Part shown: positions 1 to 64,000 of the stretch, piece after piece
How positions within the stretch are numbered: position 1 is the first letter of the stretch
How the letters are laid out: every line of letters starts with the position of its first letter
Source of the DNA: Acidobacteriota bacterium
Lineage (GTDB): Bacteria; Acidobacteriota; UBA890; WLXD01
Direction of reading: 5' to 3'
DNA: 64,000 bases
Assembly (NCBI GenBank): GCA_965205505.1
Contig: CBDBHB010000009.1
Location: forward strand, 2,016,001 to 2,080,000
The notes under the pieces: model-generated
Database searches by the model: none
What the model saw: the letters and a program-made list of their open reading frames with translations, nothing else
Told to the model about the DNA's origin: nothing
Position numbers and translations under genes: made by a program

Positions 1-128
1 ACGGTGGGGTGCTGCCGTTGCCGTATCTCGACCCCGACGAGTACCTGGTCGAGCTGCAGGTAGTGGATACGACCGCCGATGGCCAGACGGTCCGGCTGAT
101 GCCGCTACGCGTGGTGGAAGGCGAATAG
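1..128 (+). CDS. 3' end of a gene entering from the left edge (hypothetical)
   Basis: Open frame GGVLPLPYLDPDEYLVELQVVDTT...VVEGE ending at TAG 126-128. Confidence 0.5.
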   Translation, partial: GGVLPLPYLDPDEYLVELQVVDTTADGQTVRLMPLRVVEGE

Positions 129-144
129 CCGGGCGAACCGCCGC

Positions 145-1198
145 GTGACTTCGTTGGCAGCGCCGTCAACGCGCGCTGCTCGCTTGGGTTCACTGGATGC
201 CCTGCGCGGCTTCGACATGTTCTGGATCATCGGCGGCGAGGAGATCGTCCACGCGCTCGCCGGGCTCACCGGTTGGTCGCTGGCAGTGTGGGGCTCGACC
301 CAGCTACATCATGTCGAATGGGACGGGTTCGTCTTCTACGACCTGATCTTTCCGCTCTTTCTGTTTGTTGCTGGCGTGGCGATGCCGTTCTCGCTGACCG
401 GGCGTCTGGAGCGCGGCGACGACAAGCGGGCGCTTATCTTCCACGTCGTCCGGCGCGGCCTCCTGTTGGTTGCCCTGGGGATTGTGTAAAATCACGGGCT
501 CTTCCGCGTGAGCGCCGAGCAGATGCGCTACCCCAGTGTGCTGGGGAGGATCGGCTTGGCGTACATGTTCGCTGCCCTCATCGTGTTGAACACTCGCCGG
601 CGCGCGCAGGTCGCTTGGTTCGTGAGCTTGCTTCTCGGCTATTGGGCAGCCATGACGCTGATTCCGGTGCCCGGCCACGGAGCCGGCCAGCTGACGGTGG
701 ACGGGAGCCTCGCAGGCTACCTCGATCGACTACTGATTCCCGGCAGGCTGCACCTGGGCGTCCATGATCCGGAGGGCTTGCTGTCGACGATTCCAGCGAT
801 CTCGACAGCACTGCTCGGGGCCGGTGCTGTGGGCTTGCTGTCCGGGGGGCCTCTGGGATCTGGTCTTTCCGATCAACAAGAACTTGTGGACGAGCTCTTT
901 CGTGGTGTACGCCGGTGGGTGGAGCTTGCTCCTGCTCGCCGCCTTCTATGCGGTGATCGACGTATGGGGCAAAAAGCGGTGGGCGATGTTCTTCGTCGTG
1001 ATCGGTATGAACCCCATCCTCATCTACATGGCCGGGTCGATCGTCGACTTCGGCCACTCGACAGACTTCTTTCTGCAAGGCTTGCTGAGACCGTTCAGCG
1101 AGCCCGCCGGAGCGACCCTTTGGTGGAGCGGCTTCGTGCTCATCGAATGGGGGTTCCTGTACTTTCTCTACCGAAAGCGGGTATTCCTGCGGATCTGA
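145..1198 (+). pseudogene. DUF5009/HGSNAT-like membrane acyltransferase, disrupted
   Basis: RLGSLDALRGFDMFWIIGG, DLIFPLFLF, VLGRIG, DPEGLLST and PINKNLWTSSF motifs. In-frame TAA at 487-489 and a deletion/frameshift near 820-850. Confidence 0.85.
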
Positions 1199-1304
1199 CC
1201 GCCGGGCGGGTCGGGGGCGTGAGGGACCGAAAGCTGTTCGGCTGCGGTAGAATCAGGCGGCGCTCAGGCTGCGGCCCGAGCCTCCTGCGGCGGAGGACAC
1301 CTCC

Positions 1305-2273
1305 ATGAGCTCCATTTTGACGGCGACGCTGGTGCTGGTCATGCTCGCCGCGACGGTCTCTCCGAGTGCCGCGGGAGCGGGTGCGCAAGAGGTCGATGCC
1401 GAGCTACAAGATCAGACGATCCGCAGGGCCCAATGGCACATCGATCACGAAGAAGCGGAGTTTGCTCTGCGATTGCTCGACGGCGCCCTGGAGGAGGATG
1501 GCGGTCTCTGGACGGCACAGTTTCTCAAGGGCATGGCTCTCGGACAGCTCGGAGATGAGCAAGGTGCGCTAGAGGCGTTTCTGGCCGCCGACGATCTCAA
1601 TCCCGGGATAGCCGATGTTTACTTCTGGGCCGGTATAGCGTCCTTTGGCCTGGGTGACTACGACACCTGCTGGGAGCAAACCATCCTTGCCCATCAGGCG
1701 GGCCGGAACATGAGCCTCGAGATCGAACAGCTGAAAGAGGTTGCCGATCCGCCGGGCGACCTGAGGGAACGGCTCAAGGCGCCGCGCGCATTCGTCGCGG
1801 AGATCGATACGTCGGTGCGGGAACATGACACAGGCCTGGACATCGCACTGATGCTCGGTCGGGGAGAGCTGGTGACCGTGCGCCAGCAGCTCGGGCAGGC
1901 GCTCCGGAACTCACCCGGATTCGGCCTGGTGCGCGCCCGAGAGCTGGCGGAATACGTCGTCGAGCTCACCGTCAGCGACTACGGCAATGCCGCCTACGCC
2001 GACTCGGCCAGCAACCCAGGCGATTTGCCAACGGAGGTGGTCGACGTCGAGATGATGTCGCCTTCCGCCAACCCCAACACGCATATGACTGACACCGAAG
2101 AGCCGCTCACGCATGCACTGCAGGGCCATCTCGAGCTGCTGAGGGCAGACACCGGTACAGTCGCGTTTTCGGTTCCGCTGAGCATCGAGGACATCACCTC
2201 GATGGGCGACCTTGGCCGGGAGCTACGGCGCTACGTCGGCTACCTGGAGCGCTGGGCGCGAGAGAACGGCTGA
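1305..2273 (+). CDS. Secreted TPR-repeat protein
   Basis: Signal peptide and TPR-like helices; GGAGG RBS upstream; paralog of 17330-18291. Confidence 0.75.
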   Translation: MSSILTATLVLVMLAATVSPSAAGAGAQEVDAELQDQTIRRAQWHIDHEEAEFALRLLDGALEEDGGLWTAQFLKGMALGQLGDEQGALEAFLAADDLNPGIADVYFWAGIASFGLGDYDTCWEQTILAHQAGRNMSLEIEQLKEVADPPGDLRERLKAPRAFVAEIDTSVREHDTGLDIALMLGRGELVTVRQQLGQALRNSPGFGLVRARELAEYVVELTVSDYGNAAYADSASNPGDLPTEVVDVEMMSPSANPNTHMTDTEEPLTHALQGHLELLRADTGTVAFSVPLSIEDITSMGDLGRELRRYVGYLERWARENG

Positions 2274-2331
2274 GCGGCGCCTTGGACGGCGCCGGAGTGA
2301 GCTCCGACCAAGAAGGTCGGGCCACTAGCGC

Positions 2332-4338
2332 CTACTTCTTGAGCGGAACCGGGTGGACGAAATCCGGCGTGTCGGCGCCGTAGAGGTGCTCGTCGAACCA
2401 GGCGAGCGCGTGCTCGTTGATGGCGCGGCGCATGCGAGGTGTCGAGGGGCCATGGCCCATGCCCTGGTAGACGATCATGCGCGCCTCGACGCCCTTGTCC
2501 AACAACAACTGACGAAACTGGTAGCCGTTGGCGATGGGGACACGATGGTCGTTCTCGCCGTGCTGGATGAGCACCGGCGTCTTCGCCCGATCGATGTAGG
2601 TGACCGGCGAGGTTTTGGCGTAGACGTCGTCGTCAGCCAGCGGCGTCGCTCCGAAGTACTCGGTGGTGAACTGGGTGATATCGGTGTTGTAGTAGTAGGT
2701 GCGCCAGTCGCTGATCCCGGCACCCATGATCGCGGCGGTGCAGATGTCCGAATATGTCGACAACATCGCCGAGATATGCCCGCCCTGGCTCCAGCCCAGA
2801 CACGCTACGCGATCTGGGTCGACAAGGCCCTGCTCGGTCAGCATCTCGACTCCCGCGATGATGTCGCGCGCCGGGCCCACGCCGAGGTTGCGCAGGTTGC
2901 TCATCTGGAAGTCTTCGCCGTAGCCGTCGCTACCGCGATAGTTGGTTTGGAGGACGAGCGCGCCTCCTCCCTGGCTCGCCAGCACGGCTGGCGGGTAGAG
3001 GCTCCGCGGTAGCCCCACGATCCACGGCCGATCAGTTCCCGTCGGCCCGCCGTGGGTCCTCACGTACAGCGGGTAGCGGCGCCCCTCCTGGAAGTCGTGA
3101 GGCTTCGTGAGCACGCCCTCGATCTCCAGTCCGTTGTCCGACTCCCATCGGATGAGCTCTTTGGTGGGCAGCTGCAGCCCGGCGAGCTGCGCGGACATGT
3201 CGGTGAGCTGCCGTTCCCCGCCGCCGATCAGGACGACGATCTCCGAGAGACTCGATCTGCCCGCCCTCAAGCAGGCGACCACACTGGCGTCGCTCGAGAA
3301 CGTGCATCCGCGAGTTGAGTCGATGTCGGACTCGGTGACGGGCTCGGCGCTGCCGGATCCGACGGCCGCACGGTACAGCTGCAAGCTCGTCTGCCAGGCG
3401 CCGGAGAACAGAAGAGCGTCGCCGTCCCAGCGCAGTAGGTTCGGACTGCCCGGAAAGTCGAGGTCGAGGATCCGCTCGTTCTGTCCGTTGGCTTCGACGA
3501 TGGCGATACGGTTGATGTTCGGAAACCCCGGCGCGGTGGTGAAAGCCAGCGCCCGCCCGGATGCGTTCCAGATCGGCGCGGACTTGTCGCCGTGGCTGGT
3601 CGTGAGCTTCTCAGGGGCACCGTCGTTGGCGTCGACGACGTAGATCTGCGATTCCAGTACGTCGACGAGGTAGGGCGTGGGCCAAGCGGTAAACGCCAGC
3701 TTCGACCCGTCTGGCGACCAGTTGTATCCGATGACCGATAATTCGCGTCCGGTGGTCACTTGCCGGGGGGCGCCGTCGGCCCTCATGTCGTCCCTGAGGG
3801 CCATGACCCACAGGTGTTCGTAGGCTCCCTCCTCGCGAAACACTTCGTACTTGCCGTAACGCTCCTCGCGGGCGTCGATGAGCGCTTTGTTCTTGGGTCC
3901 AGCGACGAACGCGAGGGCCGCGCCATCCGGCGAAAAGCGTAGGTTGCTCGCGCCCTCCACGTCGGTGTCGAGCACCATGGGCTCGCCCCCGGTGCGACGC
4001 ATCACGTTGAGCTGGTCGTCGCGCATGAACGCGATCCATGCGCTGTCCGCCGACCACTCGTAGTCGCCAACCGGATCCTCTCCATGGGTGAGCTGTACCG
4101 GTTTGCCACCGCTTACCGGCACCAGCCACAGTTGGCGCATGTCCTTGTCGGCTTCGAAGTCGCTCTCGAAGCCGGCGAATGCCACGTGGCTTCCGTCGGG
4201 CGAGATCTCGGCCGAGGTGATCATTCGAAGCGCCATGATGTCGTCGATGCTCGGCCGCTGCGGCTCCGAGGCGTAGGCGCCCGTCCATCCACCAAGCACC
4301 ACGAGGGCGATCCCGCCCGTGACCACGACTGCTCGCAT
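2332..4338 (-). CDS. S9 family (prolyl oligopeptidase/acylaminoacyl) peptidase
   Basis: Beta-propeller repeats, HGGP, GWSQGG nucleophile, HGENDHRV, GMGHG; ATG at 4338 after GGAGG. Confidence 0.92.
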   Translation of the reverse strand: MRAVVVTGGIALVVLGGWTGAYASEPQRPSIDDIMALRMITSAEISPDGSHVAFAGFESDFEADKDMRQLWLVPVSGGKPVQLTHGEDPVGDYEWSADSAWIAFMRDDQLNVMRRTGGEPMVLDTDVEGASNLRFSPDGAALAFVAGPKNKALIDAREERYGKYEVFREEGAYEHLWVMALRDDMRADGAPRQVTTGRELSVIGYNWSPDGSKLAFTAWPTPYLVDVLESQIYVVDANDGAPEKLTTSHGDKSAPIWNASGRALAFTTAPGFPNINRIAIVEANGQNERILDLDFPGSPNLLRWDGDALLFSGAWQTSLQLYRAAVGSGSAEPVTESDIDSTRGCTFSSDASVVACLRAGRSSLSEIVVLIGGGERQLTDMSAQLAGLQLPTKELIRWESDNGLEIEGVLTKPHDFQEGRRYPLYVRTHGGPTGTDRPWIVGLPRSLYPPAVLASQGGGALVLQTNYRGSDGYGEDFQMSNLRNLGVGPARDIIAGVEMLTEQGLVDPDRVACLGWSQGGHISAMLSTYSDICTAAIMGAGISDWRTYYYNTDITQFTTEYFGATPLADDDVYAKTSPVTYIDRAKTPVLIQHGENDHRVPIANGYQFRQLLLDKGVEARMIVYQGMGHGPSTPRMRRAINEHALAWFDEHLYGADTPDFVHPVPLKK

Positions 4339-4502
4339 GTTTCCTCCTGACGCCCCGACGTGTGACCGCCGCGGCTGAAGTAAGACGCGGCTACAAAGTC
4401 GATGTTTCCGCGGCCCAGGCACCATCCTGGGCAGGCGCGTCGGACGCCGCGCCTGCCAGAAAACCGCAGGGACGACGAGGCTGGAGCCCAAGCGTCCCTT
4501 GC

Positions 4503-5837
4503 TCATGGCTCGGTGATTACCGAACCGCCTTTGATCACCAGCATCACCTCGCGCAGGGTGGAGATGTTGCGCGTGGGGTCGCCAAGCACTGCGACGAGAT
4601 CCGCGAGCATCCCGGCGCGGATGGAGCCGAGATGTTCGTCGAGCTCGAAGACGGCGGCGTTGCCGGCGGTGGCAGCGCGCAGCGCGGCTCTCGGCGTCAT
4701 GCCGTAGTCCACCATCAGCTCGAGCTCACGCACGTTGTCGCCGTGCGGATACACCCCGACGTCACCGCCGAAGCAGATGGACACGCCGGCAGCCATGGCG
4801 GCGGCGAAGCTGTCGCGCTTGCTCCGCACCCGCTCGGGCTCCGGATCTTGTCCCTTCCGCCAGCCGCCGTACTGCAGGATCGCATCGCCGGCGGCGATCG
4901 TCGGGCACAGCGTGACATCGTTGGCAGCCAAGATGGCGAACGTCTCGGCATCGCCGCCGTCGCCGTGCTCGATGGTACGGACACCGGCCAGGGTGGCTCG
5001 GCGCATGCCCTCCGCGGTGGCGGCGTGGGCCACCACCCGACGGCCCGAGCTTTCGGCCACCTCGACAACGAGCTGCAGTTCGCGTTGGGTGAAGGTCGGC
5101 TGCGCCGTGCCGTCCGGGCCCCATCGATAGTCGGCGTAGACTTTGATCCAGTCGGCTCCGCGGCCGATCTGGTCGCGCACCACCCGGATCAGCTCGTCGT
5201 GGCCGTCGGCGATCTCGGCGCCCTTGTGGAAGCGGATCTCGGGGGCGCCACGTGGGTTGTAGCTGCCGGTGGTAACGATCGCTTTGGTCGCCACCAGCAT
5301 GCGCGGCCCGGGTACCACACCTTTGGCGATCGCTTCCTTGAGCCCGGCATCGGCGTCCCCTGCCAGCAGGGTCTTGCGGGCGTGCACAACCGCACGAGCG
5401 GTGCGTTCGGCCAACGATTCACGTAGCACCTGATCGGTGCACGGGGTCTCGTTGTACGGGTGCAGCAGGAGATGCGAGTGGCCCTCGATGAGGCCGGGCA
5501 GCAAGGTCGCGTTCGCGAGGCGCACCACTCTGGCATCGGCGGTTGTCACGATCTCTTCGGCGGGACCCGCCTGGACAATCCGCTCGCTTTCCACCAACAC
5601 CGCCCAGCCCTCGTGGCTCCGCTCGCCGTCGAAGACCCTGTCGGGTACCAACAGCAGCGGGCCCGGCCGCAGTTGGGCAGCTGCCACTGCCGTAGTCATC
5701 AGCGTCAGCGCGGCCATGCTGAGCAGCAGCGCCCGGCGCACGGTTGTCGGGCGCGGTTGGACTCGATCCATGGTGCAGGAGAAAAGAGCTGTCATGGCGG
5801 CGAGCCCCAGAGTCGTCGTGTGCGAGTCGGTCTTCAC
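4503..5837 (-). CDS. Metal-dependent amidohydrolase (Xaa-Pro dipeptidase-like), with apparent short in-frame deletion
   Basis: LPGLIEGHSH, GADWIK, AHA, IEHG, GGDVGV, GMLADLVAV motifs; start position uncertain. Confidence 0.85.
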   Translation of the reverse strand: MKTDSHTTTLGLAAMTALFSCTMDRVQPRPTTVRRALLLSMAALTLMTTAVAAAQLRPGPLLLVPDRVFDGERSHEGWAVLVESERIVQAGPAEEIVTTADARVVRLANATLLPGLIEGHSHLLLHPYNETPCTDQVLRESLAERTARAVVHARKTLLAGDADAGLKEAIAKGVVPGPRMLVATKAIVTTGSYNPRGAPEIRFHKGAEIADGHDELIRVVRDQIGRGADWIKVYADYRWGPDGTAQPTFTQRELQLVVEVAESSGRRVVAHAATAEGMRRATLAGVRTIEHGDGGDAETFAILAANDVTLCPTIAAGDAILQYGGWRKGQDPEPERVRSKRDSFAAAMAAGVSICFGGDVGVYPHGDNVRELELMVDYGMTPRAALRAATAGNAAVFELDEHLGSIRAGMLADLVAVLGDPTRNISTLREVMLVIKGGSVITEP

Positions 5838-5844
5838 AGCATGG

Positions 5845-5887
5845 TGGGTGGCACCTGAAGCCTATCGTCAGAGCGGGCGACCGGCCA
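5845..5887 (-). promoter_or_regulatory. Dispersed promoter-like repeat copy 1
   Basis: TGAAGCCTATCGTCAGAGC at 5856-5874; TAGGCT on the minus strand upstream of the amidohydrolase; -35 part degenerate. Confidence 0.6.
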
Positions 5888-6139
5888 CTCGCCTTCCCGG
5901 GCACCGATCATATTGGCGCACCCCTCGCGGGTTGTGCCATTCGTGAGCTACTTACATCCTGAGCGAACAACGACGTGAGATCGGGTATCCCCGATACGAT
6001 TGGGAGACTCACGTCGAGCACAAAGACCCACCAAGTAGCAGCGGCCAATCGACGAGACGGCCGATCAGGCGGTCCTCGGGGTACGCGGAGACGATCCCCT
6101 GGCAGAGCACCGCGACGGCGACCAGAGAATCACACCGAT

Positions 6140-6386
6140 CCCGTTTGCCGATCGGCTGAGGGCCTTCGGCAAGCCCTTCTGGGCCGGCATCGTCATGGAG
6201 ATGGAGGCGATGAGCGTCCTTCAACGAGCCCTGGACAAGACCCCGGCCGAGGTCACGGACATTCTCTGGCTTACGTATTCTCCCTACCAGGTCGGGTTCC
6301 TGTTTGGCGCCATCGGCATCGCGTCGGCAGTGGCCTTGGCGGTGTTCACTCGCTACGCCCGGAGATGGCCTGATTTCGATGCTTGA
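6140..6386 (+). pseudogene. C-terminal fragment of an MFS/POT-like transporter
   Basis: LWLTYSPYQVGFLFGAIGIASAVALAVF terminal transmembrane helix with no N-terminal part. Confidence 0.4.
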
Positions 6387-6422
6387 GGGCGACACGGAGG
6401 TCGTCCCCGCGCCGCGCCCGCG

Positions 6423-6851
6423 CTACCTGGCGGGTGAGAAATCGGTCGGGTTCATGAACGTCGACTCCACATCCGTCACGATTGGCCCGTCTGCAACCGA
6501 CTCTTCGCGCATCGTCTCCCAGTCGGGATCGTCGAAGAATCCTTGCCACGACTCCGCCGCAGCTTCGCGACTGTCATGCGCGAGCATGTAGATCATCGTG
6601 TTGTCCGAGCCCGGCGCGTCATCCGGCACCCAATAGCCGACGCTGGTCATGCCTTGCTTGTGAAACAGCTCGAGCTCGCCTCCCCCGAAACGTTCAAGCA
6701 ACGCTGGCAGCCGGCCCTCGGCCGTGGTGTAGATGCGGAGCTCGTAGATCTGGTTGCTCTGCGCCGCCACCGTGGTCGCCGCGGTGACCGATATGCCGGC
6801 AAGGAACGCAAGAGCCGCCACCCCAACCACAAGACCGTATTTGCGAATCAT
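6423..6851 (-). CDS. NIPSNAP family protein with signal peptide
   Basis: IYELRIYT, GYW, YMLAHDSREAA, DPDW motifs; ATG at 6851 after AAGGAG. Confidence 0.88.
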   Translation of the reverse strand: MIRKYGLVVGVAALAFLAGISVTAATTVAAQSNQIYELRIYTTAEGRLPALLERFGGGELELFHKQGMTSVGYWVPDDAPGSDNTMIYMLAHDSREAAAESWQGFFDDPDWETMREESVADGPIVTDVESTFMNPTDFSPAR

Positions 6852-6924
6852 GATGTTCTCCTTGTTTGGTATCAGCCGGTTGCTAGAATCGCGCGCGAAT
6901 CCTTGCATCAACAAGAGGTCGCTG

Positions 6925-8079
6925 TCAGAAAGCGCTGAGCCGCTCCACCGTAGTAGCGTCGAGCCGGGTTAGCACGGCGATCAGCAGATCGACCGCCTGA
7001 TCGAAATCGCTACGCTGGATGATGCCGCTGTGCGCGTGTAGGTAGCGGGTGGGTACGGTCATGTTTACGGACGGTCGCCCGGTGTCGTAACGCTGGATCT
7101 CGGCCCCGTCTTCCCCGTACCCGGTCAGCACATCCGCTTGAAGGTCAAGGCCCTCCTCATCGGCAACGCCAAAGAAAAAGTCGCGCAGTTTCTGGTTGGG
7201 GATCATCGAGCTGTCGAGCAGGAAAATGCCGGGACCGGCGCCGAGCCGCTCCTGTGCCTGCTCCGGCCGCGATCCAGGGTAGTCGGCGGCGACCCCTGCC
7301 TCGATCGAGATGCCAAGGTCTGGATCGGCGATCGGCACCGATGTCTGCGCCCCGCGCAGACCGATCTCTTCTTGCACGGTCGCCACCCAGGAAACCCGGT
7401 TGGGCAAGCTGATGCTCCGCTCGGTAACGCGCCGCGCCGCTTCGAGCATCACCGCGAGGCCGACTCGATCATCCCAGGCCTTGGCCGCGTATCGGTCGTT
7501 GGGAAGCACCGCGAACGGGCTCCAAGGCGCGATCGGATCTCCTGGTCGGATTCCCATCGCCGCGACCTCGTCGGCCGATCTGGCTCCCACGTCGAGAAAG
7601 ATCTGCTCGAGAGGCCAGACTTGGCTGCGTTCGCTCTGCGGTGTTACGTGGACCGTCCGCAGGCCGCTTATCGCCAGCACCGGCCCATTGGCGCCGACGA
7701 TCATCCATCGCTGGTCTGGAAGTGCCTGCCGGAGCCAGCCGCCCAGCGTCTTGAACTTGATGAAGCCGTCGGGGCGCACGTGCTGCACCATCAGGCCGAC
7801 TTCGTCCAGGTGCGCGGTTACCATGATGCGCGGCCCCTCAGCAGCACCGGGCAGCGTAGCGATGACGGAGCCGAGCCCGTCGTACTCGATCGCCGCGTTC
7901 AACTCCCCGAACTCGCGCACGACGATCTCTCGCACTGGACCCTCGAATCCCGACGGACCGGGGGCGTTGGTGAGCTCCTCCATCAAGCGCGCGGTGCGGT
8001 CGAGTTGTTGCGCCACACTCGAGGTATCAGCCGAGAGGGCGGAGAGCAGCGCGAAGAGCATGAGCGCGGTCCGGTTCAT
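6925..8079 (-). CDS. M42 family metallo-aminopeptidase
   Basis: GPSGFE, AHLDEVG, KAWDDRVG, QEEIGLRGA, RYLH. Confidence 0.92.
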   Translation of the reverse strand: MNRTALMLFALLSALSADTSSVAQQLDRTARLMEELTNAPGPSGFEGPVREIVVREFGELNAAIEYDGLGSVIATLPGAAEGPRIMVTAHLDEVGLMVQHVRPDGFIKFKTLGGWLRQALPDQRWMIVGANGPVLAISGLRTVHVTPQSERSQVWPLEQIFLDVGARSADEVAAMGIRPGDPIAPWSPFAVLPNDRYAAKAWDDRVGLAVMLEAARRVTERSISLPNRVSWVATVQEEIGLRGAQTSVPIADPDLGISIEAGVAADYPGSRPEQAQERLGAGPGIFLLDSSMIPNQKLRDFFFGVADEEGLDLQADVLTGYGEDGAEIQRYDTGRPSVNMTVPTRYLHAHSGIIQRSDFDQAVDLLIAVLTRLDATTVERLSAF

Positions 8080-8101
8080 GGCGTAATCCCGCCACGGCCC
8101 G

Positions 8102-8941
8102 CTAACGCCGATCATGCATGAACCTGTGAACGGCTTCCCGGATCTGGTCGTCTTCCGCGTTCAACTTCGAGATGAGGCTGAGGTGGTCGCGGTCTGGGAC
8201 CTCAATCACGGCTACCTCGTTGCTCCCCGCGGCGCGCATGGCTTCAGCGAAGCTATCGTTCTGCCGCCTGCGCCATTCGGCGTCGTGATCGGCGTAGATC
8301 AACAGCATGGGCCCTTTTCCGGCGGCAATGTGCGGCGTGACTGACGCGTTCGACCAGGCGGCGGGATCCTCGCCCCAAACGTCCTTCGGCCGGTCTCTAG
8401 CAGTCTCCTCCACATAGAGAAACGGACTGATTGCAATCGTTCCGCGGATCGCGCTCAACTCCAGATGATGTTGGGCTAGATGGGTGGCGTCGAGCGCCAG
8501 GAGGGCGGCGAGGTAAGCACCAGCCGAATGACCAGCAACGTACACGTTGCTCGGATCACCACCGTTGCGATCGATATTCTCCACGACCCAGGCGAACGCA
8601 GCGGCGGCGTCTTGGACATGGGAGGGGTGCGTCACTCGGGGGGAAAGTCGGTAGTTGGCCGATACCACTCCAATTCCAGCCGGAACGAATCGGTCGGCGA
8701 GCGCCTTCCCCTGGCTCTTGTCCCCGGCGCGGAGGGCTCCACCGTGGTAGAAGACGATGACCGGAGCACGGTCGGCACGATTTGGCATATAGACGTCGAG
8801 TAGGTCTCGGTTGTCTTCGTACTCCGCGTCGAGCCGGTAGTCCAAGTCAGTTGTTGCGACAACCTGCGACTCGGCCGGCGCCGGCCCGAGACCGAGAATC
8901 GCGGCGATCAGGCCGGCCAACGGTGCAACCCAAAGAGTCAT
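8102..8941 (-). CDS. Alpha/beta hydrolase (esterase, BD-FAE-like)
   Basis: LDVYMP, HGG, NYRLSP, GHSAG. Confidence 0.9.
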   Translation of the reverse strand: MTLWVAPLAGLIAAILGLGPAPAESQVVATTDLDYRLDAEYEDNRDLLDVYMPNRADRAPVIVFYHGGALRAGDKSQGKALADRFVPAGIGVVSANYRLSPRVTHPSHVQDAAAAFAWVVENIDRNGGDPSNVYVAGHSAGAYLAALLALDATHLAQHHLELSAIRGTIAISPFLYVEETARDRPKDVWGEDPAAWSNASVTPHIAAGKGPMLLIYADHDAEWRRRQNDSFAEAMRAAGSNEVAVIEVPDRDHLSLISKLNAEDDQIREAVHRFMHDRR

Positions 8942-9025
8942 AGTCGTACCTCCGCGGACGATCCAGCTGCGCCATCGAAACGGATGACGGTCAACAACGC
9001 CCGCCTCAGCAACGACAGCGCGTCC

Positions 9026-9060
9026 TGAAGCCTATCGTCAGAGCGTCCTTGGTTCCAAGG
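9026..9060 (-). promoter_or_regulatory. Dispersed promoter-like repeat copy 2
   Basis: Minus strand reads TTGGAA-N18-TAGGCT upstream of the hydrolase gene. Confidence 0.65.
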
Positions 9061-9108
9061 AGGGTGGCTCGCCAGGGTCGCGTGAAGATCCTGCGGGGTT
9101 GTCGCTTG

Positions 9109-10443
9109 TCAGGCCGGCTCGAGGCCACACCACTCGGCGATGAACAGTGCGATCGTGCCGGTGACCCGTTTGACGGACGCCAGGCTGACGCGTTTATCGA
9201 ACGCGTGGATGTTCTCCGAGCGGGGGCCATAGACGAGGCACGGACAATCGTCATAGAGCACGAACACGCGGCCGTCGAGGTAGCCGGGCGTAACGAAGCT
9301 TTGCAGCGATGTTCCGAAGGCTCTGATATGGGCATGCGCCAGCGTCTGTTCCGCGTCGGAGCCCTCATCAAGCACATAGCCCTCGGCGAAGAAGCCGTTG
9401 AACTCGACCTCAGGTGGGTTGTTTGCCAGAAACGGAGTGTCGCGCGCCGCCGCTCCAATAGCGTCTTCGATCTCGCGCGCCGCATCGCGCGGATCGGTAC
9501 CAGGGAAGATCGCTATACGGCAATCAAATGTGCACCACGCTGGCACCGACGATGCCCAATCGCCGCCCCGAATCTTGCCGACGTTGAAGTTGATGGGGTG
9601 ATCGAGATCCGCGAAGTGTTGCTTGCCGATCTTGCGCATGTTCCACGCGATTTCGAGCTTCCTCAATGCCTGGATTAGGTGGAGGGAGGCTTCGATCGCG
9701 TTCGTTCCGGTACCGGCCTCGCGGACGTGGGCCGGTCGGCCTCGAACCGACACCTTGAACCAGATCACGCCGACGTTGGCGCGTACCAGCTTCTCGTCCT
9801 CCGGCTCCGGGATGATCGCAGCATCGGCCCGGTAGCCGCGAACCAGGGCCGACAGCGCGCCATTACCCGTGCACTCTTCTTCCGTAACCGACTGGACATG
9901 GACGGTGGCGGCCGGTTGGTAGCCGAGCGCCCGCAAGGCATCCAGGGCAAAGATGTTGGCCGCCAGCCCCGCTTTCATGTCGGCCCCGCCGCGGCCATAG
10001 AGCCAATCGCCGTCGATCCACGGGTCGAACGGCGGCCTCGTCCACATATCAACAGGTCCTGTGGGGACGACATCGACGTGGCCGTTGAGGATCAGCGAGC
10101 GACCGGTTTCCTCCCGCGGGCGATGTGTGCCCACCACATTGATCGCGTTGTCGTAGTCGACCTTGACCGGTGAGAAGCCAGGATGCTGCGCGATGTCGGC
10201 GACATCGATTGCCCAGCGGTCCATCGTAAGCGCACGCTCCGCCAGCTGCTGGAAGATGAAATCCTGACAGGTGTGCTCGTGGCCGCGCAGCGATGGATGG
10301 CGGATCAGGTCCTGAGTAAAGACGGTTTGTGCCTCGAAGCTGGCCTCGACGGCGGCGAGGATATCGGCGGCGAGCTTGTCGTCGATGGTCGGGGGAGCCA
10401 CTTCGCTCAACTCGGCTCCCAACCCCGTGTGCTCATGCCGCAT
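9109..10443 (-). CDS. ArgE/DapE family M20 deacylase
   Basis: LNGHVDVVP, GRGGADMKAG, EEECTGNG, ENIHAFD. Confidence 0.92.
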   Translation of the reverse strand: MRHEHTGLGAELSEVAPPTIDDKLAADILAAVEASFEAQTVFTQDLIRHPSLRGHEHTCQDFIFQQLAERALTMDRWAIDVADIAQHPGFSPVKVDYDNAINVVGTHRPREETGRSLILNGHVDVVPTGPVDMWTRPPFDPWIDGDWLYGRGGADMKAGLAANIFALDALRALGYQPAATVHVQSVTEEECTGNGALSALVRGYRADAAIIPEPEDEKLVRANVGVIWFKVSVRGRPAHVREAGTGTNAIEASLHLIQALRKLEIAWNMRKIGKQHFADLDHPINFNVGKIRGGDWASSVPAWCTFDCRIAIFPGTDPRDAAREIEDAIGAAARDTPFLANNPPEVEFNGFFAEGYVLDEGSDAEQTLAHAHIRAFGTSLQSFVTPGYLDGRVFVLYDDCPCLVYGPRSENIHAFDKRVSLASVKRVTGTIALFIAEWCGLEPA

Positions 10444-11440
10444 CCCGCCTCACCGGTAACGTGATGCACCGGATGGCGCCGCCCCAGAAACCGATCGCGT
10501 CGCATGGGGCTGGAAGCGGTTCCACGCCATGCTTGTCGAGGATGTCCATGATTCGGCCGAATCGTGGGTTGATCATGTAATGGCTGTCGTCGAGGCTGAT
10601 GCCGACGGTGGCGTGCGCGTCCATTTCCTCTCGCGTGATCTCCAGCACCTCCCAATCCTCGAGCGGTTCGGGTAACCCCTCCTCGAGGGCTGGTAGATGG
10701 GCCATGAGCAGACCCTCGCGCAGCAGGCACACGACGCCGAGCGCATGAAGTATTCTGCCCTTTATCGGCATGGGGTGCACGCTGTAGCCGAAGTCTCCGA
10801 TGTAGCGGGCGAGCCAGTCGACGCCAGCGCGGTCCGAGCACAGATCACCGACCCCGACAATGACATCATGGTCGTGGATCAGAATATCGCCGCCCTCCAG
10901 GAACGGCCCCGGTCCTTCATCCGGCGGTGTCCAAGGGCCCGATGTCGGCATGGCCACGTAGTGGGCCTCGGGATCGGCCTCGATCATCGGCAAGATCAGG
11001 TCGCGCAGCGGGAAAACCTCTTTGCGGCGATAGGCGCGTCGGATCGAAACCTCTATGTAGTGCTTCCCGATGACGAACACCGGGTCGGCGACATAGAGTT
11101 GGGAATGGCCTCGTTGCAGGTGGTCAAGGTAGAGGACTTCCTCGCGCGCATAGGGGCGCACGCGATGCACCGTTATGCCGAATCGCTCATAGGTCGCGGC
11201 GATGCCGTCCATCTGCTCGACGGTGGCTTGCCAACGCTCGGGAAACGCCGCCGTGATCTCGAGCGGCTTGCCGTTATTGTTGATCAGGGCGGCGCGCAGT
11301 TCCTCGTTGTAGTGACTGAGGTCTTTGGAGAACGGCGGCAGAGTCAGCCCGTCTGCGATGCCGACCACCACCTCGCGCAGCTTGCCGAACTCGCCGTGCG
11401 AGCCGAAACCGGACGCTTGCATCCCGACGTCGATTGCCAT
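10433..11440 (-). CDS. Amidinotransferase / arginine deiminase superfamily enzyme
   Basis: EFGKLREVVVG, FLEGGD, ILH and C-terminal GAIRC (catalytic Cys position); ATG at 11440 after GGAG. Confidence 0.82.
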   Translation of the reverse strand: MAIDVGMQASGFGSHGEFGKLREVVVGIADGLTLPPFSKDLSHYNEELRAALINNNGKPLEITAAFPERWQATVEQMDGIAATYERFGITVHRVRPYAREEVLYLDHLQRGHSQLYVADPVFVIGKHYIEVSIRRAYRRKEVFPLRDLILPMIEADPEAHYVAMPTSGPWTPPDEGPGPFLEGGDILIHDHDVIVGVGDLCSDRAGVDWLARYIGDFGYSVHPMPIKGRILHALGVVCLLREGLLMAHLPALEEGLPEPLEDWEVLEITREEMDAHATVGISLDDSHYMINPRFGRIMDILDKHGVEPLPAPCDAIGFWGGAIRCITLPVRRDAA

Positions 11441-11501
11441 GTATTCTCCGAGGCTCGTGCAGTGCCAATGAACGTCATAACGACGGGGGGCGCAAGCGGG
11501 C

Positions 11502-11696
11502 ATGCAGCCGAATCTCGACGTATTTCTGCTGTTCTTCAATGCCGTGCTGAGCGTGGCGCTGGTGGCGGGAGTCGTGGTCGCGATCCTGCGCCGGGAGTAC
11601 CTCCCGGTGATCCGACGCCTGGAGGCTGCCGAGTTGGCGCAGTCCCTCGGGGAGGCAGGGGCCGGGCGCAGCGGAATCGCTGAGGACGACAAGTAG
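11502..11696 (+). CDS. Small membrane protein
   Basis: Single hydrophobic helix; abuts the next ORF. Confidence 0.5.
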   Translation: MQPNLDVFLLFFNAVLSVALVAGVVVAILRREYLPVIRRLEAAELAQSLGEAGAGRSGIAEDDK

Positions 11697-12019
11697 TGGC
11701 GACTACTGTCTTCTTCTTGACGCTGACCATTGACATCATTGTTGGCGCGCGCTCGTCGCGAGACGCGTCAAGAGCAGTGACGATTTCCGTCATGGGTGAG
11801 CGAGCCTCCACGCTCCTCATCGTGGGCACCCTTGCCGCGACTTATCTCAGCGTCGTTACCCTGAGTGCCTCGGCCAGAACCATCCAGACCATCCTTGCCA
11901 GACCCGATGGCTTGGTGGAGCTCCGGCGCGAGTACCGCAGCGTATGCACGATCGCGGCGGTGTTCTTGACGCTCGCCGTGCTGATTTGGGGGTATCTCTT
12001 CGTGAACCTGGGACTCTAG
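11696..12019 (+). CDS. Small membrane protein (about 3 TM)
   Basis: Hydrophobic segments; operon-like spacing with the BCCT gene. Confidence 0.55.
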   Translation: MATTVFFLTLTIDIIVGARSSRDASRAVTISVMGERASTLLIVGTLAATYLSVVTLSASARTIQTILARPDGLVELRREYRSVCTIAAVFLTLAVLIWGYLFVNLGL

Positions 12020-12023
12020 CAGG

Positions 12024-13595
12024 GTGCTAAGAAACTCCGCTAAGGAGCAAGCCGTGGACCCCAGCGACGGTGCGTCGGCGCCGCAGATCGACCGCGTCAT
12101 GCTCGCGGTCGTGCTGCTGGTCGTCGGCTCCACGTGCATCCCCCTGGGTCTCATGCCGGAGCGGGCGGGTGCCTTCGTCTCCGAGCTCTACGATGGTCTG
12201 ACGAGCAACTTCGGCTTCCTGTACCAGTGGTTTGCCGTCGGCGTGATCGGCTTCTTGGCGTGGCTGGCGTTCGGACGCTTCGGATCGGTGCGTCTGGGGG
12301 CCGAGCACGAGGAACCGGATTTTTCGACGTTCTCCTGGGCTGGCATGTTGTTTTGTGCCGGAACCGGAGCCGCGTTGCTGTCTTGGGGGGCGGTGGAATG
12401 GGTTGCCTATTACAACAACCCACCCTTCGGCGCAGAGCCTCGTTCCGCCGAGGCCCTCAGTTGGGCGACTGCCTATGGTCCGTTCCACTGGGGGGTGGTC
12501 GCGTGGTGTATCTACGCGTTGCCGACGGTGGCGATCGCCTATCCGTTCTACGTCAATCGGGTACCGCATCTATGCGCCAGCACGGCATGTTGCGGGCTGC
12601 TGGGGCCGGACGCGCATCGGAGCCTCTTCGGCCGATTGGTGAACCTCGCCGCCGTACTCGGAATCCTCGGCGGCGCCGGCACCTCGCTGGGCTTCATTGC
12701 CCCCTTGATCGCCGCGACCGTTGCCGAGCTCTTCGGCGTCGCCACCTTGTTCGCCCTGGAGGGTCTCGCGATGGCGATCTGCGTGGCGCTGTTCGGTGCC
12801 AGCGTGTACCTGGGCCTGGAGGCGGGGATCAAGCGGCTCAGCGATTTGAATGTGACGCTGTTCGGGCTTCTTCTGACGTACATCTTCGTCGTCGGGCCGA
12901 CATTGTTCATCCTCAAGCTATCGACCGAGACGCTGGGGTTTATGACGGCGAACTTCGTCCGCATGCTCACCTGGACGGATCCGGTCCGGGATGCCGGCTT
13001 CGTGGAGTCGTGGACCGTTTTCTACTGGGCTTGGTGGATCGCCTTCGCGCCGGTGGTGGGCACCTTCGTGACTCGTATCTCGCGCGGGCGTACGCTTCGT
13101 CAGGTGATTCTGGGGATGACCTGCCTGGGCAGCGCCGGCTGTTGGGTCTTCTTTTTTATTCTGGGCAACTACGCGCTCTTTTTGGAGATTGAGGGCCTCC
13201 TGCCGGTGAGCGACATCCTCGCCGAAGCGGGCATGAGCGTGGCGACGGCCAAGATCCTTGCTTCGCTTCCGGCAGGCACCGTGGCGCTGGCGACCATGGC
13301 CGTGGTGAGCATCGTGTCTGCCGCCACGAGCTATGACTCAGCGTCCTACACGATCGCTGCGACGGTGACCCAGGAGCTCGATGCGGCCGAGAACCCGGGT
13401 CGAGCGCACCGGTTGTTCTGGGCGCTCGTGCTCGGTACGTTGCCGCTGTTCATGCTGTTCGTCGGCGGCCTGCAGATCATACGGCTGGCGGCACTCCTGG
13501 CGTCGTTTCCGATCTTGTTCGCCGGCGTGGCGATGGCCGTGTCGCTGACGAAATCGCTCCGCGCCGACGAACGAGCACCGACGCCGCCGCGGTAG
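12024..13595 (+). CDS. BCCT family (betaine/carnitine/choline) transporter
   Basis: FSWAGMLFCAG, FHWG, WTVFYWAWWIAFAP, RISRGRT. Confidence 0.95.
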   Translation: MLRNSAKEQAVDPSDGASAPQIDRVMLAVVLLVVGSTCIPLGLMPERAGAFVSELYDGLTSNFGFLYQWFAVGVIGFLAWLAFGRFGSVRLGAEHEEPDFSTFSWAGMLFCAGTGAALLSWGAVEWVAYYNNPPFGAEPRSAEALSWATAYGPFHWGVVAWCIYALPTVAIAYPFYVNRVPHLCASTACCGLLGPDAHRSLFGRLVNLAAVLGILGGAGTSLGFIAPLIAATVAELFGVATLFALEGLAMAICVALFGASVYLGLEAGIKRLSDLNVTLFGLLLTYIFVVGPTLFILKLSTETLGFMTANFVRMLTWTDPVRDAGFVESWTVFYWAWWIAFAPVVGTFVTRISRGRTLRQVILGMTCLGSAGCWVFFFILGNYALFLEIEGLLPVSDILAEAGMSVATAKILASLPAGTVALATMAVVSIVSAATSYDSASYTIAATVTQELDAAENPGRAHRLFWALVLGTLPLFMLFVGGLQIIRLAALLASFPILFAGVAMAVSLTKSLRADERAPTPPR

Positions 13596-13617
13596 GCGCG
13601 GCCGGGTCCCGCGAACG

Positions 13618-14466
13618 TCAGAGCTCCATCGCTCGCGTCATGTCGAAGCCGCCATCGATCTTGATATTCTGCCGCACGATATAATCGTTCAGAGGCGACA
13701 CCAGGAACAGAATCAGGTTGGCAATGTCGAGCCCATCGGCGCGCCTCCCTCGTGGGATGCTCTCGGAGATCTGCCGTTCGACATCCCCGACGGAGGCTCC
13801 TTTTACGCTCGCGTACCATTCCAGCTCGTGCTCGCCGATCTGAGTAGCCACCCAGCCTGGCGTGATCGAGTTCACCAGAATGTGCTCCGGCGCGAATTCC
13901 TGGGCAACCGCCTCGGTCATCGACCACAGCGCGGCTTTGCTGGCAATGTAGGCGCCGTAGCCGGCGCCGCCGGTGAACGAAGTCACGACGTTGACGATTC
14001 TGCCGCCCCCGACCTTGCGCATCTCGGGTATCGCGGCGCGCATGGTGTAAAAGGGCCCCTTCGCGTTCACTGCGAAGGTCTTGTCCCATGCCGCCTCGGG
14101 AATCTCTAGAAACGGCCCGGTCCCCACTGTGGTGGCCGCGCAGTTCACCAGAATATCGAGTCGGCCGAACGTATCGACGGTTGCCCGAACGAGTTTCTCG
14201 ACGTCGTCGCGGCGCGTAAGGTCACAGCAAACGGCCAGGGCTCGGTCACCGATCGTTTCGACGAGGTCGTCGAGATGGGCCTTGGATCCGAGCGCCGAGT
14301 TGGCCTCCGGCGTGCGCTCGCCGAGGTCTTCGGCGTAGAGGTGGCAGATGTCGGTGACGACGACCGCTGCGCCTTCCTGCGCCAGCTTGAGAGCCGACGC
14401 CTCGCCCATGCCGCGCGCTCGCCCGCACCCCGTGATCAAGGCAACTTTGTCCTCAAGGATTCCCAT
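13618..14466 (-). CDS. SDR family oxidoreductase
   Basis: ALITGCGRARGMG, GRLDILVN, YIASK. Confidence 0.9.
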   Translation of the reverse strand: MGILEDKVALITGCGRARGMGEASALKLAQEGAAVVVTDICHLYAEDLGERTPEANSALGSKAHLDDLVETIGDRALAVCCDLTRRDDVEKLVRATVDTFGRLDILVNCAATTVGTGPFLEIPEAAWDKTFAVNAKGPFYTMRAAIPEMRKVGGGRIVNVVTSFTGGAGYGAYIASKAALWSMTEAVAQEFAPEHILVNSITPGWVATQIGEHELEWYASVKGASVGDVERQISESIPRGRRADGLDIANLILFLVSPLNDYIVRQNIKIDGGFDMTRAMEL

Positions 14467-14559
14467 ATCGGTCTGGCCTCCAAGTCGTACAGCAGTGTGC
14501 TGTTGCTATTCTCGGTGCGACTCTGCTGGCAGGTCGCTTCGCCGGGAGACTCGGCTGAG

Positions 14560-14720
14560 GAAGCTACGGCTCGGTCGGCACGGGCCGTTTCAGTTGGACC
14601 TAGCGAACCAGCCGGGATTCTACTCGCATGGATGCGCGAGCAAAACTGGAAGGTTCACCAGGTAGCCTCAACGGTCACTGTTTGGACTCGACCCCGCCTA
14701 GTGCTCCTGATCATAAGTGC
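14560..14720 (+). other. Possible serine-recombinase C-terminal / att scar
   Basis: GTAGCCTCAA at 14662; the frame reads LLAWMREQNWKVHQVASTVTVW, similar to the remnant at 32340-32559. Confidence 0.3.
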
Positions 14721-14887
14721 GGTGACGTTTGTGGCGCGCGCGACCGAGGCGAATTGTAGGAGCGGCGACGAGGGCGATGCTGGGTGTATCGTCGAGGCGC
14801 CGCGACGCCCAAGGTGGCCGGTCCCGCGGCCACCCGGAGGGCAGGGGCGGTCTCCCTGTACAGTACGTAGAACGTCGTTCGTGCCGC

Positions 14888-16582
14888 CTATACGCCCTCG
14901 GCCTTGCTGCAACGACGAGGATCGCCGCAGGCAGTCATCGTGCCCGAGCCCGATTCGAAGTGAATTCCTTCGAAGGAACCGTGGTAGAGACTCCAGGGAT
15001 TGATGACATCGAAGTCGATGCCCCGCTGCTCCACGGCCTCGCGGACATGCGCATCATAGTTCTTCTCGATCGTGATGCCGCGGTCGCCGACCGGTCCCCC
15101 GTAGCGCGGACGATTCACCGATTCCTCGATCGGCATCGCGAAGTCCATGATGTTGACGGCGTTCTGGAGCATGCACTGGGAGAGGCTCCGGCTCGGCGAC
15201 CCGCCGGCGAGAAAAGGTGCCCCGTCCTTGAACACGATCATGCCGCCGGGCCCCACGAGCCCGCGCTCGCCCGGACTGCCACCATAAATTCGCAACGAGC
15301 ACAGGTTGACGCCATTCACCCACAGACCGGTTTCGAAAGGAGCCTGGTTAGATGAGTGCACCAGGCAGGCGACGTTTCCTTGTTCGTCCGCCACGGTCAC
15401 GGCGCACGTGTCTTCGGGCAGGGCGCCGAACGACGTGTCTGACGCTAGCTGCCCGGTCTGCAGCTGCTCGAGTCGACGGCGCGCCAGCTCCTCCGGGTCG
15501 AGGTCGCTCGTATCCTGCCTGCGGTAATCGCCTTCGACGATCGTCAAGCTGCGGATCATCTGGTACATGGTCTCCGGCGATTCCGTCGGCGGGCCCTGCG
15601 CCGGGATATCCAGCAACTCCAGAACGTCCAGGGTCTCGGTGATCACCGGCAGGGAGTAGCCGTTGAAGGTGCGGTAGGCGCGCGGCAGCGCGCGAACCTC
15701 GAACCCCCGGTAGGTGCTCGAAGCCACTTCTGCGGTCGTCGCCTCGTAGCGCTCCATATCCTGGCGGGTGACGTTGCGGCCGCCTGCCTGGGAGATTCGG
15801 CAGAACTCCTCGGCAAAGTTGCCCCGGTAGAAGTATTCGTTACCTCGTTCGGCGAGCTGCTCGAGCGTATCCGCGGCCTCCACCTGGTAGAGCATCTCGC
15901 CCGGTTGAGGAATGGCACTGTTGGGCATGTAGATCCTCAGTCCCGCGTCGGAGCGGCCGATCTTCTCGGACTCCATGAAGATCTCTCCCCAGAGGAACGG
16001 ATGGGTCTCGAACCCCTCGCGAGCGTAACGGATGGCCGGGGCCATGAGCTCTTTCTTCGACTTCGTACCGAAACGCGAGAGTGATTCCTCGAAGCCGGCC
16101 CAGAACCCTGGCACACCGACTCCCCCCCATGTATCGGGAGTGCCGTCTGCTTCCTCGGCTCCAAGCGGTACATTGGCACTGCCGTCGACATACATCGTCT
16201 CGCCGCTCGCAGCTTCGTAGTACGTCAACGTCAAGTAGCCAGTAACACCCACCAGGTGCGGCTGGATGACGGTCTGCGTGATGGCGACGCAGAGCGCTGC
16301 GTCGCAGGCGTTGCCGCCGGACTTCAGGACATTGACGGCTTCGCGCGTGGCCAGCGGATGAGAGGTGATCGCCATGCCCGTCCTGCTCTGCGCGGGCGTC
16401 TTGCGACCGAACTGAGCTTCAGCGATGAGCTCCTTCCGCTTCTGGTCACCGATTTCGTATACGCCCTGCAGGGAGGCCGGATCCCGTCTGACGTTTGATT
16501 TCGAGAGACCAAACTCGCCGACTCCCGCTACGGCAGCGCCGGCGAACGCGTTCCTGAGAAAAGCTCTTCGATCGTGCTGCAT
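14888..16582 (-). CDS. ggt: Gamma-glutamyltransferase family protein with Tat signal
   Basis: DRRAFL Tat motif, GGNACDAA, GVPG, AIRYAREGF, DTCAVTVAD nucleophile, CGDPRR. Confidence 0.88.
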   Translation of the reverse strand: MQHDRRAFLRNAFAGAAVAGVGEFGLSKSNVRRDPASLQGVYEIGDQKRKELIAEAQFGRKTPAQSRTGMAITSHPLATREAVNVLKSGGNACDAALCVAITQTVIQPHLVGVTGYLTLTYYEAASGETMYVDGSANVPLGAEEADGTPDTWGGVGVPGFWAGFEESLSRFGTKSKKELMAPAIRYAREGFETHPFLWGEIFMESEKIGRSDAGLRIYMPNSAIPQPGEMLYQVEAADTLEQLAERGNEYFYRGNFAEEFCRISQAGGRNVTRQDMERYEATTAEVASSTYRGFEVRALPRAYRTFNGYSLPVITETLDVLELLDIPAQGPPTESPETMYQMIRSLTIVEGDYRRQDTSDLDPEELARRRLEQLQTGQLASDTSFGALPEDTCAVTVADEQGNVACLVHSSNQAPFETGLWVNGVNLCSLRIYGGSPGERGLVGPGGMIVFKDGAPFLAGGSPSRSLSQCMLQNAVNIMDFAMPIEESVNRPRYGGPVGDRGITIEKNYDAHVREAVEQRGIDFDVINPWSLYHGSFEGIHFESGSGTMTACGDPRRCSKAEGV

Positions 16583-16748
16583 CAGCTTTATCCCTCCGGG
16601 CTGGAGATCCTCACTCCGATAGCGCTGATCGAGGTCGGTTGTCTCAGCGTCCCATCAGCATTTCAGGCGGTACTTCCTCTCAACGACTTGGAGAAAGCCC
16701 GCAGCCAATGCTGCACCGACCCCACCGAGCACGAGCGACAAGAACGTC

Positions 16749-16783
16749 TGAAGCTTGTGGCCGCGGGAGGCGAGATCCAACGG
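16749..16783 (-). promoter_or_regulatory. Dispersed promoter-like repeat copy 3
   Basis: TGAAGCTTG...GCGAGATCCAACGG; minus strand reads TTGGAT-N17-CAAGCT, pointing toward ggt. Confidence 0.55.
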
Positions 16784-16836
16784 GTGGAACCTGACAGCGC
16801 TCCGGCGCGGTTCACGACTACGTGGACACCGACAGT

Positions 16837-18291
16837 CTATCGTCGCGCGTCCTCGCGTGAGGCGCCGAGTCGGGTCGCAAATTTCGTTTTGCGCCACCCC
16901 GAATCACCTACCGCGTTTCGAGCCCGTATACGACATTTGTATCGTGTATCCGCGGTGAGCTCGTCGAGGATCACGCCCTCGACGTTCGCATAGGCTCGCG
17001 CGACGGTGCTCCATTTATCGCCGCTCGGCTTGCATTGCACAGGGTGGAGCACCAGTGGCCTGTAACAGATGATCGTTGCGTATCGTGGTGGCGAAATGGG
17101 TCCGGATGCCAGGCGCGACGACGAGACGATGTTTGCCCATCGTGGAGGAGGAGCAACGCCGCAGACGGGCCGATTTCGCCGCCATCCTGCGGACAGATGG
17201 GCAGTTGCGGGCGATATCGGCGTTGCGCCTCGTCGACGATGCCCACTGCATCGCCTTCCTCGCCGCGCCTTGATCTCACCCGCAAATCCCATCTGCGATA
17301 TGCAACGATCATCTGTTACAGGCCACTGGTTCTTGCTGCTTTCGCGAGCCCAGCGTTCGAGAAGTTCGACGCGCCGCCGAAGGTCGCGACTGAGATCGCC
17401 GATCGATGTGATGTCGGTCAGGGTCATTGGTAGAGAGAACGCTGCCTTGTTGGTCTTCGGGTCCATCAGCTCGAGCAGGCCCGTGAGTGTGTGGCTTCCG
17501 GCTCCGCGGCGCAGGCCATCTTGACGCGTATAGTTCGAGTTTACGGCCTCGACACGGCTCTCTCTCGTGTTCGCCTCGTCTGCACGGTTCTCGAACGAGA
17601 CCCCGGCGGCGCCGCCGTAGTCGGCGACATTCACCACGACGATGTAGTCGGCGATCTGGCGTGTGCGCACCAAGCCGAAGGCGGGCGAGTCGCGTAGTGC
17701 CTTGGCAACCTGCTGCTGGACGACCGCCAGCTCGCCTCGCACCTGCATCAACGTTGACTCCATCGAGGCATTCCGGTCGGTGACGGTCGTGTCCATCGGA
17801 CCGACGAAGACGCGCGGCGCGTTGATACGCTCCGCGAGATCATCCGGCGGGTCTGCTACCTCCCGGAGCTGCACGATCTCCTTGCTCATGTCGCGGCCCG
17901 CCTGATGCGCGAGGATCGTCTGCTCCCAGCAGGTCTCGTAGTCCCCGACGCCGAAGGAGGCGATGCCGGCCATGAAGTAGACATCGGGCACCCCGGGCTG
18001 GCGCTCGTCCGCGGCCAGGAACGCCTCAAGGGCGTCCTTCTCGTCGCCCATCTGGCCGTGCGCCAGGCCCTTCAAGAAGTGTGCCGTCCACAGCGTATCG
18101 TCCGCCTTCAACACATCTTCGAGCAGGTCGAGCGCGTACGCCGGCTCACCCTGATCGATGTACTCTTGGGCCCGCTTGAGTTGCTGCTGTAGCTCTCGTC
18201 CGTCCCCGTCCTGGCGTGCCTGTGCGGGCGCAGCGACGACTAGCGCAACCAGCAGGACGCGGAACAAGGGGATATGGCCACGGTTCCGCAT
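16837..18291 (-). CDS. Secreted TPR protein; native end near 17330, ORF extended through the MITE
   Basis: Shares WTAHFLKG, YETCWEQTILAHQAGR and ERWARE with 1305-2273; homology stops at the MITE. Confidence 0.78.
   Translation of the reverse strand: MRNRGHIPLFRVLLVALVVAAPAQARQDGDGRELQQQLKRAQEYIDQGEPAYALDLLEDVLKADDTLWTAHFLKGLAHGQMGDEKDALEAFLAADERQPGVPDVYFMAGIASFGVGDYETCWEQTILAHQAGRDMSKEIVQLREVADPPDDLAERINAPRVFVGPMDTTVTDRNASMESTLMQVRGELAVVQQQVAKALRDSPAFGLVRTRQIADYIVVVNVADYGGAAGVSFENRADEANTRESRVEAVNSNYTRQDGLRRGAGSHTLTGLLELMDPKTNKAAFSLPMTLTDITSIGDLSRDLRRRVELLERWARESSKNQWPVTDDRCISQMGFAGEIKARRGRRCSGHRRRGATPISPATAHLSAGWRRNRPVCGVAPPPRWANIVSSSRLASGPISPPRYATIICYRPLVLHPVQCKPSGDKWSTVARAYANVEGVILDELTADTRYKCRIRARNAVGDSGWRKTKFATRLGASREDARR
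17051..17330. mobile_element. 280-bp MITE with 35-bp terminal inverted repeats
   Basis: 17051-17085 (ACCAGTGGCCTGTAACAGATGATCGTTGCGTATCG) is the reverse complement of 17296-17330 with 1 mismatch; no transposase inside. Confidence 0.85.
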
Positions 18292-18429
18292 CGTCGAGCC
18301 CCTTTGTCTGCGGGCAACCCTTCCCGGGGCCCCCAACGGCGACTAGCCAGAGAACCCTCTCACGATGCCTGCCACAACATCAACGGGACAAGGGTGGTCG
18401 GTGTTCTCGGGAGCACGCAACGCGATTCG

Positions 18430-18501
18430 GTAGCCGAAATCACCCTGAGTTGGAATCGGATCATCCAGGAAGAACGGGCTCGGCTCGCGGGACTCGGCTG
18501 A
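18430..18501 (+). repeat. att-scar-like repeat (VAEITLSWNRI)
   Basis: GTAGCCGAAATCACCCTGAGTTGGAATCGGAT aligns with 24044-24115; 3' end aligns with 26504-26571. Confidence 0.65.
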
Positions 18502-18532
18502 AGACGCTACAGATCCAATAGCACGAGCTGCT

Positions 18533-19393
18533 TCAGCTCGTCGGCTTGGTGAACTTCAGCAGGTAGCGATCGGTGTCGTAGCGGCCGTCATAGGTGCCCT
18601 CCTCGAAGCCGGAGGTGCTACGGTCGTCCGCTGGGTTTGCCAGCATGGCGGAGCGCCCCGACAGCTCAAAGCCCCCGGCGGTGAACTCGTCGATTACGGT
18701 CTGCTCGTTGAGGCGATGCGTCTCGGGGTCCCATCCCGGCTTGTCGCTGGCTGCCTCGACGATGCCCACGACTCCACCGGGCTTTAGGGCTCGGTGCATC
18801 TCGGCCACCGCCTCGGGGCGCGAGGGGCCCGGGACGGTCCCGAGGTCGTGGTAGTTGCGCACCGCGACCATCACGTCGACGCTGCCCGATTTCATATCCG
18901 TAAGCTTGTCGATTAGCTCGACGTTGCTCAGACCATGGTCCTGGATACGCTGCTTCAAGCCTTCCCTGGTGGAGTAGTCGGTGTCTAGACCAAAGAAACC
19001 CAGGACACTCAACACGTGCCCGTCAGCACCCATCAGGCGTGACATCAAGTGAGTGTTGTAACCCTCGGCAGGCCATAGATCCGCAACCGTCATGCCCGGC
19101 TGCATGCCCAGCCACTGGTAGACATCGATCGCTTTGCGGTCACTATCCTCGGTGCGCTCGGCATCGGGGCGCGCAGGGTCATCGAGAACGGACCGATCTA
19201 GCTGCGTCACGATCGAATCTTGTGGCAACGCCGAGGCAGTCTCTTCCGAGGCTATTGGCTCGGTTTCCGGGCTACAGGCGATCATCGTTGCCGCCACTCC
19301 CACGAGCAGCGAGAACACGTGCGTATCTCCGACTACGCCGCGACGGTTACCCTTGAACAGATTCGCTTGTCTCACCGTTGATCTCCTTTTCAC
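18533..19393 (-). CDS. Class I SAM-dependent methyltransferase-like exported protein
   Basis: MQPGMTVADL, RNYHD, ALKPGG, AGFEL, NPADD; start uncertain. Confidence 0.8.
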   Translation of the reverse strand: MKRRSTVRQANLFKGNRRGVVGDTHVFSLLVGVAATMIACSPETEPIASEETASALPQDSIVTQLDRSVLDDPARPDAERTEDSDRKAIDVYQWLGMQPGMTVADLWPAEGYNTHLMSRLMGADGHVLSVLGFFGLDTDYSTREGLKQRIQDHGLSNVELIDKLTDMKSGSVDVMVAVRNYHDLGTVPGPSRPEAVAEMHRALKPGGVVGIVEAASDKPGWDPETHRLNEQTVIDEFTAGGFELSGRSAMLANPADDRSTSGFEEGTYDGRYDTDRYLLKFTKPTS

Positions 19394-19462
19394 CGGGGAA
19401 GGTCACTAACTTCGACTCTGTTGAGTCAAGGGCGATACATCACCATGGCGCCACCACAGGGA

Positions 19463-19509
19463 TGGGTGAGCGCGTGAAGCCTATCGCCGGAGCGTGCGAG
19501 ATCCAACGG
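19463..19509 (-). promoter_or_regulatory. Dispersed promoter-like repeat copy 4
   Basis: Minus strand reads CCGTTGGAT-N17-TAGGCT-TCACGCGCTCACCC upstream of the methyltransferase. Confidence 0.7.
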
Positions 19510-19936
19510 GGCCCCGGAGCAGAATACCTGTGCGCTGACCGTACGGACGATGTCAGGAAATCGTCGGAATACCCGTGGCGACTCGGACCTCAGCCCTGCT
19601 TGCCGAGTAGCATGGGCGTCTACGCGTGCCGCCCCCTCGGGCGACTGATGGAGGTCGAATGAAGGGATTCAGCCGCCTGATCACGATCGCGTCGACTTCG
19701 CCTCGGATGGCAAGGAGACGAAGCGTGTGGCTCGCGCGATGATGCGAATGGTGGCGGCCATCAACGACGAGTTGTTGCCGCCCAGCCAAGGGGGGAGGGC
19801 CGGTGCTCGTGAAATCGGCGTCGAGCTCATCTAGGATCACCGGTCGTGGCTCCCATCAATCTCGACCCAGCATCAGAGGGGCCCTTCATAGGTGTCATAG
19901 CTGTCGTATGACACAAAACAGGTCAAGGAGCCGAGC

Positions 19937-21361
19937 ATGACGGCTGCCAAGCAGGTCATCGAGCCGGATATGACTCCCGTCCAAAAGTTAGGTGAGGCGA
20001 TCGCCGACCGGGTAGAGCGGTGGATGCCGAGCCCGTTCCTCTTCGCGATCCTCCTGACCTACGTCGCCGCGGGCGCCGCATTTATCTCGGAAGGGTCGGC
20101 AGTGACCGAGATCGCCCTGTCATGGTACGGAGGCTTCTGGGCCCTACTGCAGTTCGCGATGCAGATGGTGATCATCCTCGTGACGGCCAATGTGGTGGCG
20201 TATCACCCACGGGTGAGGGGTGTGATCCTAAGCCTCGTTCGGATTCCCAAGAATGGTCGGCAGGCCGTCGTTCTGGTAGGCGTGGGATCGATGCTGACCG
20301 GATGGATCTCCTGGGGTTTGGGGCTCATCTTCGGAGGGATCATGGCCCGCGAGATGGGCAAGCACGCCGCCCGAAAGGGGATGGCTGCGCACTATCCGTT
20401 GTTGGCCGTGGCGGGCTACATGGGGATGAGCCTCACGTGGGGATGGGGGCTGTCCAGTTCCGCCGGTCTCCTTCAAGCGACCGAGGGAAACGCGCTGATG
20501 CAGATGGGCTTCGTCGATCGCGTGATCCCCTCGACGGAGTGGGTGTTCCACCGCTATCCGCTGATTCTCACAGCGCTGTCGATCATCTTCTGCTCGATCA
20601 TGCTGTATCTGCTGAGCCCGCCCGATCAGAACTGCAGGCCGATCGGGTATTACGTGGACGACGACGGTGGGGATGCTCAACCGGAGAGGACCCCGGCCGC
20701 GCAAAAGGAAACCGCCGGCGCCGCCAAGCCTGCGATAGCCGACAGGATCGACAACAGCAGGATCCTCGGGGGCGTCCTCGCGTTAACCGGTGTCGTGCTG
20801 TTTCTGAGGCAGTTCTTCACGCAAGGCCTCGGGGCGCTGGACCTGAATAACTTCAACTTCGGGTTCCTGATGATCGGGCTCTTGCTCTACGCCAGTCCCA
20901 CCAAGTACCTGCGCGAGTTCTACGACGCCGTTCAGGGGAGCGCGGGAGTCGTCCTGCTCTTCCCGTTCTACGCTGGCATCATCGGAATCATGACCGGGAC
21001 GGGGCTGGTCGATACGATGACCGCCTCGCTGCTCTCGATCGCCACACCGGAGAACTTCGCGGTGACCGCCTGGATCACCGGTGGGGTCCTCAATATCTTC
21101 GTGCCGTCAGCCGGAGGTGAGTGGGCGATCATCGGCGGCCCCATGATGGTGGCCGGTGCCGAGTTGGGTATCCCTCACGGCCAAACGATCGCCGCCTACG
21201 CGGTCGGGGACGCACACACGAACCTCCTCAACCCGTTTTGGGCGATCCCGCTGCTGGCCATCACCGGCCTCCGTGCTCGGGACATGTTCGGCTACGCGAT
21301 CACCATGATGATCTTGCTCGTCCCATTTCTGGCGATCGTGCTCTACGTTCTGCCCTACTGA
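19937..21361 (+). CDS. atoE: Short-chain fatty acid transporter (AtoE/TIGR00366)
   Basis: MPSPFLFA, FAMQM, GLSSSA, FPFYAGI, NIFVPSAGGEW, PFWAIPLL. Confidence 0.88.
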   Translation: MTAAKQVIEPDMTPVQKLGEAIADRVERWMPSPFLFAILLTYVAAGAAFISEGSAVTEIALSWYGGFWALLQFAMQMVIILVTANVVAYHPRVRGVILSLVRIPKNGRQAVVLVGVGSMLTGWISWGLGLIFGGIMAREMGKHAARKGMAAHYPLLAVAGYMGMSLTWGWGLSSSAGLLQATEGNALMQMGFVDRVIPSTEWVFHRYPLILTALSIIFCSIMLYLLSPPDQNCRPIGYYVDDDGGDAQPERTPAAQKETAGAAKPAIADRIDNSRILGGVLALTGVVLFLRQFFTQGLGALDLNNFNFGFLMIGLLLYASPTKYLREFYDAVQGSAGVVLLFPFYAGIIGIMTGTGLVDTMTASLLSIATPENFAVTAWITGGVLNIFVPSAGGEWAIIGGPMMVAGAELGIPHGQTIAAYAVGDAHTNLLNPFWAIPLLAITGLRARDMFGYAITMMILLVPFLAIVLYVLPY

Positions 21362-21419
21362 GATCCGCGCGTAGGAGGCACCATGTGTTACATGGCGGCA
21401 TTCGTCGACCAGGCGTACT

Positions 21420-21550
21420 CGTCGTGACGGCTTGGGGCATCCCGGCGGCGGCGCTTGCTCAGACTGGAATCTACGAGCTCGTCTCCAATTGGCCGAATGT
21501 TCCCTCCGGAATGTTCTTCGGGTCAGGTGAGGGTTGGCCAGATCGGAACC
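21420..21550 (+). pseudogene. N-terminal fragment of an exported (NHL-like) protein
   Basis: AAALAQTGIYELVSNWPNVP signal-cleavage region, then the frame is lost. Confidence 0.3.
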
Positions 21551-21595
21551 TCTTCATTCTAAAGAAGTACCGAGGGAGGGACGACTGAACGATAG

Positions 21596-23896
<2,301 letters not shown>

Positions 23897-23966
23897 TCAT
23901 TGCGGTCGCCTAGACATGTTCTACACACGTGTGTAGCTTGCCTAGGAGTCCAATGCGGCTGGACGG

Positions 23967-24010
23967 GGCCTATCATCAGAGTCACGAGATCCAACGGAGA
24001 GGGCAGGGGA
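23967..24010 (-). promoter_or_regulatory. Dispersed promoter-like repeat copy 5
   Basis: TTGGAT-N16-TAGGCC; shares the GGAGAGGGCAGGG flank with copy 7. Confidence 0.6.
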
Positions 24011-24043
24011 TACCCTAGGGCGCAGCACCCCAGAAGGGAGGAA

Positions 24044-24115
24044 GTAGCCCCAATCACCCCGAGTTGGAACCGGATTCAGGAAGAACTCAGGAGCCTGGAT
24101 CGGTTCTCCGCCTGA
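24044..24115 (+). repeat. att-scar-like repeat (VAPITPSWNRI)
   Basis: GTAGCCCCAATCACCCCGAGTTGGAACCGGAT; homologous to 18430. Confidence 0.65.
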
Positions 24116-24149
24116 TTCGGAGGCTGCCAGTGGGGGGTGGGCCAGCGCT

Positions 24150-24184
24150 TGAAGCCTATTGTTAGCGCCGGCACGAACCAACGG
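24150..24184 (-). promoter_or_regulatory. Dispersed promoter-like repeat copy 6
   Basis: TGAAGCCTA...GAACCAACGG; minus strand reads TTGGTT-N17-TAGGCT. Confidence 0.55.
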
Positions 24185-24259
24185 TAGGCGTAGCGGAGTG
24201 GGCCTCCCCCGATTTCCCGGACACCTTTGGAAGTCCGATAATGGGCTCGGAGGTGAAGC

Positions 24260-24553
24260 ATGGGGTCACGACGGCGGTACAGTCGCGAGTTCAAGATTGA
24301 GGCAGTGAGGATGGTGACGCAGCTGGGCCATCCGGTGTCTGAGGTGGCCCGGGATCTGGGTGTTGGCCGCGGCATGTTGACCAAGTGGCGCAAACAGCTC
24401 CAGGAGCAGGGGGTCACGGCGTTTCCGGGCGCGGGGAAGATGCCCGACCAGGACCTGGACGGGCAACAGCTACGGCGGGACGTGCGGCGAGTACGGCAGG
24501 AGCGCGACATTCTAAAAAAAGCGTTGGCGATCTTCTCGGAACGCCCGCGATGA
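24260..24553 (+). CDS. IS3 transposase OrfA
   Basis: RRYSREFKIEAV helix-turn-helix, ERDILKKA; A7G -1 frameshift site at 24514-24521. Confidence 0.92.
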   Translation: MGSRRRYSREFKIEAVRMVTQLGHPVSEVARDLGVGRGMLTKWRKQLQEQGVTAFPGAGKMPDQDLDGQQLRRDVRRVRQERDILKKALAIFSERPR

Positions 24554-25545
24554 AGTACCCGATCATCAAGCAACTGTCCGGCAAGTTCCCGGTGCGGCGG
24601 TTGTGCAAGATGCTCGAGGTGTCTCACGGCGGTTACTACGAGTGGCGAGGAAGGGGGCCGAGCCCGAGAGCGCGAGAAGATCGCCGTCTACGTGTGCAGA
24701 TCAGAGCTGCATTCCGAGAGAGCCGCGACCGTTACGGAAGTCCGCGCATCCACAAGCAACTTCGGCAACGAGGGATCCGCTGCTCTCGCAAGCGGGTAGC
24801 TCGGCTGATGCGCCAGGAAGGACTTCGAGCTCGCCAACCCCGTCGGTTCCGGGTGACAACACGGCCCACACCTGGCCGGTCAGCGGCGCCCAACGTGCTG
24901 GCACGGCGCTTCACGGTGGATGCCGTGGACAGCGTCTGGGTGGGCGACCTGACATACCTGTGGACGCAGGAAGGATGGCTATACCTGGCCGTGCTGATGG
25001 ATCTGTGCTCGCGACGGATCATCGGCTGGGCGGTGAGCGAGACGATGACGGACGATTTGACGCTGGCGGTCCTGGATCAGGCCTTGGAGCAACGCCGTCC
25101 CGGTTCCGGAGTGCTCCATCACAGCGACCGCGACAGCCAGTACAGCAGCGACGATTACCTAGACAAGCTGCGTGACCGTGGCTTCACCATCAGCATGAGC
25201 AGGAAAGGAGACTGCTGGGATAACGCGCCGATGGAGAGTTTCTTCTCTACCCTGAAGTTCCAACTCGGTGGCTGCTTCAGTTCCCGGGCGGCGGCCCGAG
25301 CCGAGTTGTTCCACTACATCGAAGTGTTCTACAACCGGGCTCGCATGCACACCTGGATCGGAGACCAGAGTCCGGCTCAGTTCGAGGCGGCAATGCGGCG
25401 GCCAGGCCAGAGCGGCCAATCAGCTGTGGAAGCTGACGCGCCCGTGGAAATCGACTCCCGATTTCCACCGTCGCTTGGACAACGCTCCGCGTTGCCAACA
25501 GCTCCCACAGCCGCTAATACGACTACGACAATGGATCTTAACTAA
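24550..25545 (+). CDS. IS3 transposase OrfB (DDE)
   Basis: YGSPRI, WVGDLTY, HHSDRDSQY, CWDNAPMESFF. Confidence 0.92.
   Translation: MKYPIIKQLSGKFPVRRLCKMLEVSHGGYYEWRGRGPSPRAREDRRLRVQIRAAFRESRDRYGSPRIHKQLRQRGIRCSRKRVARLMRQEGLRARQPRRFRVTTRPTPGRSAAPNVLARRFTVDAVDSVWVGDLTYLWTQEGWLYLAVLMDLCSRRIIGWAVSETMTDDLTLAVLDQALEQRRPGSGVLHHSDRDSQYSSDDYLDKLRDRGFTISMSRKGDCWDNAPMESFFSTLKFQLGGCFSSRAAARAELFHYIEVFYNRARMHTWIGDQSPAQFEAAMRRPGQSGQSAVEADAPVEIDSRFPPSLGQRSALPTAPTAANTTTTMDLN
25423..25511. other. Nested-hairpin (three-way junction) structured element at the IS3 3' end
   Basis: Outer stem 25423-25435/25499-25511; inner stems 25444-25453/25459-25468 and 25475-25485/25489-25498. Confidence 0.65.
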
Positions 25546-25674
25546 GTGTCCGGGAAAGCGGGGCAAGGTCAAAGTGGCGACGTGCCCGTTTTCGCGTCAG
25601 GAACACCGATGACCTAGTCTTGTGATGTTGTCGTCTCGTTTGCCCGTCCAGCCAAGTTCGAGGGAGGCCACACT

Positions 25675-26184
25675 GTGAGGAGCCTGATGCCAAAACGCCT
25701 GACCGTGTTGCAGGTAGCGCTGATCCTGATCGGCTCGGCCGCAAGCGCTCACGCCCAAACCGAGTCGCGGGATCCGTTGATCGGCACCTGGACACTCAAC
25801 GCCGAGAAGTCGGTCTTTGGCGGCAACGCGCCTCCGCCGACCAGCCTGACGAGGACGTTCGACTACACCAAAGACGGGCTGATGCTCGTGACGCTCGAGA
25901 CCGTGAACGCCCGTGGCCGCTCATTTCTGCACTGGTACTTGGGCTTCGACGGCAAGGAGTACCCGGAGTATTCAAGGGAATCCGGGGCGAAGCCGACATA
26001 CTGGCTCTCGGCTAAGGTGATCGATCCCTACACGAAGGAGGTGATAGATCGCGTTGCGGACCAAGACGAGCCATTCCTGATGATCACCTTTGCCGTCTCG
26101 AAAGACGGTGAGACCATGACGATGACGTACAAGGACATGGATGGTACGCCCGGCAACGTTGTCGTGTACGACAAGGTGTTCTAG
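25675..26184 (+). CDS. Secreted hypothetical protein (lipocalin-like beta fold possible)
   Basis: Signal peptide, DPLIGTWTLNAEKS, VSKDG, VYDK. Confidence 0.7.
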   Translation: MRSLMPKRLTVLQVALILIGSAASAHAQTESRDPLIGTWTLNAEKSVFGGNAPPPTSLTRTFDYTKDGLMLVTLETVNARGRSFLHWYLGFDGKEYPEYSRESGAKPTYWLSAKVIDPYTKEVIDRVADQDEPFLMITFAVSKDGETMTMTYKDMDGTPGNVVVYDKVF

Positions 26185-26204
26185 GTAGCCTCAATGCGGT
26201 CCCG

Positions 26205-26394
26205 CGCCATGGACGGCTGCGATGTGTGGATGGTTCAGGGCTGCGGCAGCGCGAGCCTCCTGCTCGAAACGAGCGAGGCGCTCGGGGTCAGAGGCGAACT
26301 CGGCGGGCAGCACCTTGATGGCCACCTTGCGGCCCAGGCGCGTGTCCTGCGCCAGGTACACCTCGCCCATGCCGCCAGCACCGAGCTGCTCGGT
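26205..26394 (-). pseudogene. Ser/Thr kinase N-terminal fragment lacking its start codon
   Basis: Near-identical to about 36216-36400 ([26 protein letters not shown]). Confidence 0.85.
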
Positions 26395-26414
26395 GGCGCT
26401 ACCAGGGAGGGTTA

Positions 26415-26470
26415 GGTGAGCGCGTGAAGCGTATCGTCAGAGACGGCGAGATCCAACGGAGAGGGCAGGG
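26415..26470 (-). promoter_or_regulatory. Dispersed promoter-like repeat copy 7
   Basis: TTGGAT-N17-TACGCT-TCACGCGCTCACC upstream of the kinase fragment. Confidence 0.7.
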
Positions 26471-26503
26471 AAGGCGCAGGTGGGGCGTTGCGAAAAAGAG
26501 GTA

Positions 26504-26571
26504 GTAGCCCCAATGGCGAGGATGTTGAACACCACATGCAGTACGTGGCGCGCCTCGCGAGGGTCGGCTGA
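26504..26571 (+). repeat. att-scar-like repeat
   Basis: GTAGCCCCAAT core; CTCGCGAGGGTCGGCTGA end resembles 18484-18501. Confidence 0.5.
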
Positions 26572-26576
26572 GCGTC

Positions 26577-26765
26577 CTACGGGTCCGTCGGCACGAGCCG
26601 GTTTAGCTCCTCGAACCAGTTGGTGACCAGCATCACGTTCCCGACGCCGCTCAGCGATTGGGTGGCGGCTTCCAGCATCACGAAACGCTGCCCGTCCCCC
26701 GTCACATCGAAGTCCGAGGCACCGTTGGCGTATCCGTTCAAACCGCCCAGGAAGTCCCCCTCTGA
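26577..26765 (-). pseudogene. C-terminal fragment of a kinase-PD40 protein
   Basis: DFDVTGDGQRFVM...VTNWFEELNRLVPTDP stop; matches the 38770-38912 and 59407 ends. Confidence 0.8.
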
Positions 26766-27026
26766 CAAAGTAGCCCCAAGGGGATTGACCGGTTGCAATG
26801 CCGATTGGCGGTGGTGAGTAGCGGGTGGTTCGAGGCGGGTACTAGGGGCGCTTGACGCGCGTGGCGTCCACCTCGCCTCCGTCGCTCGGTTGCGTTGTAC
26901 CGCCGCTCGATCGTCGCTACGCTCGGTCGCATGCAGGAACGCACAGGTATCGCCACGCCGATCGGCCGGTCGAAGCCCTTGGACCGAGGCGGGCGTTGCT
27001 GCGGCCGTGATCAGGCGCGGGGCAAC

Positions 27027-27206
27027 GAGTTGATCCTGGGACTGCCTTCGGGAACAGTTTCGTTGCACCGCGCGCACGACGAGTGGGCGCGCGCGTTCGA
27101 ACACGAGGCACAGCGCATCGAGTCGGCGATCGGTCCGTACATCCTCGATGTCCGCCACATCGGGAGTACGGCGATCAAGGGCGTGCCCGCCAAGCCCATT
27201 CTCGAC
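27027..27206 (+). pseudogene. GrpB-family nucleotidyltransferase N-terminal fragment
   Basis: WARAFEHEAQRI...HIGSTAIKGVPAKPILD signature. Confidence 0.8.
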
Positions 27207-28100
27207 CGCCTACGCTACGTGATGGAGGCCCACGTGATGCCGACGCTGGGCGAGGTGCCCGTGGACCGGCTGACGGCGAACCGCATCCGGCGGTGGCATG
27301 AAGCCTTGGCCGATAAACCGGCCCACGTGCGGACCTCGAAGCACAGCCGGAAGCGCCAGGTACGCCACGCCAAGACCGCTGATGAGAAGCGCGCCCGCAA
27401 GGTCACCGCGAATCGGTCGCTGACGGCGCTGAAGGCGGCGCTACACCGGCGATGGCTCGGCAACCGCCGTGTGGTCGGGCCGTGGTCGGAGGTAGCGCCG
27501 TTCCGCGACGTGGACCGAAGCAGGGACCGCTACCTCGACACCGATGAAGCGCAGCGGCTCGTGAACGCGTGTGAGCCGGACTTTCGCGCCCTGGTGCAGG
27601 GAGCGGTCTACACGGGGCAGCGATATGGCGAGCTGGCGCGGCTGCGCGTCGCGGACGTGAACCTCGACGCCTGCGCCGTCGCGGTGCGCGAATCGAAGAG
27701 TGGAAAGCCGCGCTACGTGTTCCTGAACGACGAGGCGCTGGCGTTCTTCGAGGCGCAGGCTGCCGGCTGCGGTGGAGACGAGACGCTGTTCCGGCGAGCC
27801 GACGGCGAGCCCTGGGGCCATGGGCACCAACACAAGCGCATGAAGGCCGCCTGCGAGCGGGCCGGGATCGACCCACCCATCGGGTTCCACGGGTTTCGGC
27901 ACGGCTACGCCTCGTCCTATCTCATGAACGGTGGCGGTCTGCCGGACCTGGCAAAGCAGTTGGGGCACACGAGCACCCGGATGGTGGAAGAACACTACGG
28001 CCATCTCGCCGACGCCTGGCGCGCGGAGCGGGCGCGGCAGTTCGCGCCGACCCTAGGAGTGAAGCCGGGCAAGGTGCGGAGGATGCGAGGGCGCAGGTAA
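27207..28100 (+). CDS. Tyrosine recombinase/integrase, N-terminally truncated and fused in frame to the GrpB fragment (ORF 26895-28100)
   Basis: TGQRYGEL, KSGK, HGFRH, LGH and HYGH catalytic residues. Confidence 0.88.
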   Translation, partial: RLRYVMEAHVMPTLGEVPVDRLTANRIRRWHEALADKPAHVRTSKHSRKRQVRHAKTADEKRARKVTANRSLTALKAALHRRWLGNRRVVGPWSEVAPFRDVDRSRDRYLDTDEAQRLVNACEPDFRALVQGAVYTGQRYGELARLRVADVNLDACAVAVRESKSGKPRYVFLNDEALAFFEAQAAGCGGDETLFRRADGEPWGHGHQHKRMKAACERAGIDPPIGFHGFRHGYASSYLMNGGGLPDLAKQLGHTSTRMVEEHYGHLADAWRAERARQFAPTLGVKPGKVRRMRGRR

Positions 28101-28109
28101 AACGGGGAT

Positions 28110-28898
28110 GTGACCATGCACAGATCGGCCACCGCCGCCGCCCGGCAGCGCAAGGTGCACAAGCTGGCGGACGATCTAGAGCGCGCGCTGCGGGCGCTCG
28201 AAGATGCCCACGAGCGCGGCGACGAGCGCGATGTTCTCGCCCGCTTCGAAGCCGTGATCGATGAGCTGGGCGCGGGTCTCGTGTGGGCGGCGATGCTCGC
28301 GGACATGCCGTGGCGACTGAGCGCTGCTCGCCGGGCCGCGCTAGCGATTTACGCACGCGACCAGCACCATGGCGTCGCCTGGATGGCGAAGCTAGACCTC
28401 GCACTCACTGCGCTAATCGAAGTGGTGGGCGCGTGGTCGGAACCGTGGCGGGGGCGGATCGGCTCCGGCCCCGGCAGCGGCAAGCCGAGGGACGAAGCAG
28501 GCGAGATCACGGAGATCATCCCTGTCGAGCAGCCGATCGAGGACCTGCTGGTATGGCTGCGGCAGGAAGCACTCGCGCGGGCAATTGCCGCCTTGGACAC
28601 CTACATCCCGCTCGCCGTCACCCGGGCCGTGCGAGAGTCCGACTGGCCCAAGGACCGCAGGCCCACCGTCGAGGATGACGAAATCGGGGCCGTCCGCCAG
28701 AACGAGGCCCTGGCCGCCGTCTACGAGGCCACCACGACTGTCCGGCAGCGCGAGGTGCTAGAGGCTATGGAGCGCCACGCCGAAGATGCCGACGACGGCA
28801 ACGAGATCCGATGCCGCGCCGCCGCCGACCTCGACATGTCCCGCGCCAATCTCCGCAACATCATCAAGCGCATCATCGACGGCCGCGAAAAGAAGTAG
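28110..28898 (+). CDS. Hypothetical protein with C-terminal HTH
   Basis: TVRQREVL...AAADLDMSRANLRNIIKRI. Confidence 0.55.
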   Translation: MTMHRSATAAARQRKVHKLADDLERALRALEDAHERGDERDVLARFEAVIDELGAGLVWAAMLADMPWRLSAARRAALAIYARDQHHGVAWMAKLDLALTALIEVVGAWSEPWRGRIGSGPGSGKPRDEAGEITEIIPVEQPIEDLLVWLRQEALARAIAALDTYIPLAVTRAVRESDWPKDRRPTVEDDEIGAVRQNEALAAVYEATTTVRQREVLEAMERHAEDADDGNEIRCRAAADLDMSRANLRNIIKRIIDGREKK

Positions 28899-28991
28899 GC
28901 GGCGCCACGTTACGCCGCATCCTCGAATTCGCATAGGTACGCGTAGGCCGGACGACTACGCAACCCTATTGCGAGTGGAGGTGACGCGGCG

Positions 28992-29189
28992 ATGAAGCAG
29001 GTCGACCGAGTTTTCCTGAGCATCAACACAGGGCCAACGCCCCGCGACGCGGTGCCGGTGGTCGCCACCGAGGACCCGGCGATCGTCGATGCTGCGCTCT
29101 TGGCCGTCTGCCGGCGGCTCGGACGCGGGCTCGACGACCCGGACCCTGACCCGCCGCCCGGCGAGGAGGTGCGTCGTGGGCGCGTCTGA
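28992..29189 (+). CDS. Small hypothetical protein of the element
   Basis: GGAGGT RBS; overlaps the next gene. Confidence 0.55.
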   Translation: MKQVDRVFLSINTGPTPRDAVPVVATEDPAIVDAALLAVCRRLGRGLDDPDPDPPPGEEVRRGRV

Positions 29190-29379
29190 CGGACGTGCCG
29201 TCGGCCAGGTTGCTGTTGGGCTCCGCGACGGCGCGAAACTGCTCGGGCTGGGAACGAACGCGCTCTACACGGCGTTGCGCGAGGGTCACGGCCCGAGGAC
29301 TTTCCGCGTGGGTCGTCGCCACCTTGTGCGTGTCGCAGAGCTTGAGCGCTGGGCTCGCGAGCTGGAGGCACAGGGGTAG
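29176..29379 (+). CDS. Excisionase/AlpA-like HTH protein
   Basis: GAKLLGLGTNALY...PRTFRVGRRHLVRVAELERW; GAGGAGG RBS. Confidence 0.75.
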   Translation: MGASDGRAVGQVAVGLRDGAKLLGLGTNALYTALREGHGPRTFRVGRRHLVRVAELERWARELEAQG

Positions 29380-29530
29380 CCCACCTGGACGGAACAACTC
29401 TTGGAGGGGTCCGACAGTTATCGCACCGAACCAAGTCTGTAGCTTCCGACGGAGGTCGCAATGCCGCGTAACAAGAATAACCCCGACCGGTGGGCCGCCG
29501 GCCGGGGCAATTTGTCTCCGCGAACTCGTG

Positions 29531-29881
29531 ATGCATTCGATCTCAACGTATCACAGCCGGTTCTACGCGGAGATGAAAGTGATGCCACAGGTAGCGAGGG
29601 AGGTAGCCCAGCGGGTCCGCAAGCTGGTGGAGGAGCACGGGTTCAGACAGCTGATGCTTGCGTTGAACCTGAACGCCATGGGCGACCCCGAGAGTCTGCG
29701 CAGGGCAGCCATACTCCTCGCCATGGTGAGAGCCCCAGAGATGAGCAGTTACGCGCAGACTTGGCCCACGCCGAGATGCGAATCCGGGGAGTCTCCTCCG
29801 GACCCCCGGACAGACTGGATACAGACCGGAACCAGACCGGAAACCGACCCGACTCCCGAAGGGAAACGGACTGGAGGGTGA
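29531..29881 (+). CDS. Hypothetical protein
   Basis: ATG at 29531; GTGA overlap with the next ORF. Confidence 0.45.
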   Translation: MHSISTYHSRFYAEMKVMPQVAREVAQRVRKLVEEHGFRQLMLALNLNAMGDPESLRRAAILLAMVRAPEMSSYAQTWPTPRCESGESPPDPRTDWIQTGTRPETDPTPEGKRTGG

Positions 29882-30669
29882 ATCTCGCTGCTGACGACTT
29901 GGGAGGGATTCTCGATCTTCACCGAGGCAACCTCGATGAAGTTGTTCTGGACGCCGTTAAGCGAAACGAACGCGAGCTGGCGCTTGTCGGGTCGGGGGAC
30001 CCGCTTGCAACTGACAGGCGTTACCAGAGTTCAGCTTGGAGGCTGGCCTCGGAGCTTCGGGGGCACCCGCTCTTTGCCGATCACGAGTCTTACGAAGCCG
30101 TGGCGAAGGTCGACGCAGTACTCGCGGGGCACGGCGGCTGGGACGCTGTCTCGCAGCACGACGTGATGGTATGCGGACACGAGGTGTCGCACCTGGAGAG
30201 CGACCCGAGGGAGGACTTCATCTCTTGCTGGTCTGAGATCAAGACTCCGTTGTCTCCCGCATATCACCCCGAGATAGCCCTGCCTCCTGCGAACGAGTTC
30301 CCCTTATCTTCCGATCGGTGGCAGGCCGACTCCGACGCGTGCTACCGCCTGGCGATTTCGATTTGCTACTGGTTCGCGCAGCTCTTGGGCAACGAGGGCC
30401 GGTTCTTCATGTCGTGCCGGATGCTGGCGGGTCTTGTCGGGAAGCCGCACACGACAGCAGCCTCGTATCTTCGCAGGGCTGTTGCAGAGGGGGCGCTTGA
30501 ATTGCGGCGAAAGGGCGTCCGTGGGAGGACCTCACGCTACAGGTTCAGATTCGCGGTCGTCGCCTTTGCTGACGAGTCCCCTGCCAGCGTCGAACATGAC
30601 GGTAGCGGTGCAGTACCACAGGACCAGCCCGTACCTGCCACGTCGGTGTCCGTTAGAGGGGTTGCGTAA
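29878..30669 (+). CDS. Putative replication/DNA-binding protein with C-terminal winged HTH
   Basis: FFMSCRMLAGLVGKPHTTAASYLRRAV...RTSRYRF. Confidence 0.5.
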   Translation: MNLAADDLGGILDLHRGNLDEVVLDAVKRNERELALVGSGDPLATDRRYQSSAWRLASELRGHPLFADHESYEAVAKVDAVLAGHGGWDAVSQHDVMVCGHEVSHLESDPREDFISCWSEIKTPLSPAYHPEIALPPANEFPLSSDRWQADSDACYRLAISICYWFAQLLGNEGRFFMSCRMLAGLVGKPHTTAASYLRRAVAEGALELRRKGVRGRTSRYRFRFAVVAFADESPASVEHDGSGAVPQDQPVPATSVSVRGVA

Positions 30670-30692
30670 AACTTTTACGATGGAGTGCGAAG

Positions 30693-30923
30693 ATGACGAT
30701 CAAGACGAAAATTATGGTGAAGGCGACGCGTGCCCAGGTAGCGGAGGAGAGCGAGGGGAGATGCGCCCTTGCTCACTCCGAGCACGGGCGGTGCGCTAGG
30801 AGTGTGAAGTCGGAGGATCACCACATCATCCGGCGGGGCGAGGGGGGTACCGACGAGCTTGAGAACCGCGTCCGGGTCTGCCCTGACCACCACCGGCAAA
30901 TCCATCAGCAGCAGGCACCCTGA
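30693..30923 (+). CDS. HNH endonuclease domain
   Basis: C...C...HHIIRRGEGGTDELEN...CPDHH. Confidence 0.8.
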   Translation: MTIKTKIMVKATRAQVAEESEGRCALAHSEHGRCARSVKSEDHHIIRRGEGGTDELENRVRVCPDHHRQIHQQQAP

Positions 30924-30977
30924 CTATATCGTGTCCATTATTCTACCGGTGGGCGGCGGACCAAAGCTAAAGGCGCG

Positions 30978-31751
30978 ATGGGAGCCGAGGGGGTGTTTCT
31001 ATATGCCGAGGACATCCAAGCCCAGGGTGTCGACCACCTGGAGGCGGTCGTTGCGTCCGTCGGCCGGTCGAAGTTGTCGAAAGTGGTACAGGAGATCGCG
31101 TCGTCCGAGTATGACGTCTGGCGTCTGTGGCCTGACGTGAAGAAGGAGTGGACCGAGGAGGCGATCCGGCTTGACAAGGAGTTGACTAAACTTGTCGAGG
31201 CGGACCAGTCGCTGATGTGGGCGCTCGCGATGGTCGCGTTTGATCTCCAGAGACGGAACCTCTGGTCGCTGTTTGACTACGATTCTCTTGCCGACTACAC
31301 GCGCTCCAAGAAGCTGAAGCCGGCCACTCTGATTAGCTACGCGAGGGCCGAGAGGATCTTGCGGGAAGTCGTACCGGAGGACCGACGGGCTGAAGCGCGC
31401 AATATCGGCGTCTCGGTCTGGCACCTGAAGGGAAAGGATATCCGACGCCTCGGGATGCCGATCGTGGAGACGATGCTCCAACTCTTGCAGCAAGGAGTCC
31501 CGGACACGTCCATCATCGCCATGATCGAGGAGCAGGTTCCGATCGGCGAGACCGCGACCGGCAAGCCACGGTACGAAGTGACGCTGAACCTGAAGTCGGT
31601 GCGCTTCGTCATCGGCGTTAACGCACACAACCGCGAGGCGGCTGAGGAGAAGGCGATGAAGCAGTTCCTCGCCTACAAAGCGCTGGAGCGCTACAAGATG
31701 ATCGATGACCCAGAGGCGGTGTTGAAGGGCTCGGCCGGGGACGACACGTAG
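30978..31751 (+). CDS. Hypothetical phage-like protein, in frame with the upstream HNH
   Basis: Long ORF; same frame as 30693 across one TGA. Confidence 0.6.
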   Translation: MGAEGVFLYAEDIQAQGVDHLEAVVASVGRSKLSKVVQEIASSEYDVWRLWPDVKKEWTEEAIRLDKELTKLVEADQSLMWALAMVAFDLQRRNLWSLFDYDSLADYTRSKKLKPATLISYARAERILREVVPEDRRAEARNIGVSVWHLKGKDIRRLGMPIVETMLQLLQQGVPDTSIIAMIEEQVPIGETATGKPRYEVTLNLKSVRFVIGVNAHNREAAEEKAMKQFLAYKALERYKMIDDPEAVLKGSAGDDT

Positions 31752-32264
31752 GTGGTCGGGGAGGGGTTGTTCGGCACGGCGTCGGTCGCGGGCGAGGGGG
31801 CGGCTGACGAGCCGACGCTCGGCGACCTGGGCGCGAAGGTGGACCGCCTGCAGGTTGAGATGAAGGAGGCGATGAAGATCCTCCACCGCATTGACCGGCG
31901 TGGGGCGGTGACGAGGCAGAAGAGGATGCAGATGCCCTCGGGCTGGAAGGCGAGGTACGACTACGTGGACGAGTGGAACGCGGCGGCGGCCGCGTCCTTG
32001 GCCGATGTGCCGCGCGTCGAAAAGTTGACTCCGGCGCGTGCTCAGCTGCTCAAGAAGCGCGAGGTCGAGGAGGCGTTCGACTGGCCGGCGATCACGGCCG
32101 CCGTGCGCCTCCTGTCGCCGGGGTTCCTGTCGTCGTGGTCGGGGTTCGGCTTCGACTGGATCGTCTCTGACACGCAGGAGGGGAAGGTGGAGTCGTACGT
32201 GCGACTCATCGAAGGGAGGTACGAGCGTAAGCCTGGGGAGCGCGGACCTGGGCGGATACTTTGA
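31752..32264 (+). CDS. Phage replication-protein C-terminal-like domain
   Basis: EWN...KLTPARAQLL...FDWIV...RLIEGRY pattern. Confidence 0.5.
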   Translation: MVGEGLFGTASVAGEGAADEPTLGDLGAKVDRLQVEMKEAMKILHRIDRRGAVTRQKRMQMPSGWKARYDYVDEWNAAAAASLADVPRVEKLTPARAQLLKKREVEEAFDWPAITAAVRLLSPGFLSSWSGFGFDWIVSDTQEGKVESYVRLIEGRYERKPGERGPGRIL

Positions 32265-32339
32265 GAAAGAGGAGGAGTGAGATGCTGACGGGGGAGGAGA
32301 TCAAGGTGGCGCGGACGGCGACCAGCTCGCCGGTACTTG

Positions 32340-32559
32340 GAAACGCCTTGAAAACCCTGCCAGGCGGGCGTTTCAGCAGATCGTATTCCCCGAGGGGGTG
32401 CCGGTGAGAGCAGGCATCTGTTTGAAACCGACTAACTCCCCAATCTTCAGCACGTTACGACCGATCTCGACAGGCGAATCTCATAAGGTAGCCTTTCTGT
32501 CAGCGAATTTGAAACCGTTCACCGGGGCATTGATGGATCTCGTCCGAGCCGTCGCGTGA
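32340..32559 (+). pseudogene. C-terminal remnant of a large serine recombinase
   Basis: RFQQIVFPEGV...SPIFSTLRPISTGESHKVA; similarity recalled, not searched. Confidence 0.5.
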
Positions 32560-32692
32560 TCGGAAGACACATCTCTGCGGCCGAGAGTGTGACCGGAGGG
32601 CACAAAGGTGTGCGCCAACTCACTGACCGCAAGGAGACGATGAATCAACAGAGGACGACGAGGTCAGACTGGATCAGCAGCAGACCTCATGG

Positions 32693-33199
32693 ATGACGCC
32701 GACCCCATGGATGACTCGTGATATGAAGCTCACATGTACCGCCAAATCGAAGCGATCTGGTGAGCGTTGTCGCCGAGCGCCGATCCGAGGCGGGACGGTT
32801 TGCAATATGCACGGCGGCCGTGCGCCCCAAGTTTTGCGGTCGGCGCGGGAGCGCCTGGACGCTCTCCTGGACCCTGCGCTCGACGGGGTTGCATCCGCCC
32901 TCGAATCTGACGACCTCCGGGATGTCATTAAGGCTGCCCAGCTGGTGTTGGATCGGTGTGGCTATCGACCGGTGTCCATGCTGGAGGTGGCGTACCTCAA
33001 CGAGGAGATAGGCATGCGGGTCGTGACGATCATCGAGCGCGTGTGCGAGGGGCTCGATATTCCTATCCACCAGTCCGAGGTCCGAAGGATCGTGGGAGTA
33101 GCGATCGCCCGCGAGGCCGAAGCGCACCAGAATCGGAAGATGACACCGATGGCTCCACCAATCAAGCCTCGCCGTCCGGCCCACGGTCCGCAAACGTAG
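32693..33199 (+). CDS. HGG-motif zinc-finger phage protein (terminase small subunit-like)
   Basis: CTAKSKRSGERCRRAPIRGGTVCNMHGG, IKAAQLVLDRCG. Confidence 0.65.
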   Translation: MTPTPWMTRDMKLTCTAKSKRSGERCRRAPIRGGTVCNMHGGRAPQVLRSARERLDALLDPALDGVASALESDDLRDVIKAAQLVLDRCGYRPVSMLEVAYLNEEIGMRVVTIIERVCEGLDIPIHQSEVRRIVGVAIAREAEAHQNRKMTPMAPPIKPRRPAHGPQT

Positions 33200-33359
33200 T
33201 CACCCCGATCACTGGGTGGGGCCAGGACGACAAGCCAACGGATGATCCAGAGGAGAAGCGCTCGGCCGACGATGACAAACGGGAACGAGAGGACGAAGAG
33301 GAGTACCCGACGTGCGTTACAAAGTGTGCTCAGGACCACCATATCGGGCGAGGTGAGCG

Positions 33360-33836
33360 ATGGACCTTGAGCAGCGAGTGGAGCGGCTGGAGCGAGAGAA
33401 CAGGCGGCTGAAGCTCGTGGCCGCGGCTGTGGTGGCGGCGGTCGTTACCGCACTGACAGCGTTGCTTGCGTGGCAGGCTTTCAGGCCGCCGGGGAGTGCG
33501 GCAGAAGGTAGCGGTTCGCGCGTGGTCTTGGTTTGTAGGTGGTGGGGGCCGACGACCATGTCCGATCGTGTTGTTGATTCGTTCGTCATTGACTTCGACA
33601 GGTCCGAGGTCTATTCGTCTGAGCAGGACGAGACGTACCCGCTTGCGGAAGTAACCGAGGGTCGACTTCGGTTCACTATCGTCAGGCCCGAGCTTCGAAT
33701 GCGCGGCGGCATCGAACGAGATGTCGAACTGCGGTACTCGATCAACCGCGTGACCGGTGAGATGGACATCGAGAACCGGGACTTGTTTCTTACGGAGAAG
33801 CGTTGTGTTCGCGCCGGGAGTGACTTCACGCTTTAG
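33360..33836 (+). CDS. Membrane-anchored hypothetical protein
   Basis: MDLEQRVERLERENRRLK plus transmembrane helix, INRVTG. Confidence 0.6.
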   Translation: MDLEQRVERLERENRRLKLVAAAVVAAVVTALTALLAWQAFRPPGSAAEGSGSRVVLVCRWWGPTTMSDRVVDSFVIDFDRSEVYSSEQDETYPLAEVTEGRLRFTIVRPELRMRGGIERDVELRYSINRVTGEMDIENRDLFLTEKRCVRAGSDFTL

Positions 33837-33905
33837 GCGTATCGCGCACCCAGTAGACACGCCTTCGCTACCTCAGGTCGTAGTAGCGGAGCAGCGCCTG
33901 GCTTA

Positions 33906-34235
33906 TCAGTTTTGACGCTGCCGATGTACCCACCTTCCAGGCTCCTGTCGCGGCCTTTTGACCATCCTCGCTATCCAGGCTGCCACCCGAGGACCGAAGG
34001 TATCGGGCGTCGCTGGATGAGGATCATCCTTCAGCGCGCTTTCTAGTTCGGCAAGGTCATCCGGTTCGACATCGAGCACCGAGCTGAGATAGCTCGTCAG
34101 AGTGCCGAGATCCGCCGGGACAATGTAAGCGGTTACATTTTGGCGGACCTCTGAGCTTCCGACAGCTACTGCGGTGCTGCCCATGATCGTCGTGTTGAAG
34201 ATCTGCTCCACGCCTGCAGCCCACCGCTCGGTCAT
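33906..34235 (-). pseudogene. C-terminal fragment resembling AbiTii-domain-containing proteins
   Basis: QIFNTTIMG...LAELESALKDD...FGPRVAAWIARM; truncated next to the IS6 remnant. Confidence 0.45.
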
Positions 34236-34239
34236 GCCA

Positions 34240-34551
34240 TCAGTCGTTCACGAGACCAGGCGCTATGCGAACAACCTAGCGGAGGTGTCGCACCAACCAA
34301 GTCGGCAACGCGAGAGACAGATGCGCAGATTCAAGTCCGTGGCTCAGGCACAGCGGTTTCTGTCCGTGCACGGGGCCGTCCGGAATCTCTTCAACTTGAG
34401 CCGACACCGACTACGATCCGCGAACTACCGGGTGCTTCGGACTCGCGCCTTTGGAACCTGGAGCGAGGTAGTTACCGCCTAAGGCGACCCGGCTCCAGGC
34501 CGCCCGCAGCTTGCCCGAATCCGAGCGTCGCGTCATTAACTTGACAGTACC
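34240..34551 (+). mobile_element. IS6 family transposase 3' remnant with right inverted repeat
   Basis: NNLAEVSHQPSRQRERQMRRFKS...AQRFL; TTAACTTGACAGTACC at 34536-34551. Confidence 0.85.
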
Positions 34552-34588
34552 CTTCGGGCACTTGGCTACATCCAGTGAGTTGAAGAGG

Positions 34589-34730
34589 ATGATCGGCAAG
34601 ACGCTAGGCCACTACGAGATCCTCGCCCCGCTCGGTGCAGGCGGCATGGGTGCGGTGTACTGACCACGCGATGCGACGCTGGATCGTGATGTAGTTATCG
34701 AGGTCGTGGCGGAAGACTTCGCCAGCGCCT
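34589..34730 (+). pseudogene. Ser/Thr kinase N-terminal fragment
   Basis: MIGKTLGHYEILAPLGAGGMGAVY then stop; paralog of 38913. Confidence 0.85.
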
Positions 34731-34751
34731 CGTTCATGAACAGCCGGATGC

Positions 34752-35996
34752 TTATTGTTTCAAGTCATCGAGTACGCGCGCTCGCACCGACGCCTCCTGC
34801 TGCTTCTGCTCCAGGTGTTCGCGTGCCTCCCGTTCACGCCTTTGTGCTGCTTGTTCTACCTGCTTCGCGTAGCTGTCGTTCGCGAGATTCACGTATTCCT
34901 CGAACATACGCAGGTGAGCTTGAGCGCTGCTCTCCTGGGCCGGGAACCACGCCCGGCTTCCAGAGAACTGGCAGTTGTCAGGCTGCATCCCCATCGTGTT
35001 GATTCTGTAGCCGCCGCGCATGGTCCTCAGGCAGTCGATCCACTGCCGACTCGGCTCTCGGTTCAGCTCAACTGTCAGCTTTCCTTGCTCATAATCCACA
35101 GCACCGGTCACCTGTATCGGCTCGCCGATCAAGGACTTATCGGGGGTGGCCTCGGGGACTACTTGCCGTTTGGCCTCATCGAACTTCTGGCGTGCTACGA
35201 AGGCGTTTCGGTGACCGAGCAGCGCCTTCTTGACACCGTCGATCGTTGGGCGCGAGTTTGGGTCCTGGCGGCGCATACATTCGGCAATCTCGTCGAGGTA
35301 AGCGAGATCCGGATGAGCTTGCGCGATGCTCCGGGGGGCAGTCCCCTGCAGGATCTCACCGGTCAGCATCTCCGTCAGCATCAGTCCTAGCGCAAGTACG
35401 TCGGCGGGCAATCCGACTTCCGCGCCCTTCACCCGCTGTTCAGGAGCCGCGTACTGAAAGTTGGCGAGACGTGTCCCGGGCTTGGTTTCCACGTCGGTCG
35501 CCTGCTGATCGGCAGCAAACCGGGCGATGCCGAAATCAGCGACGATTGGCGTCTCCCCCTGACACAGCACGTTCTTCGGCTTCAAGTCTCGGTGAGAGAT
35601 TCCTTGGAGGTGGGCTGCTTCGACGCTGTCGAGAAGCTTGGAGAACAAGCGCAGGGCCGCGTCGGAAGCAAGCCCCTCCTGCATGGCATCGTCTAACGTG
35701 CGCTCGTAGAGCGGCATCACGTAGAAAGGGCATTTCGTCGCGTTGTCCTCGATGAACCCGCTGTCGAGGACCTTCACTATGCCGGGATGCTCGCACTTGG
35801 CACAGAACTCAAGTTCGTTCTTGAAGCGCTTGCGTCGCTCCGTCGTGATTCCATCGGGAGCCAGGCACTTGATCGCAACTTCTTGATCGTCGTCAGAGCG
35901 TGCCATGTAGACGATACCGGCACCTCCTTCCCCGAGGATTCCCGTGGCCTCGTAGGTTGCGAACGCAGTTTCGAACTTCTTCGGTAATCGACTAAT
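34752..35996 (-). CDS. Cytoplasmic Hanks-type Ser/Thr kinase with unknown C-terminal domain
   Basis: The frame extends upstream of the ORF call to include ILGEGGAGIVY; VAIK, HRDLKPKN, ADFG, YAAPE; no canonical start found. Confidence 0.85.
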   Translation of the reverse strand: MSRLPKKFETAFATYEATGILGEGGAGIVYMARSDDDQEVAIKCLAPDGITTERRKRFKNELEFCAKCEHPGIVKVLDSGFIEDNATKCPFYVMPLYERTLDDAMQEGLASDAALRLFSKLLDSVEAAHLQGISHRDLKPKNVLCQGETPIVADFGIARFAADQQATDVETKPGTRLANFQYAAPEQRVKGAEVGLPADVLALGLMLTEMLTGEILQGTAPRSIAQAHPDLAYLDEIAECMRRQDPNSRPTIDGVKKALLGHRNAFVARQKFDEAKRQVVPEATPDKSLIGEPIQVTGAVDYEQGKLTVELNREPSRQWIDCLRTMRGGYRINTMGMQPDNCQFSGSRAWFPAQESSAQAHLRMFEEYVNLANDSYAKQVEQAAQRREREAREHLEQKQQEASVRARVLDDLKQ

Positions 35997-36114
35997 GGCT
36001 GGGCCACCCCGTCGCCTACATGAACTTGCGGCGCTTGAAGGTCGCCACGTCGGTGCTGCTCAACTCAAACCACCACTGTGATCGGAGGCTGCGGTAACTA
36101 CAAGGAGGTGCCTC

Positions 36115-36160
36115 CCGTGGACCCTCGCCCGCCCTGGCGATAGGCTTCAGGCGCTCACCC
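36115..36160 (+). promoter_or_regulatory. Dispersed promoter-like repeat copy 8
   Basis: CCGTGGACCCTCGCCCGCCCTGGCGA-TAGGCT-TCAGGCGCTCACCC upstream of the kinase ATG at 36180. Confidence 0.7.
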
Positions 36161-36179
36161 ACCCTGCCTCCGGAGCGCC

Positions 36180-38913
36180 ATGGAGCCCGGCACCCGATTA
36201 GGCCACTACGAGATCACCGAGCAGCTCGGTGCTGGCGGCATGGGCGAGGTGTACCTGGCGCAGGACACACGCCTGGGCCGCAAGGTGGCCATCAAGGTAC
36301 TGCCCGTCGAGTTCGCCTCTGATCCCGAGCGCCTCGCCCGCTTCGAGCAGGAGGCTCGTGCTGCCGCCGCACTGAACCACCCGTACATCGCAGCCGTTCA
36401 TGACGTGGGCGTCGAGGACGGCACGCACTTCATGGTGCAGGAGTACCTGGAGGGGGAGACGCTCCGCGAACCGTTAGGCAAGGGTGCGCTACCGCTCAAG
36501 AAGGCGCTCGGCTTGGCCACCGAGATCGCCGAGGCACTCGCTGCGGCACACGCCGCCGGGATCATCCACCGGGATCTGAAGCCGGAGAACATCTTCGTCA
36601 CCAAAGAGGGCCACGCCAAGGTGCTGGACTTCGGCCTGGCGAAGCTTACCGAGGTGGCGGGGGCAGGCTCACCGGGCGGTGCAACGCAGTCACCCACGAT
36701 GATGGGCACGGTGGCCGGTCAGGTGATGGGTACTGCCGGCTACATGGCCCCGGAGCAGGTAGAGGGCTCCGAGGAGATCGATCATCGGGCCGACCTGTTC
36801 GCTTTTGGCTGCGTGCTCTACGAGATGGTGGGCGGTAGGCGGCCCTTTGCCGGCACCAACGTGCACGAGACCCTGGGGCGCATCGTCGACAAGGATCCTG
36901 AGCCGCTGGCGGCGATCGACGCGCGCTTGCCCGTCGAAGTGCAGCGGATCGCCAAGAAGTGCCTGGCCAAGGAACCGGGACGGCGTTACCAGGGTGCAGC
37001 TGAGCTGGTCATTGACTTGCGGGCACTCGGAGCCGATGTCGAGTCGGGCACGGCCGTGCCGCTGGGCGGCCAGCCGGTTGTCGCTCCTGTCGCCGTGGAA
37101 ACGACGCGCGGCATCCCGTGGAAGCTGGGCGTCCCTGTGGGTGCCGCGCTCATGCTGGTGGCGGTTGCCACCTGGTGGACAATGCGACCGGAGCCCGGAA
37201 GCACCATCCGCCTGCAGCTCGACCCCCTCGTCGACACGATCATGAGTCGGTTCGGCTCCGCAGTCGCGTTATCGCCCGATGGACGGCACGTTGCCTACGT
37301 GGAGGGTGATCCGGCGTTAAGGACAGCGCTCCACCTTCGCGCTCTCGACCAGCAGAACTCGACGACGGTCGCGTCGGGGGACCTGGAGACAGGCGCTCCG
37401 TACCAGCCCTTCTTCTCGTCCGACGGACAATGGGTCGGGTTCGTCACGGCGACGGAGCTGAAAAAGGCGTCCATCACCGGAGGTACCGCCCAGTCGATCG
37501 CTGAGGTGAACCTGAGTCGAGGTGCGGACTGGGGTCCCGAAGATACGATCGTCTACACACCGAGTCCGACGAGCGGTTTGCTTCTGGTGTCGGCTGTCGA
37601 AGGCGATCCGCGACCCCTCACCGAGCTTGCCGAAGGCGAGTTCAGCCACCGCTGGCCCCAGTTTTTACCCGGCGGAAAGGCGGTGCTCTTCACGTCGGCC
37701 GGGACCAGAAGCTTCGACGGTGCCAACCTCGAGGTCGTGGATCTCGAGACCGGCGATCGCCAGGTCGTGCACCGGGGCGGCACCTACGGCCGATACGTGC
37801 CGACGGGCCACCTCGTGTATTCGAACGCCGGAGCGTTGTTCGCGGTGCCCTTCGACCTCGATACCCTCGAGACGACCAGCTCGCCGATACCCGTCGTCGA
37901 GAACCTCGCCGCCGGCCGTGATGGCGGGGTCTCGTTCGACTTCTCCGAGACCGGGATGCTCGTCTATCACATGGTCTATCACATGAGGAGTGGTGGCGAT
38001 TCGGGCGCATCCCAACTTGCCTGGGTGGATCGTAACGGCCAAGTCGAGCTGCTGCCCTTCGACCCGGGTTCGTCTCAGGGCTTGAACTTCTCGCCGGACG
38101 GGCAGCGCATCGCGCTCTCGATCCTGGGAGATGGTGGCCAGATGAACATCTGGATCTATGAGGTCGAACGAGGAGGCAGCCAGGTGCTGCTGACCACGGA
38201 GGGCAGCAACCTAATGCCCGTTTGGTCGCCCGATGGAGAGTGGGTGTTCTTCGCGTCGAATCGGGGTGGCAATTTCGACATCTGGAAGCGCCGGGCTGAC
38301 CAGAGTCTCGAAGTCGAACTGGTGTTGGAAGCAGAGGTTGCCGTGTCTCCAACGTCGATCTCGGCGGACGGTGCGCTGCTGTTTGCCAGCGGGTTCGTCA
38401 GCACGAACGCCGACGTGGGGATACTGGCTCTTGATACAAAGGAGTGGGAAATGCTCGTCGCTACCGCCGCCGATGAGCGTTGGGCCAGTTTCTCGCCGGA
38501 CGGTCGCTTCTTTGCCTTCCAGTCGAACGAGACGGGGCAATCCGGGGTGAACGTGCGGGAGGTGTCGAGTGGTCGGACATTTCCGGTCTCTACGAGTACC
38601 CGTGGTGGTGCCGTCCCTCGGTGGTCGCGGGATGGAAGGGAGATTTACTACTATGCCGTCGCCGGAGGCCCAGGCATCCTCGTTGCGGAAGTGGAAATGG
38701 AGCCGTTTTCCGCATCCGATCCTGTCGAACTTTCCGACATCGTCAAGCAGGGCCTGACTAACTTCGATGTCACTGCCGATGGCCAGAAGTTCTTGGTGAT
38801 TGTGCCCGCTCGTAGGGGGTGACCCTTCGGATACGGCTCCCGGCGCACGCATCAACTTCATCCTCAACTGGTTCGAGGAGCTGAAACAGCGCGTACCTAC
38901 GAACGGCTCCTGA
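36180..38913 (+). CDS. Ser/Thr kinase-TM-PD40/TolB beta-propeller protein, frameshifted near the 3' end
   Basis: [24 protein letters not shown] repeats; ORF stops at 38822, and the family tail [12 protein letters not shown] lies in another frame to about 38913. Confidence 0.9.
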
Positions 38914-40247
38914 TGGTCGGCAAGACGCTCGGCCACTACGAGATCCTCGCCCCGCTAGGTGAAGGCGGGATGGGCCAGGTGTATCGAGCACGCGATACGA
39001 CGCTGGATCGTGATGTCGCTATCAAGGTGCTGCCCGAGGATTTCGCCAGCGACGCGGGTCGGTTGGCGCGCTTCGAGCGCGAAGCAAAGCTGCTCGCTTC
39101 GCTGAGCCATCCCAACATCGCCACGATCTTCGGCTTCGAGGAATCGGATGGGGTGCGCTTCATCGCCATGGAGCTGGTGGAAGGCCAGAGCCTCGCCGAG
39201 CGCATCCAAGCTTCGGGTCGTATCGAGGTCGATGAGGCTCTGGAGATCGCCCGCCGGATCGCACTGGCGCTCGAAGCGGCTCATGAGGCCGGCGTCATCC
39301 ACCGTGACCTCAAGCCTGCCAACGTCCAGGTAGCACCCGATGGCACTGTGAAGGTGCTCGACTTCGGGCTGGCCAAAGCCTACGAAGCGGAAGGCAGTGA
39401 GCCGTCGTCCGACCTGAGCCACTCACCCACGATGATGGCTGCTACTGGCACCGGCGTGATCATGGGGACTGCTCCCTACATGAGCCCGGAGCAGGCGCGG
39501 GGTAAGCTCGTCGATAAGCGAAGCGACATCTGGTCGTTTGGGTGCGTGCTGTACGAGATGCTCGCCGGCAAGCGCGCCTTCGACGGCAGGACCGTCAGCG
39601 ACACGATGGCATCGATCCTCAAAGAGGAGCCGGATTGGACGGCTCTGCCGGAGACGACCTCCGCGATCATTCAGCTTCTGCTGCGGCAGTGCTTAGAGAA
39701 GGACGCTGATCGGCGACTCCACGACATCGCCGATGCGCGTATCGGTATCGTCAACACCATCGCCGATCCAGACGCGGATATCGCTCTGCTGGCTAGCTCT
39801 GTTGAGGCTGCGAAGCCGTCGTGGCGGCAAACCATCCCGACACCTGTGGCAGCCGGCCTTGGCCTCGCCATCGCAACAGCGACATTCCTCGCAGCCTGGG
39901 CCTCGATGGGCCAAGTATCGCCACCGTCAGTACCAACAATGCGCCTGGACGTGACGTTAACCAATCAGGATCTCTACCTCGGTCTTGGGTCAACACCCGT
40001 CTTGTCGCCGGATGGCTCGCACATCGCGTTCGTCACAGGAAACGCTAACGCTCAAAGCCAGCTGCACGTTCGCCTGCTCGCTCAGGCGGAGAGCACTCCC
40101 CTTCGTATCGGCGGTGTCTACGGGCCGTTCTTCTCCCCGGATGGCCAATGGGTGGGCTACTTCGATCTCCAGGAGGGGCTACAGAAAGTCTCTATCAGAG
40201 GCGGCGCACCCGTGCGGACGCCAAGACCGGTGACGGCTCCGGGCTGA
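38913..40247 (+). pseudogene. Second kinase-PD40 paralog, truncated after the first propeller blades
   Basis: Complete kinase domain, TM and two SPDG repeats, then homology ends near 40213. Confidence 0.85.
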
Positions 40248-40350
40248 TGCTCCAGGTTCCGAGCACGCTCTTTCGCCAGGAGTACGAGCATCTATCACGT
40301 TTGCGGGCGACGACCGGCCCCATCGGGGTCGGGATGCTGTTCCTGCCGCC
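40214..40350 (+). pseudogene. gltB: Short fragment of glutamate synthase large subunit (GATase domain)
   Basis: ADAKTGDGSGLMLQVP...GVGMLFLP. Confidence 0.65.
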
Positions 40351-40382
40351 TCGTAGCTCGTGACCAGCGCACGGTCCTCGAC

Positions 40383-40847
40383 ATGGCTGGTCAGACCAGC
40401 CGCGAGGTTTCCTCGGCTCTCTCGATGAAGCTTCAACAAATGCGGGGCCCGTCTCAGGAAGAGTTCCGCGAGAACCTTGAGAAAGCAGCCGTGACTGAGA
40501 TCCTGCTAGCAGCCATGAGTCGCGGTACCGTCATGATGATCGACCTGAACTTCCAAGCTTATGAGGAAGCTGGGGTCGTACACGTCAGACCTACGATGGA
40601 AACTTGTCCTGGCACGTGCAGCGGTGGACGCAGCGCCATTGTCTACGGCGCCGGCCCAGCTATCCGAGACTATATGAATAGCATCGGCGCGGAAGCGGTG
40701 TTCGATGCTTCCCCGGAGCGAATGGCGCCATCGCTCGTCAACCGGGGAATCGACGCGGGAACGCCCGGCGCAGGCGGTCCTGTGGACGTTGTCCGCGTCA
40801 CGGGCGCGGGCATCGAATGGCTCACGGAACGGCCCGACTGTCCCTAA
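40383..40847 (+). CDS. Hypothetical protein or fragment (possible Ntn/proteasome-like C-terminus)
   Basis: GGPVDVVRVT...IEWL ending. Confidence 0.35.
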   Translation: MAGQTSREVSSALSMKLQQMRGPSQEEFRENLEKAAVTEILLAAMSRGTVMMIDLNFQAYEEAGVVHVRPTMETCPGTCSGGRSAIVYGAGPAIRDYMNSIGAEAVFDASPERMAPSLVNRGIDAGTPGAGGPVDVVRVTGAGIEWLTERPDCP

Positions 40848-40848
40848 T

Positions 40849-40904
40849 CCCCTCGCAAATCGCCCGGCTGCGCGCTTTGCTAGTGGTGGGAAGGAAATTG
40901 TTCC
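40849..40904 (+). repeat. Direct repeat copy A
   Basis: CCCCTCGCAAATCGCCCGGCTGCGC identical at 41937, followed by a similar AT-rich tail. Confidence 0.85.
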
Positions 40905-40974
40905 CTCTGTGTCCTCTTCCCGTGCTCCTCGGATTCGAAAAGAAAGCAAGGAGCCCGGTAAGTCGTCGCTGCGA

Positions 40975-41670
40975 CTAGTCAGAGCCGTCGCCTGTCTCCG
41001 GCATCTCGCGCTGGAACCGCCGATAGGTCGTCAGCCGGTTGGACTTGAGGGCCTCGAGCGCCGTGTCGAAGTCGTGCCGCTCGCTGGCGTCGAGGATCGC
41101 GTTGTGTTCGGCGATCGAGCGCGCCCAGTCACGCGGGTGGGTGATGAACGTCCACGTCTCCAGTCGTCGCACCGTCGCGCGCATGCTATCGAGCATCGTT
41201 TTGAGGTGCACGTTCTGTGACTGCTGCGAGAGGACCTGGTGGAAGCGGTCGTTCAGCTCGATGCCGGCCTCGAAATCGCTGCGACTAGCCGCTTCTGCAT
41301 AGGCGCGATTGATCGCGCGCAGCTCCTCGATGATCTCGGGCGAGAGTCGCCCAAAGGACTCACGGCCGGCAAGAACCTCGAGGGCAGCGAGAATCGGATA
41401 CAGCTCGACGAGGTCGGCGATCGATTCCTCCGGGACCCGGAAGCCGCGATGAGCGACCCGCTCCAGGAACCCCTCCGACGCCAGCCGTCCGAGCGCCTCA
41501 CGCACCGGCGTTCGGCTCACACCCAGCGCGTTGCTGATCTCCGGCTCGCGGACGAACTCTCCGGATGCCATCTTGCCGGCGAGCATGCGGTCGCGTAGCA
41601 GCCCATAGACCTGATCGGTGAGAGTCGCGGTTGTGATGCTGGGCCATGTCTTCGTGCCGACAACTTCCAT
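40975..41670 (-). CDS. GntR/FCD family transcriptional regulator
   Basis: LGVSRTPVREAL, NDRFH, EHNAILDA. Confidence 0.92.
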   Translation of the reverse strand: MEVVGTKTWPSITTATLTDQVYGLLRDRMLAGKMASGEFVREPEISNALGVSRTPVREALGRLASEGFLERVAHRGFRVPEESIADLVELYPILAALEVLAGRESFGRLSPEIIEELRAINRAYAEAASRSDFEAGIELNDRFHQVLSQQSQNVHLKTMLDSMRATVRRLETWTFITHPRDWARSIAEHNAILDASERHDFDTALEALKSNRLTTYRRFQREMPETGDGSD

Positions 41671-41936
41671 TCCATCCCCTGGCCGGGTGTGTCCGATCGC
41701 CTGCCCTGGCCGTGGCCGGAGCGTCGTGAGCAGAGACGCGATGCGTCTCGGATGCACCCGGGGACTCACCTCAGGCCGACCTGGATAATCTCTAGTACCC
41801 TGCACGGGAACTCTAGCATCGGCCAGCGCTACTGGCGCTCAAGTCCATAACTCTTGACCGAAACTCTGGGGCCCGGGCAGCGTGAAAGCCATTCGCTCCC
41901 AAGTCATCTCAGATTAATCAGGCTTGAGCACTCGCC

Positions 41937-41990
41937 CCCCTCGCAAATCGCCCGGCTGCGCTCTTTCTAGTAGTAGAAGAAATTTGTTCC
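41937..41990 (+). repeat. Direct repeat copy B
   Basis: Matches 40849-40904. Confidence 0.85.
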
Positions 41991-42084
41991 GCTTGGCCAC
42001 GGCTGCGCGCAAGCTCAAACGTGCCGCGGGTCGGGCCCTGCGCGCCAAAGGTAGTGCCCAACATGCTGCTTAGGCGACTTGCCC

Positions 42085-42700
42085 CTTCAGCCCGTGCCGA
42101 GTACGGGGCGCAGTTTCGCACCGACATAGAGTCGTTCGTTTCGCGCGAGGCCGTAGACGGCTCCGTTGTCCCCGGCCGCATTGAGCTGCGGCCGCAGGCA
42201 GGCGTCAGCTACCACGGGTTCCTCGACTTCGCGGGGGGCAGTGGTCAGGACAGCGCGACGCTGGCGGTAGGCCACGCAGAGAAACACGCCGACGAGCGGG
42301 TCGCGGTCCTCGACGCCGTGCGCGAGGTGCGGCCGCCGTTCAGCCCCCGACCCAGGTGTGCGGCGACTTCGCGGCCCTGTTGAAGCGCTACCGCGTCACG
42401 AGGGCAACAGCCGACCGGTTCGCGGGTGACTTCCCGGCCGAGCAGATGCGCGGCCACGGCATCAAGGTGGAGCCGGCCGATAGGGCGAAGTCGGACCTCT
42501 ACAAGGCATTCCTGCCGATGCTGAACAGCGACCAAGTCGAGCTGCTGGACTTGCCGCGGCTGCGTACCCAACTCGCTTCACTGGAACGGCGTGTGGGGCG
42601 GTCTGGGCGCGACAGCATCGACCATCCGGCAAACGGACACGATGATGTAGTCAAACAGCGCGGCCGGCGCGCTCGTGCTTGCTGGAGCACGCGACCGCAT
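42085..42700 (+). pseudogene. Terminase large subunit C-terminal (nuclease) fragment, frameshifted
   Basis: ARAEYGAQFR, DFAGGSGQDS, KSDLY, LERR...DHPANGHDD across two frames. Confidence 0.7.
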
Positions 42701-43124
42701 GCCGCAAGGACTCTTGTTCGTTGGACCGCCTTCTGAGAGTGAGATCGCAGAACTCGATGCGGAGTTGGTTCACCTCAAGAAGGAATTAGGTCTCGCATGA
42801 GCTATCGACAACGCATTCGGGAGCGCCTGGGGCGGCAAGTGTCAGACGAACTGGACGACAAGCCGTCGCCGAACGATGGGCAACACGATCGAGAGGACGA
42901 GGCCGCGCGTAAGCGAGCCGAACTTGAGGTACTGCGACGCATCCGTGAGGTCGGCTATTGGTGGCCCGATGGCTCGTGATTCGCATCTTGGGCGGTGGAC
43001 GCGAACTAGGAGCAGCACCGTTCACGGTTCCTTCGAGGAAGACTGGACGCTCAACGACCAGCCGAAAGGGCCTAGGAGCCGGCGGCCGGTGCGCCGCGAC
43101 TGAGGGCCCAGAGCTTTCGTACCG

Positions 43125-43520
43125 TCAGGTAGTCTGACCCGGAAACGCGTAGTGTCGCTCGCGTCGGTACAGTCCCGGCGCAACGAACATCCAAACCTGG
43201 TAGATGATCACCGGAGACGCGACAAGGAACCCCGACAGCGCGGCGACCTTCAAATAGAGGATGAACGGCTCGGTAAGCGAAAGGTACGCGGGCCGTTCGT
43301 CGCTGGGGAGCAATTCGACAATCGGCCGGGTCAGAAGGCTGTAGATGTCCGCCGCGAACGCCCAGCACACCACCATCCCGATGACGAACGTCACCAAGCT
43401 GACGATGAGGCGTCGGCGGAGCTCGGTCAGGTGACCGAGCAACGTCATTTCCGGTAGTGTCTCGCTCCGGCCAGCTCCCGACTGGTCGGCGGCCATCGTC
43501 GCGCCTTCAGACTCGCTCAC
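43125..43520 (-). pseudogene. tatC: Tat translocase TatC, 3' truncated
   Basis: MTLLGHLTELRRRL, EPF, YQVWMFVAPGLY; ends after about 125 aa. Confidence 0.9.
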
Positions 43521-43561
43521 CGCGCGGTTACTCCGACCACTCGCTCAGTCGGTCCACCCGC

Positions 43562-43777
43562 TCAGTCAGTATCGCGAGATCCCGTCCGCTCGCTGCGGTG
43601 CTCATCGAGCGTGATCTCATCTTCAAGCGAGCGTTTCAGGTCGTTCGAGGCTCGTCGGAACTCACTCAGACCCTTGCCAATCGTGCGTCCCAGCTCCGGC
43701 AGACGCTTCGGGCCGAACACCACGAGCGCGATCACCAGGATGATGAGCAGCTCAGTGCCCCCGATCGAGCCGAACAT
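43562..43777 (-). CDS. tatA: TatA/TatB subunit
   Basis: MFGSIGGTELLIILVIALVVFGPKRLPELGR. Confidence 0.9.
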   Translation of the reverse strand: MFGSIGGTELLIILVIALVVFGPKRLPELGRTIGKGLSEFRRASNDLKRSLEDEITLDEHRSERTGSRDTD

Positions 43778-43879
43778 AATTTCCTCACGACGATTTTTCG
43801 AGACCGGATAGCGACATCATATTGGCCCTTGGGCTGTAGCGACACTCCCATCACGACCGGCGCTCGCGACGCTCGTCGG

Positions 43880-44259
43880 GGCGTTGGTGCATAGCTCCTG
43901 ATCTCAGTGCATCATCGTGGCAAGGTCCCCGATCTGGAGTTGCCACCCATGAAGTACCCGAAACGGAGCCAGTACAAGTACGCGAAGTCTCGATATCGGA
44001 TTCGCAATTGGCCTGAGTACGAGTCGGGCCGGCTACAGCAAGCGCGCCATGGTCGAGAACGCGATCTATCGATACAAGACGATCATCGCCCGAGACATGC
44101 GGAGTCGCACGTTGGTGGGCCAACGCGTGGAAGTGCGACTTGCGTGCAGGATCCTCAATACGATGGCTCGTCTCGGGATGCCCGACAGCTACCGAGTGGC
44201 GTGAACCCCTCTCGGAGGACGGGGAAGCTCCCCTTAGCTCCGAGCCATACACCAACGCC
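43880..44259 (+). mobile_element. Internally deleted IS5-family (IS903-like) element
   Basis: 18-bp inverted repeats GGCGTTGGTGCATAGCTC / GAGCCATACACCAACGCC (16/18); transposase start (YRIRNWPEY) joined to its end (RYKTII...LGMPDSYRV). Confidence 0.85.
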
Positions 44260-44261
44260 AC

Positions 44262-46223
44262 TTAGATCCGCGGGAACCAGCCGTGGCGCATCTGCATGAG
44301 CTCTCCGACCGCGCGGTGCGCCTCGTCGAAGGCGGTCTGGGTGAGATCGATCCCCGAGGCATCGGTGTTGGCGATCGTGATCCGCCCGAAGGGCTGACTG
44401 GCGACCTTCCAGGGCTCCTCGCCGGGAGGCGACTCCGGATCGAACAGCGTGTTGGTCGCCAGGGCGTAGCCGTGCGGCCAGCGGTTCACGGTGATCGCCT
44501 CGATGTCGCGCGCCGGGTCGAAGCCCGCCGGCGACAGCACCCGCGCCATCTGGTCGCGGATCCGTCGTTCGAAGTCCTCGAAGGATGTCTCCAGGAGCGC
44601 TTGTCGCACCGCTCGCATCTGATCCCGAACCGGTGTGCCCGGGGGGATCGGCTCGCCGCGGCGTAGGCCGCGAACCATCGGCTCCCAGGAGAGCACCCCT
44701 CCACCATCCCCCAGCGAGACGACGATCGGGTCGGCGGGCGTGCGCGGTGGATCATAAGTCCCCAGCGTGATCGGTGCGCGAGGGCGGATGGCGCTGTAGA
44801 AAGAACCCGGACACGAAACGGTGGAGACGCCGAGCTCCTCGAATGCCCGCCAGTCGCGCACCAGGACGTTGGTGTACATCTGCACGGCGCGTGCGGCGAG
44901 GCTCAGCGCTTCCTTCTGCTCGGATGGAAGCTCGGGACACAGGTGCGGGATCATGGTGTGGTAGCAGGCCAGCACACAGCCCTTGCCGCGCACCCGGTAG
45001 GCTTTGCCACCGCGGACGTAGGTGATCTCGGTCTCGCGGGAGTCCGAGCTCAAGACCTGCGGTGGATTGCCGACATGCTGCGCGCGGACGGCGGCGCTGT
45101 TGAGCCGCAGACGCACGGGCGAGCGCGGCTCGTCGAGCTTCGAGTAGTCGGTTCGCCGGAGCTCGACGCTCGCCATCGATCCCGCTGGTAGGGCCGCCGG
45201 TATCAACGAGCGCACGATCATCCGCGCGATGTCGGAGTTGCCTGCCGGGAAATAGACGCCGGTGCCGTGGTCCGGGTGGGCCGGTGACTCCGGCGGAACC
45301 TCGAAGCCGAGCCCCTGGAAGCCCGGCAGGCTGCGATAGAGGGCGAACCACGCGCTCGAGGTATCGGCGCCCAAACACCAGACCCCGCCCACCAGCGGCA
45401 GCACGTCCGGATGCACTTGGACGACATCCAGCAGGTAGTCGTAGTAGCTGATGCGTTGCAGCCGTTGGATCTTCTCCTCGCGGGACAGCCCCGGCAGGTA
45501 GTCTCGCGCGTCGTTCCACAGCCGCAGTAGGTCGGCGCGCACCCGCTCGGTGAGCGGCGTGCGGGCGAGGAACTCCTCGGTGGGTCGGCGGACGCTGCCG
45601 GTGACCAGGGCATCCTTGCCGAAGCTCTCCTCGTGGAAGAAGACGGCCGTCTCGAGCCCCATGGACCGGAACATCCCCCGCTGCACGCTGCTGGTCGGAT
45701 GATCGAGCTCGACACCGATGTCCTCGAGCATCTCCCGCGCCGCCAGCGGATAGCGGTCGGGCTGCACCATGCGGACCGTGCCGCCGGTCGCCAGCAGCAC
45801 CTCGCCGTCGTGCTCGAACTCGTTGCGCCTGGCGTGGCCGCCAAAGTCGTCGTGATTCTCGAGGATCAGCACGCGGGCGTCAGGGCTCGTCGCCTTGCGG
45901 AAGAAGTACGCCGCCGCCAGACCGCTGAGGCCGGCGCCGACGACGATCAGGTCGTAGGTCTCGCCGGTGTCCTCGGCGTCATCCCACGTGACGCCGTCGC
46001 GGGCGGCGTGGGCCGCCTCGAACGAGCCGGGGTGCGATCCCCGCATGCCGGTTCGGGCCGGCGGATAGTAGTCGGCCGCCCGCTCGGGAGCATAGGCCTG
46101 GCCCATGCCCCCGGCGCGCAGTCTGGCCGGCAACGCCATCGCACCACCGACCGTGACGCTCACGCCGTTGACGAAGTCGCGCCGGGTGATGTTGCGGTTC
46201 ATCCCGAGGCCGCGGTCACTCAT
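44262..46223 (-). CDS. Spermidine dehydrogenase (SpdH)-like FAD oxidoreductase with Tat signal, copy 1
   Basis: ITRRDF, GMRGSHPGSFE, VVGAGLSG, DDFGGHARRNEF, TVNRWPHGY. Confidence 0.88.
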   Translation of the reverse strand: MSDRGLGMNRNITRRDFVNGVSVTVGGAMALPARLRAGGMGQAYAPERAADYYPPARTGMRGSHPGSFEAAHAARDGVTWDDAEDTGETYDLIVVGAGLSGLAAAYFFRKATSPDARVLILENHDDFGGHARRNEFEHDGEVLLATGGTVRMVQPDRYPLAAREMLEDIGVELDHPTSSVQRGMFRSMGLETAVFFHEESFGKDALVTGSVRRPTEEFLARTPLTERVRADLLRLWNDARDYLPGLSREEKIQRLQRISYYDYLLDVVQVHPDVLPLVGGVWCLGADTSSAWFALYRSLPGFQGLGFEVPPESPAHPDHGTGVYFPAGNSDIARMIVRSLIPAALPAGSMASVELRRTDYSKLDEPRSPVRLRLNSAAVRAQHVGNPPQVLSSDSRETEITYVRGGKAYRVRGKGCVLACYHTMIPHLCPELPSEQKEALSLAARAVQMYTNVLVRDWRAFEELGVSTVSCPGSFYSAIRPRAPITLGTYDPPRTPADPIVVSLGDGGGVLSWEPMVRGLRRGEPIPPGTPVRDQMRAVRQALLETSFEDFERRIRDQMARVLSPAGFDPARDIEAITVNRWPHGYALATNTLFDPESPPGEEPWKVASQPFGRITIANTDASGIDLTQTAFDEAHRAVGELMQMRHGWFPRI

Positions 46224-46230
46224 GGCCTTC

Positions 46231-47844
46231 TCAAGCGTGCGGTGCGATCTCGGTCATGTACCACTTGATAAATCCGGCCGGTCCCCCTTCTCGCCGGGCG
46301 TACGGTTGTCCGCCGGCGTGGTTGTAGCGGCTGTTCTGGATGCCGTGCTGGTTGTTCTCGACGATCCATCGATCCTCTCGGTAGGTGACGTCCCAGAGCT
46401 CCATCATGCGCTCCACGTCCACCTCTGCATCCTTGGCGTCGCCCTTGACCAGCCAGAAGATCTCGACATCGGTCGACTGTATGTCTCGTGGGGTGAAGCG
46501 GGCGACCGCGATGTGGTCGTCGTAGGCGGCGAAGAACGACGTCGAGAAACCGGTCGTTGCGCCGCGCCGCTGATGCGTCCACTTGTCGAGGATGAGCGGC
46601 GCCACCGGCTTGCCATCGAGGCTGCCGGTGACGAAGCCGGGTGAGAGATGGCGGGTCACCGTGTAGCTGCTCTGGCTCGCTTGCGGCGACTGCGTCTGCT
46701 CGAGCTGATCGCTGCCATGACAGAGGTGGCACGGCTCGCCCTCGCCGGCCTCCGGCTGTTGCTGCTCCGGGTGCTCGTGGCTCGCCACTTCCTCGTGGAG
46801 GTTGGCGATTTGCTCGGGGCTCATCACGTGCGCTTGCTGCCACCACTGGACCATCACCAACGACTTGTGCGCCGGCTCGCAGTGATAGCACTCCTCGAAG
46901 TTCTCGACCGCCATCTTCCAGTTCGCCTTCGTCGGGTACTGCTTGCGAGCTACTACTTTCAGATTCGCGGTTCCATAGAACTCGCAGACCCCTCGCCACC
47001 TGGTCACGAAGTCGTCGAAGCCCGCTGGTTCTTCGTCGGCCAGGTTGACGAAGATGAAGCCTTCGACCATCTGCACGTGGGCCGGGTGCAGGCCGTGCTG
47101 GTCTTGTTCGAACCCCTCTGGCATCCCGGTCGGCGCCGAGATCAGCTTGCCGTCGAGATCGTAGGTCCAGGCGTGATACGGGCAACGAAAGACCGCTGTG
47201 TTACCGCTCGGTCCTTGTTGGGCTACCGACAGCCGCGAGTCCACCGGCTTGCCGTCGAGCGTCGCCTCGCCCGGCAGGTCCTTGTCGAAACCGTGCAGGC
47301 AGAGCCGCGATCCGCGGTGTCGGCAGACGTTGTGGTAGGCCTTCACGGCACCGTCGTTGGCGCGCGTGATGATGAGGCTGCCGCCACGGCCGAACTCGAA
47401 GACGAAGTAGTCGCCCGGATTGGGAATGCGGCTCTCATGGTCGGCCATGAACCAGAAATGATCTTGCAGGAAGCGCTCTTCGTTCAGCCAGTGCTTCTCG
47501 TCGAGGTAGTACTCGGCCGGAATCGTGGTTCCTTCTTGCCACCCGCCCGGATAGCTGGGGGCCTCGCCGGGTGGCGACATGATGTCCTCCAGCAGCACAT
47601 CGCGACCGTCAAAATCCTCGCCGCCATACGTCACTTCGGGCGGCATCGTGATCGGACCCCGAGGTGCGGCTGCCGCGGCTTTTGCTGCTTCCGACGTTCC
47701 CTTCTCCGCTAACGTTTCACCACGCAGCACCTTGGGAAGCGCCACCGCGGCCGCTCCCGCCGCAACCGAAGTCTTGGCGAAGTCGCGACGGCTGACTTTC
47801 TTGCGCTCGGTGTCCTTGTTGTTCTTGCTGTCTCTCTTACTCAT
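46231..47844 (-). CDS. Rieske non-heme iron oxygenase alpha subunit (GbcA/choline monooxygenase-like) with Tat signal, copy 1
   Basis: SRRDF, CRHRG...CPYH, NWK..VENFEECYHC..AH; extra CHLCH. Confidence 0.88.
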   Translation of the reverse strand: MSKRDSKNNKDTERKKVSRRDFAKTSVAAGAAAVALPKVLRGETLAEKGTSEAAKAAAAAPRGPITMPPEVTYGGEDFDGRDVLLEDIMSPPGEAPSYPGGWQEGTTIPAEYYLDEKHWLNEERFLQDHFWFMADHESRIPNPGDYFVFEFGRGGSLIITRANDGAVKAYHNVCRHRGSRLCLHGFDKDLPGEATLDGKPVDSRLSVAQQGPSGNTAVFRCPYHAWTYDLDGKLISAPTGMPEGFEQDQHGLHPAHVQMVEGFIFVNLADEEPAGFDDFVTRWRGVCEFYGTANLKVVARKQYPTKANWKMAVENFEECYHCEPAHKSLVMVQWWQQAHVMSPEQIANLHEEVASHEHPEQQQPEAGEGEPCHLCHGSDQLEQTQSPQASQSSYTVTRHLSPGFVTGSLDGKPVAPLILDKWTHQRRGATTGFSTSFFAAYDDHIAVARFTPRDIQSTDVEIFWLVKGDAKDAEVDVERMMELWDVTYREDRWIVENNQHGIQNSRYNHAGGQPYARREGGPAGFIKWYMTEIAPHA

Positions 47845-48029
47845 GCCACCCTCGTGCGGCTAGCGGACAGGACGTCTAGGCCCCTGTATGCAAGCACAGG
47901 TGAAATGCCTTTACCATGGGGTCTGTCAAGTCAACGACATGTTTGTCAGATTCCCGAGGCAACGAACCTCTGTCGCCGCCAGCCCCGCGTCGATCGCTCA
48001 CTACGTGGCTCGTTTTCGGGGTCCCCTGA

Positions 48030-48365
48030 GAGGCCGATCTCCCGGAACTTGGCGGCCAGCCACTCGGCGCTCTCCGCATCGGCGGACGTGCCGGTGATCG
48101 GGCCCCAGAACTGCGGATGCCCCCGGTCTCGATACCGCCTTGATATCTCGGCCTGCTCCACGACGTGCTGATGGAGACGCCGGCCGTCGATGTCCGCGTA
48201 CGCCTCGGCGCCGGACGGTAGCGGCCATCGCAGCAACGAATCCTGCAGGTCGTCCAGCGTCGTCGGAGTACTCTCTGATGGCCGGGTACCGGCCTGTCCC
48301 GAGCACGCCGCTGCTGACACTATGAAGGCCACGAACGTCGCCGTTACCCGCGAAACGTGCCCATC
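48030..48365 (-). pseudogene. N-terminal fragment of a lipoprotein (M28 peptidase-like)
   Basis: AAAC lipobox; ISRRYRD..HPQFWG; truncated. Confidence 0.4.
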
Positions 48366-48479
48366 GCACCCAATTCACGTCGGGTCACTGTTGTGCACAC
48401 GGAGCCCTCCCGCGATGCGGCGCGACGTGTGGGTGTCCTAATCGTGTGGCTGGATTGTTCAGTTGCTATCGATGCTGAC

Positions 48480-50444
48480 TCAGATCCGCGGGAACCACCC
48501 ATGGCGCATCTGCACGAGCTCTCCGACCGCGCGGTGCGCCTCGTCGAAGGCGGTCTGGGTGAGATCGATCCCCGAGGCATCGGTGTTGGCGATCGTGATC
48601 CGCCCGAAGGGCTGACTGGCGACCTTCCAGGGCTCCTCGCCGGGAGGCGACTCCGGATCGAACAGCGTGTTGGTCGCCAGGGCGTAGCCGTGCGGCCAGC
48701 GGTTCACGGTGATCGCCTCGATGTCGCGCGCCGGGTCGAAGCCCGCCGGCGACAGCACCCGCGCCATCTGGTCGCGGATCCGTCGTTCGAAGTCCTCAAA
48801 GGATGTCTCCAGGAGCGCTTGTCGCACCGCTCGCATCTGATCCCGAACCGGTGTGCCCGGGGGGATCGGCTCGCCGCGGCGTAGGCCGCGAACCATCGGT
48901 TCCCAGGAGAGCACCCCTCCGCCAGCCCCCAGCGAGACGACGATCGGGTCGGCGGGCGTGCGCGGTGGATCATAAGTCCCCAGCGTGATCGGTGCGCGAG
49001 GGCGGATGGCGCTGTAGAACGAGCCCGGACACGAAACGCTGGAGACGCCGAGCTCCTCGAGTGCCCGCCAGTCGCGCACCAGGACGTTGGTGGACATATT
49101 CACGGCGCGTGCGGCGAGGCTCAGCGCTTCCTTCTGCTCGGATGGAAGCTCGGGACACAGGTGCGGGATCATGGTGTGGTAGCAGGCCAACACACAGCCC
49201 TTGCCGCGCACCCGGTAGGCCTTGCCACCGCGGACGTAGGTGATCTCGGTCTCGCGGGAGTCCGAGCTCAAGACCTGCGGTGGATCGCCGACATGCTGCG
49301 CGCGGACGGCGGCGCTGTTGAGCCGCAGACGCACGGGCTGGTGCGGCTCGTCAAGCTTCGAGTAGTTGGTTCGCCGGAGCTCGACGCTCGCCATCGATCC
49401 CGCTGGTAGGGCCGCCGGGATCAACGAGCGCACGATCATCCGCGCGATGTCGGAGTTGCCGGCCGGGAAGTAGACGTCGGTGGTGTCGTGGTCCGGGTGG
49501 GCCGGTGACTCCGGCGGAACCTCGAAGCCGAGCCCCTGGAAGCCCGGCAGGCCGCGATAGAGGGCGAACCACGCGCTCGAGGTATCGGCGCCCAGACACC
49601 AGACCCCACCAACCAGCGGCAGCACGTCCGGATGCACTTGGACGACATCCAGCAGGTAGTCGCGGTAGCTGATGCGTTGAAGCCGCTGGATCTTCTCCGC
49701 CCTGGACAGCCCCGGCAGATAGTCGCGCCGGTCGTTCCAGAGCCGCAGCAGGTCCCGGCGTATCGGCTCAGTGAGCGGCGTCTTGGCGAGGAACTCCTCC
49801 GTGGGTCGCCGGACGCTGCCGTTGACCAGGACGTCCTTCCCGAAGCTCTCCTTGCCAAAGAAAACGGCTGGCTCCAGCCCCAACTCCCTGAACATCCCTC
49901 GATGGACGTTGTTGGTAGGATGATCCAGCTCGACACCGATATCCTGGAGCATCTCCCGCGCCGCCAGCGGGTAGCGCTCCGGCGTCACCATGTAAGACGT
50001 GCCGCCGGTCGCCAGCAGCACCTCGCCGTCGTGCTCGAACTCGTTGCGCCTGGCGTGGCCGCCAAAGTCGTCGTGATTCTCGAGGATCAGCACGCGGGCG
50101 TCAGGGCTCGTCGCCTTGCGGAAGAAGTACGCCGCCGCCAGACCGCTGAGGCCGGCGCCGACGACGATCAGGTCGTAGGTCTCGCCGGTGTCCTCGGCGT
50201 CATCCCACGTGACGCCGTCGCGGGCGGCGTGGGCCGCCTCGAACGAACCGGGGTGCGAGCCGCGCATACCGGTACGGGCCGGCGGGTAATAGTCGGTTGC
50301 CTTCTCGGGGGCGTGGGCCTGGCTGACGCCTGCGGCGCGAAGCCTGGCCGGCAAGGCCATCGCACCGCCGACAGCGACGCTCACGCCGTTGACGAAGTCG
50401 CGCCGGGTGATATTGCGGTCCATTCCGAGTCCACGATCGCGCAT
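48480..50444 (-). CDS. SpdH-like FAD oxidoreductase with Tat signal, copy 2
   Basis: Highly similar to 44262-46223. Confidence 0.88.
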   Translation of the reverse strand: MRDRGLGMDRNITRRDFVNGVSVAVGGAMALPARLRAAGVSQAHAPEKATDYYPPARTGMRGSHPGSFEAAHAARDGVTWDDAEDTGETYDLIVVGAGLSGLAAAYFFRKATSPDARVLILENHDDFGGHARRNEFEHDGEVLLATGGTSYMVTPERYPLAAREMLQDIGVELDHPTNNVHRGMFRELGLEPAVFFGKESFGKDVLVNGSVRRPTEEFLAKTPLTEPIRRDLLRLWNDRRDYLPGLSRAEKIQRLQRISYRDYLLDVVQVHPDVLPLVGGVWCLGADTSSAWFALYRGLPGFQGLGFEVPPESPAHPDHDTTDVYFPAGNSDIARMIVRSLIPAALPAGSMASVELRRTNYSKLDEPHQPVRLRLNSAAVRAQHVGDPPQVLSSDSRETEITYVRGGKAYRVRGKGCVLACYHTMIPHLCPELPSEQKEALSLAARAVNMSTNVLVRDWRALEELGVSSVSCPGSFYSAIRPRAPITLGTYDPPRTPADPIVVSLGAGGGVLSWEPMVRGLRRGEPIPPGTPVRDQMRAVRQALLETSFEDFERRIRDQMARVLSPAGFDPARDIEAITVNRWPHGYALATNTLFDPESPPGEEPWKVASQPFGRITIANTDASGIDLTQTAFDEAHRAVGELVQMRHGWFPRI

Positions 50445-50528
50445 ACCTATTCCTCGAGTCAGCGCGCCCCTTCGGTTGTGAGCTTCAGAGCACGCCTGCG
50501 GTGATGGACCAAGCGAACGGAGGCCGGC

Positions 50529-52061
50529 TTACGCGTGCGTTGCGATCTCGGTCATGTACCACTTGATGAATCCGGCCGGTCCCCCTTCTCGCGTGGCGTA
50601 CGGTTGCCCGCCGCCGTAGTTGTAGCGACTGTTCTGGATGCCGTGCTGGTTGTTCTCGACGATCCATAGATCCTCTCGGTAGGTGACGTCCCAGAGCTCC
50701 ATCATGCGCTCCACGTCCACCTCTGCATCCTTGGCGTCGCCCTTGACCAGCCAGAAGATCTCGACATCGGTCGACTGTATGTCTCGTGGGGTGAAGCGGG
50801 CAACCGCGATGTGGTCGTCGTAGGCGGCGAAGAACGACGTCGAGAAACCGGTCGTTGCGCCGCGCCGCTGATGCGTCCACTCGTCGAGGATGAGCGGCGC
50901 CACCGGCTTGCCATCGAGGCTGCCGGTGACGAAGCCGGGTGAGAGGTGGCGGTTCATCGTGTAGCTGCTCTGGTTCGCGTTGTCCTGTTGCCGCTCCAAG
51001 TGCTCGTGGCTCACCAGTTCCTGCTCGAGGTTGGCGCGTTGCTCGGGGGTCATCACGTGCGCTTGCTGCCACCACTGGACCATCACCAACGACTTGTGCG
51101 CCGGCTCGCAGTGATAGCACTCCTGGAAGTTCTCGACCGCCAGCTTCCAGTTCGCCTTCGTCGGGTACTGCTTGCGAGCTACTACTTTCAGATTCGCGGT
51201 TCCATAGAACTTGGAGACCCCTCGCCACCTGGTCACGAAGTCGTCGAAGCCCGCTGGTTCTTCGTCGGCCAGGTTGACGAAGATGAAGCCTTCGACCATC
51301 TGCACGTGGGCCGGGTGCAGGCCGTGCTGGTCTTGTTCGAACCCCTCCGGCATCCCGGTCGGCAGCGAGATCAGCTTGCCGTCGAGATCGTAGGTCCAGG
51401 AGTGATACGGGCAACGAAAGACCGCTGTGTTACCGCTCGGTCCCTGTTGGGCTACCGACAGCCGCGAGTCCACCGGCTTGCCGTCGAGCGTCGCCTCGCC
51501 CGGCAGGTCCTTGTCGAAACCGTGCAGGCAGAGCCGCGATCCGCGGTGTCGGCAGACGTTGTGGTAGGCCTTCACGGCACCGTCGTTGGCGCGCGCGATG
51601 ATGAGGCTGCCGCCACGGCCGAACTCGAAGACGAAGTAGTCGCCCGGACTGGGAATGCGGCTCTCATGGTCGGCCATGAACCAGAAATGATCTTGCAGGA
51701 AGCGCTCTTCGTTCAGCCAGTGCTTCTCGTCGAGGTAGTACTCGGCCGGAATCGTGGTTCCTTCTTGCCACCCGCCCGGATAGCTGGGGGCCTCGCCGGG
51801 TGGCGACATGATGTCCTCCAGCAGCACATCGCGACCGTCAAAATCCTCGCCGCCATACGTCACTTCGGGCGGCATCGTGATCGGACCCCGAGGTGCGGCT
51901 GCCGCGGCTTTTGCTGCTTCCGACGTTCCCTTCTCCGCTAACGTTTCACTACGCAGCGCCTTGGGAAGCGCCACCGCAGCTGCTCCTGCCGCAACCGAAG
52001 TCTTGGCGAAGTCACGACGGCTGACCTTCTTTCGCTTGTTCTCCTTTTTGTTCTTGCTCAT
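50529..52061 (-). CDS. Rieske oxygenase alpha subunit with Tat signal, copy 2
   Basis: Highly similar to 46231-47844; lacks the CHLCH insertion. Confidence 0.88.
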   Translation of the reverse strand: MSKNKKENKRKKVSRRDFAKTSVAAGAAAVALPKALRSETLAEKGTSEAAKAAAAAPRGPITMPPEVTYGGEDFDGRDVLLEDIMSPPGEAPSYPGGWQEGTTIPAEYYLDEKHWLNEERFLQDHFWFMADHESRIPSPGDYFVFEFGRGGSLIIARANDGAVKAYHNVCRHRGSRLCLHGFDKDLPGEATLDGKPVDSRLSVAQQGPSGNTAVFRCPYHSWTYDLDGKLISLPTGMPEGFEQDQHGLHPAHVQMVEGFIFVNLADEEPAGFDDFVTRWRGVSKFYGTANLKVVARKQYPTKANWKLAVENFQECYHCEPAHKSLVMVQWWQQAHVMTPEQRANLEQELVSHEHLERQQDNANQSSYTMNRHLSPGFVTGSLDGKPVAPLILDEWTHQRRGATTGFSTSFFAAYDDHIAVARFTPRDIQSTDVEIFWLVKGDAKDAEVDVERMMELWDVTYREDLWIVENNQHGIQNSRYNYGGGQPYATREGGPAGFIKWYMTEIATHA

Positions 52062-52117
52062 ACCATCCTCCGGCAGCCAAGACGTTCAGATACCTGTATA
52101 CAAGCATAGATGAAGCG

Positions 52118-52146
52118 CCATTACCATGGGGTCTGTCAAAAGTCAA
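52118..52146 (-). promoter_or_regulatory. Putative sigma70 promoter of the Rieske operon (related copy near 47910-47936)
   Basis: Minus strand reads TTGACT-N17-TAATGG; the region is conserved between the duplicates. Confidence 0.45.
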
Positions 52147-52197
52147 CGAACCTTCTGGCAGAGGTTTTCGGGGTTTGGGTCAATTTGGGTCAGGCCG

Positions 52198-52260
52198 TTG
52201 ACAGAGGTTGCTGTGCGGTGCTAGTAACACCTTCTGAAGGTGCTAGTATCACCTTCTGAA
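52198..52260 (+). promoter_or_regulatory. Promoter with tandem 22-bp operator-like repeat
   Basis: TTGACA at 52198; GGTGCTAGTA(A/T)CACCTTCTGAA at 52217-52238 and 52239-52260. Confidence 0.6.
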
Positions 52261-52326
52261 GCATTAGTCAATTCAATGTCGGGCGACGCCGTTGCCCCGG
52301 GTGACGAGTTGCCCAGGAGGTGTGGA

Positions 52327-55209
52327 ATGCGCGCCAAGCTTGCCGTCTTGACTGTTGCCATGCTCCTGATACTCCCCGCGCAGGCGATGGCGCAGGGTGA
52401 GCGGACGCAGGGGGATATCGCCGGAGTGGTTCGGGACGTGGATGGTGCGGGGCTGCCCGGCGCCACCGTCACCCTCGAGGGAGACAACCTCATCCAGGTA
52501 TCTGTCTCGAAGGTAAGCGACGTCTCGGGCAACTTCCGGTTTCGTAATCTCAGGCCGGGAATGTACATCGTCACGGTCTCGCTCACCGGGTTCCAAACGA
52601 TAGCCTACAACGTCCCGGTGAACGTCGGCACGGCGTCAACCGTGATTGCGGAACTGGAGCTGGCGGGGGTCGCAGAGACGGTCACAGTCGTCTCCGAGAC
52701 GCCGTTGATCGACATAGAGTCGGCATCGCTTACGACGTCATACGGCGCGGATCTGCTGGAAAACGTTCCGGTGGCGCGTGAGTTCGCCAACATGACCGAC
52801 TTCGCCGCTGGTTTCGCCGACAAGGGAGCCTATGGCGCCGGCGGCAACCACTCCGAGGGCACTAGCGTGCATCGGCAAGGTGCCGCAACCAACGGCTACC
52901 GGCTCAACGGCGTTGACATCAACGAGCTGGACTGGGGTCTCACCTTTGTCAACCCGAACGTGGAGACGATCGCCGAGATCCAGATTGTCGGTATCGGCGC
53001 CAGCGCCGAGTACAGCCACTTCACTGGCGCGATGGTCAATATTGTGACCAAGGGGGGCACCAACGCGTTTCATGGCTCGGGCTCTTACTACTGGCAGAAC
53101 GGCTCTCTGAGAACCGACAACTCGCGCGGCATCGTGGATCTCGAGCGCGGAAAGTTCTCCTACGACCGCGAGGTTGCCGCCTCTGTCGGTGGCCCGATTG
53201 CGCGCAACAAGCTGCTGTTCTTTGCCGGTGTCTCCCGTCAAGAAAAGCGCGATTCGATTGCCGCCGACTCGTTCTGGGAGAACGGTGGAATCGCCGTCGA
53301 TGATGCCCAGCAGGGTAACGCTAGGTGGGCACTGCACGGCAAGCTGGATTTCTTGGTCAACGACACCAACACGTTCGGGTTCATGATCAACCAGGATCCG
53401 GGCGGCCAGTCGAACATCGACCTGCGACCAGGTTCGCCGCTCGACGTCGCCATGGATACCGAGTACAGCAGCACGACCGCGTTGTTCACCTGGCAATCCC
53501 AACTGGGCGACAACACCTTCACCGATCTCCGCCTCGCATACAATAGGGCGGACTTCTTGCGCATCCCGCTCGTGTGCTGCGACATCCCGGATTACTGGTT
53601 CAACAATTCGCGGAGGCTCACCCGTGGCTTCGTGGAGGACGAGGACAACGCCTCGAAAAATGTCACGGCAACGGTGACCCAGTACGTCGACGACTTCCTG
53701 GGCGCCGCGCATGACGTCAAGGTCGGTATCGACTACAACGACCTTTGGTCCACCTGGATTGCTAAGATTACCGGTAGAGGGGCCATGTATGCCTATGGCT
53801 CCGGTAACGTATATGGGCGTATCTCCAACCGTGGCCTCGAGGCCCGAATGCTACGCCACTCGGCCTTTATCCAGGATAACGCTACCGCTAGCGACAACCT
53901 CACCCTCAACCTCGGGCTGCGCTTTGACCGGACGACCGGTTACGACATGAAGGGTGGGGTGGTTGGGGCTCAGGTAGACAGGTACGACAACTTGGCGCCA
54001 CGCCTTGGTGCAACCTTGGATGTGAGCGGTGATGGCCGTGCCGTGTTCCATGGCAGCTGGGGGCGCTACTTCGAGAAGATCTCCATCGGACACGTCTCGA
54101 GAGCCACCGGCGGCGCGTTCACGGACCCATACGAACCCAACCAGAGGTTCTTCTTCGCAATACCTGACGGTATGTTCCCTGCCGACTACGACCCCCTCAA
54201 CCCGACCGACGTGCAAGTGTTAGCGCTGCAAGACGCTGTCTTCCAACTCGCGAACCGGACTTCGTTCAACGCCGATATCTTTCCGATCACCCCCGGCTTG
54301 AAGTCGACGCACACGGATGTCTTCAATTTCGGATTCGAGTATGAATTAGTCAGGGACTGGGTCGTGGGTCTCGACTACATCCGCAAAGATGACAAAAACA
54401 TGTTCATCTACAACGACATCATTGACCATGTGTTTACGCCCTTCGAATACACCAGCCCGGTGGTGCCCGGATTCCTCGATACGCCGACGACGCAGACGCT
54501 CTACTCGAAACCCAGCGGCGCTATCGAGAACGTCTTCGATAACAGCGACTACTATGTGCGGTGGCACAACATCGTGACGCTGTCGCTGGACCGACGGCGA
54601 ACGGGTTCCGGCCTCAACTTCAGCACCTCGCTCACCTACCAGAACAACGAGGGAAGGATAGAGAATGGCGACGGCCAGACCATCTGGGGTAGGGGCTTCG
54701 ACGAAGAAGACAACCCGAACTTCAACGGCCACCCCTTCTCCGAGTCGGGTCCGTTGCGCTTCAGCAGGACGTGGAGCTGGAAGATACTGGGCAACTACAG
54801 GCTGCCCGGAGACATCCTCTTGGGTATGTACTGGAACTTGGCGTCGGGTCGGCCGTGGAACCTCAAGGTCAGGCACGGATCCAGGGGGATTCCCCAATTG
54901 CTCAACGCCGCCTACGGCAGCACAAACATCGAGAAGGTTCGCAGCAGGCGGTGGGATTCGCATAAGCAGCTCGATCTGCGGCTCTCGAAGTCCTTTAATT
55001 TTGGGAATGGCCGGTTCGAGTTGATGGTCGACGGGTTCAACATGCTCAACGACTTCTCCCCGACCAGCGTCAGAGATCGAATCGACCGAACGTTCAGCCT
55101 TGAGCGCGACGCCGAAGGCAACAGACTCTCCAGCGTCGGGCTGCCCCGCGACTCTACACGTCTGCTGCCCGGGCGGCAGTTTCGGCTCGGGGCACGACTT
55201 TCCTTCTGA
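52327..55209 (+). CDS. TonB-dependent receptor (Oar-like, carboxypeptidase regulatory domain)
   Basis: LPGATVT, VNIVTKGGTNAFHG, LNLGLRFD, APRLG, C-terminal RLSF. Confidence 0.92.
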   Translation: MRAKLAVLTVAMLLILPAQAMAQGERTQGDIAGVVRDVDGAGLPGATVTLEGDNLIQVSVSKVSDVSGNFRFRNLRPGMYIVTVSLTGFQTIAYNVPVNVGTASTVIAELELAGVAETVTVVSETPLIDIESASLTTSYGADLLENVPVAREFANMTDFAAGFADKGAYGAGGNHSEGTSVHRQGAATNGYRLNGVDINELDWGLTFVNPNVETIAEIQIVGIGASAEYSHFTGAMVNIVTKGGTNAFHGSGSYYWQNGSLRTDNSRGIVDLERGKFSYDREVAASVGGPIARNKLLFFAGVSRQEKRDSIAADSFWENGGIAVDDAQQGNARWALHGKLDFLVNDTNTFGFMINQDPGGQSNIDLRPGSPLDVAMDTEYSSTTALFTWQSQLGDNTFTDLRLAYNRADFLRIPLVCCDIPDYWFNNSRRLTRGFVEDEDNASKNVTATVTQYVDDFLGAAHDVKVGIDYNDLWSTWIAKITGRGAMYAYGSGNVYGRISNRGLEARMLRHSAFIQDNATASDNLTLNLGLRFDRTTGYDMKGGVVGAQVDRYDNLAPRLGATLDVSGDGRAVFHGSWGRYFEKISIGHVSRATGGAFTDPYEPNQRFFFAIPDGMFPADYDPLNPTDVQVLALQDAVFQLANRTSFNADIFPITPGLKSTHTDVFNFGFEYELVRDWVVGLDYIRKDDKNMFIYNDIIDHVFTPFEYTSPVVPGFLDTPTTQTLYSKPSGAIENVFDNSDYYVRWHNIVTLSLDRRRTGSGLNFSTSLTYQNNEGRIENGDGQTIWGRGFDEEDNPNFNGHPFSESGPLRFSRTWSWKILGNYRLPGDILLGMYWNLASGRPWNLKVRHGSRGIPQLLNAAYGSTNIEKVRSRRWDSHKQLDLRLSKSFNFGNGRFELMVDGFNMLNDFSPTSVRDRIDRTFSLERDAEGNRLSSVGLPRDSTRLLPGRQFRLGARLSF

Positions 55210-55319
55210 TTCGCTGACACGCAACGACAAAGTGGGGTGCGGTGATCCAGGGCCGGGAGCCGGCCCTGCGGATCGACGATGACCTCGAGGGCCATCGCTG
55301 ACTGAGCCGCACCCTGCTG

Positions 55320-55386
55320 GTGCTGTCGTTCGATCTGCTGGCGCAGCTCGTCAGTGCTGTCTCTCGATCCGCTGGCGCAGCTCGTC
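55320..55386. repeat. Imperfect 33-bp tandem duplication of the TPR gene end
   Basis: 55320-55352 vs 55354-55386 (DELRQQIERQH / DELRQRIERQH). Confidence 0.75.
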
Positions 55387-56583
55387 GATGCGCTGTGCAT
55401 CCCGCGCCCGGCCCAGCGCACGGTAGGCGGCGGCGAGAACCTCGTACGTCTCCGCACGCTCCGGCTGCAGCTCGCGCGCTCGCTCCAGTGCCGTGATCGC
55501 ACCTTCGTGCTGGCCGAGTGCTGCCCTGCACAGGCCGATGTTGAAGTGGATCAATGCGTCGTCGGGCGCCACCAAGACCGCGGTCTCGAAGAGCTCCAGC
55601 GCCTCGGCCGGATGGTCTCGGCGGAAGTAGTAGAGCCCCTGCGCGTTCAGCATGCCGATCTGCATGGCGCGATTCTGCTGGAGCTCGCGCTGGCGCTCGG
55701 CCGTGGTCATCCCCTGGAAGCGCTGCATCAGCTGTCGGGCCTGCTCCCGCTGACCGCTGTCGCGAAGAGCCAGCGCCAGGTTGTAGTGGGCCAGTTTCAG
55801 CCCGGCGTCGAGCTTGATTGCCTCGCGCCCGTGCGTCACCGCACCCTCCAGGTCCCCGGCCTTGTACAGAACGGAACCGAGCAGCTGGTGCGCCTGCGCG
55901 GCGCAGCAGGCCTGCATCCCGAGGACACGTCGGAGCAGCTCCTCGGCGGCCGAGAGCTCCTGGCGATCGATGTACACCTCGGCAAGGCGCACGTATGCAA
56001 GCGCTTGGCGCGGGCGCAGCCGAATCATCGCCTCGAGCTGCTCCACCGCGACGTCGAGATCGCCCTCTGCCCACGCCAGCATGCCGAGATCGAAGCGCGC
56101 TTCCACGGCGCCGACCATCGTGGCCGCCTCGAAGGCGGCTCGCGCCTCCGACCCCATGCCCATCTGGAGCAGCGTACGACCCCTCAGCAGCTCGAGGTTC
56201 GGTTTCCCGCCACCCCCTGCCTGACACTCGTCGACGAGCGCGATCGTCTTGTCATGGAGGGTGAGACGGCGGTAGGCGCGCCCCAGCGCCAGGCAGGTTT
56301 CGATACTCTCGGGACGCAGCTCGTGGGCGCGCTCGTACGCCGTCGTCGCCCTGAGAAGCGACTCGAAGTCGCCGTTCTGCAGCGCCGCCGCACCGGCCTG
56401 CATCGCCTCGTCGAACTCCTCCGCTGGCGTCTGCGCGGTCTCCGTTTCCTGTCCGGTTACCGGGCGCGCATCCAACCCACCCGGCCAGGCCGACGCCTCC
56501 GGAGTCGAGCCGCGGAGGATCGGAGCGGCCAGGAAAGAGCAGACGACGACGTGCAAGCTGATTCGCACACCCGTCGCGCGCAT
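55351..56583 (-). CDS. Secreted TPR protein
   Basis: Signal peptide and multiple TPRs (AHYNLALAL). Confidence 0.85.
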   Translation of the reverse strand: MRATGVRISLHVVVCSFLAAPILRGSTPEASAWPGGLDARPVTGQETETAQTPAEEFDEAMQAGAAALQNGDFESLLRATTAYERAHELRPESIETCLALGRAYRRLTLHDKTIALVDECQAGGGGKPNLELLRGRTLLQMGMGSEARAAFEAATMVGAVEARFDLGMLAWAEGDLDVAVEQLEAMIRLRPRQALAYVRLAEVYIDRQELSAAEELLRRVLGMQACCAAQAHQLLGSVLYKAGDLEGAVTHGREAIKLDAGLKLAHYNLALALRDSGQREQARQLMQRFQGMTTAERQRELQQNRAMQIGMLNAQGLYYFRRDHPAEALELFETAVLVAPDDALIHFNIGLCRAALGQHEGAITALERARELQPERAETYEVLAAAYRALGRARDAQRIDELRQRIERQH

Positions 56584-56585
56584 GG

Positions 56586-59024
56586 TCAGCGCTGTGTCCC
56601 GGTTCGCAGCTGCATCCCAAGACGCGCGTGCTGGTTGGAGAGCTCGTTTCTTCCGAGTCGATTGTAGATGTCGGCGAGCAAGAGATGGCCCAGCACCTGG
56701 TCCTGCCTGATGATCTCTTGCGGCACCCCACGCGCAGTCGACGACTCGAGTCGCTCAAGCGCCCCCTCGACGAGCGACACGGCCTCGTCGAGGCGCTCGT
56801 TCTTCACCAGGTAGATGCGGGCGAGGAAGAGGCGCCCACCGACGAACTGCGGGTCGATCTCGAGGGCCATACGCAGGTACCGCTCCTCCCCGACGAGGTC
56901 GCCGCGGTTGCGGTAGATGACGCTGAGTTTGAAGGCGGCATCGACGTTGCTCGGCGCGTTCTCGAGCTCGCGGCGGTAGGCGGCGATCGCCTCGTCCGGC
57001 TGTCCCCGGGTCTGGAACAGCAACCCGCGCTGGTAGTGCAGATCGGCGAGGGTATCCTTTAAGCCGCGCGCCAGGTTCAGGTGTTCCTCCGCCAGGCGCG
57101 GGCGGCCGGCGGCCAGGTGCACGGCCCCGAGCCCGACGTGCGCGGCGGCCATGATGTTGTTCGCCGGAGCATCCTCGCTGAGGCGCAACGCCTCGTTGAA
57201 ATAGGTCGCGGCCTCGTCGTATGAGCGCCTGGTCTGCTTGATGCGCCCGAGGCTGATGTACAGCCGGGCATCCGGCTCCAGGACGTCGATGAAGTCCAGC
57301 AACACCTTCTCGGCCTCGTTCATCCGGCCGGCCTGCACCTGCGTGCTGGTGAGAAAGAGCACCAGGGCCGCATCTTCGGGCCGCATCGAGAGTGCGGTCT
57401 CGAAGGCCTCGATCGCTTCGTCGTAGCGGAGCTGCTCGAAGAGCAGGTTGCCGAGCGACTGGTGCGCGTCGACCACTCCGGCATCCTCGGCGATGACCCC
57501 CCGCAGGAGCAGCTCGGCCTCGGCCAGTTCGTTATTGACGGTCAGACCGCGGGCCAGGAGCAGGTCGTTGTAGATCTCGACTTTGTCCTTCGGGTTGGCG
57601 CGCTCGACGTCCGGGTCGTCCGCGTCAGCGCTGTAGCCGCCGATGTAGCCTAGTGCGGCGAGCCGCTGGAGAGTCTCCTGGTCGAGCGTGACGGTGTCCG
57701 CCGGGTTGGCGTTCTCCTCGAGCCGCGCCACCAGCTCCTCGGCCTCCCGGCGCAGCGCCTCTGCCGTGGCGGCGCGCTGTGATGCGAGGTTCTGCTGTTC
57801 CTCGGGGTCCTGCAGAAGATCGTAGAGCTCGGGGTCCGGCGAGATGATGAGCTTGTGGGTGGGCTCGAGGATCGCCTGGAGCTCGCTCCAGCCGAAATGG
57901 AGGCGTGGGTAGAAGGTCTCGGCATAGACGCGCTCGTCGGGCCTGCCCTCGACCTCGGCCGCCTCGGTAAACAGTGGAACCAGGCTGCTGCCGTGTACTT
58001 CCTCGGGGGTCTCCAGCCCGGTCAACTCCAGCACGGTCGGCATGACGTCGATCAACGAGACCAGCTCGTGGCGCTGGATGCCCTGCGGCTCGTCAAACGG
58101 GGTGGCGATGATCAGCGGTACCCGGATGGCGGACTCGTACAGCAGCAACCCGTGCTCGCTCTCCCCGTGCTCACCGAGAGCCTCGCCGTGATCGGCTGCC
58201 ACCACGACGTAGGTCTCGTCGGATTGGCCGGAGTCGTCCAGCCACGAGATCAGCCTGCCGACCAAGGAGTCGGTCCAGGCGATCTCACCGACGTAGGGCC
58301 GGTCGGCGTATCGCGACCTGAAGGGCTCGGGCGGCTCGTACGGGGAGTGCGGATCGTACAGGTGCACCCACATGAAGAACGGGGTCGTGTCGTCCTCGCG
58401 GGCCCACGCCAGGGCGGCGTCGATGACCTCCGATCCGGGACGCTGCACGCGGCCCAGAAAGATCGCTCGCTGCTCGGGCACCTCGAACTCGTCGAAGTAC
58501 CGGTCGAACCCCTGGGCCAGGCCCCAGCGCGAGTCGAGGACAAAGGCTCCGACGAAGCCGCCGGTCCGGTAGCCGGCCTCCCGGAAGCTCTCGGCCAGGG
58601 TCTGCAGCTCTTCCGGCGCGACGTGCACGCCGTTGTCGCGCACCCCGTGGTAGGGCGGGTGGGTTCCGGTGAACAGCGACGTGTGCGAGGGCAGCGTCAG
58701 CGGCGTCGAGGCGTAGGCGCGCATGAAGGTGACCCCGCGGGCGGCAAGCGCATCGATAACAGGTGTGTCGACCTCGTCGAAGCCGTACACGCCGAGACGA
58801 TCGGCGCGCGTCGTGTCGAGCGTCACCAGCAGGACGTTGAGCTTGCGGTCGCCGCGGAGCTGCTCGAGGCGCGCCCCCGGGGACGCTCCCGGGCCACAGC
58901 CGATCGTCAGCAGGACGATCGCCCACACGGACGCGACAGCGGCGAGCGCTGCCAGCACCCTACTACGTCGCGGCGCACGCCGACCGCGCTCGAAGCTCGG
59001 CACCCTACTCGCCTCCTTCGTCAT
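56586..59024 (-). CDS. Sulfatase-like hydrolase/transferase with C-terminal TPRs
   Basis: NVLLVTLDTTRAD, TLPSHTS, HLYDPH, ADHGE, LAALGY; ATG at 59024. Confidence 0.9.
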   Translation of the reverse strand: MTKEASRVPSFERGRRAPRRSRVLAALAAVASVWAIVLLTIGCGPGASPGARLEQLRGDRKLNVLLVTLDTTRADRLGVYGFDEVDTPVIDALAARGVTFMRAYASTPLTLPSHTSLFTGTHPPYHGVRDNGVHVAPEELQTLAESFREAGYRTGGFVGAFVLDSRWGLAQGFDRYFDEFEVPEQRAIFLGRVQRPGSEVIDAALAWAREDDTTPFFMWVHLYDPHSPYEPPEPFRSRYADRPYVGEIAWTDSLVGRLISWLDDSGQSDETYVVVAADHGEALGEHGESEHGLLLYESAIRVPLIIATPFDEPQGIQRHELVSLIDVMPTVLELTGLETPEEVHGSSLVPLFTEAAEVEGRPDERVYAETFYPRLHFGWSELQAILEPTHKLIISPDPELYDLLQDPEEQQNLASQRAATAEALRREAEELVARLEENANPADTVTLDQETLQRLAALGYIGGYSADADDPDVERANPKDKVEIYNDLLLARGLTVNNELAEAELLLRGVIAEDAGVVDAHQSLGNLLFEQLRYDEAIEAFETALSMRPEDAALVLFLTSTQVQAGRMNEAEKVLLDFIDVLEPDARLYISLGRIKQTRRSYDEAATYFNEALRLSEDAPANNIMAAAHVGLGAVHLAAGRPRLAEEHLNLARGLKDTLADLHYQRGLLFQTRGQPDEAIAAYRRELENAPSNVDAAFKLSVIYRNRGDLVGEERYLRMALEIDPQFVGGRLFLARIYLVKNERLDEAVSLVEGALERLESSTARGVPQEIIRQDQVLGHLLLADIYNRLGRNELSNQHARLGMQLRTGTQR

Positions 59025-59113
59025 GGAGCGCGGGGATCGACCGCGCGGTGCGAGCCACCATCCGTGGGCCGGCCGCGGCGCGCCCTGCGAGAATCCTCCC
59101 AGATATAGTGTCG

Positions 59114-59150
59114 CCTGAAGCGTATCGCCGGAGCGTGCGAGATCCAACGG
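59114..59150 (-). promoter_or_regulatory. Dispersed promoter-like repeat copy 9
   Basis: TGAAGCGTATCGCCGGAGCGTGCGAGATCCAACGG, 34/35 identical to copy 4. Confidence 0.72.
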
Positions 59151-59406
59151 AGGCACCGTCAGGAGCCTCCCCAGCGTCAACCGGCCTGGCCCCCAATTCG
59201 GGAAGGACCAATCCCGTGCGGGGTGCCGACGCGCGTTAGGGGCCGTCCTGGGGACATGCACCAGCGCTCTACCCCACCGCCTGACGGTCGCGCTCGTCAG
59301 CCGTGAGTGGTTACCCCGATACCCGCCCTGGCCAACCCAAGAGCGTGCCGCTACGGACGAGCGAAATCGAAGGACGCTAGGGCTTGTCGAGTCTCGGCTG
59401 CCGGCG

Positions 59407-59525
59407 CTACGGGTCCGTCGGCACGAGCCGCTTCAGCTCGTCGAACCAGTTGGTGACGAGCGTCACCGTGCCGCTGTCGCTCTGGCTGCTCTGGCCGGTG
59501 TCGGGGAACATCACGAATCCGCTCC
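59407..59525 (-). pseudogene. C-terminal fragment of a kinase-PD40 protein
   Basis: FVMFP...VTLVTNWFDELKRLVPTDP stop; last 24 bp identical to 26577-26600. Confidence 0.8.
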
Positions 59526-59641
59526 AGTGAAGGCTACCCGGAGGAGACTCGTCGGCTCCTCGAAGGGAGCGCCAGCGGCTCCGTGTCCACCTGGAACCGG
59601 GCGGCCGAGCCGGTCACGAACAACGCGGCTAGCGCCGCGTG

Positions 59642-60805
59642 TCACGAGATCATTACCGTGCGCGCGAACTGGGCGTTGTTCTCCCAGCTGGTCCTCTTCT
59701 CGGCCAGGTCCTCCAGCACCGGCTGTACCCTGCCATTCGCATCGATGGCGCGCGACACGACGGTGTGCTCCCCCGCCGTGGCACCTTCCCAACGGTATGC
59801 AAAGAGCTTCCAGGAGTACTTCGTATTGCGCGGATCCAGCGTCGCTTGCTCCCAGGGTCCGTCGTCGATCTTCACCTCCACCCGAGCCAGCGGCGTCCCG
59901 TCGGTCAAGGCGAACCCGTGCACGGTGTGATGGTCGGCAGCGCGCGTGACCCGGGCGATGGCCGACTTCAGCTGGATGCGGGTGACCGAGGTCTCCATGT
60001 ACTTGAGGCTGCCTCCCACCTGCTTGGCCGTCAGCGTGACGTAGTGGTTGGCCATGAACTTGCCCATGAATCGGCCTTCCTGCACGTGGATCTGCTTGAG
60101 CCATTTGACCTGGGCAACGCCGTACCAGCCCGGGATGATCAGCCGCAGCGGCGCTCCCTGATGGATGCTCAGCGGCTCGCCGTTGAGCTCGTACGCAAGC
60201 ATGGTGTCGTCGCGCAGGGCGTCTTCTAGCGACATGCTGCGGGCGTATTGCTGATCGACCAGCCAGCTACTACCCCGCTTCTCGATCGTCTCGGTTCCCA
60301 CATCGGCACCGAAGAAGACCACTTCCTTGCCGGCCGGCTCGACGCCCACCTCGTCGAGCAACGCGCGCAGACTCGTACCGCCCCAGCGGCCGTTGCTGAC
60401 CAGCCCGTGGAAGCGGCGGCGGCTGTTGCCGGAGCACTCGAACGCGCAGGCCAGCTCCGTGCGCGGGCGTCGACGGATACCCGCCATCGACAGCTTCTGA
60501 GGCCGTGACACTTGCCCGCTGATCTCCAGCTCGTGGGTCGCGGCGTCCACTTCAGGATGCCCGTAGTGCTGAACGGTGAAGAACTGGTCGGCCGGCGTAA
60601 AGAATTCGTCGATCTCGCGGATATCTACGAACCGAACGATTGGCGTCGGGTTGGTTTCGAACCCGTACGGCATGTCGGTGAACGGAACCGTTTCGTCTTG
60701 CGACATCGCGGCCAGCGCCCAATTCGGCACACCGACCACCATCGATCCGGCGACGATCGCACCGGCCTTCGTCGCGTCGCGGCGCGTCATGCGCTCAGAC
60801 ATCAT
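59642..60805 (-). CDS. Sulfite oxidase family molybdoenzyme with Tat-like signal
   Basis: TRRDA, FFTVQH, ECSGN, GAD, GAPLRLIIPGWYG..VKWL, SRAID. Confidence 0.9.
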   Translation of the reverse strand: MMSERMTRRDATKAGAIVAGSMVVGVPNWALAAMSQDETVPFTDMPYGFETNPTPIVRFVDIREIDEFFTPADQFFTVQHYGHPEVDAATHELEISGQVSRPQKLSMAGIRRRPRTELACAFECSGNSRRRFHGLVSNGRWGGTSLRALLDEVGVEPAGKEVVFFGADVGTETIEKRGSSWLVDQQYARSMSLEDALRDDTMLAYELNGEPLSIHQGAPLRLIIPGWYGVAQVKWLKQIHVQEGRFMGKFMANHYVTLTAKQVGGSLKYMETSVTRIQLKSAIARVTRAADHHTVHGFALTDGTPLARVEVKIDDGPWEQATLDPRNTKYSWKLFAYRWEGATAGEHTVVSRAIDANGRVQPVLEDLAEKRTSWENNAQFARTVMIS

Positions 60806-61005
60806 CCTCCTCCTTCGGAAACCCGGCGAATCGGTATCCCGGGCCGGTTCCCAATGGTCTCTCCGTTTTGGTACACGATCTGCCCATTGACGCAGACAGT
60901 ATCAAACCCGGCCGACGAAAGGTGCGGCTCCTCGACCGTGGAGCGATCGATCACCGTCGCCGGGTCGAACAAGACGAGGTCGGCGTAGTCGCCTTCCTCG
61001 ATCGG
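60803..61005 (-). pseudogene. C-terminal fragment of an N-acyl-D-amino-acid deacylase
   Basis: IEEGDYADLVLFDPATVIDRSTVEEP...VCVNG...RPG; stop overlaps the next ATG. Confidence 0.75.
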
Positions 61006-61424
61006 GATAGATCAGGCCACGTTACCCGTGTCACAATCTGTCCGAGGTGTCACGATGCCCAACCCCGGCAAGCGATAGAGCCGGACAGTCCAACAAGTTG
61101 ACGACGCCGACGAAACCCGACCCATCCCGACAGAAGGAATTGTCAGTCCGCCAAGCGAACGCCATCGATCTGCTGTTGGCAGGAAAACGGACAGCGAGGT
61201 CGCGAAAGCCGTCGATGCTGTAGGCCGTACTTGCGGGAGAGCCGCGCCAGTCGCGCCGTCAGCGTCAGGGTCAGGCCTTTGTTCTGCGCGGCGATGGCGG
61301 GATCCATCTCCCCTGCGGTCACGATGGGCAGGACAGCGATGACCCAGTCAGTAGGATCGAGGGGGATAGACGCCGTGCGATGTAAGGGATCAGAGCACGG
61401 GGCGGCCGGTGTAAGAAACCGGCT

Positions 61425-61889
61425 GTGCTCGGTAGCAACCATTGCAAAGACCACGGCCAGACCACACCGGTGCGGAGATACGTCAAACTTGACGACATTA
61501 AAAAGAACGATGTCGTCAAAGCGATCAAAGCCGGCATGGGGAAGGCTGAAGCTGCGGCCGTCGTCGGGGTGTCACGCCAGACGCTATACGACCATGAGCA
61601 GAAACACCCCGAGTTAAGAGAACAGGTTGGGGATGCCCAGCGGGGTGCTGTCGGTGCGGTTGAGAACGCTCTGCACGCCAAAGCGTTGGGTGGCAACGTA
61701 ACGGCGATGATCTTCTTTTTGAAGAACCGCTCGCCGGACCAGTGGCGCGACATGAAGACGGGCGAGGTCGTGCGTGCGATGGAAGCGCGGCTTCGACCTG
61801 CGCTATTCCGCGCGATGGAAACCACTAGTATCTCTCGCCAGCAACTCGAAGCCGTCGCCGACGCCTTAGATGACGCTGTAAACGCGTGA
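61425..61889 (+). CDS. Phage terminase small subunit-like HTH protein
   Basis: AAAVVGVSRQTLY, VENALHAKALGGNVTAMIFFLKNR..DQWRD. Confidence 0.75.
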   Translation: MLGSNHCKDHGQTTPVRRYVKLDDIKKNDVVKAIKAGMGKAEAAAVVGVSRQTLYDHEQKHPELREQVGDAQRGAVGAVENALHAKALGGNVTAMIFFLKNRSPDQWRDMKTGEVVRAMEARLRPALFRAMETTSISRQQLEAVADALDDAVNA

Positions 61890-61914
61890 CCGGCGTGGAG
61901 TCCGTTTACTCGGA

Positions 61915-62750
61915 TTGGCCGATCAAACGGCCGATATCTTCGTCGAGACCGAGACAATCGACCTCGGGAGTCCAGCGGCGCACCGCCACCTCGTTGATGG
62001 CTGGTCGCCCATCGACGAGCGCTGGGCCCAGCGCGAGGACGAGACGTTCGTGTGGGCGCGCGGGTCGCAGGCCTCGATTCGGTTCTTTCAGATCGAATCC
62101 CAACCGCATCGCCTGCGCATCCGTGCGCGGCCACACGTGGTCGGTGAAACGCCGGTAGTCTCGACCCTTTTCTTGCGGCACAACGGCGTGACGCTGCCCA
62201 CGTCCGTGGACGTGCTGGCGGGTTGGCAAGACTACGTGGTGCCGTTGCCGACCCGTTTCCTGAGCGTGGGTGCCAACGAGCTCTCCCTGGAGTTCGACCG
62301 ACCTCCCGACGACGAGCGCTCCACCGGCACCTCGTTACGATTCGCCGTCGACAGCATCCGTTTCTTCGACCCCCACCGTGACCGCCCTGCCACGCCTGGA
62401 AACCCCCGGGGGTGGACGGGGTCTGATCCTCCCCTACCTGTCAGGGGCCGACTTCGAGCTCGACTTGAACCGCGGGGCAATGCTGTCCCTGCGCCGCGTC
62501 GACCCTTATGGACGACCGCTGCGAGCTCCGGGACGCTACACGTGCGCATCGATGCAGAAGGCCGATCGGAGACCGTCGTGCTTGCGGCGCCGGGAGAGCG
62601 AGTCGAGGTACCGATCCAACTGAGCGCCCCCCGGCCGCGTGCGGCTGTCGCTACTATCTCCAGACGCCGGAGTTCCAAGACCTGCAGGGCCACGCCGCGG
62701 AGCAGGACGCCGGCCTGCGGCTCGAGAACCCAGTGGTGCATAACCCCGGT
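61915..62750 (+). pseudogene. Fragment of an extracellular beta-sandwich domain (sulfatase N-terminal-like), frameshifted
   Basis: GWSPIDE...FVWARG...GANELSLEF; loses protein-like character after about 62400. Confidence 0.35.
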
Positions 62751-62770
62751 TCCTGAACGGTCGGGAGGCC

Positions 62771-64000
62771 CTAGAGGCGGAATAGCTGGGTCACCTTGAG
62801 GATGATCGAGCGGTCGATCAGCGTCGGATCTTCGATCAACCGGCGCTCGTTGTACACGAGAAACAGGTCCGCCCCCGGCGTGTGGATGAAATTCACGCGG
62901 ACGTTGCTGAGGAACCGATCGGTGATGTTGTCGTACTGGAACAGCCCGGACAGAAACAGGCGGGTGTTGAAGTCATAGCCGATTCGAGCGCGCCAAATGT
63001 CGGCGACGAAGTCGCCGCCCGGGAGCTGTACGTCGTTGCGATCCAGCGACACTCGCGCCGCGAAGCGAGCACCGATGCGCGCACCGGCCTCGAGCTTCCA
63101 GACATCCCGGGTTCCGTCCCAGAAGTCGCCGAACGTGTAGTTCACCGTTCCCCAAACTGGGCGGCTCTTGTCCGATTGCGCCTCCAGGTGGATCTCGTTG
63201 AAGTGGTAGGCGCCCGGCGGTATGACCACACCCGGGACGATCTCGAAGGGCAGGTCGAGCTGCTCGAAGCGCCGGTTGTTCTCGATGCTGAGCTTGTCGC
63301 CGCGGCGCAGGAACAGGTCGAAGTCGTAGTGCTCGCGCCGTGTGATCAGCCGGTTGGCACGATCAGTCACATAAGACAGCCCCACGTGTGGGGCCAGGTT
63401 GCGTACCCACGGGGATTCCGGGTAGTAGGGCGACCAGGTCGCCGTGGTGCTGTACGAGCGCAGCCCGACGCGGTTGACGAAGCCCAAACCGGGGTTGAAA
63501 GCGTCGCCGACGTCCATCGCCGATCCGTTGACGGTGAATCGCGAGTTGGCCCACTCGAACTTCACCGCACCGGCCGAATCGGTGCCGGACTCGACGCCCG
63601 GCGTCTCGGTCTTCATCCACCACCCATCGACGGTTGCCCCCGAGCCGATCGCCCAGCGCCCGTCGAAGCCCAGGGAGCGGTTGTAGCTCGTGCCGCTCTC
63701 GTGCCGGTTGGTGAACAGCATGCCGATGCTGGAGCGGCTGCCGAGCTCGCGGCGCACTCGCAACACGCCGTGGTTCTCGGATCCCAGCTGCAAGCTATCC
63801 ACGGCGTCGGTCTGCATGGTCAACGCGCCGATGTTCCAGCCGCCGGCCTTGCCGGTCAGGCGTACCCCGCCGAGGATCGGCACCTCGCCACCCTGAAAGA
63901 TCCCGATTGTGCGCGAGTGAAACCCGATCACCCTGGCACCGTCGCGGACACCGCTGCTGCCGAACTGGAAGAGGCCGGCGTTCTCGAGGAAGAACTCGCG
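62771..64000 (-). CDS. DUF5916 / CBM9-like outer-membrane protein, runs off the right edge
   Basis: REFFLEN, FHSRTIG, RLTGK, FNPGLGFV, PGADLFLVYN. Confidence 0.85.
   Translation of the reverse strand, partial: REFFLENAGLFQFGSSGVRDGARVIGFHSRTIGIFQGGEVPILGGVRLTGKAGGWNIGALTMQTDAVDSLQLGSENHGVLRVRRELGSRSSIGMLFTNRHESGTSYNRSLGFDGRWAIGSGATVDGWWMKTETPGVESGTDSAGAVKFEWANSRFTVNGSAMDVGDAFNPGLGFVNRVGLRSYSTTATWSPYYPESPWVRNLAPHVGLSYVTDRANRLITRREHYDFDLFLRRGDKLSIENNRRFEQLDLPFEIVPGVVIPPGAYHFNEIHLEAQSDKSRPVWGTVNYTFGDFWDGTRDVWKLEAGARIGARFAARVSLDRNDVQLPGGDFVADIWRARIGYDFNTRLFLSGLFQYDNITDRFLSNVRVNFIHTPGADLFLVYNERRLIEDPTLIDRSIILKVTQLFRL

Follow-up and report, generated by a model that had tools for sequence, protein, structure and literature searches.

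Organization of the locus

Within the window, by which we mean the whole 64,000-nucleotide stretch of DNA analysed here, a 10-nt core word, GTAGCCYCAA, recurs among pieces of STK-TolB kinase paralogs and their spacers, a duplicated segment, an IS3-family insertion sequence, a 5'-truncated tyrosine integrase gene and four ORFs of unassigned function (Table 1). KatG, gamma-glutamyltransferase and other ordinary metabolic genes, as read from the translations, also lie between the cores, an observation that we count against the interpretation favored below.

Table 1. Features of the core-bearing region in window coordinates, with the basis of each assignment
Feature	Position	Strand	Basis or remark
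Remnant: end of spacer element X and last codons of an STK-TolB paralog	14540..14605	-	Likeness to 26545-26620 and 18480-18545
X-type copy: core GTAGCCTCAA, then CGGTCACTGTTTGGAC	14662..14697	+	Cut off by the 152-bp multicopy repeat 14698-14849
Diverged X copy (X'), core variant GGTAGCCGAAA	18429..18545	+	Runs into the final ~8 codons of an STK-TolB paralog, in antisense
Block A (left arm of kinase 5'-UTR type), spacer, core 24044, X'-type right arm	23975..24100	+	
IS3-family insertion sequence	24199..25571	+	Multicopy, with 10 or more copies at ≥99%
604-bp segment with a 169-aa ORF (25675-26184)	25582..26184	+	Duplicated at C9:2090499-2091102
Core-only copy GTAGCCTCAATG	26185..26196	+	Junction of duplicated segment and kinase pseudogene
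Ser/Thr kinase paralog N-terminus, pseudogene fragment	26191..26395	-	36 nt missing, the start codon among them
Complete spacer unit: Block A, spacer, core 26504, 73-nt X element	26434..26576	+	
C-terminal 63 codons of an STK-TolB paralog (...NWFEELNRLVPTDP*), truncated at the core	26577..26768	-	tblastn homology starts at residue 131, base 26768
Decayed, displaced tRNA-Glu 3' fragment, antisense (att scar neighboring the integrase)	26769..26800	+	16/17 to the tRNA-Glu(UUC) end
GrpB N-terminal fragment, in frame with the integrase remnant	27057..27205	+	The genome's only GrpB match
Tyrosine integrase, 5'-truncated, lacking ~150 N-terminal residues	27206..28100	+	Pfam PF00589 and phrog_1
Four ORFs (262, 402, 257 and 170 aa), function unassigned	28110..32264	+	No Pfam or PHROG match
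Conserved arm adjoining the core	32328..32486	+	98.2% over 166 nt to G004:C7
Decayed tRNA-Glu 3' fragment: GGTAGCC, 13 replaced bases, ATTTGAAACCGT-TCACCGG	32487..32526	+	Identity with G004 ends inside the core

All five exact copies listed in the original prediction are present on the forward strand (14662, 24044, 26185, 26504 and 26770), and its estimate of less than one chance occurrence per window holds, with 0.12 copies expected upon shuffling and five or more reached in 0 of 100 shuffles. The two variants that it added fared less evenly: with two (GTAGCCGAAA, 18430) and three (GTAGCCTTTC, 32488) mismatches they are not among the matches to the core at one mismatch or fewer (8 versus 3.36 expected), but both are, judged by their flanks, real relatives of it, the former having 46 nt at 82.6% in common with the DNA downstream of 24044. 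Across the whole genome the 10-mer shows no enrichment (25 copies versus 41 for the reversed control word). Of its copies, seven fall within C9:2,030,662-2,106,686 in a single orientation, the seventh being the 3' end of a tRNA-Glu gene, and the 16 found outside this cluster and the repeat family show no additional likeness to tRNA.

The proposed placement of the cores at gene or fragment boundaries is borne out at 26185, the first base after the 604-bp segment (99.2% identical to its duplicate, the identity stopping at 26184, just before the core), and at 26770, where the paralog homology of the TolB-like fragment begins at 26768; it holds loosely at 14662, 36 nt from the multicopy repeat, and fails at 24044 and 26504, where the core sits inside a larger repeated unit. 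At 26185 the likeness to tRNA ends at 12 nt, the paralog homology of the adjoining kinase pseudogene fades ~30 nt before the core, and the ORF of the duplicated segment has no match in Pfam or PHROGs. Compared across copies, the core is a mosaic breakpoint, with one left arm joined to different right arms and vice versa.

The core corresponds to the 3' end of tRNA-Glu(UUC)

Reverse-complemented, the core is the 3' end of a tRNA-Glu(UUC) gene located on the minus strand at C9:c[2106676-2106751], 26.7 kb past the window end. The gene ends in ...TTGGGGCTACC (also given as ...CCCGTTGGGGCTACC), and GTAGCCCCAA is the reverse complement of its last bases, which comprise the end of the T-stem, the 3' acceptor strand, the discriminator and the first C. 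The search for a host tRNA ending in the core has thus returned an intact gene on the same replicon, and the suggested resemblance of the reverse strand at 26770 to a tRNA 3' arm is confirmed by a match to this gene's end at 16 of 17 positions (GTAGCCCCAAgGGGATT). The window cores and a further copy at C9:2090426 are all co-oriented with the tRNA gene and lie downstream of its 3' end, the fragment at 26770 included. Over the 90 kb up to the tRNA, the latter is the sole match to the terminal 18-mer with two mismatches or fewer; it extends over 17 nt ungapped or ~30 nt with gaps, and its extension score against the tRNA reaches the 99th percentile.

The 26770 site lies 435 nt upstream of the truncated tyrosine integrase gene, which matches Pfam PF00589 (E = 7.8e-29) and the phrog_1 integrase profile (E = 7.5e-42). 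The gene is a remnant, since its full-length relatives (frames of 454-476 aa) align to it only from residue 143-168 onward. The interval 26787-27205 carries the GrpB fragment rather than an integrase arm, so that the tRNA-like fragment and the integrase are no longer in their original contact. It is the sole integrase gene across the 76 kb separating 14662 from the tRNA, and the only one of the genome's 35 integrase matches to fall within C9:2,030,000-2,107,000.

The integrase family is itself tied to tRNA-Glu: at 10 of 13 loci examined, a relative lies ~0.6 kb from a tRNA-Glu 3' fragment of 35-44 nt. The fragment is antisense to the integrase and 0.57-0.66 kb upstream of its matched part at seven of the ten loci from the genome collection, one of the seven being just a 16-nt T-arm match, and ARAGORN calls a tRNA gene at one of these ten. 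A Geothrix locus among the matches displays the full signature, with a tRNA-Glu gene, a 43/44 repeat 7.2 kb away and the integrase beside the repeat. All three relatives examined also carry a fragment: in G011 an exact 43-nt repeat lies 16.1 kb from that genome's own tRNA-Glu(UUC), so that two loci combine gene and repeat; the fragment of the congener G004 is identical at 43 of 43 positions to the tRNA-Glu end of the source genome; and that of G020 measures 40 nt. In this family the integrase gene begins ~0.25 kb from the fragment and reads away from it. The geometry of the window, with an integrase pointing away from a series of repeats, had brought an integron cassette array to mind; we dropped that reading because the core is a tRNA end and the integrase relatives adjoin tRNA-Glu fragments.

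The original prediction had instead invoked a large serine recombinase carrying the attP core in its 3' end. The genome encodes three large serine recombinase frames of 614 aa (C7:438780, C7:477325 and C9:278337), either at a great distance or on a different contig, and all 25 core copies fall outside them; no serine recombinase (Resolvase and Recombinase domains) lies at or near the cores, and the gene actually present is the tyrosine integrase. The supposed recombinase-like tail at 32398-32559 has no match in Pfam or PHROGs, and the VAP...SWN mini-frames are not recombinase tails and lack a start codon and any Pfam match.

The second scar, at 32487, is recognized by its flank: window positions 32328-32493 (166 nt) match the sequence beside the 43-nt tRNA-Glu fragment in G004:C7 at 98.2% identity, and the identity ends 7 nt into the core. 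The site retains these 7 nt plus a 20-nt T-arm piece, and its local score of 13 against the tRNA is reached by 0.2% of 4000 random 45-mers. Neither this fragment nor that at 26770 has the 43-44 nt typical of the family. On the strength of these comparisons we regard both as genuine decayed att junctions of integrative DNA, and the expectation of att-like scars in the region is thereby upheld for at least two sites.

Together the two junctions may bound a dead element of 5.7 kb, whose putative ends have only GTAGCC in common. The four ORFs between the integrase and 32264, which have no second copy in the genome and none in the loci examined in relatives, may represent its cargo. The arm 32328-32486 also has a diverged, collinear homologue immediately past the genuine tRNA-Glu in G007, a gene for which 20 kb of sequence yield no distal fragment; the arm would thus be either the P' arm of the element or native tRNA-Glu downstream flank, and in the latter case the limits of the element would shift.

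The kinase-array spacers probably derive from a single junction

The four remaining spacer sites (14662, 18430, 24044 and 26504) differ from these scars. They share long flanking homology with one another and with other genomic copies, which identifies them as paralogs; they are copies of one repeated STK-TolB array spacer and have probably spread by duplication rather than by separate integrations. The spacer copies start with up to 14/14 bases of the tRNA end, and no significant likeness of X to the tRNA is seen past ~14-28 nt: the 5' two-thirds of X score against tRNA-Glu within the range of shuffled sequences, Rfam yields no match in 14000-33000 at E values up to 10, and neither covariance model nor full-length homology marks X as a tRNA gene or pseudogene.

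The left arms point back to the tRNA locus. A 70-nt stretch that follows the genuine tRNA-Glu in the congener G003 aligns to eight spacer left arms with scores of 9-22, the best match being the unit at 26504 (22) and the copy at 24044 scoring 14; twelve other left arms score between -17 and +3, and that of the 14662 copy is not of the Block A type (-5). In G003 itself, Block A and a decayed kinase start follow the tRNA-Glu, and two of its three X copies lie 5-9 kb downstream of that gene in the same orientation. In G007 a different tRNA-Glu flank is followed by non-syntenic DNA; both genomes are rearranged here, and the relatives offer no clean empty site for the window DNA.

A model for the origin of the cores

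We consider it probable that the cores other than 26185 comprise tRNA-Glu att scars at 26770 and 32487 and one older junction that was multiplied together with kinase genes. The tyrosine integrase family would recombine within a 43-44-nt block of tRNA-Glu that begins in the anticodon loop and reaches the gene's 3' end. Integration would restore the tRNA and displace its former 3' piece, co-oriented with the gene, to the distal end of the insert, a general mechanism described for tDNA islands in the Islander paper (PMC4383910); 26770 and 32487 would be such displaced pieces, since decayed. An older junction would have joined the tRNA-Glu 3' end and a downstream kinase leader (Block A) into the spacer between tandem STK-TolB kinase genes, and this spacer would have been multiplied together with those genes and afterwards broken by insertions and deletions. 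Several observations speak against this reading: the ends of the putative element have only GTAGCC in common, GrpB sequence separates the fragment at 26770 from the integrase, the 32328-32486 arm may be native flank, the tRNA likeness of X is short, spacer copies occur at a distance from tRNA-Glu and from any integrase, a single integrase gene is present in 76 kb, and no relative offers an empty site.

A possible though less favored alternative accepts only 26770 and 32487 as att scars and derives the spacers from a plain tandem duplication whose two ends fell within tRNA-Glu and shortly beyond a kinase gene; the single new junction so formed (X plus core) would then have spread through the kinase array by unequal crossing-over. 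This alternative fits the homology of the spacer left arm to the G003 flank, the constant placement of X ~8 nt past the STK-TolB stop codon and the location of spacers in kinase arrays remote from any integrase; in addition, clear tRNA identity in X spans 13-14 nt, less than the 43-44 nt left by the integrase family. A breakpoint in the 3' part of a tRNA is, however, expected of an att crossover, whereas a random duplication would hit that spot by coincidence, and X contains a CCACG-N7-CGTGG inverted repeat at about the position of the anticodon arm, although this last reading is interpretive.

That X is instead a working element at kinase 3' ends (a small ORF, an RNA, or a binding site for a protein or recombinase), with the core under selection, appears improbable. 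Most differences among ~16 copies do fall at third positions of the forward frame ...SPNGxDxEHHAEYVARLARxG*, with a constant stop codon position, and X is retained in three congeners; start codons and genuine long ORFs are, however, absent from all copies (the lone 241-aa frame is an antisense artefact), several carry frameshifts, Pfam and Rfam yield no match, and the central hairpin shows uncompensated changes without covariation.

We likewise give little credence to a model in which all seven sites are separate integrations or rearrangements and 14.6-32.5 kb is a tandem island array at tRNA-Glu. The co-orientation of every site downstream of the tRNA, the breakpoint behavior of the core and the core-bearing junctions inside kinase genes (26185 and 26768) would suit it; against it stand the paralogy of four sites, the housekeeping-type genes that fill the intervals and the single integrase in 76 kb, where the Islander catalogue (PMC4383910) takes a fragment and an integrase per member as its criterion for a tandem array. 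The idea that repeated integrations through one core built the mosaic is retained in part, for the core as a breakpoint and for at least two att junctions, and finds no support at the four spacers, which are paralogous copies of one junction. Coincidental likeness to tRNA-Glu in a purely local duplication cluster would agree with the lack of genome-wide enrichment and with E-values of 1-18 for single 12-17-nt matches, but is extremely improbable given the family's link to tRNA-Glu (10/13 loci), the flank common to 32487 and the perfect 43-nt fragment of G004, and the homology of a genuine tRNA flank in G003 to the spacer left arm.

Relation to known systems

Scars of tRNA ends left by mobile DNA are an already known kind of genomic scar. 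The Islander catalogue (PMC4383910) describes islands in tRNA genes as a tDNA plus a displaced 3' tDNA fragment, with tyrosine integrases, and the preferred reading, att scars plus one multiplied junction, matches this plan in its intact tRNA, its co-oriented downstream 3' fragments and the tyrosine integrase between them; the identity block in the relatives, which starts in the anticodon loop, corresponds to the "anticodon centered" class of that catalogue. Unlike the islands described there, the fragments have decayed to 7-17 contiguous bases, the integrase is missing ~150 N-terminal residues, replaced DNA separates it from the fragment, and the tRNA is 58-64 kb away. Among its 3919 islands, the catalogue counts 125 arrays of at least two members and four of at least three; several co-oriented copies of the tRNA end in a row downstream of one tRNA gene recall such arrays, but here at least seven cores share one integrase, and four of them are paralogous copies of one junction.

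The same paper names Mx8 and SSV as systems whose integrase genes extend across attP, which makes them the nearest known relatives of the attP-in-recombinase idea; a coding-like frame likewise crosses the core in X copies, but these frames have no homology to integrases or recombinases. Salmonella genomic island 1 (PMC2297512) illustrates how integrative elements use secondary attachment sites and integrate in tandem, and the core-bearing junctions in kinase genes (26185 and 26768) could stem from comparable recombination at secondary sites; unlike in that system, neither an active integrase nor alternative junctions are seen here. The contigs of four public runs, which miss rare forms, contain no alternative junctions or circles at the cores. 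With its integrase truncated and its fragments decayed, the scar system is inert. The IS3-family insertion is a later arrival outside that system, and in one contig of run X19, 24201 is linked to 25589 across 12 letters.

The core and the 3′ end of tRNA-Glu

The word GTAGCCYCAA, hereafter the core, occurs five times in the window (14662, 24044, 26185, 26504 and 26770), always on the plus strand, where shuffling predicts 0.12 copies per window and yields five or more in 0 of 100 shuffles; the original prediction, which had reported these same-strand copies against a chance expectation below one, is borne out. Allowing up to one mismatch gives eight matches versus 3.36 expected, and the two positions previously listed as variants, 18430 and 32488, are absent from these eight, although 18430 does belong to the spacer family described below and the arm at 32487 corresponds to an att flank in the congeneric genome G004. 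Across the whole 5.98-Mb genome G000, in which the window spans C9:2016001-2080000, the core is found 25 times, versus 41 times for the reversed control word, and is therefore no genome-wide repeat; seven of the 25 copies lie in a single orientation within C9:2,030,662-2,106,686.

Among the 56 tRNA genes called by ARAGORN in the genome is a tRNA-Glu(UUC) at C9:c[2106676-2106751], ending in ...GGGTTCAAATCCCGTTGGGGCTACC. The last bases of this gene, reverse-complemented, give the core, and the gene itself is the seventh regional copy. The proposed check for a host tRNA ending in GGGGCTACC(A) is thus positive, and the central guess of att-like remnants of a tRNA 3′ end was right. Because purA, tRNA-Lys and tRNA-Glu follow one another on the minus strand, the 3′ end of tRNA-Glu faces the window, 26.7 kb past its right end. 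Sixteen other genomic copies of the core lie in unrelated DNA with no added tRNA likeness (extension scores -7 to +1). An integron attC array was dropped as an explanation once the core proved to be a tRNA end and integrase relatives were seen to adjoin tRNA-Glu fragments; a Shine-Dalgarno spacer ahead of small genes is at odds with the absence of a consistent start codon downstream; and other same-strand 10-mer pairs, 9-16 kb apart elsewhere in the genome, share no flanks and are put down to chance. The odd recurring word is explained without a new system: what is present is of a well-known kind and has decayed, and its sole unusual feature is a tRNA-junction remnant multiplied as the spacer of a kinase array, and the DNA downstream of tRNA-Glu is marked as a plasticity zone in the genus.

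A tyrosine integrase family beside tRNA-Glu fragments

The enzyme encoded in the window is a tyrosine integrase and not, as first proposed, a serine recombinase, of which the genome holds three 614-aa frames, none near the window and none carrying the core. The ORF at 26895-28100 comprises a GrpB N-terminal fragment (E = 8.8e-13, the sole GrpB match in the genome) followed by a Phage_integrase domain (E = 7.8e-29), and is classed in PHROGs as an integrase (phrog_1, E = 7.5e-42). Only one of the 35 integrase matches in the genome falls within C9:2.03-2.107 Mb, that of this ORF. Relatives in three related genomes form open frames of 454-476 aa that align to the window integrase only from their own residue 143-168 on (base ~27192-27210), which means that the latter has lost about 150 residues from its N terminus, where foreign DNA is now fused to it. 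In a contig of the public run X19, ~1.07 kb of extra DNA stands between 27211 and 27203 with a 9-nt overlap, which suggests an insertion with target duplication; the same contig is without 28209-29125, and a contig of run X17 also diverges from the window at 27203.

We scanned one genome per species and obtained ten loci with integrase relatives (34-49% identity), seven of which bear a piece of tRNA-Glu 0.57-0.66 kb upstream of the matched part and antisense to the integrase. These pieces span 34-44 nt in L058, L060, L061, L062, L063 and L067, while L064 has a 16-nt T-arm match only; none was found upstream of the integrase in L065 and L066, nor in L059, whose contig extends just 605 nt upstream. 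With ARAGORN reporting a tRNA gene at just one of the ten loci, the upstream pieces are fragments rather than genes. That one locus, from Geothrix paludis (L061), displays every part of the textbook signature: its tRNA-Glu(CUC) gene and a co-oriented 43/44 repeat of its 3′ 44 nt lie 7.2 kb apart, and the integrase adjoins the repeat and reads away from it. Two further copies of the tRNA-Glu end in this locus, a 20-nt direct one (5143-5162) and an 18-nt inverted one (5308-5325), lie 30-200 nt beyond the 44-nt att repeat and could be a second scar or arm sites.

Relatives of the window's genome gave four integrase matches, of which those on G011, G004 and contig G020:C65 form the set examined and the fourth, on G020:C411, is partial. 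G011 encodes an integrase 67% identical to that of the window and, at a distance of 16.1 kb from its own tRNA-Glu(UUC), carries an exact 43-nt repeat that extends from the anticodon loop to the 3′ end; in G004 the integrase is 52% identical and its fragment matches the tRNA-Glu end of the window's own genome at 43/43 positions; and G020:C65 holds a 40-nt tRNA-Glu fragment. In the account of tDNA islands in PMC4383910, the gene is split on integration and made whole again by island DNA, and the displaced fragment is left as a marker of the far end; the paper names tyrosine-family integrases as the only integrases then known to target tDNAs. The fragments beside the integrase relatives correspond to the mechanism set out there. 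The finding defines a tyrosine integrase family that uses the anticodon-loop-to-3′-end block of tRNA-Glu, with members in records titled Geothrix, Holophagaceae, Solibacteraceae, Mesorhizobium, Ferrovibrio and others; no conserved cargo was found beside the integrase relatives.

Junction sites at 26770 and 32487

Site 26770 reads GTAGCCCCAAgGGGATT and matches the tRNA-Glu end at 16 of 17 positions; in the 90 kb up to the tRNA it is the sole match with at most two mismatches to the terminal 18-mer. The integrase remnant is found 435 nt downstream, and the relative orientation of the two is that usual for the family; we take the site as a decayed, displaced tRNA-Glu fragment, and the probability that such a match would arise by chance in the right place and orientation beside a family integrase is judged to be very small. 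The GrpB fragment occupies part of the 420 nt that separate this core from the integrase remnant, indicating that the original arm has been replaced. On the other side lies a TolB-like C-terminal fragment (26577-26768, minus strand), whose paralog homology begins within a few bases of the core.

Window 32328-32493 has a counterpart in G004: the 166 nt after that genome's perfect 43-nt fragment share 98.2% identity with it, and the match breaks off 7 nt into the core, at GGTAGCC. Past the 32487 core the window continues with 13 unrelated bases and then ATTTGAAACCGT-TCACCGG, where the tRNA has ATTTGAACCCGTGTCGCCGG; the local score against the tRNA is 13, a value attained by 0.2% of 4000 random 45-mers. 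That two genomes share an arm but continue differently beyond it, the change falling within the tRNA core, is the hallmark of an att junction. The arm at 32328-32486 could be the P′ arm of an element, in which case 26770 and 32487 would bound a dead element of 5.7 kb containing the integrase remnant and four ORFs. Alternatively, it could be the native flank of tRNA-Glu, and 32487 would then be the far end of whatever separates the arm from the tRNA; in G007, from a different genus, a diverged and collinear homologue of the arm does lie directly downstream of a genuine tRNA-Glu, with no distal tRNA-Glu fragment within 20 kb. Both relatives usable in a synteny search for an empty site, G003 and G007, are rearranged. 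We lean toward the P′ arm, because it fits the order of the window without extra events. For the four ORFs of the putative element, neither Pfam nor PHROGs gives a match, and no counterpart was found elsewhere in the genome or at the relatives' loci. The 53-aa frame at 32398-32559, previously described as a recombinase-like tail, has no family match. ARAGORN also calls an 83-nt tRNA-Val(GAC) inside the putative element, at 29152-29234, for which Rfam gives no tRNA at the gathering threshold or at E up to 10.

The original prediction further called for alternative junctions or circles at the cores. In contigs of four of the 24 public runs, compared with the window, a form of data that cannot reveal rare excision products, no joint falls at any core among the 15 listed of 48. 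Some of the listed joints, for example 18545 to 28735, rest on sides shorter than 30 letters and may come from other organisms.

Core-bearing spacers of a kinase array

Sites 26504, 24044, 18430 and 14662 are members of one repeat family, whose unit runs from one Ser/Thr-kinase paralog (STK-TolB) to the next (see the table). At E <= 0.01 the spacer core has eight matches in the window's genome, seven in G004, three in G003 and one in G002, with two faint ones in G008 and none in 16 further genomes covered by the search; alignment brought in additional, more diverged copies. In congener G003, the same spacer, then Block A and the decayed start of a kinase gene come after the genuine tRNA-Glu gene. 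Aligned to the left arms, its 70-nt tRNA-Glu flank scores 9-22 with eight spacer copies versus -17 to +3 with 12 other arms, from which it follows that the spacer copies descend from a junction between the tRNA-Glu 3′ end and a downstream kinase gene. The copies start with up to 14/14 bases of the tRNA end, and two of the three X copies in G003 lie 5-9 kb downstream of its tRNA-Glu and co-oriented with it, as in the window's genome. Remnants of further units (14540-14605) show that a kinase array formerly occupied the stretch.

The founding junction may have been an att crossover or a plain duplication breakpoint; with either event, later spread along with the kinase genes best explains the copies far from tRNA-Glu and integrases. 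The less ordinary point is that a piece of att/tRNA junction turned into the spacer of a kinase gene array and multiplied with it, which leaves att-like cores far from any integrase. The number of separate integration events originally envisaged is wrong or unproven, and the proposed VAP...SWNRIQEE mini-frames find no family match. It is also conceivable, if improbable, that the spacer between tandem STK-TolB genes mimics the tRNA-Glu attachment core and serves as a secondary site for tRNA-Glu-specific integrases, which would make every kinase junction a hot spot where DNA is inserted, deleted or exchanged in the manner of cassettes. Such a role would account for the breakpoints with a core inside kinase genes (26185 and 26768), for the small segment between cores that holds a 169-aa gene and, perhaps, for the growth of the kinase family.

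Element X has no Rfam or Pfam match, no genuine ORF and no significant tRNA homology beyond 14-28 nt. A complete tRNA-Glu pseudogene is not supported, given that limited homology and the lack of an Rfam match; a structured RNA fares no better, its consensus fold being one hairpin with no compensating changes; and the 3′ end of a long gene is dismissed, as none of the copies lies in a genuine long frame and Pfam returns nothing. Differences among the copies of X (26504-26576; L002, L038, L039, L046 and others) fall mostly at third positions of one plus-strand frame, which keeps the position of its stop codon and has no start codon. An inverted repeat, CCACG-N7-CGTGG, is also present in X, and 73 nt separate the kinase stop codon from the end of the core.

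Composition of the spacer unit and positions of repeated elements in the window
Feature	Position	Strand	Description
Spacer unit, part 1		minus	End of STK-TolB kinase paralog, ...NWFEELNRLVPTDP and stop
Spacer unit, part 2		minus	X, 73 nt, ending in TTGGGGCTAC
Spacer unit, part 3		minus	Spacer, ~45 nt
Spacer unit, part 4		minus	Block A, 5′ leader of the next kinase paralog
IS3-family element	24199-25571		At least 10 near-identical copies
152-bp repeat	14698-14849		At least 30 copies, 87-98% identity genome-wide; 36 nt from the 14662 core; looks like a MITE
~274-bp repeat	17054-17327		Second multicopy repeat; at least 30 copies, 88-99%; within long frame 16837-18336 (minus)
Tandem ~3.6-kb blocks	44260-52058		Two copies starting at 44260 and 48478 (4.2 kb apart), 94-97% identical

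Site 26185 and other features of the region

The core at 26185 is the first base past a 604-bp segment encoding a 169-aa ORF, which recurs at 99.2% at C9:2090499-2091102 with another spacer-type core 73 nt upstream; contig breaks at 26184 are consistent with two copies of this segment. The core is flanked on its other side by the pseudogene of a kinase N-terminus, whose paralog homology fades ~30 nt short of the junction, and the tRNA likeness of the site ends at 12 nt. In run X19, one contig (depth 3) links 24201 to 25589 through 12 intervening letters, so that an allele without the IS3-family element exists and the latter is a later simple insertion. With the IS3 removed, the segment of ~750 bp between the cores 24044 and 26185 looks like a cassette, but one whose tRNA likeness at 26185 goes no further than the 12 nt given above.

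The long frame 16837-18336 may be a disrupted gene, since it contains the ~274-bp repeat. An inversion linking the kinase fragment 26191-26395 to 34288-34553 was rejected, as the translation of the latter reads as a transposase tail, presumably IS6-like. The stretch 34288-34700 holds this putative C-terminal transposase fragment and, after it, an N-terminal piece of a kinase that stops early; it adds to the debris bordering the ORFan block on the right. In the G007 locus (L035), frames at 13427-14293 share 97.5-98% protein identity with sequences of the window's genome, although G007 belongs to another genus and its purA is only 76% identical; these putatively transposase-like frames may reflect a recent exchange of a mobile element.

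Follow-up and report, generated by a model that had tools for sequence, protein, structure and literature searches.

We report two copies of a two-gene unit, each consisting of a gene for a Rieske oxygenase (R) followed by a gene for a flavoprotein (F), in a 64,000-nucleotide stretch of DNA from an Acidobacteriota bacterium (the window; C9:2016001-2080000). Our best explanation, to which as a whole we assign a probability of roughly 45%, is that the unit serves periplasmic amine breakdown and that R receives its periplasmic electrons from haem proteins, which in the window would mean the flavocytochrome F, acting directly or via cytochrome c. We infer every electron-transfer step of this scheme, the actual export of the proteins, and their substrates from sequence.

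In the proposed scheme, R and F would fold and load their cofactors in the cytoplasm and then be exported by the Tat pathway. An NAD(P)H reductase could not serve a periplasmic R, and haem proteins would reduce R instead. For most lineages, the gene immediately downstream of R would supply the reductant, a small cytochrome c lipoprotein, and in the clade of the window the flavocytochrome would take its position. F, an SpdH-type flavocytochrome b, would oxidise amines, and R is related to oxygenases that N-demethylate their substrates or cleave C-N bonds (GbcA, Stc2, CntA). Electrons would pass from the amine to FAD and on to a surface haem b of F, from there to the Rieske cluster, either directly or through one of the cytochrome c paralogues of the genome, and then by way of the mononuclear iron to O2. 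The substrate would probably enter through a neighbouring TonB-dependent receptor.

A broader and more doubtful proposal is that these oxygenases form a new NAD(P)H-free periplasmic Rieske class, whose donor would be a dedicated cytochrome c lipoprotein in most lineages and, for the clade of the window, a flavocytochrome b of the SpdH type. Where R and F are paired, F would oxidise one amine C-N bond and thereby pay for the oxygenolytic cleavage of another by R; for example, R might cleave a quaternary amine that F cannot attack, which could then be dismantled outside the cytoplasm by using only O2. If true, a well-studied enzyme class would have a new electron-supply scheme, based on cofactor-loaded export and a cytochrome c or flavocytochrome b partner, and oxygenase chemistry on nitrogen compounds would be possible in the periplasm. 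SpdH-type enzymes would gain a physiological electron acceptor, and the scheme would help to account for the presence of 17 oxygenases of this family, alongside 28 SpdH-like dehydrogenases, in a single genus of soil Acidobacteriota.

Two tandem pairs in the window

The minus strand carries the pairs R1-F1 and R2-F2, each in the order oxygenase, then flavoprotein (Table 1); translation bore out the two oxygenases and two SpdH-like partners that a preliminary description of this DNA placed at 44262-52061. R1 and R2 are 93.3% identical (510 aligned codons), as are F1 and F2 (93.3%). The stop codon of R and the start of F are separated by 7 bp in the R1-F1 pair and by 84 bp in the R2-F2 pair. R1 has a private insertion of 27 amino acids in a variable loop, found in no other copy in an alignment of 28 sequences. 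By alignment, about 110 bp of the divergent region, adjoining R2, recur upstream of R1 (about 47845-47953). A consensus scan of the divergent region for a promoter gave no match. The gene fragment between the pairs has no Pfam match; its whole relative adjoins a paralogous R-F pair on contig C8.

The preliminary description also placed a divergent TonB receptor on one side of the pairs and tatA and tatC on the other. The receptor is there, 178 bp from R2, and tatA is intact, but tatC proved to be a fragment. Full-length tatC genes lie at C8:163450 and C9:2687698 (221 and 166.7 bits), so that the genome does encode Tat machinery. The receptor is 98% identical in genome G069 and has paralogues of 65-69% identity close to other R/F clusters, and it is absent from the examined flanking DNA of loci L009, L010, L011, and L019. 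Its conservation appears limited to the genus.

Contigs from four metatranscriptome runs (two studies) overlap R2, R1, F2, and the receptor in part, and one contig spans the R2/F2 junction (50294-51132). These contigs are a weak sign of expression; DNA carry-over is possible in the libraries.

Table 1. Features of the window discussed in the text (window coordinates)
Feature	Position	Strand	Basis
tatC fragment, N-terminal half only, 131 aa	43125-43520	-	PF00902 positions 2-97 of 208
tatA, intact, 71 aa	43562-43777	-	Pfam TatA_B_E, 70.1 bits
F1, SpdH-type flavocytochrome, second copy, 653 aa	44262-46223	-	Translation, Pfam
R1, Rieske oxygenase alpha subunit, second copy, 537 aa	46231-47844	-	Translation, Pfam
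Gene fragment between both pairs	47946-48332	-	83% identity over 102 aa to C8:1172923-1173228
F2, SpdH-type flavocytochrome b amine dehydrogenase, predicted Tat-exported, 654 aa	48480-50444	-	Translation, 7d9j match
R2, Rieske non-haem-iron oxygenase alpha subunit, predicted Tat-exported, 510 aa	50529-52061	-	Translation, Pfam
R2 Rieske ligand boxes (CRH...CPYH)	51402-51554	-	Box spacing comparison
Divergent intergenic region, R2/TonB receptor	52062-52239		Alignment
TonB-dependent outer-membrane receptor, 989 aa	52240-55209	+	Pfam OMP_b-brl_4, CarboxypepD_reg, TonB_dep_Rec_b-barrel

The Tat-RO family and its relatives

Against the Pfam profiles Rieske (cut-off 20.3 bits) and Ring_hydroxyl_A (cut-off 24.9 bits), R1 scores 48.9 and 87.3 bits and R2 scores 48.6 and 95.5 bits. 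R2 begins with a twin-arginine signal (about residues 1-37) and a disordered linker (to about residue 58), followed by a family-specific N-terminal extension containing PPEVxYGG and by the Rieske and catalytic domains. Its AF2 model has a pLDDT of 76.7, and residues 1-58 fall below 50. Invariant residues in an alignment of 28 family members include the Rieske ligands C170, H172, C217, and H220 (CxH...CxxH), as well as E314, H317, H322, and D464 of the mononuclear iron site (Hx4H plus a carboxylate, and a bridging acidic residue), of which D464 is presumably an iron ligand, by homology. The alignment further retains two features of the GbcA/Stc2/CntA group, ENFxECYHCxxxH and, later in the sequence, an ED motif. 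With both metal sites intact, R1 and R2 are, by these marks, Rieske oxygenase alpha subunits, and activity is predicted.

Alignment and tree place R1 and R2 in a distinct family, termed Tat-RO, of which this genome has 17 genes. A conserved SRRDFA signal, the N-terminal extension, and a 17-residue insertion between the Rieske boxes set the family apart from its cytoplasmic GbcA/Stc2/CntA-like relatives. The boxes are 44 residues apart in R2, compared with a canonical 17; all 8 non-Tat relatives compared have the spacing of 17, whereas most Tat-RO proteins have 34 and the clade of the window and its sister rows have 42-44. Among 80 metagenome loci, relatives with at least 43% identity have the extension and the signal, whereas about 70 with 37% identity or less begin near query residue 95-108. 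A branch with 100% support splits Tat-RO from the non-Tat relatives in a quick tree search (SH-aLRT support only).

GbcA, Stc2, and CntA, which oxygenate glycine betaine, stachydrine, and carnitine, are cytoplasmic and NAD(P)H-dependent, and share the Rieske plus Ring_hydroxyl_A architecture with R. The nearest solved structures to R are 3n0q (E 2.8e-44), Stc2 3vca (4e-39; also 4qup), and CntA 6y8j (5.7e-28). The best NCBIfam model is the GbcA equivalog NF058607, which scores R1 at 220.5 and R2 at 223.3 bits, below its cut-off of 670; thus, R1 and R2 are not GbcA equivalogs. Unlike these three enzymes, R has a Tat signal, an N-terminal extension some 40 residues long, and 17-27 inserted residues between the boxes, and no GbcB/CntB-type reductase lies near it.

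The Rieske subunit of the bc1 complex and the small subunit of arsenite oxidase resemble R, as proposed here, in being Rieske [2Fe-2S] proteins that are assembled in the cytoplasm and transferred by Tat. These are electron carriers with high-potential clusters and no oxygenase domain, whereas the catalytic domain of R is complete, including a 2-His-1-carboxylate site, and its boxes are of the low-potential type (CRHRG, CPYH).

The flavoprotein and other partners of the oxygenase

F1 and F2 match Pfam NAD_binding_8 (44-48 bits), and F2 additionally matches Amino_oxidase. Homology to SpdH of Pseudomonas aeruginosa (7D9F-7D9J) extends over the full length, with RRDF aligned and the FAD fold and haem b ligands shared (F2 residues 11-643 with 7d9j, E 1.7e-121). 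FEAAH (His72) and NRWPHGY (His585) of F2 align with His54 and His562, which are the haem b axial ligands of the P. aeruginosa enzyme according to the available part of PMC12564564; there, the haem b is also described as surface-exposed and reduced by FAD. Among 30 homologues, H585 never varies, and at least 90% retain H72. Because F keeps both ligands, it appears to be built for passing electrons to a partner. F differs from SpdH in being one of 28 paralogues and in belonging to a two-gene unit behind a Rieske oxygenase. The paralogues are 36-93% identical, so many different substrates are likely. Periplasmic quinohaemoprotein and flavocytochrome dehydrogenases, such as type II PQQ alcohol dehydrogenase, offer a parallel to F in combining a built-in haem with a soluble acceptor. 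Some are encoded near the R/F clusters of this genome; enzymes of this type deliver their electrons to the respiratory chain.

F is downstream of R in 8 of 8 rows of the window's clade, rows that are close kin. Orthologues show the pairing at L009, L010, L011, and L019 and in genomes G069, G118 (three copies), G130, and G275. Within the present genome, F directly follows 4 of the 17 Tat-RO genes, where about 0.08 would be expected (28 F genes among about 5880 called ORFs); the other 13 lack an F in that position. At C9:3097734, F precedes R, as it does at two loci with a cytochrome c gene (C), L021 (F-R-C) and L105 (F-R-R-C). The R-F label changes three times on the quick tree, on which the pairing appears to have arisen at least three times, recurring in unrelated branches. 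The pairing is real but not universal in Tat-RO: neighbourhood conservation, named as a check in the preliminary description, holds among orthologues and not family-wide.

Outside this genus, the commonest Tat-RO partner is a small lipoprotein cytochrome c (lipobox LALGC or LAIGC), which adjoins the oxygenase at 10 loci, two of them the F-R-C and F-R-R-C loci. It directly follows the oxygenase at L012, L015, L017, L021, L023, L024, L028, L104, and L105 and is convergent to it at L020. F occupies this position in the clade of the window. No cytochrome c of the partner family is found in the window or adjoining any R gene of this genome, and its absence from the window is why the preliminary description missed it. 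Cytochromes of the c type mature outside the cytoplasm; the neighbouring cytochrome c is therefore an independent pointer to a periplasmic R.

These partners could also belong to one periplasmic amine pathway in which R and F act on successive intermediates and exchange no electrons. R would then be fed by the general cytochrome c pool of the periplasm, supplied by the respiratory chain or other dehydrogenases, and F would pass electrons through cytochrome c to a terminal oxidase. We consider this account somewhat unlikely. It fits the usual cytochrome c neighbour outside this genus, and it fits G038 (100% complete) and G347 (92%), genomes of another genus in which Tat-RO occurs but a search for SpdH homologues (E <= 1e-20) gave none; F can therefore not be the general donor of the family. 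In this genome, a cytochrome c of the partner family (L106:5004-5567) comes after one F (C9:3072960-3074906) that has no R nearby, and several R/F clusters have PQQ dehydrogenases in their vicinity, one of which contains a cytochrome c domain. Moreover, in the available part of PMC12564564, SpdH is a stand-alone enzyme that reduces cytochrome c in vitro, and only in-vitro acceptors are named, not a physiological one. Against separate routes, F stands exactly in the position of cytochrome c in the window's clade, which lacks a nearby cytochrome c gene. That R and F came to lie side by side repeatedly and independently is compatible with electron exchange and with separate routes alike.

Adjacency without function is possible in paralogue families that spread by segmental duplication. 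R and F, both hugely expanded in this genus within islands of periplasmic hydrolases and dehydrogenases, might thus be neighbours with no joint function, which we regard as improbable. Many of the 17 Tat-RO and 28 F genes are solitary or, for F, in F-F arrays, and most F genes have no adjoining R. The clusters also carry M28 and S15 peptidases, amidohydrolases, PQQ dehydrogenases, and beta-lactamase-fold proteins, and the duplication in the window took along a fragment of a third gene. However, several genomes preserve R ahead of F, separated by 7-88 bp, at protein identities of 76-98%, and the three copies in G118 were copied as a unit. R and F are likewise adjacent in a second family of the phylum (G254) and at L021, where F belongs to a distant subfamily (29% identity).

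Electron supply and export signals

To our knowledge, every characterised Rieske oxygenase is cytoplasmic or plastid-located and draws on NAD(P)H through a reductase, in some cases together with a ferredoxin. We found no published description of a periplasmic Rieske oxygenase reduced by haem proteins, and no published use of quinohaemoprotein or flavocytochrome electrons for driving an oxygenase. The preliminary description stated that the window holds no reductase or ferredoxin, and whole-genome scans with four profiles agree: PF00175, PF00111, and PF07992 have no match in the window, and PF00355 matches R1 and R2 themselves there but no small Rieske ferredoxin. Genome-wide, these profiles have 2 (PF00175), 13 (PF00111), 34 (PF07992), and 24 (PF00355) matches, and neither PF00175 match is near an R gene. 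A motif scan, a weak test, detected no reductase or ferredoxin within 3.5 kb of 39 Tat-RO loci.

Rieske clusters of oxygenases usually have potentials of about -0.1 to -0.15 V versus SHE. The catalytic onset potential of SpdH on an electrode is given as -0.14 V versus Ag/AgCl in the available part of PMC12564564. Electron transfer from F to R would therefore be uphill, unless the cluster of this family is tuned. The idea of a periplasmic amine module whose dehydrogenase feeds the oxygenase, already present in the preliminary description, is favoured by the Tat signals, the pairing, the lack of a nearby NAD(P)H partner, and the haem b ligands, and is weakened by the limited generality of the pairing and the greater frequency of cytochrome c outside the genus.

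All four proteins have the SRRDF or TRRDF N-termini that were noted at the outset. R1 and R2 read ..KKVSRRDFAKTSVAAGAAAVALPK.., and F1 and F2 read ..NITRRDFVNGVSV(T/A)VGGAMALPARLRA.. near the N-terminus. The Tat consensus, in which an h-region of moderate hydrophobicity comes after (S/T)RRxF(L/A)K, is matched by SRRDFAK plus TSVAAGAAAVALP in R and by TRRDFVN plus GVSVAVGGAMALP in F. The motif is not a chance match: R15, R16, and F18 are invariant among the 28 aligned Tat-RO oxygenases, as are R14 and R15 among 30 flavoprotein homologues. When the 120 best homologues of each protein are inspected by eye, 114 for the oxygenase and 118 for the flavoprotein have the twin-arginine motif, and the remainder appear to be N-terminally cut; a strict filter retains 102 and 112, respectively. 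Because the motif is conserved across both families, R and F are very probably exported by Tat, and these signals point to an oxygenase that works outside the cytoplasm.

It is very improbable that the twin-arginine N-terminus does not direct export, or that exported R does not work and a cytoplasmic reductase encoded elsewhere serves R: although no typical AxA cleavage site is seen after the h-region in R1, R2, F1, or F2, and the genome encodes two small Rieske ferredoxin-like proteins without signals and possibly a reductase among its PF07992 matches, SRRDFA and the h-region are invariant in a family whose members are down to about 45% identity, the extension is missing altogether from cytoplasmic relatives, the operon partner at other loci is a c-type cytochrome lipoprotein, and the metal ligands are all intact. 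By a heuristic ranking, R and F together account for 29 of the 47 strongest Tat-type N-termini in the genome.

Paired oxygenase and flavoprotein genes

The window carries two genes for Rieske oxygenase alpha subunits, R1 and R2, and two for flavocytochromes b, F1 and F2, that resemble the spermidine dehydrogenase (SpdH) of Pseudomonas aeruginosa. The genes R2, F2, R1 and F1 form a head-to-tail array on the minus strand of the Acidobacteriota genome under study (G000; 5.98 Mb in nine contigs), with gaps of 84 bp between R2 and F2 and 7 bp between R1 and F1.

Oxygenase and flavoprotein genes and neighboring gene fragments in the window
Feature	Position	Strand	Basis
R2	50529-52061	-	ORF, translation
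F2	48480-50444	-	ORF, translation
128-codon gene fragment	47946-48332	-	
R1	46231-47844	-	ORF, translation
F1	44262-46223	-	ORF, translation
tatC, cut	43125-43520	-	

In Pfam searches, R1 and R2 each combine a Rieske domain with the catalytic domain Ring_hydroxyl_A, and both F1 and F2 have an FAD-binding fold at the N terminus. The top NCBIfam model for the oxygenases is the glycine betaine oxygenase GbcA. Because their scores of 220-223 bits are far under the cut-off of 670, they are relatives of GbcA and not GbcA itself. The solved structures closest to R2 are 3n0q, stachydrine demethylase (3vca/4qup) and the carnitine oxygenase CntA. F2 is homologous to SpdH over its full length (E 1.7e-121).

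A preliminary description of this locus reported twin-arginine N termini, and all four proteins do have the motif followed by a moderately hydrophobic stretch, as written there. Across 28 aligned oxygenase homologues with identities as low as 51%, no variation is seen at R15, R16 and F18 and hardly any at S14, D17 and A19; the four Rieske ligands and the residues of the iron site are likewise fully conserved. By eye, the motif is present in 114 of the 120 best oxygenase homologues, the other six of which seem to be cut at the N terminus, and in 118 of the 120 best flavoprotein homologues. A strict motif filter gives 102 and 112, respectively. Export signals appear to be a family trait of both proteins. 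An AF2 model of R2 (mean pLDDT 76.7) has residues 1-58 disordered and the remainder folded as a Rieske oxygenase. By our own heuristic, Tat-type oxygenases and SpdH-like proteins supply 29 of the 47 strongest Tat-type N termini of genome G000.

The preliminary description also placed tatA and tatC beside the pairs. The tatA gene is intact, but the adjoining tatC is the first half of a gene only, ending after about 130 residues; complete tatC genes occur at two other places in the genome. Beyond the cut gene (41900-44260) lie short ORFs only, without Pfam matches. Two assignments made by eye in this stretch, a phage terminase remnant (42021-42736) and an IS remnant (43907-44299), were dropped for want of Pfam support; partial copies of the latter ORF occur elsewhere in the genome. 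Because similarity to the sister genome G069 ends at 43453, inside tatC, the flank on this side differs among species of the genus.

Beside R2 lies a divergent TonB-dependent receptor gene, as had been noted. This gene is conserved within the genus only, and paralogues with 65-69% identity reside near other oxygenase or flavoprotein clusters. A promoter that we had picked by eye upstream of R2 (TTGACT-17-TAATGG) fails the criteria of a promoter scan, which found no promoters in all and five terminator-like sites versus 3.9 expected. Elsewhere in the window are three consecutive Ser/Thr protein kinase genes (34752-40247), two of which (36180-38822 and 38913-40247) bear WD40-like PD40 beta-propeller repeats. 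The minus strand at 55351-60805 encodes a TPR protein, a sulfatase-TPR fusion of 891 aa and a sulfite-oxidase-type molybdopterin oxidoreductase (Oxidored_molyb and Mo-co_dimer).

Genome G069 has one pair only. Window positions 48478-55368 share 98.5% DNA identity with it, and the second copy (43453-47829) shares 95-97%. Over 102 residues, the gene fragment between the copies shares 83% identity with C8:1172923-1173228 on another contig of G000. Because a whole relative of the fragment adjoins a paralogous pair on that contig, the second pair seems to have brought along part of a gene that used to adjoin it. About 110 bp upstream of R2 recur upstream of R1. The oxygenase copies give a dN/dS of 0.78 at a dS of 0.047, and the flavoprotein copies 0.28 at 0.146; this unequal divergence might be due to gene conversion across the oxygenase genes or to a loosening of constraint on one of the copies.

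RNA contigs from four metatranscriptome runs in two studies cover parts of R2, R1, F2, tatA and the receptor gene, and one of them (837 nt, 12 differences) crosses the R2/F2 junction (50294-51132). These matches, which are to contigs only and could stem from library DNA, are a weak sign that the locus is expressed; stretches of the window without such contigs were given no weight.

A family of Tat-type Rieske oxygenases

A scan of metagenome contigs for relatives of the oxygenase produced 80 loci. In this set, the N-terminal extension is present, along with the signal, in relatives with at least 43% identity. About 70 loci at 37% identity or less start near the position of R2 residue 95-108 and have no signal; three calls by the Tat-motif detector in this range (L042, L071 and L089, all at 33% identity or less) are false and result from upstream read-through. 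In a quick maximum-likelihood search with 41 Tat-type and 8 non-Tat rows, the two sets are split by a branch with 100% SH-aLRT support. The Tat-type oxygenases form a distinct family.

The family also differs in the Rieske domain. The spacing from CxH to CxxH is 17 residues in all eight non-Tat rows versus 34 in most Tat-type rows, which have a conserved insertion (..D.RLSV.Q..), and 42-44 in the clade of the window's oxygenases and its closest sisters. The insertion sits between the two cluster-binding loops, where confidence in the R2 model is low. Redox partners of Rieske oxygenases generally approach in this region.

Of the 401 genomes sampled in the phylum, eight, from three of 227 genera, have family members; these eight include each of the five genomes sampled in the window's own genus. 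A further search aimed at the phylum of G401, a MAG titled Candidatus Binatia, yielded only the Acidobacteriota genomes already counted. Counting partial genes, G000 has 17 Tat-type oxygenase and 28 SpdH-like genes, nearly all with RRxF N termini. Some are in arrays, such as three flavoprotein genes in a row (C9:3103790-3109982) or three oxygenase genes followed by a flavoprotein gene (C8:1145335-1151540). The sister genomes G069, G118, G130 and G275 have 28-36 SpdH-like matches each. In genome G038, an apparent oxygenase fusion in a 1469-aa frame was rejected as read-through in GC-rich DNA, and the gene has its own NRRDF signal. On metagenome contig L076, a non-Tat oxygenase relative (29% identity) is divergent from a Tat-signal flavoprotein of a distant SpdH-like subfamily (30%), which in our own pattern search lacks the FExxH and NRWxHG motifs.

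Partners of the oxygenase genes

The pairing of oxygenase and flavoprotein, noted earlier, holds throughout the window's clade, where the flavoprotein gene is downstream of the oxygenase gene in all eight rows, but it is not a general rule of the family. The order is kept, with gaps of 12-88 bp, in four orthologous loci (L009, L010, L011 and L019; 76-83% identity) and in G069 (98%). Three copies of the pair occur in G118 and one each in G130 and G275. On the quick tree, the arrangement requires three changes. Only four of the 17 oxygenase genes of G000 have a flavoprotein gene directly downstream. The reverse order is found at L021 (distant flavoprotein subfamily, 29% identity), L105 (genome G254, from another family of the phylum) and C9:3097734. 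At E <= 1e-20, no SpdH homologue was detected in the oxygenase-bearing genomes G038 (100% complete) and G347 (92%).

The usual neighbor across the family is a different haem protein. In G038, G347, G254 and six further loci (L012, L015, L021, L023, L024 and L028), the gene directly after the oxygenase encodes a cytochrome of 150-180 residues with one CxxCH motif, a lipoprotein-type signal and Pfam Cytochrome_CBB3 and Cytochrom_C matches. At L020, the cytochrome gene adjoins the oxygenase gene on the opposite strand. The cytochrome c gene alone is common to the oxygenase surroundings of G038 and G347; of 14 candidate frames tested in the flanks of the G038 gene, only isocitrate lyase and malate synthase were matched, both on the opposite strand. 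All three genes occur together at two loci, as flavoprotein-oxygenase-cytochrome (L021) and flavoprotein-oxygenase-oxygenase-cytochrome (L105). The latter (G254:C182:1-6954) has five co-directed genes, the last of which belongs to the homocysteine S-methyltransferase family and hints at methylated or betaine-type substrates.

In genome G000, the cytochrome has five clear paralogues and one that is weaker. None adjoins an oxygenase gene or falls within the window, and one comes directly after an SpdH-like gene. At L106 (C9:3072684-3079238), genes on one strand encode an SpdH-like protein, a lipoprotein cytochrome c, two beta-lactamase-fold proteins and a PhyH-family dioxygenase.

A 27-residue insertion private to R1 contains CHLCH (46717-46731, minus strand), a match to the CxxCH motif for haem c attachment. 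No other member in the 28-sequence alignment has such a motif. In a crude non-overlapping gene set of the window, CxxCH occurs in R1 and one 77-aa ORF, and the full ORF list adds two matches. The motif may be due to chance, although it is odd given that cytochrome c is the family's usual neighbor.

Electron supply and substrates

The preliminary description found no reductase in the window, and indeed there are no matches to PF00175, PF00111 or PF07992 and no small PF00355 protein. The whole genome has two PF00175 matches, both distant from every oxygenase gene. A regular-expression search for a Fer2 motif plus RxYS, which is an insensitive test, was positive at one of 50 non-Tat loci versus none of 39 Tat-type loci.

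A published account of SpdH (PMC12564564) describes FAD and a surface-exposed haem b with ligands His54 and His562. The haem is reduced by substrate-reduced FAD; cytochrome c, ferricyanide and dyes can act as in vitro acceptors; and direct electron transfer to an electrode sets in at -0.14 V vs Ag/AgCl. The two histidines correspond to H72 and H585 of F2 and are conserved in 30 homologues. Because both are kept, the flavoprotein is probably a dehydrogenase made to give electrons to an outside partner.

If both proteins are exported as their signals predict, NAD(P)H would not be usable by the oxygenase in the periplasm. We propose that the oxygenase is instead reduced by haem proteins, because no conventional redox partner is encoded close by, cytochrome c, which is extracytoplasmic only, is its usual neighbor, and a flavocytochrome b takes that position in the window's clade. 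In the window's unit, the donor would be the flavoprotein, acting directly or via a cytochrome c paralogue. We infer all of these electron-transfer steps, as well as the substrates discussed below.

The main rival explanation is that the two enzymes belong to one pathway but share no electrons, each meeting the cytochrome c pool on its own. Co-folding of F2 (residues 50-654), haem and FAD with R2 residues 59-270, comprising only the Rieske domain and N-terminal extension, was under the mark in both runs, with the controls not folded, and weighs neither way on binding. An energetic objection to a haem-to-Rieske step stands: Rieske clusters of oxygenases are usually of low potential, and the low-potential type of ligand box is the one present here.

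A full-text literature search that took in few subscription journals produced no Tat-exported or periplasmic Rieske oxygenase and no pairing of SpdH with a Rieske protein. The enzyme classes are known; no previous account of the predicted periplasmic location, of the insertions that define the family or of haem proteins as partners was found.

The relationship of the oxygenase to betaine, stachydrine and carnitine oxygenases, and of the flavoprotein to a polyamine dehydrogenase, suggests that the substrates are amines. The divergent TonB-dependent receptor suggests their uptake across the outer membrane. Neighbors of other clusters include M28 and S15 peptidases, amidohydrolases, PQQ dehydrogenases and beta-lactamase-fold proteins, which is consistent with nitrogen-rich organic matter being broken down in the periplasm. 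The PQQ-dependent dehydrogenase genes beside clusters in G000 are located at C8:1153967-1156120, C9:3094264-3096219 and C9:3115583-3117628, and one of the three encodes a C-terminal cytochrome c domain.
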